DNA from: Lama glama
Taxonomy: Eukaryota
Assembly (NCBI GenBank): GCA_028534125.1
Contig: CM052816.1
Coordinates: 60,328,001-60,392,000, forward strand
Direction: 5' to 3'
Length of the DNA: 64,000 bases
A program made the translations under genes and the position numbers. Below, piece after piece: positions 1 to 64,000 of this stretch. The notes beneath the pieces were generated by a model, which was given only the letters and a program-made list of their open reading frames with translations, made no database searches and had not been told where the DNA came from. Within the stretch, counting starts at the first letter, position 1; each line of letters begins with the position of its first letter.

Positions 1-2497
1 GATCACAAAAATCAAATCTGCTACTAGATATCCAGGTTTTACTGGTAGAGGTCGACTTTGCTTTTAATAAATGGTTGTATGCACACTGTGTGCCTGCTTT
101 CCTCCAGGTAGCCCCAGGACCATTGTATTATCTTGGATCTACTATTCAACTTTCAAAGGGATTTCTAAATTACCATGATGTCACTCCCAAATGACTAGGT
201 TACCTGGAGCAAAGACAGCTCACATTAAAATAGTTTGCGCATGCTTACTCACACTTAGAGATGGGTGTGTGTGTGGTGGGGGTGAGGTGGAGGGCTCAGA
301 GCCTCCAGTCCTAATCCCCCAAGAACACAGCCTATTCCCATTTCCACCCATACAAAGAGGACGCTCCCAAATTATTCAGAACAAAGCCCTATTCCAGGCC
401 TTCTCCTCTGTGGGCCATCTTCACACAGGGGTTCACATGATTTCCTTGCAACCTCCACATCTGTCAGTTTTTAGCCCTCAAGGCAGATGGTCTCTATTGC
501 GAGGCTGATGATTCCCCTGTTTTAAAGACATTGCTTAGGTTTCTGATAACAGGACATATGTGTGAAAAGAAGCCAACAAAGCCATAAAGGCACCTAATGT
601 TCTGCCCCTTCCCTGGGAACTTACTGACACACATACACCCCTTCCAGTGTCGACCAGTTCTAGCCATGAATAGCCCATGCCCCACCAGGGACCATATGCT
701 CCAAATTCAAATGCTTTGTTTTTAATGAACTTCTTTCCAAATCTACTTTTTGCACTCACACATTTCTCCGAGTCCTTTCCTCCTCCTTCTTCCCTCACAA
801 AAGACCTACATATCCCCGGGATAAAACAGCCTGTAACCTCCTGTTGTAAACGTCCCACCAGAGGCTAAAAGCAACATTTCCAAGATGTGCATATTCCCGC
901 TCCTATTCCTGGTGTGTGGTCAGTTTAAAGAGGGGAGCGATGCCCACAGGGGTCCCGCTGACAGCTGCTCCAGCATGGGGCAGCCTGGCCCTGCACACAA
1001 GTCACTCAGAGAGCTGCTGTTAGCGTCCTGCCTGGGGTCTCAGATTCCTCCTCCTCCCCAGGAGTCTCCCTGATGAGGCTGGGGGAGGGGGTGCAGGAGT
1101 GAGGGCCTCCTGGTCCAGCACCGACGTCAGAACTAACTAGAGATGAGACGACAGGATGGAAGGGCGAGCCCCGCAGTGATGGGCAGGACTGTCCCGCCTG
1201 CGGGACATACAGTCCACAGCCTGAAGAAAGGAGGAGGATGAAAGAAAGCAGTCATGAAACAGGCCTGGGCAAAGCAAGGAGTGGGAGGGAATGGGCGCAG
1301 ACTTGGGGAGGGGTAGCGCCTGCAGGTCAGGCGTGGAGAGGATGAGAGCGGATGCTGGGTTTCAGCCACTTGTGGAATAGCTGGGGGACAGGAGGGCAGG
1401 GGACCCTCCACTCAGGCTCCTACAGAGTCAGAGAGGGCAGGTGGGGGCTGGAGACACTTCAAGCAGCTCCAACTGTAAACACATCAGAAAGGAGATACGG
1501 GGCTGGGGAAGAACTTGAGCTTCCAGAGGGGAGGGAAGAGGAAGCTGTCATTGCCTATTTGAGTGATGAAGCAGACAATAAAGTGAGCAACAGTGAGTAA
1601 GGGGATATGATTCAGGGGAGAAGGCTGACAGGGCAGCTGTGAGTATGCAGAGGCTGGGCCACAAGGATGTGTCGCCGCTCTGCTTAGCTACCCACAGAGG
1701 GAGAGTGGCTCCCACCCATGGTCTCCCATTCCTCCCCTCACTCCTGTTCTCTGGCGAGTCGCCCCACCCCCACCCCATCACTTGCTGAAGTCACCCAGGA
1801 CTTCCCAGTCATCAGTCATAGCAGCATTGACTGCTATCTCGGGGTGTCTGTGAGAACAGCCTGATGGCTTCCTTCCTTCTTACAGGACTCTCTTCCACAT
1901 CTCCTTTCTGGCGCCTATCTGCATCTCTGCCCACTCCTTAAATGGGGCATCTTCAGTTCTCAGGCAGAGTAATCTGACATTTTCTCATGGTCCTAATGAG
2001 GACTCCCAAGCCTATTATTTCTGGTCTAGCCTCCCCAAATGCCCTGGACCTGCAATCCAACTGCCTAGGAGCTCTCTCCTTCCTACCTCAGAGCCTTGGC
2101 CATTCTCAGAGGCCTATGCCCAAACTCTTTCCACGGACAGCTCTTTCTGACCCTTTAGGTTGCCCCTTAAATATGATCTCCTCAAAAGACATCCCCTGAT
2201 CACATTATCTAAAGTAGCCTCTGCCCTGTCACTCTCTCTCCTCAGCTCTTGCTTAGAGCCTTCGGAAGGCAGGGACCACAATCTGGAACTTGACTGAATT
2301 AAATGTTTGTGGACTGGTGAGGCCGAGCACCCTGTCTGGTTGACCACCATATCCCTGGCCCAGCACAGGACTGGTGCTGCAGATACTGGCTGAATGAAGG
2401 AATGACTGCTCCTTGATACTCAGCATACAACAAATGCTCAAGAAATGTGCATGAATTGAGCCTCTGGGGATAAAGGGAGCGACCAGAAGTACAAGTT

Positions 2498-2630
2498 TTG
2501 TTTTGTTTTAATTTGGGGGGTGGTAATTAGATATTTACTTATTTATTTAATGGAGGTTCCAGGGATTGAAACCAGGACCTCATGCATGCTAAGCATGCAC
2601 TCTACCACTGAGCCATACCCTCCCAGCTCC
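2498..2630 (-). mobile_element. tRNA-derived SINE (camelid Vic-1-like) with 12-bp TSD
   Basis: Minus strand GGGAGGGTATGGCTCAGTGGTAGAG (A box) ... GGTTTCAATCC (B box) with an A-rich tail. TSD GAAGTACAAGTT at 2486-2497 and 2631-2642. Confidence 0.88.
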
Positions 2631-3049
2631 GAAGTACAAGTTCTTGTGTCTTCCCCTCCCCAACTCTTATATGTACAAGTGGTTCCTCCATTTCCCTGGT
2701 CCCTCAAGTCAAAAACCCCAGTGCCATTGTAGTATCTTTCTTTGTCCCTCAGAGCCAACGGTTCATCAACAACTTCTACAGATTTAATACCCTTAATATC
2801 TCTTAAGGCGTAATTTCACCACATTCTTTGCTCAGGCCTGCAAAACCCTTAAGAGAGGCTACCTCAGTAACTTGTTCATTGGTTTCTAGGTCTCTCCTCT
2901 CAGACCTACACTCCCCAGCACTGCTAAACACACCTCTCTCCCAATAGATAAAGGCCAAGGCCCCTGAAACACCAAGCATCCAGACTCTCCTCCTCAGCCA
3001 TCACCCACTACTCACCCCTCTGTTGTAGCGAGAACAACCATATTAAGAG

Positions 3050-3285
3050 TTAGGGTGTATTGAGAATTTTCATATGTGAGTCACTGCATCAAGCATTTTA
3101 CACATATGAACATATTTTAATCTTTACAACAATCCTATGAGGTAAGTAATTAACTTGTCCCTATTTTACAGACAGAGCAATTGAAGTCCAAAGAAGCAAA
3201 CTCACCCAGTACACAGTAGCATGGAGTTAAGATTTGAACCCAGGTGAACTGGCTCAGATCAATCCTCTTAACCACCATGCTATAT
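3050..3285 (-). mobile_element. MIR SINE
   Basis: TTAATCTTTACAACAATCCTATGAGGTAAG...CCCTATTTTACAGA...GATTTGAACCCAGG...CTCTTAACCAC. Confidence 0.75.
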
Positions 3286-6200
3286 GGTACAGCCTCTCTA
3301 AACTTCATGCTTCAGCAGTGCTGAGCTATGCTTCTGGCTCTTTATGCTCCAGCAATACTGAGCTATGCATAATCCTTTAAAGTCTGTGTTGCCAGGGCCG
3401 CCATGGTTTCATACACTGTTTCTTTTGCTCCTTGGGAAGGCCTTGTCTTTTACCACCAACCTAACCTTCAAAACCTCTTTGAGGTGTTACCTTTTCCATG
3501 TGGTGTGTATCCTGGCCCCATGAGACCAAAGTCTCTCTTATCCATTGACCACTCCTGCAGATTATATGTACTTGTAAATACTTCTTGATTGCCCTGATTT
3601 GCAGTGATTCATTTGTGTGTCTCCATTGAAGGCAAGCCTTTGGCTCTCAGCTTTGGGTCACAGCCCAGGCGCATAATAGATCTCAATAAACGTGTATTTA
3701 ACTGGGGCTTTCTGTAAAAGGGGTGAGTAAAGGTTAGCCAACACCTGACATGTCAGGGCAGGAGATGAACATATTCCATAGTTTCTGGAGACTATATTCA
3801 TGCTCAAAACAAAAGAAAAACTCACCAAACACTACAGATGTTTCTGAAGGGAAGATGCAATGTGCATAAAAATTCAGTGCATTCTGATGACGAGAGCAGT
3901 TAGTTTAAGATCCCTGAGTGTACCTGCTGCTCATAGCAACTGCTGAGTAATGTGAATTCGGCAAAAAAATTAAGCAAAACCAAAACCAAACAAAAACAAA
4001 AACAATAACAAAAAAGCCTTTTATCCTAAGGGATCTCAGAAAAATATATCTGGAACTTCACTCAGAGTGATGAACTGAGTCCCAAACTTACTCAATAGCC
4101 TGGTTAGGATTTTATTCATTTAGGTGTCACACATGTTTGGAGACACACTTAAGGCCAATGAGAACACGACAGATCTCTGACCATCAAGGTTAAAAGTCAA
4201 GCATCGTCTAGAGTCTCTAGACTGAACTTCAGTAAACTAAAGGTGCACCTCAAAATTAAGCAGCAACATTTATAACTCAATGGTAGCCCTTTCTTTACAG
4301 TGTGACACAGAGGAGATAGGAATGAAAGAGAAGCTTGATCCCTTCTCCACATTTTTAATCCAATGAGAAAAGAAAAGATGTTACAAACCAAGAGTAACAC
4401 GCAGCAGGGAAACGAATTCCCCCCCATTCTACGTTGTGGCGGGCTGAATGGCGTGTCCACGCATCTACGGAATTCAGTCTCTAAAGCATCCAGTTTTTGC
4501 TTCGGTTTAAAACAACATATTTTGGTTGAAATACCCTGTTCATTCAGCCTAGATTTCTATGCCCCAAAGCAAGCAGGTGAATGGCTGGACTGAGACCACC
4601 TTGAGGAAATGAGGGAGAGGGAGAGATGGGCAAAGCTAGTCATAAAAAAGGAACCATTTCTAGTGGAAACCTGAACTTTACGGCAAAACAGCAGACAAAG
4701 TCAATGTGCACCGAGACAAGCCAGCGTCTGCCACAGCCCAGGCAAAAATGAAAGAACAACATATCTTTGGGATGAAGCACAAGGAAGCCAGGCTTTCGGC
4801 TCGTCAGGACCGTTTAAGAGTCTAGGCCTGAGAGACATTTTGTAGGTGCTTTTCCCTCAGGGAGCTATAGGCCCATATAAGGCTCTGAGTTGGAAAAGAA
4901 ACTTTAGAAGTGTTCCTGTGAACACCAGCAAACCAGAGTTAGGCTGAACAGCAAAGCAGATGTGATGCGGCAAAACCCAAAAGGCCTCCATGATGAGTTT
5001 CTACATGATACAGATTTAAAGAGTCTCAACCCATTCAGCCTCTCTTCCCTTTGTCTAAGTGGTACAATCATCCCATCCCTAGGAGCTGTAAGATGCTCCT
5101 TCGCAGGCTCACAGCTGGATTTCACTCTTTGATTGATGCGAGAGGCCGACAGTAAAGGAAAGACGGTGACAGTGAAGTCCTCTGGATTACAACGTGAATC
5201 AGAACAAGTGATTGGGACAAAATATGCAAAATGAATGATCTGTCGAACAAAGTCAGCAAACGCGCAGAGACGCAGCTAGGCCTGGGCAGAAGAGCGGATC
5301 CCAGGGCTCAGGCATGTCCAGCTGGGGACGCGGGTAAGGCATCCTCATGTGGACACGGGGCACACCTCAATGAGGTCGGTGAAAGAAGCTGGCAACTTGA
5401 GAATGGAGAAGTGCTTTTAAAAGCACAAATTTAGGGAATCTGATCAGCGCCATAAGGAAGAGAGTTCACATGAGACTTGGAGAATAAGAAGGATTTAGAG
5501 CGACTAAGGGAGGTCACGGAAGGGGAAGAGTCACACTGTAAGCATACGCTGCATGTCTTTACGAAAGGACACAGAGTCAGAATTGATCACTGTATAAGAG
5601 AATGCAACAGCCATCTACACTGGACTGGGAGGAGGACAGCTGCCCTTCACCTTCCCAGAGCAGCATAATACAGGGAAAGCCGCTGGGGCCCTGTGAGACC
5701 AACAGTAAGTAGGTGCCTCTAGAGACGATTCTTCAGGATACACGTATTTCCCAACTCTGTGAACCCTGGAAATCCCCAATACAAACAGGCTGTGACAATC
5801 TCTACTCTTACAAGGGAGGGGAAAAAAAATCCACCACCCTCTGTGCATCACTAAACTGAAGATATGAGCCATGACTTGGGGAGTGGAGACAGCCCTCCCA
5901 TACACACTCATTTGGCTGGGAAGAACCCAAGTTACTTTAGAACCTCGGCCTTCTGCCAGTGTGAGCTGTCTGAAATGGCGTGTTTCTGGCTGGACAGATA
6001 CTGCCCTAAGGCCGCAGTCAGACCGGCCTGAAAATTCTTGATGCATTTGACTCCATACGATCACCGAACAGGGAAAGAAAGGGTCCAGATGCTTCCAGGT
6101 TCGGGCAGACAGGTGTGACGCCAGAGCTGACTTATCTCTTTGAGAAGTGGCTCCAGGTGAGAGTGGAGGCTGCATCACAGCTGGGACTACACCATTTAGA

Positions 6201-7623
6201 CATATTTTAGGGCTCCTGGCAAACTGCAGAGGTACGAAGTTACAGACTTACTCCCATGAGGAGAAGGGGCCTGGTTCAGGTATGGCACATATCTCTTCAA
6301 CTGATTATTGTTGGGGCGTTTGGTGCATATGAATGACACAGCTTGTAGCAAAATGACCAACATCAAAAGTGTCGCGTCTCTGAATATTGACAGCAGAATG
6401 AAAAAAGCATAGCCACCTCATTTAAAAGGCACAAGGTTAGAATCTAACATGATTTAGCGGTATTAACGTTATTTAAGTTGTATTAAAAGGTTAAGTACGA
6501 CTTTTAAATCAATGAGCTCTCTCTCTCTCACATGTTTGTTTTCTGTATGTACATATGCATGTATGTAAACAGCATATGTGGAAGTATTCCAGGATGCTTC
6601 TGAAATTTAAGAAATACCAGGAGAGATTTCAAAAAGAAAAACAACCAAGTTTTCCAAAGTATTATGTATCTGCCTTTATGCCTCAAAAAGTTACTGGTAT
6701 AACCAAACCATTTTCCTGTATTCTTTAAACACTAGAGCACAGAGACTATGAATCTCCAAATCTGAAAGCCAGCATTCTGTTTATTTGACTGTACCACTGC
6801 CCTCATGCATATTCACATGTATGCGCAAGGCACGTTTTGAAGGAAAACAAAGAATCTGAATTTGCACAACTCAAAGGGTGTGCCCCTCTAAAACCAAAAT
6901 CATGCCACCTGTCTGTGCTGGACGCAAATGTGGAGAGAGGAGAAATGTCTCCTTTAAAATCATTTTCTCTCACTCAAGTGTCAGCAACTAACTGAATTGC
7001 CTTTCATTTGTAGCATGAGTTCCACCTTGATTTTAAGTCTTTTTTCCCTTCACCTATTCTAACAAATATGTGTTACAAAATGAAAAGGCCAGACCTGTAT
7101 TAGAAATAAATGTCAGCAGGCCAATAAAAAAGAAAAAAAAGAGAGAAAAAAAGGCAAAGTTATGCAGACCTGTCTCTTTAAGTAGACAATATGAAACAGG
7201 CTAACTTGAGCTATATTTGAATCGTACATCTGCATCTTATAAAGGTCAAATACTTAATAGAGAGGAGCATCTGAAAGGCTCTACACAGAGAAGCAGAAGC
7301 TTCAACGCCTGAGTGAATGAAACGGGTGAGTGATCAGATCAAAGAGACAGACCAAGTGTCTCCTCCCCCTTCCCTTCTCTCCCCACCACTCACAACTCAA
7401 GGTCTGATTATCCACATTTCAAAAGGAGAACTCGTAGAAGCACATTCATCAGGATTACCCAGGAAATCCACAGGAGGAGGGACCACCTGAGCTCGGCGGA
7501 GTATAAACTTTTCAAACTGTCACCCAATCAACAAAACCCCAGGGGGTAAGGGGACCCAGGCAGCCAGGGCTGCTTCAGAAGCCAAAGCATTCCTTCTCCA
7601 GGCAAGGGACCCCCGCGTTTTAC

Positions 7624-7715
7624 CTTTGTGTTCGCCGAAGCCTGTTCCCACTTCTCAAATGAGGCAAAGTAAAGTTTGAGAGCACGGTCCAAAAATTGGG
7701 GTCAGACATATCCAT
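7624..7715 (-). CDS. MAST4: MAST4 alternative start-coding exon (MDMSDPNFWTVLSNFTLPHLRSGNRLRRTQ + AG, phase 2)
   Basis: GGAA-ATG-G is a strong Kozak, with an in-frame TGA just upstream. Length is 92 nt (30 codons + 2) with donor CAAAG|GTAAAA. It matches the recalled MAST4 isoform start and resembles the MAST1 N-terminus [28 protein letters not shown]. Confidence 0.92.
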
Positions 7716-7735
7716 TTCCTTCTGGCTTCAATTCA

Positions 7736-7846
7736 CTGCGGGTTCAAGGCCATAAGACCAAAACGGAGAGAGGCCGGGGGGGAAAAAAAGAAAAAAGAAA
7801 AGCGGAAAAAGAAAAAAAGACAAAAAGATCCCAATTATCTACTCAC
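7736..7846 (-). other. MAST4: Predicted 111-nt 5'UTR intron of the MDMSD isoform
   Basis: Donor GGGA|GTGAGT at 7847/7846, a very long T/C tract, and acceptor CCGCAG|TGAATTG at 7736/7735, 20 nt before the ATG. Confidence 0.6.
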
Positions 7847-8029
7847 TCCCTCCAGAGGAAACGTGCTGCCAACTGTGATCTCCAGAACAACTTGGAGCAT
7901 GAGTGAGAAGTGCCCGTCCCAGCCTTTAATTAACACACAGCCATTTCTCCAACGTTCAGGCAACTTATTTCCTCTTGGGTTTGCCCTCTCCTGGTCAGCC
8001 TTGGCCAGCTATGAACAGTAATTACAAGA

Positions 8030-8740
8030 GTTGGGCCGTGCGTTCGGCTCAAAATGCTGTCTGTGTGTGATTCAGTCCAAGGTACTTTGTCATCTGTTTG
8101 GCAGATACCATTCGCAGCTCCTGCGGGGGGGGTTAGGGGTGGGGGGGAGACGACTATTTTAAGCCTCTGGTTCCGGGAGGCTGTTGCTTATCAGCAAAAC
8201 CCTTCAACATCCGAACATGCCCAGTGCTGAGTTTCCTCCGGGTATCTACATACAAGGAAAGGAATTTAAATGGAAACAGCTCCTCTTCTTCTCCCCTCCT
8301 CGAAGAAGGGAAACTTAAAAGCACTTTTAGAAAGCTGGCCGGTTGGCGGACTCCAGCCGGACACCTTTGTGCAGCCTCCCCTGGAAGGGGCCGGGCGGCC
8401 GGGACCGTCCCCGCCGCAGACACTCCCCGGAGGAGCGGGGCCTCATGGGAAAGGGGGCAGGCGGGACTGTGCGTGAGCCCCGGACGAGCAGCGGGGCGCC
8501 CCAGCGTCTCCCGCCTCCGTCTCGCCCCCGGCCCGGGCCCCCCATGGCTAGGCCCCTCCACATTAATAAACACGCCCAGCGCCATCCGGAACCGGGGAGC
8601 GTGCGCTGCGCACACCTGGAGGCTGATCCGTGATTCACCGAAAACTGGATCACCAGGAAAACACTCCGAGGAAGGCAGTAATGACTCTCCGCCCTGACGC
8701 TGTTTGTTGTGTGGGAAAAGCACGCCTAGGGGACGCCGCC
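8030..8740 (-). promoter_or_regulatory. CpG island / internal promoter for the MDMSD isoform
   Basis: Dense CpG and high GC content against a CpG-poor background, with GC-box-like motifs (CCCGCC). It lies directly upstream of the 7715 start on the minus strand. Confidence 0.8.
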
Positions 8741-9071
8741 CTCACCTAAAACCTAAGTAAACTAAATTTATGAGTTTACATCCATTTGATGAATTGCTAC
8801 CGTGCACAGTGGTTAGGCTTCACCAAATCTGGGAACTAGTCACCCACTACCTGTAAAGATAGAGCCTGGCATTTAGTTAACAAGTGCTCAAATCATTTTC
8901 CTGCCAAGTGTGTTGTTAGAGTTTGAAAGGAAGGAGGGGAGGGGAGGCTGAATCAATGTTATTGCTATTCATTTCGAAGAAAGCCATGATATTGAAAGAA
9001 CTCCCCAAACCCACCGATGCTTTGTAAAAGTATATAAAGAAAACATTAGAATTTAAATTAGCTGCCTTGAA

Positions 9072-9149
9072 TCTGGTGTAATGTGGCAAGAGATACTAAC
9101 TTTTTAAAAATCTGGTGTAATGTGGCAAGAGATACTAACTTTTTAAAAA
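9072..9149. repeat. Perfect 39-bp tandem duplication
   Basis: TCTGGTGTAATGTGGCAAGAGATACTAACTTTTTAAAAA at 9072-9110 and 9111-9149. Confidence 0.95.
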
Positions 9150-9615
9150 TGTTTAAGAAGATAACTTGTAAAAAATGATTTAGTTCATCCAATAAATACT
9201 GGAAACAAACTTGCGTGCAGAAATATAAGGGTGAAGGAAAAGGTGGTTGGGGGTCAGCTGACAGGCGAGATAAACAAAGAACAGGAGTCTGCTTCGGGAT
9301 GCTTTTCGTCTAATTCTGGTGACCCACAGAAATATTTTCACCCAAGGACTCAAAGAATTCTGATAATTCTTGTACAGGGCTTTCTTATCCATTATGTCCT
9401 CAAACTCTCAGAGCCTTCGCAGATCCTTGAAATCTACACAGGTAGACAAAGAAGACAGTATGTTCTCAATTTTACATGACAAAATGCAGTTAACCAGATA
9501 CTTAGGGGCTTGGTCCAGTACCTTTTGCCCCATTCTAAGCCATTTCTTCTTTTAAAAAATGTTTTAAAGTATTTTTTAAAGGCTGACACAAAGACAGTGC
9601 CCATATGCCAGAGCA

Positions 9616-9815
9616 CAGTTTCCCAACCTGAGCACTGTTGACATTTTAGGCTGGATAATTTTCTGTATGGGGGGGGCTGTCTTGGGCACTGGAGGATGTT
9701 TAGCAGCCTCCCTGACCGCTACTCACTAGATGCCAGTTGTGACAACTGATTATGTCTGCAGACGTTGCCAAATGTTCCTTGTGGGGGCAGAGTCTCTCCT
9801 GGCTGAGAGCCTCTG
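9616..9815 (-). mobile_element. MER20-like hAT DNA transposon
   Basis: Diagnostic segments GTTGACATTTTAGGCTGGATAATT, GGATGTTTAGCAGC, CACTAGATGCCAG and GCCAAATGT. Confidence 0.8.
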
Positions 9816-12800
9816 CTCTAGATACTTTCTCTGAGAAAGGTGGTACAGAGCACTGGGCAAGAGCTGAAATCATGGGTTTGAATTCTTAATAGTGACTGTA
9901 GGCAAATCACTTAATGTCTGCCCATTTTCTCTACTTTTATGGGATCCATGATAGGATCAACTTCTAAGAGGCTGACACACATGAACCCCTTGGTGCAGTG
10001 TCTAGAACACAATGCACATAGATGTTGGCAACGTGAAGAAGCAGAAAGAGACCGCATGGAGAGATGTAGGACTGGAGCCGAGGGCTCCCACATCATACTC
10101 TCCATTTTCATGGTGCCCTGAACATGCCTCTGCCGGAGTGCTGGTCACACTGTATTACTAACAACTGTTTACTGCTGTCTTCCCTGTTAGTCCGTGAGTT
10201 TCTTCAAACCTGAAGTCATGTTCTATCGATCTCGTATTTATACCATCTGACAGTTCCTGATTTATACAAATATGTAATACATTCTTTTTAAATGGAGATA
10301 CTTCAGATGCTCAGGCATCTATTCTTTCTCTTAAGATGCCCTGAAATTTCTCAGTTTTAGCAGGTCAATTGATTTTCTCAGAGAATCCTCAATTTTTAAG
10401 AACCCCATGAGGCTATTTTTAAATTCTGAAGACTTTCTCTTATTGACTCATTTTTATCTATATTCTGTAACTGGAAACAGAAGCGCTATGCTAACACTCT
10501 TCAGATCTTAAGATGGCTCTAAGAAATGTCACAACCAAATCCAAGGGAAGCTCTCTTTGAATCCTGCCCTCCCACCTCATCCCCAATGATAAGCCCAGGG
10601 AATAATTTTTGTGCTCACTATTAGATATCCAAGTTCAAGAGGGATAATTACATATCAGAGGCTGCCCAGGGAAGAAGAATGAAGATGGTGAAAAGAAACG
10701 TGAAAGTGTGCTATATAAACTATGGGATGAAGGAGTACCATGTTCAAAGTGGAAAAGAGAAGATTTAGGAAACATGTGACAACTGTCCTTGATTATTGAA
10801 ATAACTGCTATGTAGAAGAATCTTCAGATGTAAAGATGAAAAAGGCTGAAACAACAAGGAAGGACTTTCTATGTGGTGTTTGAGTAGAGGTAAGCTGCAG
10901 GAGATATAGTGAGACTTAAGTTCTGGATGATTTAACTCTGGTGCAACTCTGCACCTCCCAACTCTCATATCCTCCATGGTCTGTCCACAAAAGTCTATGT
11001 ATTTGGGCAACACCTAAAAATGATAGCAACTAAAATGGATAAATCAATGAAATAAAACACTTATTTCTTTCCTTGCTTGAATGATACATATCCTGGTCTG
11101 TGGGCAGCAGATGCCATGACTGTCTCCATTCTACATTTTGGGGAAACTACCATGCAGAGTCTCATGCGTAAAGGCATCAGTGTTTTCAACTATGAATATT
11201 TCACTTAAATACAAATACTTTGCACTTGAAAGGCTTCAGAGAATCTGGGTTGTATCCAAAACGAAAAAATAAAAATTGGTAAGGTGTGTGAAGAGCCAGA
11301 AGTGAACTTGTTAATACAGTGAAAGTGGCTGACTGATTCCTACACTCATTGAAGTAAAGAGGAGGTGTGACACTGAAGTGTAACTTGTCTTTTAACCTGT
11401 TCAACTTGATTTGGGAAACTATGATTCAGAAGGCAGTGAAGTCAGTAAATACAAGAACTAAACTTGTCAGAACTACTGACATTTTCCTACAGACAAAATC
11501 ATTATATGCGCAGAAACCAAAGCCCATTTTAGTTGCAAATGCAGTAAAATTCTGGCTACAAAGCTAAGAAGGAACTAAGATTATTGGAAAGTCTTAAGAC
11601 TACAGGTGGTCTAGGTCAATATACAAATATTCAGTAAGATTTTCTGCTTATTGCACAGCAATTCAGTCAACCCAGCAGTGGACAAGCTTTGTGATCTAGA
11701 ATTCTCATTCATTTAATCAGGTTGATATTATCAATCACCATTTTTATGAGAAAGGTAAAATGAGATTGAAAACTTAGCTTGTCATGCTACTGAAATGCTA
11801 TCTTAAGACAAAATGAGTATTTACCAAAGGGTCAAATTCCCCACTATTCACCCCTCTCCTACATTACAAAAAATTCCAGGTCCCTTTCATTGAGTTGAAT
11901 TCTTCTGCCTATATCCCACTTCCTGCTCCATGCTCATTCACTAGGGTTTCCTTCACCCTACACAGAACAGCATAAGTATAATATCCCTGGAGTCTTGCCT
12001 TGAACTTAGACACTGTGGGAAGTTACTGTTTCTAGGAGGTGTGAGGCCTAGGAAGCTGTCAGCTCCCTGTACTGACACTCCTGCTATGAGGCCATTCCAA
12101 TGAGAAGACACTAAGGAAAGTGGCTTTAGTACTGAGTTTCCAAATGTATTTTGATCCTGGCTTGGTCTGGGGATTCTGCTGTAAATTAACTTTGATCTCT
12201 GTCCACCCTTGTCATCAGAGCACCCAGAAGTGACTATGTCCCCAAAGCTGTCCACGCCTACAAGTTGCACCTTGGTCATCTGCTAAATGCTGTCTTCAGA
12301 GTTTGAGTCTAGGAGTATGAGTAGCAAATTGCCCATCCTGAATGAGCAATGCTTTTAATCACTGTACATCTTAAGGCATAAAGCTTAAAAACTGGGCTAG
12401 AAATGTGAAGGAAGTTTCATCATTGAGATCGAGTTGTAAGAAAGCTCTTTTAGAATTACTCAACAAATGTTTTGCTTACATTGCTAAAGTATGAAGGAAG
12501 ATAAAAGAAATCAATGAAAATTAACTTGGAGGGATGGATCTGCATACTGAAAACCAAGAGACAGTCAATAAGTAGGGTTATATCATGCTGGGAATATTAA
12601 AAAAACATTTTTTAAACACTATCACAATGTAAGAGAGATTCAAATTTCTAAAGGGAATAAATAATACAAAGGAAACAAAATAAAACTGATTTCTCTTTCC
12701 TGATAGGTTAAATAGAGGCCCACATCATCCCCAAGGGCAGGTGAAAGATAGGATCCAAGAGGGGAGAGGACAGACTAAAGAGGGACCAGAATGGGAAGAA

Positions 12801-13810
12801 AATGTGATATTCTTCTCAAGTATTCCCTGGATCCCAGGAGAACCAGGGACTCAGAAAGCGTAGCAAACAGCCAATACCTTCACAAAAATCAAAGAGGAGA
12901 ACAGATAGAGGTGAGAAATTTTTCCAAATTAGTAACTCCTTGATCTGCACATTAGAGAAGCAGGACAGAACTTGCATGATGTCAGCCCAGCACACAGGGC
13001 CAGGGGAGAGTCTCAAAATCACCGACTGTAAGCAGGTTACCCTAGCAGTCTGCCCACAGGCTCTCAAGCAGGGGGAGGTCCTGGGAGAAGCTCCACAGCT
13101 TAACCTGATGGAGTTACATCCCCTGGGAGAAGAGTTAGGCCACCAGAAAATATATGTCATCCTTACAGGGCTGGAGGGGGTCATCCTGTAGGAAGGAGAC
13201 TACTGAGAGTGCCACAGAAGAGTGTGTCCCTCCATCCTAAGTCAGCTGCCTGGAAGACCATCAATAAGCCACCCAGAGCAGTGGCCTCTCACAGAGCTAA
13301 GCAATCCAATTATGGAGCCAAGAGCAGTGCTTAGATGCCACCACCTGACAAATAGGAAGGCTAGCTCCTAGACTGCTTTAAGACCAAACGTCCTTGTCAC
13401 TTACTCCAGACAGTCTTCCTATGTCCCTCCTGAGTTAGGTATTCCTCCACTGGGCTCTGCTCCTAAGAGCTCCTGCAGGAAAGAGGTTCCATCACTGTAT
13501 CAGAATGTCTTTTTGCAGATCAGTCAGTCTCCCTTAGAATAAGAGCTCCCTGAAGGCAGGGGCTGTACTTCCATCTTTAAACCCTCAATACAACCATTGG
13601 GATGAATGTTAAGACAAAGGAGAAAGGGAAGAAGGACTTGCTCAGGGTTAGAAAGATATCTGATAGCAAAGTTTGGTCTAGAATCCTGATATTGTGAAGA
13701 CTGACCTTGCATATGTTTTAAAAAGCTTTTTCTGTCTATTCCTCTTGGAGTTTTGTGAGTCCATTCCATTATCCATATATGCTCACATCCATTCCAGTGT
13801 CTAAGATTGT

Positions 13811-14016
13811 CTCAGATTTCAAAATCTCAGATTTCAAAATCTCAGAAAAGAGACCATGCATATGTAGCCACGTGTATATAGATTTTGTGCATATACTCAA
13901 TTCTATTTGTATAATTTCTAGAACGTGGACTTGGTTCAAATATATATGTGTGTGTATGTTGTATATATATATATTGCCTCAGATTTCAAAATCTCAGAAA
14001 AGAGACCATGCATATG
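13811..14016. repeat. Local duplications: 15-bp tandem plus 39-bp direct repeat 152 bp apart
   Basis: CTCAGATTTCAAAAT x2 (13811-13840). CTCAGATTTCAAAATCTCAGAAAAGAGACCATGCATATG at 13826-13864 and 13978-14016. Confidence 0.9.
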
Positions 14017-14739
14017 ATGCCGTGTGTATGTAGACACAGGTAAATATGTATCTAACTAGTTTGTATGAAATGCTAAATGCCTTTTGAGTAACAGCAAACC
14101 TCAGATACTAATCATTGCATCAGGCTCTCAATCTGGAGTTAACTTCAAGGACATGGTGTTTCTTGATCCAGAAGCTTGGTCTAAGGTACATCATTTCTCA
14201 TCTGGCTCCTGTGCATGAATTATAGTGCAATTATAAGAAGTGTCAATTTGGTTTAAGTGGGTCAGTGTGGTTATATTTAGCCCTTTGGTAGCTGACACTA
14301 AGACCTTTCTGTTAACATAAGATTAAGGTTAATTTATCAGTTCTTCTTTTCTCGCATATTTTTCCAGGTCAGACATCTAAAGTTATGGAAAATCATCCCA
14401 TTAAATTAAGAGGTAAGAATTTCCACTGAAGTATCACATAGGGAGCATCTACAGACAGAGGTAGAAACTATGTGTTTCTGTAGCCATTAGAATTTTATTC
14501 CACTGTTAAAGTTGATTCAAATTACTCCACAAATCAGAAGATACTATGTCAGTGAAGACAAATAATTTTTTAGCCAAGGAGTTCTCAAGCAAGCTTCAGT
14601 CCCTGTATCTATTAAGTTACATCATTTTTATAACAACAAAAATTTTTAAAGAAATATTAACTCATAGGAGACTATGATGTTAAGCATAAAAAGTGAACAT
14701 TCCTTTTCACTTATCATAACTCACAGTAATCCGATTAAG

Positions 14740-15920
14740 ACATCAATCAGATATTTTTTACCTGTTTAACTGGCAAAGACTACAAAAATGTAACACTCGA
14801 TGCTGGTGAGAGTGGGAGGGGAAAAGCACTCTCTACTAACTTTCTAGAAAGCAATTGAGAGAATTAAAACACACACACTATACATTTACATATGCACATG
14901 TGTCTACACACATGTGTACATATGTACAGAAATATAAATATATATGTGTGCATATATATATATACAATATACACACATATATATTTGGACTATGTCCACA
15001 TTCTAGAAATTACACACATATAATTGAGGATATGCACAAAGATCTATGCATATGAAAATTAATCTCAGAATTCCTTATATTAGTGTAACACTGGGAAAAA
15101 CCCAAAGGTACAAGACAAGGGCAATGTTAATAAACATTGAAACAGCCATAAAATGAAATATTAAAAAACCAGTAAAGACCATTGTGGTAGAAAGAGTAAT
15201 ACATCCCAAAGATACAAGGTTCCAATTCCTTGAACCTTGGAATGTGAATATGTTACCTGAATAGGAATTTTGCAGGTGTGATTAGATTAAGGATAGTGAG
15301 ACAAGCAGATGATCCTGTATCATCCAGGTGGGCCCGAAATGTCATCACAAATGTCTTTATAAGAGGGAGGCAGAAGGAGGTCTGATTACAGAAGAATGTA
15401 ATATGACACTGAAGCAAGATGCTATGCTGATGGCTTGGCGGATGGAAGAAGGGGCCATGAGTCAAAGAAGACAAGGAATGCAGCTCTCATGCTGGAAAAG
15501 GCAGGGCAACAGACACTGTTTCTAGAGGGAGCTCAGCCCTGCTGACACCTTGATTTCAGCCCAGTGATACCGGCTTTAGAGTCCTAAGAGATTCTGACCT
15601 ATAGAACCTTAAGAGAATAACCATAGTTGTTTTAAGCCACTTAGTTTGTTGGAATTTGTTACAGCAGCCCAAGGAAACTTAATGTTTTTTAAAAATATGT
15701 AATACAGGGGAAATGCTCCTGAAATCTGTTTTTTAAAAAAGGAAAAAATGAAGTTCTATGATCTAAATTATTTACAGTATAATAAATATGAATGTATATG
15801 AGTAGAAGAGATGGAAATAAACATAGCATTTTTAGTGGACATTTATGAGTATAGCATTATGGTTGCTTTTATTCCTCTTTATACTTTTTATACTTTTTAC
15901 AGTAAGTCTATATTATTTTT
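14740..15920 (+). mobile_element. Old L1 (L1M-type) 3' fragment interrupted by the MLT1 LTR
   Basis: Diverged L1 ORF2-end/3'UTR words (TGGCAAAGACTACAAAAATG, GCTGGTGAGAGTG, CCACATTCTAGAAATT) before the LTR, with A-rich L1-like sequence after it. Confidence 0.5.
15184..15684 (+). mobile_element. MaLR solo LTR (MLT1D-like)
   Basis: Starts TGTGGTAG, contains ATCCAGGTGGGCCC, AAGAGGGAGGCAGA and CTGACACCTTGATTTCAGCCCAGTGA, and ends TTTAAGCCACT...GTTACAGCAGC...GGAAACT. Confidence 0.8.
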
Positions 15921-17234
15921 AAGGAGGAAAAAAATCCCTCGATTTCTAGAAGTCTCATCAGGAACTGAAAGTTCAAGTTCCTGAGAATTTAAGAATGCTC
16001 TGAAGTTTTTACAAACCTAAGAAACACACACTTTCACTGAGACATTGTCATAAAATTTGATGGCTATTTTTTGACAAATAAAATTAATGCATATGTAAAA
16101 GCGCTATAAGCCTTGGTAATAAATACTAAAATTGCTTTAAAAAAGAAAGTCTTCTCTACTCCTGGGAATTTTATAATATAAAAATGAAAAACATCTCTTT
16201 TCTAGACATAAATCCTTACCTGTCTATGGCAACTGGGCAAATGGCTATTTGCAAAGCTGCCTGGGTTATAAATGCACACAGAGCTTTGTTTTGGGTTGAA
16301 TATATACATTATTATTTGCAGACGGGTCAGGCTGTGCATTTTATGTGAGCCATTTTGAATTCCAGACCTGCTTCACTCCACTGGGCGGTACATGAAAGCA
16401 TTCTTCTTTCATTGCTCAGAAAAATCATATACTCTTGAAAGGAAGCTCTGTTTTAATATTAGCCAAGTATGTGTGCAGTAAAAAATGATGTTCTTAATTT
16501 CCAAGAATTATATTAGCTATAATTTGGGATCACCTCTCCCCAACATGTACAAACATTATTTTTTATGAGGCTAGATCATTCAGATTTTACTGTCTTTACT
16601 TAGCAAGACTGTGAGGACTGAAAGGCAGAGACCAAGTTTCTGGTTCCCACCATGGAAATATTCTCTGAACCAATGTACATGTCATAGAAGACGACCATAT
16701 GAATGTTCATAGAGATCAACACATTTTTCAACAATAAGTTGTTCCAGTTAATAAGAGCCACCACAATAGCCAATCCTGTCACCCATTATAGTGACAGCTG
16801 GGTGATGGATGAATATCTATCAATGTGAAATAAGAATTATCTCTACCAGGACACAGAGAGAATTCTTAGGACACAGAACTACCAAGAATGCTAATATACC
16901 AAGGATAAGAGAAAAACAAGGCCAGATGACAGGCACATGGCAGAAACAGAAACCTGAACAGGATTGAGCAAATCCCACTAAAAAGCGGCAGGAAAATATA
17001 CTAGTTTGGAAAATTAGAAAATGGGGAAGTTTTTGCTATACATAAAATGAAAAAAGAACAGCTGATGTTCATCTTTTCTCCCCACAGCCACACCCTGGTC
17101 ATGGCCTCCACTGTCCCCTGCCTGGAATGCAATACCCTCTGTCCCCCACTCCAAATTCTTCTTCCGAAGCTGCCCAGCTCCAACATGTGCACATCATTTT
17201 GTGAAACAGGGGTCAATAGCTCCCTACTGTTGCA

Positions 17235-17425
17235 GTAGTATTTCTTCACGTATGGTTTCTGTCCTACCATCGCTGAGTTACCTGGGGGTGCTTGTTAGAA
17301 ATGCAGATTTGGGGAGGCTTCTCTACATCCATTGATTCAGGATTTCGGGGTGTGAAGCCCAGGAGTGTGCATTCTACCAAAACGCCCCAGGGGATTCTTC
17401 TGTACATTAAGGATTTAGAGGTTTT
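17235..17425. mobile_element. MER5-like hAT DNA transposon
   Basis: TTACCTGGGGGTGCTTGTTAGAAATGCAGATT ... GCCCAGGAGTGTGCATTCTACC ... CCCCAGGGGATTCT. Confidence 0.65.
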
Positions 17426-19053
17426 TCATAGGAAAATCAAAACCTCTTTACATGGAATACTTTATGATGCAGTCCCTTGTTATCTCTCCTGCCTCATCCT
17501 TCGACATGTGTCCCTCCGTGGTTTATGCTCCAATAATAGAAAAATATGTACTTGTCAGATATATCGAATTACTTTAAGCTCCCCAGACACAGTCGCTCTG
17601 CCTTTGTACACCCTGTTCCCTCTTCTTAGAATTTCCACCTCCTCTGCCTGGAAAACTTCTGCTCGTCTTTCAAGTGTGAGCTGTAAGGTCACCTCTCCAG
17701 CCAAGTTTGCTTACCTTCCTCTTGCAGACCTGAGTGTTTTTTCTCCTGGCTCTCCAGTGAATTTTATGCATATACATGCCTCTTTTATTTAGCAGTCATT
17801 CTACTGTGCATGATTGTGTGTTTATAGGTCCAGTTCTCCATGAGGCTTTAAGTTCTCCAAGTGAAAGGTCAGTTTCTGATCATCAGTAGATGCCTCAAAG
17901 GACACAGAAGATACTCAGCAGAATGCATGGATGCACATGCATTATTTTCTAAGGTTAGTTTAAAAAAAAAAAACCTTCAACTGGTTAGTTTTCTATTTCC
18001 CCAACTTCTACCCACAAGCCCTAGAGGAATGCTTTCAAAACCATGTTGGCTTCTGTCAATTGGTTGGATGATTTTTCTTTAAAGCCCTGCCTTTATTGAC
18101 AACCTTCATGATAAGTAAAAAAGAGCAAGAGAAATTTCAGTCTATCATTTTAAGGTGGATTTTAATAATTCATTAATAAATGCACCCCAAAACACTATTA
18201 TCTTTTCACATGCCTTCACAACAAGTATGGTTGAGTAAAGTGTTATTTTGTCTTCCCTGAGAAAAAGTGACTGAAAACCGGAACTCAGGCAGTACGACCT
18301 TTCCTGAGGCTGGAAACTCAATCCTACTGGGGACATGATCAACGCAAACAACCGCTGCAGTGACCAGAGGGGAACTGAGAATGTCACAGCAGTAGCACCC
18401 AAGTTTGCAACGTGCTGACTCCCGCCCCTCAGCCCAGGGCTCCTGGCTCAGATACGTCGGCTTCCACAGCAAAACCGTCCACCCTGTTTGAGAGGAGTTG
18501 CGAAGATGAACAGACACAGCCCATCTGAGCAACGTCTCACAGTCAGCCTGCTGTGCCCTTCTCCCTCCTCTTTGGCAAAAGCCCATTCCTCCAACTCACT
18601 CCTGCTCTTATTCCATAGTCCACCAATCTCATCTGAGAGTTTAACTAAGAACTAATGCTTTCATGGATAATGTTGAAGATCTGACTATCTAGCTGGGTTT
18701 ACATTTTAAAGAGGATTGAAAGTTTTAGAGAAAGGTGCAAGGAGAAGGTGTGGGGGCAGAGTCCACCCCTGACTGCAGGAGTCTGAGTTCAGTGGGGGAT
18801 GCTATCAATCAGTATCAGGGGACAAGCTTCCCAAAGAGTGGCAGCCATCCCGCTCTCTCCCCACTGCTTTTCAAGAGAGAAAATCAGAAATGAAGACGCA
18901 AAACCTTGCCCTGAATGGGCTATCAATTCCTGATGTAGATTCTACTGTCTCTTCTATTTTCCACACAAGCATCATGGAGAGAAGACTTATTTAATAATTA
19001 TGCAGCCACCAAAAGTGACCACTACAGATTATAAAACAGCGTGGTTGTATGTA

Positions 19054-19074
19054 ACACACACACACACACACACA
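19054..19074. repeat. (CA)n microsatellite
   Basis: Direct reading of the CA dinucleotide run. Confidence 0.85.
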
Positions 19075-19662
19075 AACAGAAAAAGTTTAACTAGGGTATG
19101 ATTATAATCCTATAAAATCACTACGCATATAGAAAGGGATTTGTAGGCATCATAGAAAACTGCAAACAGTTCATCCTACGTGATTTATTTGAGTCTTTTG
19201 TATCTGCTATTGCTGTTTTAATATATATGAAAGCACACTGTAAGTTTCAACAGTTATTTCCTGGTCTTCAGTAACTTGCTCCATGATTATATCAATTTGC
19301 TTTGCTGTCAATTCATCTTCCCAGAAGCAACCCCAGCTGCCTTCAAATAACACCGCCTGATGCAAGACACACAGAAAAAGCGGGAGAGCTCAGGCTGTCT
19401 CCAGTGGGGACCCAGGGAGGGACAACCTTCAGTTGTTCACAAACACTAAACTATAAACTGCCAGGGGCTAAAACTGAACATCTGAACGTCTTGAGTGGCA
19501 TTTGACATTTTCAAAGTCCTTTCTCTCTCCTTCAAAATAATCTTTTCCTTCTACTTATCCTTTATTAGAGTCTAGTACCACAGCTTTAAAAACACCACTG
19601 CAGAGTTCATGGTTCCCATAGATCCATCTAGTGACTGTGTCCGAGAAACGGGATCAGATACA

Positions 19663-19799
19663 CAGTCAGCCCTCAGTATCCGCCGGTTCCCCATCTGTGG
19701 ATACAGACAGCCCACTGTCCTATGCCATTTTATAAAAGGGACATGAGCATCCACAGATGGTCCTAGAGCCAATTCCCTGTGGATACCGAGGGACAACTC
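19663..19799. mobile_element. MER2/Tigger-like internally deleted DNA transposon (MITE-sized)
   Basis: Imperfect terminal inverted repeats CAGTCAGCCCTCAGTATCC ... GGATACCGAGGGACAACT around a short core. Confidence 0.7.
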
Positions 19800-21135
19800 A
19801 ACGTAATTCCGTGAGCTGCCAGGTATCCATAGAGCACGTAAAGAAACAGGAGGCATTGTTTGTTACTTTCAGCTTTTCTGGGGGGCAAAGCCTGCTGCAT
19901 GTAATTTGCGTAAGTGGAAAGCTCTGGCCCAGTCCCACAAAACCCAAAGGCCTTTTTAGTATGTGTTTTAAAAATATAAGTCAGGTGATGGAAGTTCTGG
20001 GTGCATCTAATACCCACCTGTCAACAGGTGATAGATGGGTTGAGCCCACTGGTTAACCTAAGTATCCAAACAAGGCCAATTTTAGAAAGGAAGGGGAAAC
20101 CAAGTCTTTGTGGTGTCTCATAAATACACACTATGCAATAAATGATTGAATTTTTCAATGTGCTACTTTCAAGGGAAGCAAATGAAAGAACATGTAGGAA
20201 ACAGTGAACAGATGAACAGAGCAGAGTGTGCAAACCAGGCAGCCAGATTTCATCAGTGCATACTAAGTACCACAAGCACGTGTCCTGCCTGGAGTGTGCA
20301 ACATCCCTTCTCCTATCCCACTGGCTACCTCAGTAGACTAGGGTGTAACTGCTTCTTTGAGTGAAGGAAGAATTTAAGGTCCTATATTGCAGAGTCATTA
20401 TGTCTTGAGAAGCTTTCACTTCAACAATTTTGAACCTTATTTATATTCATTTGTCATCCAAAGAACTAGCATTTCAGGAGGGAATAACTAAAATCATAAC
20501 ATATGATTTTCCTACAAATAGTCCAGTAAATACAACAAGAATAACATCTCCTTCCCCAATGAAATCACATCTAGTCTACCTGTCAGATTCCTGGAAACTC
20601 TAGGACAGATTCATATCTACAAAGTTCCAAGAGTAGTTAAGTAACTTTAAAAAAATTTCCCAGAGAAACATGACCAGATAAATTTCTCATTACCTGAGAG
20701 ATGAATATAGAATAGTTGTGGTCATATGATTCTTTAAATTTGGGTATGAAAACTAACTTGATAAATAGAATATACTTCTCATTAAAGTTTATTATTGATT
20801 TTAAAACAAAACTAAGAGTGTTTCCAAGACTGTAAACAAAATTAAGAGTGTTTCTCAGGCCATATAAAAATTTATTTTTCTTTCTTTGGTAAAAGAGAAA
20901 AAGCAAAGCACGAGTAATAGAAATTTACTGATAATCCATAAATTTCACATTATGGAATTATTTTAACTTCTTGACACAATGAAACTTTCATAGAGCTGTC
21001 AGCAACTGGAAGACTCAGTCTGAATTTCACTTCTGCTTCTCCCTATCAACCCTGTATGGGCTTGCTGGAGAGCAGAGAAGTGCCCTAAGGTAGAGATCTA
21101 AAGAAAAGTGACAGAAGCCAAATTCTCAGCTAGCT

Positions 21136-21180
21136 TATATATATGCGCGCGTGTGTGTGTGTGTGTGTGGAGAGAGAGAG
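21136..21180. repeat. Compound microsatellite (TA)(GC)(GT)n(GA)n
   Basis: tatatatatgcgcgcgtgtgtg...gagagagag. Confidence 0.9.
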
Positions 21181-22389
21181 AAGGAGAGTTAGTTTGACTC
21201 TTCTGGCTGAAAATGAGACATGGAATACAAATATCACTTAAAATAGATTTAAGATAAGTGATCTAAAAATCCTTTACATTTTAAGTAAAAAATATTGGTC
21301 ATGTTTTACTTATTTTAGAAAAAACTTCCTTCTTCCTTGGTTGAAAAAAACTTCTGCCTGGTGTGAATGTGTATTTAATTGCAAACTCGTGGGAACTCCT
21401 TTAAAACATTTACCTGAAACTCTTATTTCTTTCCTTAAAGGAGCTGGTTTCAACATGTAAGTGGGGGGAAAATAACACTTCACTATATAAAACAGCATTT
21501 CCCCAGGGCTACGCTCATGTGCCAGCGTGGGTTCTAACCCATCCACACCCCTTCCTTGCTTCTCTGTCTCCAGTCCCAAATACCAAAGACTCTGCCCAAT
21601 TTGCCTGAATAATTCTGGGCTGACACATGCTTCAGTGAGGCGGTGAGAATGGCCCTGGTCAATGGCTGGGCAAAATCCCTATGAAGACAAACAGCTTTCC
21701 CCAGATATTCTGTACTGTCACTGCTTTGGGAGACTTCATGGGAATATCCGGCTTCTTAAAGGGAAAATAAATAGCTTTATTCAGATTATGCACAACAAGG
21801 GGTGAAGAGAGAGACACGGTTAAAAGGTACTTCTGAGAATCTAAGAAGAGGTAGAATTCAGGGCCATTTAAAAATCATCAAGGTGCTAAGAAACCTTACC
21901 TTTGGGAGCCCCATCTGACATACTATCTAACATACTAAAGTACACCCAAATCACACATTAAATCTTTTTCCCCCTGTGAAACATGTTTTAAGTATTTTGT
22001 ATTTTTGCTTTATAGCTCAACAATCATCACACACTCTTGAGAATTCTCAAGAAGTGTGAAGATCTAAAATAGAAACTGTTTTCAAAGACTCCATTTTTAT
22101 GAATGCCAAGTTTCACAATGAATGAAGTGAATAGGTTATGTTTAGAGACGAGTACCTTAATTCTGCTAATAAAGCTGTAAGCTACAACCTGATTTCAGAC
22201 ACGTTAATGTGAAAAATGTACGTTTTCATAGATAAAATAAGGTATGCATTTTGTCTCTGCAGTTATCTGTTTGTGTTTTTTGAACCAAAACACCTTCCCT
22301 CCCCTTGCATCACACTTGGCATCATTCTGTGAACGTCTCTTTGTGCCTGAGAAGCTGGGTACGTATGGAGATGTGACCTCCTGCAGAGG

Positions 22390-22600
22390 TGGAGAACACA
22401 GATTCTGGAGCCACTGCCTGGGGTTGTAATTGTAGCATCAATACTTACTAGTTCTGTGATCTTGGGAAAGTACCTTAGTTTTCTATTCAGTAAAATAAGA
22501 GTAACAGTACTTATCTTCCAGGACTATTGCTAGAATTATGTTAGTGTTTTTTGAGTTTTGAGGGCAGTGTCTGATATTCTTAAAGTATTAGTCATGTTAC
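22390..22600 (+). mobile_element. MIR SINE
   Basis: TTCTGGAGCCACTGCCTGGG...ACTTACTAGTTCTGTGATCTTGGGAAAGT...GTAAAATAAGAGTAACAGTAC. Confidence 0.65.
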
Positions 22601-22899
22601 TGTTACTTCAGACCTAACAGATGAAATAGTTTTGGAGGAATCGCTCACTTTCCCTAACAAAGCTGCTCATCCACTGGGAAATATACTGAAGGAAGTAGTT
22701 GGACCCCAAATTTCAGGGAGATTTATTCATATACCAAGCCTTGAAACAAGATCCTTAGTTCCGCCTTTTCCTTCTCAGAGATTCTTCTCTAGGATAAGAG
22801 CAGGTGTGATCCCAAAGCCAAGGATAAATCCTTCCAGGTGAAGGGTCAAGGAGTAGGCACAGGAGAGATTCAACACCTTCTCTCCCCAGAATACTAGGG

Positions 22900-22920
22900 T
22901 CACCGCCCTCTAGTGGCTGA
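22900..22920 (-). promoter_or_regulatory. CTCF consensus motif
   Basis: Minus strand TCAGCCACTAGAGGGCGGTGA closely matches the CTCF core CCASYAGRKGGCRS. Confidence 0.6.
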
Positions 22921-23424
22921 GATGCTCAATTACAACGCCCCCAGCCAACTGTAATCCTATAGGTCTCTCGTAAAGAAAATCACTCAGATGATGGTAAACT
23001 TAAGTGAAAAGTCCATTCTGAGCCACTGGAGAGCAAGGCACAAAATAATAAACCAATTCAGTTTTCTTCGTAAAGAAATACTAAACATTTGCACAGTGTC
23101 ATAATGATTAACCTTAGCATCACAAAAAGAGCAACTTTAATTAAATATAACCTCTTTGTAGGTATTGAACACCTACTTCAGTGTTCTCTAAGGACAGTAT
23201 AACCCACATGATAAATAGCTTTTCCTTTCCCCAAGTTTTTTAATGGATGGGGCTCATTAGTTTACATAATCATCCCTAAAACTAGGACAGCACTCTCATT
23301 GTCGCTCTGTAGTAAAATATTAATCCTACCAAACCAAATATTTGACATGATCTGCTGGGCTTGGAGTGTTTTTCTTTAAGCCATTAACTTCTCAGAGACA
23401 GGAGAAAAAAAGAAAAAAAACACA

Positions 23425-23924
23425 NNNNNNNNNNNNNNNNNNNNNNNNNNNNNNNNNNNNNNNNNNNNNNNNNNNNNNNNNNNNNNNNNNNNNNNNNNNN
23501 NNNNNNNNNNNNNNNNNNNNNNNNNNNNNNNNNNNNNNNNNNNNNNNNNNNNNNNNNNNNNNNNNNNNNNNNNNNNNNNNNNNNNNNNNNNNNNNNNNNN
23601 NNNNNNNNNNNNNNNNNNNNNNNNNNNNNNNNNNNNNNNNNNNNNNNNNNNNNNNNNNNNNNNNNNNNNNNNNNNNNNNNNNNNNNNNNNNNNNNNNNNN
23701 NNNNNNNNNNNNNNNNNNNNNNNNNNNNNNNNNNNNNNNNNNNNNNNNNNNNNNNNNNNNNNNNNNNNNNNNNNNNNNNNNNNNNNNNNNNNNNNNNNNN
23801 NNNNNNNNNNNNNNNNNNNNNNNNNNNNNNNNNNNNNNNNNNNNNNNNNNNNNNNNNNNNNNNNNNNNNNNNNNNNNNNNNNNNNNNNNNNNNNNNNNNN
23901 NNNNNNNNNNNNNNNNNNNNNNNN
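23425..23924. other. Assembly gap (500 N)
   Basis: Run of N; the round length suggests an estimated or placeholder gap. Confidence 0.99.
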
Positions 23925-24037
23925 TGGGAGGTGTGTAAGAATACAAATATGTGCGTGCAAATTTGTGGGGAGCAAAAGATAGAGGTGTTGGAGAGGGATA
24001 AATATGAGTTTCAGAAATTTTTACTGGTGGCAATTCA

Positions 24038-24077
24038 TCAAAGGGGTGATATTCTCTCAGCATTTGGACCCACAAGG
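24038..24077 (-). CDS. MAST4: Candidate MAST4 alternative terminal coding exon (LVGPNAERISPL*)
   Basis: TTTTTCTTTTCCACACTGATTACTAG|C CTT GTG GGT CCA AAT GCT GAG AGA ATA TCA CCC CTT TGA TGA. In phase 2 this aligns with the recalled C-terminus of the short human MAST4 isoform (PVCPNAGRTSPLG*). Confidence 0.6.
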
Positions 24078-24184
24078 CTAGTAATCAGTGTGGAAAAGAA
24101 AAACTGATGTGCACAATTATGGCTTCTCTCTCTATAATACAGATCAATTATTCCTCTGTTTCAAAACCAATGACCTCTGCAAAC

Positions 24185-24905
24185 CTAAATGCATTCTTAC
24201 CATACAATCCAGCAATTGTACTCCCCAGATGTATTCAAAGGAGGTAAAAACGTACATCCCCACAAAAACCTGCACACACAGATTGACAGCAGTTTTACTC
24301 ATAATTGCCAAAACTTGGAAGTGACTGAGATGTCCTTCAGTTAAGTGAATGATCAAACTGTGGTACATCCAGCACTAGAACATTGTTCAGTGCTAAAAAG
24401 AAATGAGCTACCAAGTCACAAAAACAGAGAGCAATCTTAAATGCATGTTACTACATGGAAGAAGCCAATCTGAGAAGGCTGCATCCTGTATGATTCCAAC
24501 TAAATGACATTCCGGAGAAGACAAAACTGGAGGTAGTAGTGGTTACCAGGGGTTGTGGGGTGAAGCAGAGAGGGGTGAATAGGCAGGACAAAGGGTTTTT
24601 AGGGCAGTGAAAATACCCTGTATGACACCATACTGAAGATACATGTCATGAGAAATTTGTTCAAATCCATACAATGGACAAGAGGGAACCATAATGTAAA
24701 CTGTAGACTTTGGGTGATAATGTGTCATGTAGGTTCATCAACTGTAACAGAAGCCCCACTCTGGGGAGGCTGTTAGTAATGGGGGAGGCTATGCACGGAT
24801 AGGGGCAGGGGTATACAGCAGAGGGGAAACCTCTGTACTGTCTCCTCCATTTTGCTATGACCCTAAACCTGTTCTGCTCTAAAACAATAAAATCAATTTT
24901 AAAAA
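24185..24905 (+). mobile_element. L1 (L1MC-like) 3' fragment
   Basis: TACCATACAATCCAGCAATT, TAATTGCCAAAACTTGGAA, AAACTGTGGTACATCC, GAAGCCAATCTGA and GACTTTGGGTGATAATG, ending in AATAAA plus an A-rich tail. Confidence 0.85.
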
Positions 24906-27900
24906 GTGTTTTAATTTGTCTTATATTTTAGGCCAAAGGATATCCATGATGATTGATAAATTATTCTTCCAAAAAGGACAAAAAACCCAAACCCTATAAT
25001 CCCTACTGACCACAAAAACAAAGCCCAGCTTGGTCCAGCCTCAGCACTTAGCAGGTCTTCCCTTCCGTTCAGTTCCCCGCACTGCGCTCCCCAGGACCCC
25101 CGCTCTCCACGCTTAAACCCGCCCTCCGGGCTTCTGCTGTGCCCCCCCACCCGCCAGCTCCTCTTCTCTTTCTGATTGACAGCCTCTCATCCTTCTACAG
25201 CCAGAGAGCATCTCCTCGGGGAGCTCCCGGCTGAACTGGAATCACACAGAGTTCATCCTCTCTCCCCTTGTCTGTTATTATATGACAGTTAACTGTTTTC
25301 ATGTCAGTCTTCCCGGAGGGAAGGTCATGGGTCATCCATCTTGGTAGCCCAGCCTCTGCTGCGGGGTGGTGATTGGCAATCAATACATGTTTGTAAGATG
25401 AATGAATGGTTCCACAATGTGCATGGCCACACAGGTGGCTTCAAATCTCTTTTGACGAGGGAGGGTGGAGACAAGGAGGAAGTGGGGCCCAGGTTCCCCT
25501 CTTGCTGTACTGCTTGGTGCTTTCACTGCCTTGTTAACACAGGGCTGATTTCCCCCCAGTTCAGCTGTTTCCATTTGCCTGCCCATCCCCCACACCCTGA
25601 TTCCATCTCCCCAAATCTTACCCTTCCTCCAAGCCTGGCCTCCTACCTTACCCCCCCTAAAGACCTTTTCCAGCTATACATGCACAGGCAGGCCCCAGGT
25701 AGAGGGAAGAGAAATAGGTTAAGTTGTAAAACCACTCCAGGCCTCCTGCTCACAGAAGGCCAGCCCTGAAGACAATCCTGGTTTGGTAACACAGACGGCA
25801 AAGGCCTCCCTACAGACAGTGCCCGGGTGTCTCGCGCTGCTCAAGAGCCTGGTCTTCCCAGGAGGAAAACCTAGTGTCCCTCAAGCTGCTGCTACAGCAA
25901 GGCCTTCTTCCCTTGTCACCTGCAGGGTACCTTCCCCTTGCCCGCACCCCAGGCCCCTGATTCCACGGCCTGGCCCAGGTCAGCACGGACCTCTCGGCAT
26001 CACTCCACACAGGGGGCAACTCTACTGTGTGAAACCATTCTGTTCCACGTCTGTGAAACCACTCGCCTGCTTCTCCCCGAATCCCTGCCCGCATCTCCTC
26101 CAGCTCCTCAGCCCCACAGCCGTACCTGCGGGTTCCCAGGCCGAGCCTCGGAGACACTTCTCAATAGCTGACCTCGTCTAGTCCCATAGCCTTATATCTC
26201 CCCTACCGGCCCAGAAGATCTAATGCTTCTCTGAAATTCAGATGTCACATGAGTGCCGTATAAATGTCCCAAATTTAACATAAACAAAACCAGACTCTTG
26301 TTTTCTGCCACCAGCGGCTCCTTCTCAAGTCTTCCCCACTGTGGGAACCAGAACCACCATCTCCTCGGTGACTCCAGCCAACAATTGAGAAACGCCTCCG
26401 GATTCTGATTTTCTCTCAACCCGCCTCTTTCAGCTTACCTGTCAGTGGGTCCTGTGCATCCTCCTCCAGAGCACAGGCTCAGTCCAACCACTTCTCTCCA
26501 ACCTCACCCATTATCCACCCCCACCCTCCCTCTACCCCTCCCCCACCCCCGCCCCACACCCACAGGCCCTTCCTTAGGTCGCTCTTGCCCTGGGAACCTC
26601 TCTGCCTGGAATGCTTTCACTTTGGTATTCTCATGGCTGGTGTTTTCCCATCATTCTGGTCCAGCTTGCATGTCATTCCCTCAGAAAAAAAGAAGCCACC
26701 AGACCACCCTACTTAATTCCTCTGCAAATCACCTGTTCTTCTCTGGTGTTTTTTTGGCTTGTATGTTTATGGTAGCATTCTTTTCTCCCTCCCCTAGACC
26801 TCGCTGGAATATAAGTTCCATGAGAGTAGAAACCTTCTCTATCCCATTCCCTGCTGCATCCTCAGAGCCCAGAACACAGCCCAGCCAGCAGCTGATGCTC
26901 AAAATGACCGCGTGCTGTCGGAATGAAGGTGGGGCCCACTGCCTGCATCTCCCCTGCGTCACTCCTCAACACTCCTGGCTAAAATAAGACTTTGGGATGC
27001 ACAATCCAAGACTTCTCTGTCCTCTCTCCATTTACACTTAACAAGAGTTTACTTTCTATCCTCCATAATCTGATGTTGTGAGTTAATCTTTGTATTTCTC
27101 CAGGATTTCTACCTTTAATAAGATTTCGTAGAAGGTAAGCCACCGGAATAGACCATCTGTCAATAAGTCACAACATCACATTAAAAAAAAAAACTGTAAG
27201 CCATCCTCCTCCTCATCAGCCTGACAGCTATTATTTGCTAATCAGCTCTGTGCCTGGTACTTAATCATCCTGGACACGGAAAGATAAGCATTAGCTTCCC
27301 CATCATATGGATGAAGAAACTGGGTCTCAGAGATACAGTGTAACTGGCACCAAGTCCTCTGAAGCAAGTGACAAAACCACAAGAGCCTGGCTAATGGTAG
27401 GTTAAAATGTCTCAGAGGGAGGTCTAGATATATTAAACAAAATAACTGTCTGTTTACCTCTAAATCAGCATCTCAAATCCCAGCTTCTGATAAAGTCACA
27501 AGAACGATCAGATCCAGAGTCACACATTCTGATTCCTGGAACAAAGCGAAGTGGTGGCCATCTGCGATCCCGGAGAAGCAGCACCACAAAGACAAGTGAC
27601 ATTAATGTCTCCAGAACTGCACCCATACACTGGCTTCACCTGGGGTCTCGCCCACAAATGCTGCCGTTTGTGGCGGCCCCCGTGACATTTCAATCCTCCT
27701 AATGAAGAAGCTACGAAGAGATGTTGGGAGCACAGGAAAGGCTCACTGGCAGCAAAAGGCTAGAATTTTCAACCGCGTTTCTACTGCTCTGATGAAATGA
27801 AGTCAGCTAGATAGTCACGGCCATGCTCACCACTGAGCTCCCTAAATAAAAATGCTAAATCAAAGCTGTAACTCTCTGATGAATGGGGTAGCATTGCTCG

Positions 27901-30900
27901 ATACATATTTTAGTGTACTGCAGATTGATATTAAAACTAAATCTAACTAGACAATGAACCCTGTGTAGTTGGGGAAATTAATCACCAGCCAAAGGGCACC
28001 ACAGCCCAGCAGAGGCTGCAGGCTGGCAACCTACTTCGAGCAAATTGCCGACAGGCACTTTAATGAGGGAGAAAATACGAGCTACCGTAACTGGTCAAAT
28101 CAGCTCCTGCAGGAGGGAAGGCACATTAACTGATGGGCTGATATCCGCAGCCAAAAGATCAGCTGCCATGGAGAACAAAAGGCTGTCAAAGCAGGATGCC
28201 GTTGCTAAGCCAAGGCAGCCCAGGGTGAGGGTTTAAGCTGCAATGTGACGTTCTCAAGGGGAACTCAAGTTTTGTTTCTAACGTCAGCTCTTGAGGTGAT
28301 TTTTATTGATGTCGCTAGCTCTCCCCGACTACCAACAGGAGATTCCAACAGGTTGTCATGATGTCTTGGGCTTTAGAGACTTTGATAAATAATCAAAATT
28401 TGCTGTCATACCTGATGACATAATTTTCCTACCTATGCAGGTAGTGATGTCCAGACACATTTGTATCACTCGATTGCATCTCTGAGTGAGCCTTACATCA
28501 AGTGAGACACTTTGCCAAACCTTGATTAGAATCAACTTCAGTCTCCTGAAGGAAAGAGAAATGGCTATTGTTTCCCACTTTTTTTTTAAATTGACATATA
28601 GTCGGTTTATAATAATGGTGGTTTTTAAGGTGAGCGCACGTGGGGACACACACAAGCACACATACACAGTGATGTCCAGACTGGGGTTAAGGCCACTACT
28701 GTTAAGGGAAAAAGAACATTTCGCCTGCAGAGAGCTGCAAGACCATCGCACAAGGAGGAACCGGGTCCTGGCCTTGGCATTTTCTAGTTGGCGAGCCCGT
28801 GGGCAGTAACGGAATCCCTGCAAATCCTGATTTCCTCACCTATAAAGTGGGAATCTCACCGCCGAGTAACTCCGTCTGCTCTACCTGCTCCCACAAAGGG
28901 GAGGCCTCAGATTACTGGGGCTTCCTCACACATCACAAAGGAAAAGTGATAGGGTCAAGTTCAAATCAACAAACAGTGGGCATGACCTCACTGAGCTTTT
29001 ATGAGGCACCAATTAGAGTCTATACGTGAGGAGTGTCCCTAAATTGGAGAGCTCTGTACAACTACTGAGCCAAATTGATCTTGGCAGAGACACCAAGCTT
29101 TCAGTGCTTCCCCAGAAGCTGTGTCCCTGCACAGCCCTCAGAACCAAAGTGGGCCAGAGAGTGTCTTGAAAAATGCAATCCCCAAATTAACTGGGGCAAA
29201 AATAAGGCTAGCCCTAGCCTTCCTTATCTTTCAACAACCCAAATCAATTTATAAGGTGATGGAATGCATGCTCTCCCAATACAAGTTTGGAATATATATA
29301 TATCTACTTTTAGAAGCTTCTAAAGCTTCTGGCCAATTTCTGTCGAAACAAATCCAATGCAACTATGCCACTTTCACAATTTCCACTGCCAAATCCATGG
29401 CCTAGGTGCTGCCGCCCCATCTCACCCTCATTCCTGTTGCTACCACAGTAAGTAGTGCTGACTCATTATACAGTTTTTAGCCATCAAGCCCCTAGCTGAG
29501 CCTCAGAATTCTTCTTAACGCAGGGTTCTAAGTGCCTCTTCACAAGAGTAGTTGAAAAGAAGTATTTATTATTAGCGATCTCTAAAAGAGAGAAATGAGC
29601 AATTGGCTTAGTTAAATGGCTTTCCAAAAAGAAAATTTCTCCATTGGGCTCATCATTGCCAATAAATAAAAGCATCAATATTAGATAATTTCATCCATTC
29701 AATCAATAGAGTCAGCTGTTCTGGGTAACATTTCACAAGTACCTCACCCTAGAAGGCTTAATAATAAGCAGTGCTCCCCAGAGTTACCCGTTCTATTATG
29801 AGGTACGTGGGGAAGCAGCAGGTTACAAAATTTTGCCTTTAAAGTGTTTGTGCCCAGCTGATCTCTCTGGTACTCAGCTGCACAGAGCCTGGGGTCTCAG
29901 AATTCCTCAGGGGGATCGTAGGAGAAGGAGCTTTTCTGCCCGGCTTCTGGGGGCGTCGCTAGAGGACCTAGAGGCTACATGCCTGAGCTGGGACATCGGG
30001 TTGTTCAGGTGTTTCTCCAATCAGAGTATTCGGTTTACTCCCCAGTTAGCAGGACTCAGGAAGTCACAGCTGAACGTGCCCCGTCAGGGCTAGTCCCTGT
30101 TCTCTGAACCGGGAACTGCTCACAGTTTTTCCTTCATCGAGCCCCAGACCACAGGAAGAAGCAGCAAGGCGGGTTCTGTGGAGCGTCTGCCTCCCACTCG
30201 CAGTCTGACAGAGGCCTGGGAGCCCTGCTGACACCTCCCACATCTCCCTCCCCCCCACACAGGGAGCCCCGGGACCCCTCCCTGCTCCAGCAGCAGCACC
30301 CCAGCAGCAGGCGGGATGTTCCCACTCGGCTGTTATGCCGTCGTTTTCAGATTCGACATTACTAAACACAACCAAAAATGAAATCGTTATTTCCCAAGTT
30401 GATGTTTCTCCTAACTCCCTATTTCTCTCTGAAATATCACAGTTCCTTCAGCCTCCATCAAGCCTCCCATCTCTCAGCTGGTCTAGCGACTCTCCTTCCG
30501 AAATACCCTTCATATTCTTCCTTCCTCTTCTCAATGTCATCCTCCTAGTTCTGCCCTTTATTCTTCCTTTTCGGTGCTTTGCTTCCTCCTCTCTATTCGT
30601 ACCATGTTTCTCCAGGGCAAAGACCTTACTAAAGTTCCATCTTCTCAGTGGAAAACCTCAGACACGCTCCACGCTGAGAAAATAACACCCAAGACTTGTG
30701 GACTGGCACGTGAGGTACTCTACACTTTGTGCTCCTCCTTTCCCTTCCGTGAAGCCTCCGCTGTCCACGCTGCAGTTACTCAAGCTCTTGGACAAGCCAC
30801 ATCATCGCCCCCTCCCCGGATCACACATCCGTCATTCCTTCCACTCTGACCCCTGAGGACCCGCCTTCCTTTCACTTACTTAGCCCCTCGTCAACCTCAA

Positions 30901-33552
30901 CGGTCCAGTTCAAATCCTGCTCCCAAATTCCTAAATCCTCTGGCTGCACCACTTAGGTGGCCCTTGTAACATCATCCTCTGCATTTTATTTTTTCAGGCG
31001 TCCAGGCTGAAGTAAATTGTTACTTAAAACCAAAGTTAAGTTCCAAGAAAATCAGAACACCTCCTCTTCTGGTAACTTTCATGGCATTAGGAGAGCACAC
31101 CGCCAGAGGCGGCTCTATGTGCTGACTGACTGACGTGCTACAACTTACAAGTTGTTTTGAGATGACTTCCTAAGCACCGAGTTTAGAACACAGAATGAAC
31201 TCGAATGGGTGCATCTGAGGTCTTGCCTCCCGTTAGTAACCCTCACTCTCATTACCAAAAACTCACCCAAGAGCCACCCAGCCTTGGAAGCTCTTAAGAA
31301 ACCACCATTTTTGGACGGAAGAGAAGAGGTAAGTTCATTTTATGGAAAATAAATAGAAAAAATATTTCTGACTTTAATACCAGTTTAAACTGATCGCAGA
31401 AATTTCAAAGTATATCCTCTCTCATGTCCATTCATAACCACACTTTCAACCTGTATGTATAATAACACAGTGCCTCAGAATAAGCAAGCAGTATAAAAAT
31501 TTGCATGCTTTTACAGTAACCTACACAGTGGTTGGATAAAACCCACGTGGGAGTGCCCCCGAACGGGGAATAGCAGTGGACATGCCTTCGGAGATAGGAC
31601 AGCCGTTGAGTTCTAAGTGCTGAGTTCAAATCCTCTAACAGACAAAACAAGGAAACACATTCTCTCTCAAGCTCTTTCAGTTCTGTTTTCACAAGAGAAT
31701 ATAAAACCAAATGGAATCTCACGTATTTCAACAGCTGTGGTAATTTATCATCTTTTTTTCCTTTTGGAACTAGACAATGGCCACCGTAACCTTGAGGTGT
31801 AACCTGAGGGGTCATGAAGGTGGAGGACAGTGACTCATGCCTGTGAAGCTGTTATGAGCAATCTGTGAGTCCAAACACTGCCAACAGTCTGAATAAGCAA
31901 AGCCACACACAGAACCACTAGTATGTTTCTCAAATGTCTATAGATGCTGTTGGGAGCAATAAATCAGAGAATATTAAATGTCTTGGAATTCACAATCATT
32001 TGCTGCTTTCCATCTTTTCTTAATCAAGAGATACCTTCAATTAAGGGGTTGTGTGGGGTATTCTACCAAAAAACCTGACATTAAAAAAGGATTCCCAGAA
32101 TGACAAAAGTGAGACCATCTCTACCAGATTCTTGACGCTGACCTCGTACTCACCCAGTGCCACACAGTCCTGGGGCTTTTCAAGCTTTCAGGCTGCTGGT
32201 GGTCCCCGTGCCATGTCTATGAAAGTCAGCTCCCTTTGTAACTCCCATTATTGATAGAAGAATATAGATGCAAATGAGTTGAGGATGGTGGTCAGTGGCT
32301 ACTGAAAGGATAAACAGGGCACTCATTTATCCAGATTTTATCTCACATTGAGCTAAACAGAAAGCTCATATAACCAAGGCTCCAAGACAGTGCTCTAAAT
32401 TCCAGAAAGGTACAGGTAAAGGGTAGAGAAATCAAGCACTTTATAACTGTCGCACACAAAATCTCCAGATCTACACAGCGGGGATGCTAACTGTCCAGAC
32501 CCCTCTGCCGGATGCCAGGGTCTAGGAATTCCCCCCCACGTCCTGGTTCCTGAGCAAGTCCGCAGAGTCCCCTCTGTTCAACACCTGACTTCATTCTCCT
32601 AACGCCTGTGCAGAGGGAGTAGCATGGGATTCTCATGACCCTATTACTGCTGTCACACTTCAGTCAAGCTGTTTCCTTACTTCTTCCCAATACGCGGCTG
32701 AGAGCTCCCTGAGTGGAGGGATGGAACCCTGTTTATTCTCATCTCACCACCACACCAGGCTCTCAGATGCAAATTGGCTGTTGAATGAATGCAAGCACCT
32801 GAAGCCCCAGCCCTGGGGGAGGGGCAGGAGCAGCAGGGCAGGCCAGGAGGCCTAGAGCACGGGTCTGCAGCCCGGTCTGCAACAGGAGACTTTTAACAGC
32901 TGCTGGGGAGGAAAAGTGAGCCAAGCCAAGCACTCTGCAGGAAGCGGTAAGGCATTGGAGGGCTGGAATGGCAGGTCATCCTGCGGCTTTTATTTGGAGC
33001 CGTGTGCACTGTCTGTAATGTGTCAGGAAGCCACCACATACATGGAAACTGAAGCAGCAAAGATTCCATGAGATGTGGCTAAAAGGCACCATCAACTAGA
33101 CAGCAAGGGATTCTCTCCTCTGTGTAAATACAGACACATGGTCACACATATGCTCAAAGGCATCCAAAATCTGGAAGGTTCAGACAGCACCTCAAGAAGG
33201 AATAAGGCCCCTGGGCTGTGGGAAACACGCTGGGCATCTTCCAACCTTTAAAGACCTTTATCCTTTAAGGATGCCCTCAGGGTACCACCTCTCCCACGTC
33301 TGTCCCTGACCTCTCCAGCCACAGTGGTCTAGCTCTTTCATGACCATCTTTACGAGCAGTATTAGAAGGAGGCGGGGTGCTGGGCGTGAAGGACCATGGC
33401 ACTAACAATCAGAAAAGCTGGTTCAGGTCACATGACTCCCCCAGGCCGTGGTCCCCCTTCTGTGAAAGGGAGGCAGAGGGGCTCATCCACAGGGCCCTCA
33501 CAGAGTCATCTGAGGGTCACAAGAAAGTGAGGGAGTACACAGTTTACCATTT

Positions 33553-33945
33553 CATTTGGTTTCTATGGCTGCTACGACAGATTACCACAAACCGGGTAGT
33601 TTTAGACAAGGAAAAGGCATTCTCTCACCATCCTGGAGGCCAAAAGTCCAAAATCAGATCAAAGGCCAACTCCGGATGTCAGCAGGCTGTGCTTCCTCAG
33701 GAGGCACCAGGGGACAGCCTGCCGCCTGCCTCTTCCGGCTTCTCTGTGTCCAATCTCCCTCTGCCTCTCTCAGGATTATTGTGATTGGATTAACAACCCA
33801 CCAGGATAATCCAGTGTAATCTCTTCATCTCAAAATCCTTAAATTAATCACAACCTAAAAGGCTCTTTTTCCAAATAAGATAATGTCTACTAGTTGCAGG
33901 GATTAGGATCTGAAACCTTTGGGGCCACCATTCAGGCCAATCCAC
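33553..33945 (-). mobile_element. MaLR LTR (MLT1C-like)
   Basis: GGCTGCT...ATTACCACAAAC...CTGGAGGCCAAAAGTCCAAAATCA ... ATCTCAAAATCCTTAAATTAATCAC...TTTCCAAATAAG. Confidence 0.75.
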
Positions 33946-33998
33946 TCACCAACTACATTAAGTGTTTAAAGTACAATTCCTGCCCTGTATTTGTTTCT

Positions 33999-34203
33999 TT
34001 CTTTCTTTCTTTTTTGCATATATCTTTTTTTTAAATTTTAACAGTGATTTTTATTTATTTATTTATTTTGGGTTTTTTTTTGGGGGGGAGGGTTATTAGG
34101 TTTATTTATATCTTTATTTTTAAGAGGAGGTACTGGGGATTGAACCCAGGATCTCAGGCATGTTAAGCATGTGCTCTACCACTGAGCTATACCCTCTCCC
34201 CCC
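33999..34203 (-). mobile_element. tRNA-derived SINE (camelid Vic-1-like) with long compound A-rich tail
   Basis: Minus strand GGGTATAGCTCAGTGGTAGAG ... GGGTTCAATCCCCAGTACCTCC. TSD GTATTYGTTTCT at 33987-33998 and 34204-34215 (one C/T difference). Confidence 0.88.
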
Positions 34204-35169
34204 GTATTCGTTTCTAATTCACCTCCTCTCAGCTAGAACATAAATTCTTTGAGAATAAGAACAACTCTCATACTCTGCATGTCCCATGAAGGCTTTTAAG
34301 GTATTATTTGTTCATTTGGAAAATAAAATCATTATTCTACTCAAGTTTTAGATCCCATGTAAAAATTCTAACGCAATGTGAAGTGTTTCATTTTTTTTTT
34401 TTCTAAAATAGCCAGAGCTTCTGTTCAGAGAAGCTGGGGAAAGAGGGACCACATCATAGATGCTTCCACTGTCTCTGCCAAGCACCTTGCACTGAGTGTC
34501 ACTTGTGACGCACTGTTAGTGCAAACCGTTCCACACCATCACCGAAATCCAAAGGCAGGAAAACCACTGGAAGTAAAATCGCAATAAACTCCCTCTAAAC
34601 GAATGCGTGTGAGCTCCATGTAGCCCGATTCACCTCAGTATCAAGAATAGAAAATTCAGCAGCTAATCTGGAAGAGTTTGATGAAGGCTCAAAATGGGGA
34701 GTACATGCATTCAGTCATTTTTTTCGACAAGTATTTATTGAGGACATACTATGTACCCAGTAGCGAGGAAAACAGGCACATCACTGCCAGTTTAAGGGCT
34801 TCATGCTAGTTGGGCAAAATAAATAACAAACAAACCTTATACAACGAGGGGGATACACATCAAAGGGGACCTCAGGAAAGAGGTTTAAGGGAGGGGGTGT
34901 TGGGGCTCTCTAAGAGGGGCTGTCACAGTGGTGCCTAGTTCAGACAGTAAGGAAGTGAAGGAGAGGTCAGGTGACTGGAGAGCAGGAGCAAGAGTGCTCC
35001 TCCAGCCGTTCCCAACAGCTGGAACAGCTTGCTGTGTCAGAAGATGAGGTGCTCGAAGACCAACAGGACCAGGTCAAAAGGAGTTGTCTTGACAGGCTTC
35101 CCACTGATGAATTTGGGGACATCCTGACCAACAAAAACAGGAACGGTGGTCACGGATTATCACGCACCA

Positions 35170-36125
35170 AATAGATGTTATCTATTTTATTCATTGAAAA
35201 AGATGCATGAATCGTTAATGATACTCCTAAAAATAGGGGGAGAGGAAGGAGGATGACTTATTCTCTAACTGAAAAATACCAGCTAACAGTAGAATTAGAA
35301 AACTGTCACTTAACAAACAGCAACATGGCAACTGACTCCAGCAAGATCACCGAAGAATGCAAAAACCATCAGGCAAAATTTTGTTGCGAAAAGGATACTC
35401 ATGTGAACTCAGAATGTTGCTCTAGAGCTTACCCAATAAAGCAAAAGGCATAAAACCACAGGGAAAAGTCTGGCAGGCACTAGATTTAGGGCTTCCCAAT
35501 GTGATGCTCTGGGTAAGACACCTTCTCCTGTTCTTGTCAAACATGCTCAACCTCAATCTAATGATGAAGAAGCCATCAGATAAACTGAGATGGTGGGATA
35601 GCCAATCACACAGTTGTCCTGTACTCTTGAAGAGTGTCAACATTATAAAAAGACCAAAAAAAAAAAAAGTAAACCTGTTCTAAATTAAAGGAGACTAAAG
35701 AGATCTGACAACTATGTGGAATAGATAATCTTTAATTGGATTCTGGATTTAAAAATACAACTTGAAAGAACTTTTGGAGGCATAACTGCAGAAATCTGAT
35801 ATGGACTGCATATCAGATAATATTGCAATCATGTTCAACCTAGGAGTATAATAATGACATAATGATGTTATGGCTATGAAGAGCAGGTACTTGTTCTCAG
35901 GAGATAAATGTTGGAGTATTTAGGGGTGAAATGTCTGAATGTCTGCAAATTACTCTCAAATGGTTCAGCAAAAAAAAAAAAAAACTTTTAATATGTATGT
36001 ATACTAAAAGGGAAGGAGGCAGGAAGATAAAGCCAATGTGGTGAGTGTCAACTGGTGAATCAAGGTGAACATGGGTGTTGTCTGTACTGTTCTAACTCTT
36101 TTGGTAGGTTTGGAATTTTTTAAGA
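35170..36125 (+). mobile_element. Old L1 (L1MC/L1ME-like) 3' UTR fragment
   Basis: AAATTAAAGGAGACTAAAGAGATCTGACAACT, GTATTTAGGGGTGA, CAAATTACTCTCAAATGGTTCAG, CTGTACTGTTCTAACTCTTTTG. Confidence 0.65.
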
Positions 36126-37154
36126 AGGAGAAAGGGCAAGGGGAGAACATTCTAGGAACAGGAGACAAAAGGCCAAGACACGAACATGCCAGAATGGTCA
36201 AGAAAAAGAGCCCAAAGCATCCAGAATGAAATGTGTGAGAGGCAGCAGGAAGGCGGGTCATGGAAGACGGGAGGGCTCTGAGTAGAGCGACTTACACAAG
36301 ACCACGCCGAGTACGCGATGGAGAATGAGCCCAGCAGGGCTGAAGGGCTGAACTGAAGCAGGGGATAAGCTAGGAGGCTGCTACCAAATCTAGGGATATG
36401 GCTTTCTGACTTAAGCCAAGTTAGTATTTAACATAAACAGGAAAAGAAAAACAAGTCCAATACTGGTGAAGGAAAAGTAGATGTTCTCTCACTTAGGGGT
36501 ATCCCCATGCTGTTTTATTAGCTGGATCCAGTAATAATTCACCTTGCATGCTGCCAGGGGGAACGTAGGAGAAAAGCCTAAGAACCCATGAAATTGAGCT
36601 CATCTCTCATCACCTGGGATCATGAATACAGCTACCCTGTTTTCATAACTTCTCACCATTGTCATGTTCCATGAGAATATGCAACATCCTGCTGCTACAA
36701 AGGTCGGGCTTTGCAGCTCATTTTGAATGCTGGGTTTCCAAGAACAATATGAAGCTAATAATAATAATAAACCCCCCCCCCCAGAATCCTCATGTTGGAA
36801 CTTTTCACAAACGCTACCTAATTAATTCTTATAACACCTCCAAGAGGTATTATTATCCCCATGTTACTGCTGGAGAAACTTGAGAATTTCTTGTCTTGTC
36901 TTTTTTTTTTTTTTAAATTCTGCATTGGTATCACTCCTCTGACTGAGACACCTCTGAGTTTCTTGTTGTATCATCATCTTTTGCTTTCAAAGAATATCAC
37001 AACCTCATTCTCTTATCAACAGGGAGGGTGTTAATGGCTGTAGCCACATTTTAAGTGTAGGAAATCAGTTTTTCAAAATGGTGTGAAATGTCTTTTTCCT
37101 AGTCTCAAAGCAATGTAGTAACAAAATGGAACATAGGGCAAAACTCACCCCCAT

Positions 37155-37195
37155 ACACACACACACACACACACACACACATGCACACACACACA
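37155..37195. repeat. (CA)n microsatellite
   Basis: Direct reading of the CA dinucleotide run. Confidence 0.9.
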
Positions 37196-37414
37196 AAGCA
37201 ATTTTTTCATTTATCCCAAGATGATCTAGTAAGGGAGAGATAAATGCTAAGGTTCCATAGAATAATTTCAATATATTCTAAAACCAAAATTCAAAATTTG
37301 GTTAAATAAACAGGTCACAATATTTGGTCCAGAAAGACAATGTTGCAATGAACACTCATGAGTGATGAGGGCCAAATGAATGTATAATGGTGAGTGGTAA
37401 AAACGAAGTGTCTA

Positions 37415-37485
37415 ATTGGAATTTGACACAACATTGTAAAATGATTATAAATCAATAAAAAATGTTAAAAAAAAAAAAAACAAAC
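37415..37485 (+). mobile_element. Extremely 5'-truncated young L1 3' end with poly(A) and 13-bp TSD
   Basis: GAATTTGACACAACATTGTAAA...TCAATAAAAAA followed by poly(A). Perfect TSD AACGAAGTGTCTA at 37402-37414 and 37486-37498. Confidence 0.8.
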
Positions 37486-38149
37486 AACGAAGTGTCTAGG
37501 CTCCTTGCGCTTGGGGTGGGGTTCCTTCTACAGGCCTTTAGAAGCATGCCTTCTAATAGAGCTGACAGGGCCTAAGACCACCACACCAACGGGGAGACGC
37601 TGCCAGCACGGAGCAGAAGCAGGCCAGCGCCGGTGGAGGGAACTGGGCACAGACTGCCCGGGTTAGGGCAGCCGTAGCTCTCAGTGCCTTTGGGGCCCAT
37701 GGCCTGGTTTCCAAATGAAATCAATTTAACCTTCAGTGTATCACTTAGGCTCTGTCTAAAATAAAACCTAAAAAAACCCAGAAAATAGGGCACCACAGTT
37801 CAAAATATGCTCCCTGGTCCCATAACCACACTCCCAACAGAGGACTGAAAAATTGACTTGTACGGTGAACCAAACAGATGAGCTTCAGATGGTAACAAAA
37901 ATCACCTTCCCTTTAAAGAGCATATTCGATCTAGAACGCAAAGTTAACAGGACTGCAAACTGAAGTGTGTTGAAGGAAGGTGTAGACAGTGCCGCTTGAT
38001 GCCCTAGAATGACAGTGGGGGTTCTTCCCCTGGAGGCTTGAGTCTGAACCAGATCAAGCCTCTCACTAGGTGTTGGTAAGTGGATACAATTTGTTCAAAC
38101 TTGGAGGCTTTGAGAGTGAAAGGGGGCACTTTTAACAATCACTCTGGGA

Positions 38150-38360
38150 CAGGAGGCATGAGCTGAACTGAACCTGGGCATGCTGAGATGCATGGTCACG
38201 ACGGAGAAGTTTGTTTCTCTGGACCTCAGTTTTCCCATCTGTAAAATGTGAAACTGTGTTTCTTGCCTAACAGGCACTGTGAGAACCACAGGAGTTAACA
38301 TACGTAAAGCACTTAGGAGAGCGTAGGGCACATAGCAAGGTCTCAGTGAACGCTGGAAAC
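38150..38360 (+). mobile_element. MIR SINE
   Basis: CTCTGGACCTCAGTTTTCCCATCTGTAAAATG (MIR core)...ACGTAAAGCACTTAG...GGCACATAGCAAG. Confidence 0.75.
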
Positions 38361-41300
38361 CAAGCCACTGCACATGCAAATATTTAAGTCAATCATTTTA
38401 GCCTCCCACTCAACTCAGTAAGCCAAATAGCAAACTTAGCACGAAAAAGTGAACACATAACAAAAAACTGAGAATCATCATAACAAAAACTAAGACCCCT
38501 GAAAGGCTCCCAGTGCCTGGCGATGTAGGCACCTACACCCGTGAGAATGAAGGCTCTGAACTGATATGATAAACTTACCTGACCTTACAAGACCTCATCC
38601 CCTAGGCTCAGTAACTTCATAACAGCTAAGTTTATCATATCAGTTCAGAAAATAATAAACTCTAGGGAAAAAACCCAAAAGAAAGTACCTGAACACTTTC
38701 TGTAGTAAGTTTACTATGCATCTTTCCCCATCACTGCACGTGAGTCTACCCCCGTCCACCATCCCCCACAGACACATCACCTCATTCTCCCTTCTCTGGA
38801 TTCTTACAAGCAACAGAAGCCTCCAGAGGGTGGCACTGGCAGAAACCACGGGAAGGCCAAGAGAAGCGCTAACTGGTCAGTCCACACCTTCCCTGCCACC
38901 CCTCCAGAGGCACCTGAGACTGCCAACCTTCCCATCTCTGCCCAGCCCACAGCCACAGGACCAACAAAGCGTCCATAACTGTGCCCATCCCTGCTTTGGA
39001 GAACCACTCCACGGAGCACGTGCACTAAACAGCTCTGGTTCTACACAACGATTCAGAAATAAAACTCGGGGATGCATAAGGCAGTTCATTAAACCATCCC
39101 ATTCCCCAAAGCACTGAAACTGGTGTCTTCAGAGTATGAATAAATTGCCATCTGGTACTAGCTTCTTCAGATTCTTCTCAATAGCTTCCACCAAGTGAAG
39201 GGGGGAAAACAGAGAAAATGAAAAAGATAAGTGGTCCTGCTCATCCTACAAAGTAAATGAAATTAGATGGGCTTACCAGTCGGGTGATTTTCCCCACACT
39301 TACAGGTGTCCCAGGAAAAGCAGACACAAAATCACAACACACCGCCATGTATTTAGTAAACACTGATCACGTCTGCCCCTCACCATGGCAACAAGCAAAG
39401 TGAGGGGATTCAGGAAGCTGTGGGTACCCAGTAACCTTTCCAGCAGGAACAGGACAAATGGGCCCACTCTTGGCAAAACTGGACAAGGTGACCATTGTCT
39501 CCAGTGTCCTCCTCTGCTGAAGTATCATCTGCCTGTCTGTCCTTCCTACTACCCTGAGGACCACCACAGGTCCCATTCTTGCTAACAGAAATTTATCTCA
39601 TTCATTACCTGTAAGCTATTACTCTTATTCTTAGGCTGTGTGTGAGGTAGGTGAAGACCATGAAGGTCTGTGAAGTTCATGACTTGCCCCAGGTCACAAA
39701 GCTTGTATGCAGTGGGGGCAGTGGCCAAGACTCAGGCACCATGTTCCTAGTCTATCGGGGTCCCAAATTCAGTTCCTCCAGGGCCTGTCAGGTAATGTGA
39801 GTGAAGGCAGCCAGCCAGGTGGGGTCTGTGGTGCACTGGAGAACAGGAGTCCCGTAGGAAAAGGGCAGTAGGGACCCAGCTCTAGGCTAGATTACAATCA
39901 CATCAGGGAACACAGACTCACCGAAGGGCTTTGGTTTTTCAAAAGCAGCTCCCCAAAGTCCCCAGTAGCTTCAAAGCCCATTCAATGACAACAATTAACT
40001 GCTCTCATGATGTATCTGCTATACACCAAGCGCTGTTACAGGTGCCAGGGAGATGGCAGTGGCAGAACAGACAGGCTTCCACCCCATGGTGCTTACAGTC
40101 TAACTTCCTTTCCTTTAAACAGCTTATCCTCTTCCCTGTGTCATTGGCCATGACTTCTACATCACCTTCTCCGCCCCTCACCATGGCCAGGCACAGTCTC
40201 AAACATGCTCTGAGGTTTACCTTTCTTTAACAATGTGGTTCAACTCTATCCTTGAACCTCACTTTATTTATAATTAATGCCTGGTCAGTTTTTATGTCTC
40301 GAAGGTTCTAATTTAATATTTACGGAGGAATCAAAATGCATCGTCCTCCCTCTTAAAGTGTCAGCACGGTTCTCGGAGCACACAGACCGTGGACGAGCGT
40401 GGCACTGCTGCGAGCACAGGCAAAGGCCCCTCAACAGGCTTGAGTACCAGGGAACGGCACTCAGTCCATTAGGACGCAGTTATGGAGCCTCCACTACGCG
40501 TGCCAGGCACTGTCTGGGGCTCTGTGGTTATGTCTGCAGAAAGTAATAGACAGAAACAAGTGTCCTTGAGGAATGTGTGGCACAATGGCAGTGTTCCTCT
40601 CTGAAACTGGTACTCAAGCCCACCAGCAATGTGGCATGTGTGATTTCAGTCACAGCCAAAATGGGGGGGGGGGGGGTTGTGAGAGAGAAGAAAGAAATGG
40701 AACAGCCAGTCCACTGATATCTCTCATGTAGCTGACTGCGTGTCCACCACCTTGAGACTCCAGGAACCGAATGGGAAGGTGAATTCAAGGACTGGAAGAA
40801 GTAAACCAGGGGTGCAGGGAGTGCTCTGATGGTTGCCGTCCTCTCAGAAGTGGGGGCATGAAATGAAAATGCAAAAGAGCATCACTGTATCAACAGAAAC
40901 ATGGTCCCTGGGGAATGGCACCTAGCCTCCAGCTACTTACTGGTCCCTACTGAGGGCCAGGCATGCTCGGTGACAAGAAAGATCCTGAGAATGTAAAACG
41001 AGGGAATCTCCTTTGGAATTCTGCTATCTAATAATCACAGGCCAGAGTATGAGCTGGCCTGGGTCATATCCACGTTTCTCATGAGGCACTGATGTCATCA
41101 TTATATGAACAGCCACTAACGTGGAGTCAGTTTAATAAGTACTGGGGATTGTGGAAATTCTGAGTGGCTATGGTTGCCTCCAAATGGGGAAGTGGAAGGC
41201 ATATATCAATTCTACTCAAGGTTTTCAAAGTATTTTTCTATCACAGTGGGGTTGATAAACTGGTGTTTGGCACATTTTTTTTTTTAAGCTCTTGGATAAA

Positions 41301-42229
41301 TTTTGTATTTTGCCTTTCTCTCTCCAGCCTATTGTGAGACAAGAGAATCAGAATTTGGGGATGGAGAAACCTTCAGGAATAACGTGGTCTAATTATCTGT
41401 TCCACATCTTTCCAGGTACATGGGAACTTGGCTTTCCTGAGAGATTTCCAGTGGTGTGAAACCAATGGCTTGATGAGGTGGCCCATTCTACAAGCAGAAG
41501 GCTTTCTTAGAAAATTCTTCCCCTCATACTGAGCCAAAACATGCCTTGCTGTGGCCTCCCTGCAGCACTGCAAGGTCTCATTCCTGAGACATACCCAACT
41601 GCATTTGTGTTTCTTTTAGCAGCTGAACTTCCCCAGAAGCTACGGATCTCTCACTTCAGGTCAGCCTTCAAGAAGTACTAACTCCCATCTCAGCACAGCC
41701 TGCCCCCAGGGCTTCCCTAGGAAAGGAACAGAATCTTCCACCACCATATTGAGAAACTGTGTGTCAGCACCTCAAAAGGTCACAGGCACCTGTTAATGCT
41801 CACCACCATCACTCTCCCCTGACCTTCAAACACCACTCATAAAAAAGGAACAAAGAAGAAATCTGATCCATCACAATCAATAGAAGAGAAAAACAAACAA
41901 ACAAAAAAACTCTCTGCAGAGATGCAATAAATGCTTTTTTTGTATGGTAATAGCATGAACCTACTTGGAATCTCTACAGTTCACAGTGGGACCATCATCT
42001 GGGGGCACATTATTAGAGACACCCAATTCCAAGCTGCCAACTAGATCTCTCCACCTAAATCTCAGTGTGTTCAAGACCAAACTCATCCTCATTATAATTT
42101 CCCTCCCCCTCCAATTCTGCTCTCTTGGGTTCTGTTCAATTAACACTAGACATCTCAGTGTCCATCATCCATTCAAAACTATCTACTGGACACCTACTAC
42201 GGGCACCTTTCTCTCATCAACTTTTGTGA

Positions 42230-42595
42230 CAAAGATTGCTATTACCAAACTCATTTCCTCTGCTTCCTGGACACAAGGAAGCTGTACTCTCCAGCCTTCC
42301 TTGTCCTTGGGTGTAGTTGGAATACTGAATTTTAGGCAATGGGACATGAGTGGAAGTGATGCATCTGCCAGGGCACCCTCTCCCATGCTCTTTCTCTCTT
42401 CCACCAGCTGGAATGATGTCCCGGGACAACCTTACAGGCTATGCATTGAAGATCCCCCTGGGTCTCTAAATGACTGTGTGGAGTGGATCCTTTCCACACT
42501 GTCGGTCTGTGAGTGAGTGAGAAATACAGTTCCATCATATCTGAGCCAACATATACTTGTTTGGTGGCTGATTTGTGATCAGCACTGTAACCAGT
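42230..42595 (+). mobile_element. Old MaLR LTR (MLT1I/J-like)
   Basis: CCAGCCTTCCTTG...GGCAATGGGACATGAGTGGAAGTGATG...CCTGGGTCTCTAAATGACTGTGTGGAG...GTGAGAAATA. Confidence 0.55.
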
Positions 42596-44919
42596 ACATC
42601 TTCCATTTCCAATTCATTCATTCCTCCATTCTTTCATGAACATTTCTCAAACACTGACTATACTCCAGGCATTGGAGAGGCACTGGGGAAATAAAAATGA
42701 CTAAAGGAGGTCACAGGTCTACCTAAACCAGACAATTAAAATCCAGTATAAATGATCTCATGGCGATGTGTATGTCTTAAGTTAGTCACAGTGGAAAGAT
42801 CTGAGACTTCATTTTGAATCCCATGCTGGTTTAGCTGCTTAAATACCTAAGTGTGTTAGCATCTTCATCCATAAACAGAAGCAATATTCCTTCCTGCCTA
42901 GTGTCAGGTGGATTAAATTGAATGAAACAGTGTATACAAAAGCATTCTGTCAACTATAAAGTACTTTGCAAATGTTAATTTAATTCACTGCAATTGTCCT
43001 AATCCAGGACCTGTTATTCGTGAAATATTGCACCAGCATCTTCATTAGAGTTTCTACCTAAAATTCTACCTATTCTTAATGAACAGATTAGTGAAGGTAA
43101 CTTTTCTCAGTCTGAGCTTGGATTGGTCATTTCCTTATGCAAAAAAAGTCTTCCAATACTCTACAATGCTTACAAAATGAAAGTCAAACATCTTAGCTCA
43201 GTATTCAAGGCCCTACATAGCACAGTCCCAAATTAATTGTTTTGTTTTGTTTTGTTTTCCAAATTAATTTTTAAGTCCGTATCAATCTCTGTGCAAGTCC
43301 AAGCTTTTCTTCTACTTCGCCCACACGATGTTCTAGCTAACACACCATTTCTACAATGTGCCACACTTTTTCACCTCCTTGCCTTGGTTTTTCCTTGTCT
43401 GGTTTTGTCCTTCACCACCATCTCTCCCCATTGAAACCTCCAAAATCTTCAAGGTCCAGCTCAAATATCACCAGCTCCCTAAAAATCTCTCTCCAAAAGA
43501 ACTTTTCAGAACCTCACCCGCCTCTGAACTACCACACAGCACTTGGTCTGAGTATTCTCCTCCACTATTGATAGATAGCACCTTCATTTTGAATAGCCTA
43601 TTGTCTTTAGGAAGGAAAGAGAAAAAGAAATGTGAGCATTCAACAAAGGCACGTTACACTGAAGTAGAAAGTTCAGAAGGCATTCCAATTACCTGTGGCT
43701 GAATCACCAAAAATAGACAAATTACAAGAGCAATGGAATTCTCTCGATTGTCAGAAAACTATTTCTGTGCTTTAGGATCTATTATATTCAGGGGATGCCT
43801 TATAAAAGCTGTTACATGGAACTTCCATGTTGAAAGTCACTTTTACAAGAAAAAGTATAATCCTATCAGCAGAAGAGTAGAACCACAGTTCAAAGTCACT
43901 AATTCATTTTCCCAGTCAATTCTTCTTTGCAGATTTTAGTTCAGTCTTATTTTAGAAAAATGAGAGAAACACATTTGTTAAATTGTCCCACTGATATCAC
44001 GTAAGCAGTAAGCTTCTATGTTAGTGTTTTTATGGAACTAGCCGTGAGTGGCAACTTTTTCATTCATTTGCATATATAAAGTTAAAAGTATTCATTGATA
44101 AAAATAATTTAAGTCACTCTTTCTGTCAGCTGAGAGTTTGCTTCATTTTCTCCCTTAGGATTAACAAAGGGCGGGGAGAAGCTGGGGACTCTCTCCATAC
44201 CAACGCCTCCACTCTAGATACTGAATTCACGCAAATCTTAATAGAACAGACGTACCACACGTACAATGCTAACAGTATTTCCTATCATCTATTCTTGTAA
44301 CAAACTGGGCTGAAATGCAATTCGAGTTCCTTGAAGATATTTCTCTATAGAATAGAGAAGAATGAACTTCTATCAGCCTGTGAGTGAGAGGATAGGGTAT
44401 GTAACTGGGAATTCTAAAAAAAGATTCAAAAGTAGTACTCCTTTTAGACAACTTAAGTACTTTGTCCTGTAAATAACAGAATAGGAAATAACTTGTGGCC
44501 ACAGATATGCTACTCTAACATAAATTAGAAAATGCTTTCCAGAAACTGAAAGAAACTGTATCATAAGCGATTGATCAAAACACGTGGAATTCAGTGCAGA
44601 CCATTTCCTAAGGAAAGCCATATGAAAAACAGTAAAATACACACAGGAGTCCAGCAAACAACTAATCACTGGCCACCAGGTGAACTCTGAGTAAGACACG
44701 CTCTATGGCATAAGCACAGTACATTTTCTCAGCCTGATCAAGCACAACCAGCTTCCTCGCTGCATATGTTAATGCTGAGACAACAGTTAAGGAAAAACTG
44801 TTCACTGCATAGTGCAGTCCAAAGCGTTCACATAGTCGTGGTAGGATCTGGGGGAAGGGAAGGGAAGGGAAGCAAAGGGAAGGCAAAGCAGCCCTGGGCA
44901 GGCACTGGAGCGCGCTTAC

Positions 44920-45000
44920 CTCCAGAAGTGAAAAGCGAAGAGAGGACTACAGGGACTGCCTGGGCTGGATGGGGTTGGACTCAGGCTCCTTGGAGTGAGA
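44920..45000 (-). CDS. MAST4: MAST4 81-nt symmetric phase 2-2 exon (LTPRSLSPTPSSPGSPCSPLFAFHFW)
   Basis: ATTTTAACTTTCAG|TCTCACTCCA...CACTTCTGGAG|GTAAGC, 81 nt with an open frame. It resembles the recalled MAST3 segment LSPSSQSPSLLGPSSPCSPCSPSLGLHPWS that follows the equivalent first exon. Confidence 0.9.
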
Positions 45001-46445
45001 CTGAAAGTTAAAATAATGTCATTCCAAGTGGGAGAAATGATGGCAGTATAAACACTACAGCTCATTGAAGGGACTCTGTTCCCTCTAGGCCAGAACCATC
45101 ACGGCACGCATATCAGGACCACTAGGTAATCATCTAATCACGTGCCCCTTTTTGGCTCTCAAACGGAGAACAAGCACAATGCTTCCTGCTGAAATTTACA
45201 TTCTCAAAACCACTGCTGCCATTTTTATTTGTGCCTTTCCTTTGTCACAAAACAACTTGGCAGATATATGTTCGACAAGCGATGTTTGCAAAGAAAATCC
45301 ACTGTTGTTTTTAACATTGAGTATGTTCTATTTCTGATTCAGAAGCAATGGTAAATCTATAGAAGAGCTATCGGACCACAGAAATGAAAATTGAAGTTAA
45401 ATACTGCAGTTTTTTAAAAGCAAAGCCAACAAACATTTCCATAAAGGAAGATGCATTTTTAAGCACTTTGCAGTGAAAAGTAGCCAACATGTTCTCTAAT
45501 TCTCAGGGGGCAATGGTAAAAAGTGTTCTTATGTTGATACTTGTAATAAGTAACTACAAAATTTCTCACATATGTCTATAAAGTATTTTCCTCTCCAAAG
45601 AGGTTTTTTCAAATTCATCTGTAATGGGCCATTATAATTTCTATTCTCACCAACCCATCCAAACCACCAAGCGTATTCACCAGCCAACTCTCAAATATTC
45701 AGCATGGGGTGATCTTACAGTCTCTTTAACTCCTTTACTTTTGGCTTCATGGCTCTTCTCTTTTAGGGAGGAAGTGAAACTTAAATTTATCAGATATCTT
45801 ATAACAATTTTGCCAATAGATCTAATCTATCAAAGTATGAAGTTAATACTAGTCAATTCCCAATTATTTTCACCTGGCAAAATCAAAATAAGAATTAGCT
45901 AGGTATTCTGGTACCAATTCTTAGGTTGAATTGAGTGCTGGAAACTCCTGCTACATTTTATTGAGTTTTTAAAAGAACATTCTTCTGCCTCTCCTTTGGA
46001 CCATGACTCTACATTGTACCACATTTTCCTACCCAAGAGAAAGGCGTCATGGAACTGAGTTACATTTTGGCTAATTCAAGCTGGTTGTGCCCTTCACTGT
46101 ACAGAGAAGTGGCAACAGTAACTAAAATCAGATTTGAGCATCTTAATGCCATCCTTTTTCCCCATTAGGTGGGTAATTGAGACTTGGCTCTATTTGTTTT
46201 AAACCAGAATGTTACTGTTCAAAATGTTCCAATTGACTTAACAGAGTAACATTTTATATCTTCTAAAACCATTCTCTGGTTTGGTGCCAGTACTTGGTAA
46301 ACGGAGGGATTGTTTTCCTTATACATTCAGAGCACAGTCAAAAGCTGCGCTTTTAAACATACTGGAGTCTAACTTAGCAGCTCATTGGAAAGCTCTCATG
46401 AATGTCCACAGATACAGCCATCATTTAATCTAAGTACAGTCTTAC

Positions 46446-46460
46446 CTGTTCCTTCTGGTC
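46446..46460 (-). CDS. MAST4: Candidate 15-nt MAST4 microexon ((E)TRRN(S))
   Basis: TCTTTGCATGCCTGTTTTAG|GACCAGAAGGAACAG|GTAAGA has a canonical acceptor and a strong donor. It is frame-preserving, stop-free in phase 2, and lies between the MKAQ exon and the 81-nt exon. Confidence 0.6.
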
Positions 46461-48922
46461 CTAAAACAGGCATGCAAAGACACTGAAGCAACTCCACGCC
46501 TCCAAGCTGAGACATGTTAACATGTGTGCTATGAAGTGCCTATGAACCTAATTCTATATTAAACTGAAAAAAGGAGGAAAAAAATCCAATTTCTCAGAAA
46601 TCAGAAAGCCAGCATCGGCCATTTATATGTCAGAAATTTTTGGATAAATTAATGATCCATTCATTTCTAAAATACTTATATATTTAGTGTCTCACACATC
46701 CAGGATTTCAATTTCTGAAACAGGAATCAGAAACTGCCTCATGTTATTGATAAATCAGATGGAAAATTCTGAATTGCATCTACAGAGTATAAAACACGCT
46801 AGTGTAATAGTCCATGCTGCAGTACCTACGAAATTAACTCTCCTGAAAGAAAAACAGCAATGCCTCATGAGAGAACATTCAAGAGCTGTTCTGAGTAGTT
46901 GGTCTGTTACAAGGTTCCCCAAATAAATAAAATTACATATATTAAAACTGCTCTTAATAAAATCAATGATAAGACTTTCTATTTTAACAGTTCTCTGCAG
47001 TGGTAAGAAACTGAATTTACTCAGACTGCAGAATTAGCTTTCTCAAATGAATGTAAAATTAATTACCTACCTAAGAGTAGTTTTATTTTTCAAGGTAAAC
47101 AAAACATTCAAAGTGAATTTCATGCTAACACTACAATGACATTGAAGGGTGGTCCTCTATTCTACTGTCTCAGACTCCCCAGGTAGAGGAGTGAGCTGTT
47201 TTTAGATGCACAGTAACATTTAACAGGGTAGAGGTCAGATCGAGGGGGTGTGGTCTGAGACCAAAACAAAATCCTGGGGAACCCCCTGTGCTGGGCTGAC
47301 TCGTATGTCCTACATCATCGCTGGCAAAGTCACAAAATTTGTGGCATACCCCAGTCTCTGGAATTATACAGGGAACAATGGATACAACTGAGTCTGTATT
47401 TTAAAAAGTAACTTTGATGTATCTCCTGTTAATGTGGTCGAGATACCAAAAAAGAAAGAAAGCAGAGGTGTGATGTGAAATGATAAACGCCAAGTCCAAA
47501 GACAACAACCAGGGAGCAGCACAACCAGAAGCAGTGGCGAAAGCGACGCGGGGGTTAAAGCTGTCGTTCCTGGGCCTGGAACACAGCCACGGGCATCTGA
47601 GCTGCGCGTTTCCAGGATGTTAGAGGGAGGACAGCTAAGTAGAAAGATGAGTGCATGCCACCCAAATATTTCACACAGATGAGGAGGGCTGAACGTCAGG
47701 GTGGAGAGGGGGCAACACAGAAGGCAGTGGGTATGCACTCTTTGTATCTCTATTATATGAAAAGCCACATCTAGCAAGAAGGTGGTAGGAGCCCTCCAAC
47801 TTTTTGCAGCTGAGCACCTGTTAGTAAAAATTCACTGTATAATTTTAGAGCAGGAACTGATTAGGAAAGTACTCAAATTACTTCACAAATGTTGTACTTT
47901 TTTTTTCTTCTTTCATCTATTAATTGAGAAAACAGTTTCCCTTGTATATGACGCATCTACAGGATTCAAAAGGAAGAGTTACTGCTTGGAACCAGGCACA
48001 GGTCTCACCTGCAGTCTCTTCCTGGAAGGAGTCCAGTATAAGATGACTGGGATTGCCCAGATTTCAACAAAAATGTAATTTTCTATCTGTATTGCAAGTT
48101 AGAAAGCAGACTTCTCTTTTTCTACCAGATTTCTGTTTCACTGTTTATCATTTTAAGTGTGCCAGCACAGACTAACTCAGAGCTTCTGCATCTCTGACTA
48201 CCAGATTTAAAATAAAAATTTGCTGACACTTCCTGCATCACAGATGTTCAACTTCTGCGCCACAAATTAGATGTGGGCATTTGACGTGGCTCCATCAAAT
48301 CCCAGGGCAGTCAGATACTTTAATGGGTTAAAAAGAGAGAAAGACAGAAACACAGCAAAGCAAACACAGAGCTCAACTAGGTAAACACACTGCATGCGGT
48401 AGTTGGAGACTCTGCAGAGAGGATGCAAAATGTACCACATTTCATTAATATTCTGTTGCACAGATAAAACATGGACCACATCTAATGAGTGTCACAGATA
48501 ACCCTTCTCTTGCACTCTTCTCCACTGTAATGTCTTCTGTTGTTCAATGCAGACAGAGGCCCTTCTTTAGAAAAAGACAGCATAGGGATAAACAAACAGT
48601 AAGAGAGAGGGAGGAAAAGAGAAACACAGCACGGCCTGCTGATACATTCTTTCACAATGAGCTGTTAAGCTGTTTCCAGCACTGAGGTTTAGGAACTTTA
48701 AATATGCAGCAGCGCTTTTCCTCTGACTGCAATGCAAAAAGGCTGGGTCTGGGTTTCCACATTAGCCGAAACCAAATGCCATACATTTAAGGCAGGTTCC
48801 TTCCACCTCACACTGCAGTGCTCTGAGGCTGTCAGTACAAACAAATGCTAAATAGCTATTGGTCGCAGGGACGCGCGTGCCATGCAGAAAGCATTAAAAT
48901 ATTAAAGAGAGACAATACTTAC

Positions 48923-48969
48923 TCCAAGGTCAGCCCCGGAATCTGCAGCCTTTCCCGCTGGGCTTTCAT
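48923..48969 (-). CDS. MAST4: MAST4 alternative first coding exon (MKAQRERLQIPGLTL + GA, phase 2)
   Basis: Minus strand reads ACAACC-ATG-AAAGCCCAGCGG...ACCTTGGA|GTAAGT. Kozak is good (A at -3), length is 47 nt (15 codons + 2) and the donor is canonical. The peptide matches the recalled MAST4 isoform N-terminus MKAQRERLQIPGLTLD; the paralogous MAST3 start is recalled as MKSRRDKLHIPALTLD. Confidence 0.92.
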
Positions 48970-49330
48970 GGTTGTTATATGTCACCACACTCTATTGTAA
49001 CCATGACACATAGTCCCTGCCAGCGTCCCGGCGATGACACAGAGCCGAAAAGGAACCTCTATAAAGGGCTGGACTAACAACCTCTCGAGGGGGAGGGGGA
49101 TCCTGCAAGTTTGGGTCCTTCCACCTCTCGCCGGAACCCGGAGATGCCAGCCGCACTCCTCAGGTTAACGGCAGTGCACACTGCACTGATTTCGTTAAGG
49201 GAATGAGGCTTTCGGCTCTGCATATCAAGTAATTGGGTTTCTGATTTTTTTTTTTTAAAGAAAGTCGCTCCACTCACAGACCCAGTTTTCACCTCAGTGA
49301 AATGAAAAGTCCTTTTCACCACGCAGACTG
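48970..49330 (-). promoter_or_regulatory. 5'UTR / promoter region of the MKAQ isoform
   Basis: Repeat-free, locally CpG-enriched sequence immediately 5' of the MKAQ start codon. Confidence 0.55.
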
Positions 49331-50964
49331 GAAAGAAAAATAACAGAGCAATGGCATCATACTTGTAAAAGAGTTGATCTCAGCAAACCTCAACTATTCC
49401 CCACCTCCCAGGGATGCTCCCGAAAAGAACTTGGCCACCCTGAGGAAGCTGAGCTTATTCTGTCCTTGGTGGAGTTAACAAAATCAGTCATGCTCCACAA
49501 GAAGGGCTCAGGGAATAGTGCCCAATGAAAATAATTAGATTTTTTTTTCTATATATGGCAATCATCAGAAAGAGGAATAAACTAACTGCCTTAATTGGGG
49601 GGAAGTTGAACTCTGTTGTGAGGCAGAGACTTGTGTGAACAGGCAGAACCCTGCAATGGGAAAATACCAACTGCAAGCACAAGAGGCAGGTGCTTGTATG
49701 TTTAAGCTGACTTTTAAGAACATCGCAGGGCTACATACTTCACAGAAGTAAGCACATGTGAATAAGGAAGGAAAGGGAGAACATATATTCTGGAAGCCTG
49801 AGAGTTCATCCCGCATTTACTTAATGGACAGGTTTTCACAGTATTCATAACTTGGGATTAAGTGTGCTTCCATTGTCGCGGACAAAGAACGTATCTGACT
49901 CACTTCCTGTAATGCATTTTAAAATGTTTTAAAATCTGGCCACTGTTGGTTGGTTGAGAAGAAATACTAGAACACATCCACATTTTATTTTAACAAGATT
50001 TTTCATTTTCAAGCACTGCAAGGCTACATACACACAGCCAAGCTGCAGTGAAACAATTATGTTCAAATGGTTACTTTTAAAAGGCCGTGAAGTCAACCTA
50101 CACCTTTTCACAGATGACGAAGCTACGGGCGCACAGTTGGTGGTGGACTGGAATTAGATTCTGGTGTTTACTCCTGTCCCAGGGACCGTCACGTACAGGG
50201 ATGCCGTGTGCATTTGTTCTGGTTGCGCCCTACACTAGGATGCTGAAGCCCAGCCTGCTTCCCACTTCACCAAGCCTGCGCCAAGGCTCTGGGCTGCTTC
50301 TGTCCTATCTTTTTTCACTTTCACAACATCACCCTCAGCTCTGCACTCATCTAGAGGGTCACCTATTTCTAAACCTACAAAGCTGCATGAGGATGAGAGG
50401 AAATTCAGATGACCTTCCTGGAACCCCTCTCTGCAACCTACCTGCCAACTTGCTCTGAGATATTTGTTAATGTTACTTCCCCTTTTGTGTGAGCTGACAC
50501 AACTAACCAACCCTGCTCCTTTTTAGGGGCAATAAACCCACTCCCGCTGGGAATACAGTCATTGGTTAGTCCCCATAGGAAAGCAGACAGAAATGTAAAC
50601 AAGGAACTGTAACTAGTATAAAAGCATAACAATAAGAAGTAATAAAGATATAATGGAATACAGAGGAAGCAAGATCAACTTTGTTCCCCGTCCTCCCCTC
50701 CCCCATGCAAATTAGCTCCTTTGCAATGCATACTATCCAGAATCACCCCATTCTTTCCACCTGAACCACGTGATCCAAGATAGACTGTGTCTAGGCTAGA
50801 TCACTGTAGTCTCCTGCTAACTGGGCCCTCTACTTCCTCCCTGCTACCCTCCTACCCTTTTTGGCCACATGAACTCTCAAAGAATCTGTTCCAAAATATA
50901 TCACTCCTTTGTTCAAAATCCTCCAATAGTTTCCCTCTTACTCCAAGTAAAAGCCAAAAACCTA

Positions 50965-51722
50965 GCAAATTTGGCCAAAAAATGGGATAATTGAGCATCA
51001 GTAAGAGTGATAATGGCAATGTATTAAAATAGATTGGAAGTTTAAAGTCATGAGTTCAAGAAGATAAGGAAAGAGGGGGAAAGGAAGGAAGCCAGCCAGC
51101 CAGGGCCACCTTTGAGGATGCCAGAAAACTACCCCATTCATTCTGAAAACTGGTAAAGGGTTAAAAAAAAAATCAAGTTCTTATCCTGATTTCTCTATGA
51201 ATTCTACCTCATAGATGGGAAATGATTCTTTTCATGGAAGTATTCAAAGTAGTAAATAAAGAATGAATGACAAAATTAGATGATCACCATTTTTTCAAAC
51301 CCCAACACCAATCAGTAGATCTAGGCCATAAGCAACAAGGACTGCTGACATCACAGAGACAACCGGGCCCTATATGCTTCTTGATGCAACGCATAGGAAG
51401 TGGTTTTACCAAAAAAGCCATATCACCTCTGGATACAACCAACCTCTACATCAAAATATCATCCTATAGTAGTGACAAAGGAACATGTTAATATCACAGA
51501 GACATGATCAGCAAAAGCTAGACTGTGAAAGCCAGAACAAATGATCTGGGTTCTTAGACATTTTCAAAGGAGGAGGGGGAAAAACGATGGAAAGGGAACC
51601 TAAACACTAAAAAAGACTTGAGACATATCAACTAATCGCAACATATAAACCTTTTTTGGGGTCTTGGTGTCAAACACATAAGCATTCAGACAATAATCAG
51701 CATGACACACCACATACACGCA

Positions 51723-51762
<40 letters not shown>

Positions 51763-52040
51763 GTATTTGTTAATGCTAATCAGCTGTTTTTAAGTATCAC
51801 ATTGGGATCAGGATCATTTTTAATTCCTTATCTTCTAGAGACACTCCCCAAAATATTCATAGATAAAATAAAATGTCTAGGCTTTCCTTCAAATTAATCT
51901 GGAGAGGGAGATTAAGACATAATATATATAAAAGAAAACTGCCCATGAGTTACTATTTATTAAACCCAGGTGATGGGTAGATGGGGGCTCATGGGAACTG
52001 CTCTGTCTAGTACATGTTTGAAATTTTCTGCAGTAGAAAA
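50965..52040 (+). mobile_element. Old L1 (L1MC-like) 3' fragment inserted into an L2
   Basis: AAAAGACTTGAGACATATCAAC, TATCTTCTAGAGACA, GGGTGATGGGTAGATGGGGGCTCAT...GTTTGAAATTTT. L2 sequence resumes on both sides. Confidence 0.65.
51726..51760. repeat. (CA)n microsatellite
   Basis: Direct reading of the CA dinucleotide run. Confidence 0.9.
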
Positions 52041-52935
52041 CTGAAGAAGAGTTCTTACCATGCCCACAAAGCTCTGTGTGACAGGTACAGACCCACCTTC
52101 CTGGCCTCCCTGGCTTCCTCCCGGACAGCTCCCACCCTCACTCCTGGCAGTTCTTCATGTACACAAAGCACATTCCTACCCTACGGCCTTTGCATTTACG
52201 GCTCCCTCTGCCTGGAACTCCTTTCCCCTGAGACATCCAAACGTCTTGCTTATTGGAAATTACAAGCTTTCCCCACACCTTGTGTTTCCTTCTCATCCAG
52301 AGGTATTTGTCTCCTCAGTACTGATCATCACTTGACATATTCTGTACTGATTTGCTGATTGTCTTCCCCTATGAGAGGAGGCTCCAAGAAGGTAAGTGGG
52401 TCATGTGCATCTCCAGTGCCAAGAAGGGCCCACAGGTATTCAATACATGACTACTGAAAAATGAAATATCCCTTCCTATATTGCTAAAACCACTGACCAA
52501 AGAGATTCACTCTCCTTTTTCTTATCATTAGATATCCACACAGTGTTAGATAACTTAAGTGTCAGAACCATGACCTCAGAGAGTGGCCTTCAAGAAACTG
52601 GAGAATCAGGCCATGTTCAGATACCCCATGAAGACCCAAAAAGACCCTGCCGGCTAGAAGGCACACAGCAAGGGCTAGCTGCACAAACATCCGTGCACAG
52701 GAGAAGACTAAGGTTACGCTAATGTGCTATGTTTTGACGGCAGGTGCGTAGGTGGGGTAGGACATTGGTTTAAACTACTTCGGAATGACTGAGAACACAT
52801 GCACAGAGGCCAAAGTCAAGCAGCCTTCTATTCTTACAGGGAAGGAACACCAATCATACCAACGGTGCGAGATGGGCTTTGAACAAGCCCAGGGCATGGC
52901 TGGCTTAAGCCTGGGTCCTTTTGTGTACTCTAGGG

Positions 52936-53117
52936 CAGTACTTCGCAGCCAGGAGTGGTAGTGTCTGAGGACCTTTCTGGTTGGGAGGAGGGTGCTGCTG
53001 TGGGCATCTGGTGGGCAGGGGTCAGGGACGTTGCCGAACCCCCTGCAGTGCCCACGACTGCCTTCATGACAAAGAATCACCCAGTCCCACATCAGAAGTC
53101 CTGCTCTAAGAACCCTG
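52936..53117 (+). mobile_element. MER20-like hAT DNA transposon
   Basis: GGCATCTGGTGGGCAGGGGTCAGGGACGTTGC...ACAAAGAATCACCCAG...AAGAACCCTG; a diverged MER20 pattern. Confidence 0.7.
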
Positions 53118-53949
53118 CTGTGAAGGCAAGCACTAATTTCTACAGGACCCTCAGCATCACTAACCAGCATGAAACATTCTGGTTCTGATTTCATCACACT
53201 CAGGAAAAAACAAAAGAGCAGTCTGATTGTTTTATCTTCCAATATCTCCTCTCTCAGCGACATTACTAACCTAAGAGTAGGTCATGCTCCCGTCCTGTTT
53301 TCAGGGGGAATGGCTTTTGACAGCCAGAGCCCCAGAAGTGTCTCCAAATCACAGAGATCCAATTACCAGGGTCTCCACGCCACACCTGAACAGCAAACTA
53401 GATACTGAAATCTGCAAAGCAAGACAACCCAGCTACAGTCAAACAAGCTCCCAGCGGCGCCAAGGCCCCAGCTGAAGGAACGGCTCACACATCCAGCCAG
53501 GTACGGGATCTGAGGCACAGGGCAGCTGAGACTTACACATAAGGGTTTGACTTCTTAGACGGAATTCAAGGGACAGACAGCAGGTCAGTCTGTATTTTCT
53601 CATTTTTTGTCTCTCCAGATTCAAGGCTTCCACAAGAACGATACAAAACCCTAAGGCAAGAGTGAAAATGCACATCACTCTCCCTGGATATTCAATTATT
53701 TACATTCTCTTAAAAGGTGGGCATGGTTGAAGAAAATGTCAAGAAAATGTGTGTGTGGGCTCCCTTTTAAAAGTCACATGACCCAAAAATACTTAGACCA
53801 CATTATTAGCATTTTCTCTCCCTCAGTAGCTGATATCACTCCTTTCAAAATGTTTTATTCAGTAGTCCCTGTTCTAGGTGTGAGAGGGAGAGCGAGCAGT
53901 AGATGAGACAGAAAGACTCGTCTGTGGAACCCAGTTAAGCTGGGGAAAC

Positions 53950-54230
53950 AAAGGACACAAACAAGATCACTTCTGATAAGGACAGGTACTGCGCAGGTGC
54001 CGTCACAGGTGACATGATGATCAGTGACTCGGGGAGCAGACAGTGCTTTTAGATTAGGACCAGGAGGACTTGGTGATACACAAGCTTCATTTGCAGGATG
54101 AAAAGGAGCCAGTTCATGAAGAGTCAGGAAAAGAGAATACAGGCAGAGAGAACAGCAATTGCAAAATCTCTGAAGCTGGGACAAGGTTGACTCATTTCAT
54201 GGCCATAAAGAAGGCCATGTGTCTGATGTG
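53950..54230 (-). mobile_element. L2 fragment
   Basis: GATAAGGACAGG...GGATGAAAAGGAGCCAG...CAGGCAGAGAGAACAGCAATTGCAAA...AAGAAGGCCATGTG. Confidence 0.5.
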
Positions 54231-55029
54231 AAGTAATGTAACTACAAAATGCAAACTTTTTGAGCATTTATGTAATACATGGTATTGGGGAGGGATGCAA
54301 TAAAGGATCCTATGTAAGTTTGGTTCTTAAGGATTTTATCATTTAGCAAAATAGGAGGAAGGACAGGATAAAAAGTTACAAGAGGGAATAGCTTTATCTT
54401 CTATATGCCATGAAGATAAAAAATCAGGTCTTGATTTTTGTGATACCTTTCAAAATAAGCATTAAAATTTTATGCAGGCCTTTTGGAAAAGCCAGTTAAG
54501 GGCTTCTGAGGACTCTTCAAAGAGCAGGTAACATGAGGCCGTCCACATGTGTTCATTCACTGAAGGACATTGATCAAGTGCTTCCTCCAGGCAAGACACT
54601 AGAGAAGCAAGATGACTAAGATAGGATGCCTCCTAGAGGGGCATGACGAGTAAAGATCAGGGCAGAAGCATCTTCCACTCTTTCCCCCCTCCCTGCCTCC
54701 TGCCCTCTCCTGTTCTTCCCTCAAACACAGTAATACCCTTCTCAACAGAGAGGGCTCATCACCAGTATCTACAGAGTTTGCTAAAGACATTTTAAGACAC
54801 ATAAGGTATCAAATTAACCACCTGTACACCTTTTCTGAAGAAACTACTAGGGGATATGTTTCACCTTAACAATGAGGTAAGCCATTTAAGAGAAATGCAT
54901 ACGATCAAGGACAGGGCAGTGTAGGGAGAGACGTGAAGGGAATTACCAGGATGAGGGTAATGATGGTAAAAGGACATCCCAAGAAAACAGCCATGCAGCA
55001 GACCTCGAGAGCACCAACCAGTCTGCAAC

Positions 55030-55465
55030 AGAAAGGTGGAGGTGTCCATCAATGGATGAACAGATAAACCAGACATGATATATACATGAAGTGGAATGTT
55101 ACTCAGCCTTAAAAGGGAAGGACATTTTGACATACACAGTAATATGGGTGAACCTTAAAGACATTATGCTAAGTGACCCAAGCCAGCCACAAAAGGAACA
55201 GTGTCTAATTCCACTTTTATGAGGTACCTAGTATAGTCAAATTCCTAGAAACAGAAAGTAGAGTGATGGCTTGCCAGGGACTGGGGGAGTGAGTGTGTAA
55301 TGAGTCTGGGATTTCAGTTTGGAAAGATGAAAAGGTCCTGTGGAGGTAAGGTAGTGACAGTTGCACAACAATGTGAAGGTACTTAATGCCACAGAACAGC
55401 ATACTTAAAAACATGGTAACTTTTGTTATATGTATTTTTCAATTAAAAAAGAAAAGAAAAGAAAA
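55030..55465 (+). mobile_element. L1 (L1MB-like) 3' fragment
   Basis: TGTCCATCAATGGATGAACAGATAAA, CAGCCTTAAAAGGGAAGGA, GACATTATGCTAAGTGA, TATGAGGTACCTAG, GTTGCACAACAATGTGAA, then an A-rich tail. Confidence 0.85.
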
Positions 55466-58400
55466 AGTGTATCTATCCTATGACTCTACTTATCTGAAGT
55501 TCAAAATCAGGCCAAACCAATTGACACTATTAGAAGTTAGGAGAGTGGTTGGATGGGTGGGACATTGTTGGGGTGGTACTGACAGGAGGTATAAAGGGGA
55601 CTTCTGAAGCACAAATAATGTTGTTTCTCGACCCAAGTGCTGGTTATATAAATGTACACAAATGGGGAAAATTCCTCAAACTTGTGAATCTGGGGATTCC
55701 TCAAAATCTCAAGCTGCATCTCTCACAAAAAGCATAGAATCTATTTTAGAGGTTTTACAGCTTTCTTACACACATCTCTTTTTTAAAAAGTCATTTATAC
55801 TCAGCCTTATTCCATGCAGTATCTGAGGCAGTATGTAAGAATACACACACACACTACTCAATAACTTCTGGTTAAATTAACACATGAAGCAAAGTAAAAA
55901 GTAAAAGTCAATTAAATCAGAACCAAAGAAAACAGAAAATGGAACAAAAGGACAAATTCATGGGAACCCAAATATTCAGGAAACACAGAATGCTAAAGTA
56001 AAGGGGTAAATTTTACAGAGCTATCTGAGAGCAAAATAATTAATCACTTGCCCAACATTATACAGCTATTAAGTGACTGAGCCAGGATTTTAAATCAGAT
56101 TTTCTCACCCAAAATACTTTGTTCTTTTTACTAAAGTACAGTATACTTTTCCAGGTCACAAAATATAAACACTGAATTACTCGACAAAATGATTTCAGGA
56201 GCACTTTTCTAGGTAATATTTTCTACATATTTAATTCACACCAAAAACTGATTTTCAATAGCATTTTGGAAAACATACTGTGTAAAGCCAAATGCACTCT
56301 GGATACATAACCCAAAGATTAGCTAGTAAACTCTTTTTGAGGGGTTGGTAAACTCTGTCAAAAATGGCCAATAAACAGAAATATTAGATTAAATGACACA
56401 GGGCTTATAAAAAGCTTCACAAACTACGAAGCACTTTCCCAGGGTGGTAACTGATGGAAGACCGCTTGTCTCCATGCTTGGCCCCACAGTTATCTCCTGT
56501 CTGGCTAGATCATCATGGGTACAGGATACACAGCACTGTCCTTGGTATTTTCTATTTCTGTTAAGTGCTTAATTACATGTGGCCTGACCCCTTATCAGCC
56601 CCACCATCTTCTTTCAGGAGCTCAGCCCACACACGCAGAGTTCCTCATTAGAGAAAAGCTCTCTTTAAAGGTTGCCCTCATGATGTCTGATTTTTAATTT
56701 TTTTTAATTTTCACATTGTGAATTTACACAACTAAGGCATTTTCCACAACTGAAACTCTGTGAAGTCTTTATAAATAATAGATGCCAAACAGAGACCTAA
56801 AATAGGTAATGTGAAGATGGACAAATGAAAGAAAACTCTTACTTTTTTAAATACGAGGAGGAGAACAGTAAATTTAAAACAATCAAAAGAAAGAAGGAAA
56901 AAGATGATCACCTGTGAATTTTAAACACAAAGGGCCATATGCAATAGTTAAGTGATTTTAGGGAAACGTCATCAACATTTGTGAACACAGGTTCTGAAAC
57001 CTGGGCCAGACAATGTGATAAGAAGAGGCACAAAAGTTTTCATCATCACTAAAGATCTGTGGTCTTAAAAATGCTCAACTTTTTGAAATTTCTGTCCCCA
57101 ACATATCTTGTATAATTGCAAGTTAAGCATATCCCTCCGTTGTTATGAAATGCTACGATGAGCTGCTAGCCCTTAGCAGATGACCCATATGTGTGTGTTG
57201 TTCTGCTGTTCGAAGTCATGGTAACAAAAACATCAGAATTACATGACTAGGTGCAATGCATGCAATGGAGACTAGCAGAGCAATGGAAATACAAATGCTA
57301 TTTCTTTATATTGCATGTTTGATAACTATCATTCCTCCAGCTAACATTTACTGAATACCTATTATGTGCACCATGCTGGAAATAACAGAGAAAATCAGTA
57401 TTTCCTACTTTTGTTATAAAACGTTTTCTTGGCTTAAAAACAGAATTCTATGGGAAAGGTTTCATTGGCTCTATTCTGAGAGTTGGAAGGGAGGGAAGGA
57501 GGGACACGTTGACCCAAACTTGTTTTCCTTAACAACAGTCTTTACATTGATTTTCATCCGGATAATCCAAGCTCTGTTGGACAATAGAAGAGGTGAAATT
57601 AAAGACCGGAAAGAGTAACGCTGGCTTTGTAGTCACACTATCTGTTTAGACTTAAAGCATTCTGTGTGAGCAAAAGAGAAAATGGGGCTCACACTTGTCT
57701 ACTTCAATTAGCCAAGCAACACAGAGAGTCACATGCTGTTAATGTGATAATTTCCATCTTCATCAATGTGTATTTGTTAAAGTTTTTTTGTTTTGTTTTG
57801 TTTTTAAAGAGTGTGTAGCTTCTAAGAGCTGTCCCCCAAGTACAAATCAGCTGGCCAGCATGGCATCATGAATCCAAAGATGAAAGCCAAAAAGAGAATG
57901 CAATCTGAAACACAAGTATCACTGTCTGGTAATCTGAAAATCCTTCTCACCAGCTGCCATCTTTTCCATTGAAAAACACAATCTTTCAATGCAAATACAG
58001 CACCTTTTCAGAAACACTAGGAATTACTGAAATAAGCATTTTATAAAATCTAAAGATCAATGAATTTTGCAAGAATATCAAGTGATTGCTGAGTTATATA
58101 CATGGAGAAAATACAAAATGCATTCCATAGAAAAATGTTGAAAAATACATTTCAAACTATTGATTCTCTCCTGAGCAGAACGTGAATTTTTTAATGTATA
58201 ATATTCTGAATAACTATTATTATCTTCTAAAGAATTTCCAATTATGATTTTTATGTTTTTCTTTTAGTCAAATTTTATTTAGAACATTATTTCCAAAGCT
58301 TCTGAAAAACTTTGTTGATTTCTAGGATTATACTATAAATATCTAACATTTAGCATTTGTGTCAATTTCATGTGTTTCTACCTATAGGTGTTCTTACCCC

Positions 58401-59219
58401 GTTTTACAAATGAGGAAAGGAGGCAGAGAAGTAATTAACTTGTCCAAGGTCACCCAGTGAGGAAGAGAGGAGAACATTTAATAGTAGGCTCTGGGTAATT
58501 TATTGAGATTGCTTTCTGTAGCTTAATAAAGGATCGATTGGATGAACGTTCCTTAAGTATTGTGAAGTGTGGTGGGAAGATATAGTCTATATTTACAGCA
58601 TATAACATTCAATATAGATCCATTCAAATCCTAATTAACTTTATTTTTATTTTCTTGACCTCATGTTGATAACATTCTGTCAAAACACCTGCACCCTACC
58701 CAAAAGTAGATGCCTCTTAGACCAGGATACAGAAGGCTTTCATTTTTTAGGATTATTGAAGGACATCATTTGTTTCTGAGCTAACTGGTACACCTGGGGA
58801 GGTTGACAGAGCATCAGATCTCCGAGTCAACACTCTGACACATCGTAGTTACTCAAATCTCTTGAGTGAACGCAGAACTTTCCTTTCTTCAAAATAAGTA
58901 ATTATCTTCAATTTCTAATAGTATATTTGTTCCTAGCACTCATTATTTCCACATTCAACCATTTTACCACACTATTTACTGTTTGTCCCCAATAGTCTTC
59001 TCCTTAATATGGATTATTTATAAACATTTTATACATTTTGAATTATTCTATTTGTTTATGTTTTTTGGTAACATCTAATGTTTATTATTTAGTTAGCACT
59101 GTAAGATTAAATATGTATAAAGGATCTATGATTTCAACTGTTTTAAGAACTCTATGATGAAACAGAACTACTCAAATTTATCTAAGACAAAAATGACTTT
59201 CTTCAACTTTACTCAATTA

Positions 59220-59480
59220 AAATATTGACCTCAACTTAAACATCACTTGTTCAAAGAGATCTCCCCTGACCTCCCGATCTAGATTAGACCCACAGTTATC
59301 CTCACCTAGGACATTCTGCTCTTTTCCTTTGGAGCATCTATCACAATCAGGATAAGTTTTAAATATATGTAAATATAAACCCATGAGGGCAGGGGTCATG
59401 CCTTTTCTGTTCACCACTTTATACTAAATGCTTATTTCATACGCTGTTCACCCATAGGAGGCATTCAACTAATACCTGGC
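59220..59480 (+). mobile_element. L2 3' end
   Basis: CTCAACTTAAACATCACT...CCCCTGACCTCCC...CCATGAGGGCAGGG...CATAGGAGGCATTCAA. Confidence 0.6.
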
Positions 59481-62400
59481 AAAGCAAAGAAGCAATAGTT
59501 AAAGGTCACTAGAAGCACAGTCATCAGGTTCAGCTGGGAGATTGTTTCTAGAAGACTTAATTACCATTCTTTAGAGAAATTGGAATCACTCTGGACTATC
59601 TTGAGAAGTCCAGTGTGCCATGTTTTACTCAAGTCCATCCAAGCCAGTGGTACAGACAGCATCATCTCAGAGCAGCAATAAGAGCCATGGAGCTTGGAGA
59701 CTGCTTTGGAGGAAAGCTGAGAGCTACCTGGAGAGAGAGAGGCTGAGGTGAGGTGTTTGGCCCTGGACCAGCAGAGGAGACAGGCAGAGGCTGCAAAAAG
59801 GCTTTGGGTGCCAAGAGGTGGGAAAGGAGAAGTGTAAAGCCACAAATTGTGATGATTCTGTCATCGTGCCAAACGGCAGAGGACGGCTCAAGAGGCACCC
59901 CTGATGACGTAACACAGTTATACGTGAAGACTAGTCACACCTCATCCCTTTCCCAATAATCTAAACTTGGAATCAGATTCTACATCTGTCTTCCCGTGCC
60001 CACATTCTAACAGAACGCAGTCTTCGGCTCTGTGACAACTAATCCAATTCAGAAAATGATGTGGGTTCCCATCTTCACCATTCCTTCTCTGTCTGCTCAG
60101 CCAGCCTGGGAACTCAGACTCTGAGTAGGTTTAAGTCCTATAAGCCACCAGCCCCCTTCATCACCGCACCTCTTCTTTAGAAATGTGGTACTCAGGATGG
60201 TTGGGACTTGTGACACCTGCCCTGTGGATAAGAGGGATGTCACTTTGTTGAGAAACTCATCATCTAAATACTCCATTTTCCTTTGTAGCTTGCAGGGGAG
60301 AGAAATTTTTTTTTTTGGAAAAGTTGCCAAATAGTACGAGACAATTAAATAAGTGTCAATGTATCTTCACCCATCGCAATCCCAAACTGCCTCCTCACAT
60401 CACAGGCTGCTGCCTCTAAAAGAATGGAATTCCTAAGATCTACCACTAAGACCTGAAATGTACCCACAATCTCAAATCTAAGTTAAAATCCAACTTTCCT
60501 GTGGGGTCCGAGCTTGGATGGTACCAGCTTTATGGACTATGTAGTCGCCTGCCATAGAAAAGGCCTTGCAGGATGGGCAAGGATTACAGCAGAGAAGAGA
60601 CTGTCCTGTGGAAATTTCACTATAATAATTCTTCTAGACAGAAAAGACTGCAGTGAGAAGTGGTATTGAGAGTAAAGTGAGTGGGAGGTTAGCTTCTAAT
60701 CTCTAGATGGCAAAGTAGAAAACTTAAAATACCTGAAATCCCTAAGTAATCAGAGAAGAGTGTGAACCCCTTCCCCTGTGATTTCTGTAAAAGTACAGAC
60801 TGAAAGCTCATGTGCTTTATGTGAAAAGGCAGAAGCGAGAGACATTCACACATTTTTTTCTTTGTGTGGAGATGGATATGGTATATGAATTAAAAAGAAA
60901 AGCTATGTTCCTTTATTTTAATGTGCCTTTGTCAGGTCAGGACCAGGCTGAAACAGAGGTCTAGTCCAAACCCTACAGGGACCATAAAAGTCATCCAGAG
61001 AAAAAAATATCCATTTTTTTCAGGGTCCTACTTCTTCTAAGGCAGAAACAACAATAAAGAATTCTGAGGTGGAAAGAATTAGTACATCATAAAAAATAGG
61101 AAAGAAAAATAAAATACTCTCACACTGACTGTCCCTAAGAGAATTTATTCACATACTTAAATTTATGCAGCAAGTTACCAGGAGCCTCGTAAATACTGGG
61201 CCCATAATCAGGCTGTAACCTTTCATTGTATTTACATTTCATTAGGGGGCACTAAGGTAATGATCTTCGAAAGACTTCACTGCGGCCAGTGCAGGAGAAA
61301 GTGGACATCTTAAAGGGAGAGGGCATAAAAAAGGAACGTCATTTGTCCCAGTGGCACAGAATTATTAAAAACAAACTGTTTAAAAAGTTACTCTGTGCTT
61401 TTATGTGTTTCCCACTTGCAATGGCATTTGAAATTAGTTCTACTCCACACATAATATGGGAGGTAAGACCTGAATCTCTCTGACTCCAGAATTTAGAGTG
61501 AACTTTGAGCAGTACACGGGAAACAAACACACTTCCATGAAATAGAGGCTGCAACAGTCATTTCCAAAACATCTAGAACATTCGCCATATATATATTACC
61601 ACTTGTCATCTACTGCTGGCAAAATCCATGACAGCCTTTCAGGCCCTTCCGCAGCAATCTCAATAGCTGCCCCGAAGGGCAGAGCAGCAATACACTGAAT
61701 AAAACACCCGATGCCTGCATTATTCCTTTGAAGGCTGTCAGCTATACATTTTGAATAACCTGAAATGAAGATCAAAAGGGAATGGAATGCATTTATTTAT
61801 TTATTTCACCCGAGGCAGTGAATGAAAAGAAAGTAAAATTTAGGATCAAAAAAAAAAGTTTAAATGGAGGCAAACAGCAATACTCAGTTGCTAAGATCCA
61901 TGAAGTTCAATCACTTCCTCTAAGTCACAAAGCATGACACTGAGCTATAAAATGGAAAGCAAAGGAACAAAAAGAGTTAAAAAGAAATAAAACCAGATAT
62001 TCGGTCCTCCCACTTTTTTCCTCCTCAGTCACCTCCAGTCTGACCTTCCACTGACACAGCTCCTCCTGTATTCCAGTCATGAGCATCACCTCGGTTCTCT
62101 TCAATCATTTCAGCCTGAGAGTGGTTCCTTCTTCCTGTGGGGATTCCCTGGCAAGTGTTCACATTTCTCCCTCTTTTCGCAAGCACATTTTAAAGACAGG
62201 AAGAACGTGATGGAACTCAAGATGGAAAGGGGAGAGAGAGAGAGAGGCTGTGTTATTTTGAAACTATTCTACCTAACACGCAGAACACGCTTATGTTCTA
62301 AGCCATTTTTTAAAATACAGATTCAAAAGAACATGGTTAAAGAAAAATGAAGGGTAGAAATGACTGCTGAAGTTTCACACCTAAGCCGCTGTACAAGCTT

Positions 62401-63262
62401 AATGGCCCCATTTAAAAACCTCACATCATCAGGTAACTAACTACATATGATTCTATATAAAAGGTAATTCAATGAACAAGATTCTGTATAGAGAATATAA
62501 CATAATTACCTAATTGATAAACTAAGTATGATTCCAATTACTCACTGCTGGAAGCTTTTCCTACAATAACAGGAGCAGCTACCACTGCTGTCCCCAGGTA
62601 CCTCACCTCTGGACAGGCACACAGACAGCTGAGGGGCAGCACCTGCCGCTGCCCTCCCCCCGGGTGGGCACTCAGGCACTCCCATCTCTGAGGAGCTGTC
62701 CCATGCAAGGCAGACACACCAGCTACACAAGTGCCAGGACCTTCGACAGCCTCCATGGGGCTCAGGGATGAGGACCCGCGGGGTTCTAGGTTACTCAGAC
62801 AATTTGCCTGAGAGTATGTGCTAAGTCAGAGTCTGCAGAGCAGCCTGGGAACTCACTCATTATTTCTGGCATAGCTTCCCTGGGGAAACGCCTTCAGAGG
62901 TCTTCAACAAGCGATCTGAAGGCGAACTGATAAAAAAGTGCTCATTTGAAAACCTGTGGCTGTTCACGGAAAAGCAACTAAAAATGAGGCTCTCACTCAA
63001 TGGGAGATTCTGCCTCCAAGGATTTTTGTTTGATCCTTTCAGTCACTGAGACCTTGAGCCAGTGATTTTGCCTCTGTGTGTCTAAGTTTCACTAGTTTGT
63101 AAAATGGAGTTCATAACACTGAGTCTTGCAACCAAGAAGTGGTCAATGTGTTCAAGTATTTCCTTCCTCAGAGAAGAGTTGTAAAAGCTCAGGATATGTT
63201 AAACAGAATTCTAAGAAGATCCCAATAACCTGCACTCCTGTATACTTCCCCTTCCCTGTCCA

Positions 63263-63620
63263 CTGTGGCCAGACCCATCAAGATGATAGAATACCACGCC
63301 CATGCTTTGATTACTAATAAGCTGACTTCAAGTGATTCAAAAAGAAATGGTCCTGTGTGGGCCTGACCTAATCAGGGAACCTTTAAAGAAGGTGAAGCAG
63401 CAGAGAATGGCTTTCTGTCCTTGCTCAAAGAAGATGGAAGACACTGTGAGCTCTGCAATTGTAAGGAGTTGAATTCTGCTGACCATGTGAGCTGGGAAGA
63501 GAATAGAGATGAGCCCGGACCTGACTTCTGATGTCCAGAACTGGGAGATAATAAGTGGCTGTTGTTTTAAGCCATTAAGTTTATGGCAATTTGTTACACA
63601 GCAATAGAAAAAACTAATAC
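63263..63620 (+). mobile_element. MaLR LTR (MLT1E/F-like)
   Basis: GTGGGCCTGACCTAATCAGG...GAATTCTGCTGACC...GTTGTTTTAAGCCATTAAGTTTATGGCAATTTGTTACACAGCAATAGAAAAAACTAATACA. Confidence 0.75.
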
Positions 63621-64000
63621 AGAACATAGCTATAAATTTATGTTTCTATAACCACTGTGTAAAAAGGCATCAGAAGTAACACAGTACACATGTATTAGAA
63701 AGAAAAAGGGAGAGGGAGGGGAGAGACTTAATTTGTATTGGGCCAGGCTCTCTGGTAGATGCTTTCCAAATGCTATCTTTTATAAAGAAACAATTTTATT
63801 TAAAAAACAATTCTAGTGTCTTCTATTACTCTAAAATAAAGTTTCAAATTAAAGCCCAATTACCACCAACTTAACAAAAGTTTTAACTTCCTTATCATGA
63901 CAGAAATCTTTTAATTAGCAAAAGGATGTAATCCAAAGATGGCTTTAAAGATCCCTATTTTAAAAACATTCAGAACAAACAATGTGTAGGTGATTGTAAC

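Follow-up and report, generated by a model that had tools for sequence, protein, structure and literature searches.

Does a long intron of MAST4 hold a complete nested unit that encodes a kinase-less microprotein, and would such a product have a job of its own? The initial annotation of the window (the whole 64-kb stretch of DNA that was analysed) joined three minus-strand exons, all inside this intron, into such a unit. We refer to them as E1 (48969-48923), E2 (45000-44920) and E3 (from 24077), and list them here with two features that bear on the length of the product.

48923..48969, minus strand: E1, coding part of an alternative MAST4 first exon; 47 nt from the ATG to a GT donor, 15 codons plus 2 nt
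46446..46460, minus strand: microexon candidate of 15 nt, AG/GT; its donor is also used by a stronger upstream acceptor, 46563
44920..45000, minus strand: E2, an in-frame cassette exon of 81 nt flanked by AG and GT; it carries six S/T-P sites and is aromatic at its end
24038..24077, minus strand: coding part of E3, a likely alternative last exon; 12 codons past the junction codon, then a stop
24035..24037, minus strand: second TGA, where the 56-aa records from other mammals have their end; the product of the window stops one codon sooner

The join of E1, E2 and E3 is 168 nt long and encodes 55 aa plus a stop, identical to the peptide proposed before, and inclusion of the microexon lengthens the product to 60 aa, so that both products of the initial annotation were reproduced. 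It had also claimed canonical splice sites and phase-2 joins for all three exons. The coordinates, the AG and GT dinucleotides (for E3, an acceptor AG at 24079-24078) and the frame stood, but E1, as a first exon, has a donor only, and the match of E3 falls within chance. Position 24038, taken as the end of the E3 exon, actually belongs to its TGA stop codon (24040-24038), and the 3' UTR continues into an assembly gap of 500 N. The E1>E2>E3 transcript in this animal is itself a predicted one, a point that also counts against calling it a by-product.

The splice sites on the minus strand of the window were ranked on a crude splice matrix. By this measure the donors of E2 and the microexon were strong (ranks 9 and 4 among 3672) and that of E1 ranked 129, and the E3 acceptor was weak, at rank 854 of 4557 AGs. 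A phase-2 stop within 15 codons was also given by 1720 of the 3263 AGs downstream of E2, and the canonical site and phase match of E3 are not beyond chance. When the 9294 phase-2 AG sites of the window were compared with the deposited mammalian tails, E3 was the top match (score 28.8; runner-up 14.9), indicating that orthology, not splice-site quality or phase, singles it out. With the AG requirement dropped, site 6113 scored 26.1 among 127,918 positions, against 28.8 for E3; it was rejected as a second copy of E3, having neither an acceptor nor DNA likeness to it. The acceptor 46563 and the microexon donor bound a 118-nt frameshifting exon that a whale model employs, and the microexon peptide occurred in none of the 52 protein records compared.

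Pfam detected no family in the 56-aa records P0006 and P0002, whereas the full-length goat protein P0007 has DUF1908 (from residue 76), an AGC kinase domain and a PDZ domain, the combination that marks the MAST kinase family and that the short form lacks. AlphaFold2 gave no fold (pTM 0.15, mean pLDDT 60.6). The claim that the product is without a DUF1908, kinase or PDZ domain and has no predicted fold is thus borne out by both analyses, and at 55 aa it is of microprotein size (<100 aa). As to structural likeness, the single match of a PDB search had E = 1 and is not meaningful, and the ESM Atlas returned no usable match. According to the accessible part of PMC13598245, MAST1 has two proven 14-3-3 motifs; they fall at residues 100 and 170 of P0007, beyond the end of the short product, so neither of these two partner-binding sites is retained in it.

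Whether the exon combination is made at all had been left open by the initial annotation, a question overtaken by the databases: a gene model is deposited for human, chimpanzee and other mammals. Compared with protein databases, the in-frame sequence surrounding E2 retrieved six short proteins, and four clusters carry the E1>E2>E3 product. It occurs in 21 mammalian records of 55-56 aa, named MAST4 or uncharacterised, from apes, monkeys, lemurs, squirrel, rabbit, pig, toothed whale, cattle, musk deer, sheep, cats and dog; among the records retrieved, those ending in E3 came only from placental mammals. One of them, 'MAST4 isoform 16 [Pan troglodytes]' (PNI41003.1, a single record with PNJ60987.1, KAI2537702.1 and KAI4021487.1), bears the name Homo sapiens too. 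This record and 20 UniRef records (e.g. A0A8D1RMV8, pig) show the same three exons as the window, in the same order and register. The short records are gene models. The earlier assignment to MAST4 was correct: E1 and E2 are isoform N-termini and E3 is the end of the short human and ape model, the exons code for stretches found in proteins named MAST4, and short records also bear that name. The intronic 3' splice site of E3 lies in register with the orthologous models, as expected of an alternative last exon. The combination is therefore already annotated and not new; its function is probably minor.

It is probable that the 21 records all go back, by projection, to one human model and are not independent RNA observations. 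Their accession types are, we take it, those of comparative or Ensembl-type models, and projected annotation yields gene models of equal length. That the records share a length of 56 aa was therefore rejected as proof of a conserved stop, as projection would yield the same. Presumably a human MAST4 isoform of roughly 250 aa also has the E3 ending; no longer isoform ending in E3 was found among the MAST4 proteins retrieved. P0003 (lynx) and P0004 (muntjac), two predictions whose tails are different, were omitted from the alignment of the 21 records, as were the full-length P0007 and P0019. The last is a 559-aa iron transporter that entered its cluster as a clustering artefact, like P0038.

We then compared the parts of the product within this alignment, whose records were pre-selected for an open frame. 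E1 is invariant in all 21 records, with a mean pairwise identity of 100%; the corresponding values are 97.5% in E2 and 56% in the E3 tail, of which there are 21 distinct versions. Against the same records, the window was identical in 42-43 of the 43 residues of E1+E2 and in 5-10 of the 12 tail residues (mean 7.3). The closest tail was that of pig (10/12), followed by sheep and musk deer (9/12), which fits an artiodactyl. In a neutral simulation at assumed distances of 0.15-0.40 substitutions per site, the tail kept 8.9-5.7 of 12 residues, and E1+E2 would keep only 24-29 of 43. The window has a leucine at the start of E3 where 20 of the 21 records have proline, and it has lost the last tail codon, whose residue stands in column 56 of all 21, so that its product has 55 aa, not 56. 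No coding constraint was thus detected on the isoform-specific part of 12 codons. Because its identity matches the neutral simulation, all versions differ and the window stops early, the tail looks like unconstrained sequence, although 12 codons give low power and weak selection is possible. An open tail of equal length, 12-13 codons, in 21 records may reflect selection, contrary to a by-product, although projected annotation would give the same picture.

The first 43 residues of the window were identical (43/43) to a kinase-bearing goat MAST4 (XP_017921016.1, isoform X3; P0007) and 39/43 identical to six fish and shark records, so that E1+E2 begins kinase-bearing MAST4 from shark to goat with 39-43 of 43 residues kept. 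In records from goat, fish and shark, isoforms that bear the kinase begin with E1, and in P0027 and shark P0040 it is spliced directly to the kinase body without E2. In the goat protein, in two zebra shark isoforms (XP_048382980.1, X4; XP_048382986.1, X10) and in 'MAST4 isoform 10, partial', the first 16 or 43 residues are identical or near-identical to the window, but these proteins run on into DUF1908, the kinase domain and the PDZ domain, whereas the short form exits at E3. Seven different N-termini are joined to one common exon in the shark records, and the alternative N-termini from shark to goat all enter the kinase body's first common exon in one phase; a bird record (P0054) places E2 after upstream exons. 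A paralogous module was found in three MAST3-type records (P0058, P0062 and P0063), with the alternative N-terminal module present in Crenichthys KAK5606063.1, Apodemus GAB1293274.1 and cyprinid KAF4107629.1, of which only KAK5606063.1 is named MAST3 by its source. It aligns with E1+E2 in a basic start, a hydrophobic alternating motif, an S/T-P run and a terminal tryptophan, but belongs to a paralogous gene and has no E3-like tail. Since kinase-bearing isoforms use E1+E2 and MAST3-type records carry its paralogue, the conservation of the module is explained without a microprotein. The 43-aa module is very old and rich in motifs, and a peptide containing it, if made, need not be inert, an observation that runs counter to a mere by-product.

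The motifs of the module bear on the proposal that the 55-aa peptide, carrying E1+E2 but no kinase, is a decoy that competes for a partner of the kinase. Such a partner would most plausibly be a proline-directed kinase (JNK, p38 or ERK), docking on E1 and phosphorylating the S/T-P run of E2. We took a loose MAPK D-motif consensus from the accessible part of PMC4670726, in whose main text MAST does not appear, and also applied a strict JIP1-like pattern; a D-motif has a basic residue with alternating hydrophobic residues after it and lies in a disordered region. E1 fitted the loose consensus in all nine sequences tested, but so did 44% of shuffles of the shark E1; the strict spacing occurred in four of the nine, none of them mammalian, and in 10% of shuffles. 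The six S/T-P sites of E2 lie within 27 aa, a density reached by only 0.5% of the segments across the rest of P0007. E1+E2 may accordingly be read as a docking-plus-phosphosite input for a proline-directed kinase, which the motifs suggest as a lead and not as a result. The identity of the module between the window and shark or fish (39/43) and its paralogue in MAST3-type records speak for a decoy, but the long isoforms account for all of that conservation, the E3-ending records retrieved come from placental mammals only while the module is far older, and the MAST1-type 14-3-3 motifs lie outside the product. The decoy function put forward in the initial annotation thus found no result in its support, given an apparently unconstrained tail and an E1+E2 conservation that the kinase-bearing isoforms explain, and we regard it as very unlikely. 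In its fullest form, the N-terminal module that is oldest and best conserved in MAST3/MAST4, with a MAPK-docking-like motif ahead of six proline-directed phosphosites, would be released by placental mammals as a free peptide of 55-56 aa that competes with E1-type full-length MAST4 for its upstream kinase, and the intron would be a nested kinase-plus-decoy switch set by the use of E3; to this, too, we give very little credence.

The reading we hold to be reasonably probable is that the transcript is a minor alternative-last-exon (intronic polyadenylation) product with an incidental peptide that has no job of its own. A fraction of the transcripts from the E1 promoter would be joined to the weak E3 acceptor, which lies 21 kb below E2, run into a stop 13 codons after entry into E3 and be cleaved inside the intron. 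A stop codon in the last exon escapes junction-triggered decay, and the transcript could therefore persist and a short disordered peptide be made from it. On this account the first 43 residues would be conserved because the full-length kinase needs them, and the last 12 would drift. Intronic polyadenylation and alternative-last-exon isoforms, as described in the accessible part of Devaux et al. 2025 (PMC12548281), have an intronic last exon before the main coding region and a product of <100 aa, as here. The miP-5'UTR-IPA class of the same source ends in a 5'UTR intron and has small ORFs separate from the canonical protein, whereas the MAST4 short form has 43 of its 55 residues in common with a canonical isoform, and the gene is thus not of that class. 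MAST4 is absent from the supplement of PMC12548281 as far as Table S4, a range outside which its microprotein list falls.

Whether E3 might act at the RNA level depends on its surroundings in the intron, for which the following features are relevant.

48975..49011, minus strand: two overlapping 9-codon uORFs, 49011-48982 and 49004-48975, directly 5' of the E1 ATG
48801..49200, minus strand: CpG-enriched stretch around E1, a likely internal promoter or 5' leader
23425..23924, no strand: assembly gap of 500 N, which begins 114 nt past 24038 and hides much of the presumed E3 3' UTR
21776..22727, minus strand: closest canonical poly(A) hexamers past E3, with starts at 22727 and 21781; candidates
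7624..7715, minus strand: a further alternative MAST4 first exon of 30 codons plus 2 nt with a GT donor, 16 kb downstream of E3

No donor-like GT was found in the 148 nt scanned between the E3 acceptor and the gap (best score -0.15), and the next 500 nt are N. Poly(A) hexamers number 43 on the minus strand, that is 0.68 per kb; since this is the background density, their presence below E3 is expected by chance. The stretch 48801-49200 contains 17 CpG in 400 bp, the second-richest interval of the 64 kb (median 4), and is likely the internal promoter or 5' leader of E1. At the other end, a CpG island (8301-8700) lies above the first exon 7715-7624, and peptides resembling that exon begin the shark MAST4 records P0041, P0043, P0048 and P0050. 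E3 thus has an internal first exon on either side, one at 48969 and one at 7715. Comparisons of the shark, bird and MAST3-type N-termini indicate that the intron is an old bank of alternative starts.

This position makes plausible, from layout, the attenuation route that the initial annotation had offered beside the decoy. Use of E3 would divert transcripts of E1 and of upstream promoters from the kinase exons, with transcription stopped some 15 kb short of the next internal promoter, and the peptide would be irrelevant. A recognisable E3 acceptor in the same register in all 21 records, with drifting codons behind it, speaks in favour of such regulation. A melanoma study also points in this direction, in that 16 MAST4 isoforms were counted and their use shifts between primary and metastatic melanoma, though the accessible part of that source (PMC9132324) attributes the shift to promoter choice and does not name the E3 exon. 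A metagenome scan with the pig record P0002 gave 601 pattern matches and no confirmed locus, and therefore no orthologous acceptor or poly(A) site for comparison. We consider regulated attenuation unlikely, and an early-stop by-product remains the preferred reading.

The by-product reading presupposes that the transcript is made. In the alternative, it is not made in this species, or at noise level only, E3 being a decaying cryptic exon and the records projections from one rare human cDNA. The weak acceptor, the lineage-specific early stop and the loss of a near-invariant proline agree with this, as does the outcome of the searches, in which the full matches were named gene models only and none of the unnamed sequencing-run proteins returned had E2 joined to the E3 tail. 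The two uORFs could lower translation further. Their ends lie 12 and 5 nt ahead of the E1 ATG, one of the two has a purine at -3 together with G at +4, and the second aligns with an in-frame N-terminal extension of the lizard model P0026 (6/9 residues); if the cap site lies upstream of both, translation of every E1 isoform would be damped. Against the alternative, E3 still has its AG, its phase, an open frame and the ancestral stop position, each of them intact, and that the transcript is not made in this species, or at noise level only, seems to us improbable, on a par with attenuation.

Sequencing runs were also compared with the region 23930-24400, of which E3 makes up 148 of 471 bases. Eight of the 24 runs listed, RNA or guessed to be RNA, share 0.22-0.39 of the 46 words sampled from it; three of these eight are recorded as RNA, all from one study, and four further runs share <0.2. 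These shares are compatible with exon use, and an intronic or DNA-derived signal is possible; because, in addition, they do not distinguish the part of the region or the species, we counted them as no evidence. In the open literature, we found no paper on this MAST4 isoform; subscription papers and bioRxiv supplements might hold entries. The accessible text of PMC12024977, PMC10419289, PMC9270402, PMC12732324, PMC5654999 and PMC11024027 does not mention a short MAST4 isoform, and the last of these, returned as a MAST4 literature match, was unrelated.

As it stands, the significance of the short form is small: it is an existing gene model of a common kind, an intronic last exon, whose unique tail bears no sign of constraint. 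Should it prove to be translated and stable, it would offer a natural means of titrating the presumed regulatory input to the kinase, and knock-out designs or RNA-seq counts for MAST4 could mislead if they overlook the internal promoters and E3. The more useful by-product of this analysis is the E1+E2 module, of which the accessible text of the MAST kinase literature makes no mention. It is a disordered segment of 43 residues, 39 of them kept from shark to mammal, that is shared with MAST3-type records, and a regulatory input of the kinase probably resides in it.

The MAST4 exons of the window are encoded on the minus strand, and the features surrounding the alternative first exon E1, the 81-nt in-frame cassette exon E2 and E3, the likely alternative last exon of the kinase-less product, are listed below by window position.

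Features around the MAST4 exons
49011-48975, minus strand: two overlapping 9-codon uORFs, ending 12 and 5 nt 5' of the E1 ATG
46563-46446, minus strand: 118-nt candidate poison exon, with the top-scoring acceptor/donor pair of the window
23425-23924: 500-N assembly gap, the sole gap in the window, inside the presumed E3 3' UTR
8301-8700: CpG island, the strongest in the window
7715-7624, minus strand: further alternative first exon of MAST4 below the island, 30 codons with a phase-2 donor

The second uORF has a start codon in a strong context and aligns with the in-frame N-terminal extension of the lizard model P0026. From this alignment, the E1 leader looks conserved across amniotes in a differing reading frame.

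The 118-nt exon shares its donor with the candidate 15-nt microexon, shifts the frame and contains a stop, and in the whale model P0028 we found E1 joined to its acceptor at 46563. In the muntjac prediction P0004, E2 is spliced to a nearby stop-containing segment, which is probably an ab initio artefact; positions 43840-43775 (minus strand) match the P0004 tail at 77% and represent a possible further early exit after E2. Closer to E3, the stretch 24400-24180 (minus strand), which by eye we take to resemble an old antisense L1 fragment, stops some 100 nt short of the E3 acceptor.

Sequence comparison showed that shark MAST4 records begin with peptides resembling the product of the 7715-7624 exon. 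Immediately upstream of the CpG island, a perfect 39-bp tandem duplication was observed at 9070-9150, which either arose recently or is an artefact of the assembly.

For the E1+E2 module, neither a Pfam family nor a PDB relative was identified. A paralogue of the module is present in MAST3-type records from fish and field mouse (P0058, P0062 and P0063; these comprise Crenichthys KAK5606063.1, the only one whose source names it MAST3, Apodemus GAB1293274.1 and cyprinid KAF4107629.1), suggesting that the module probably originated before the MAST3/MAST4 split.
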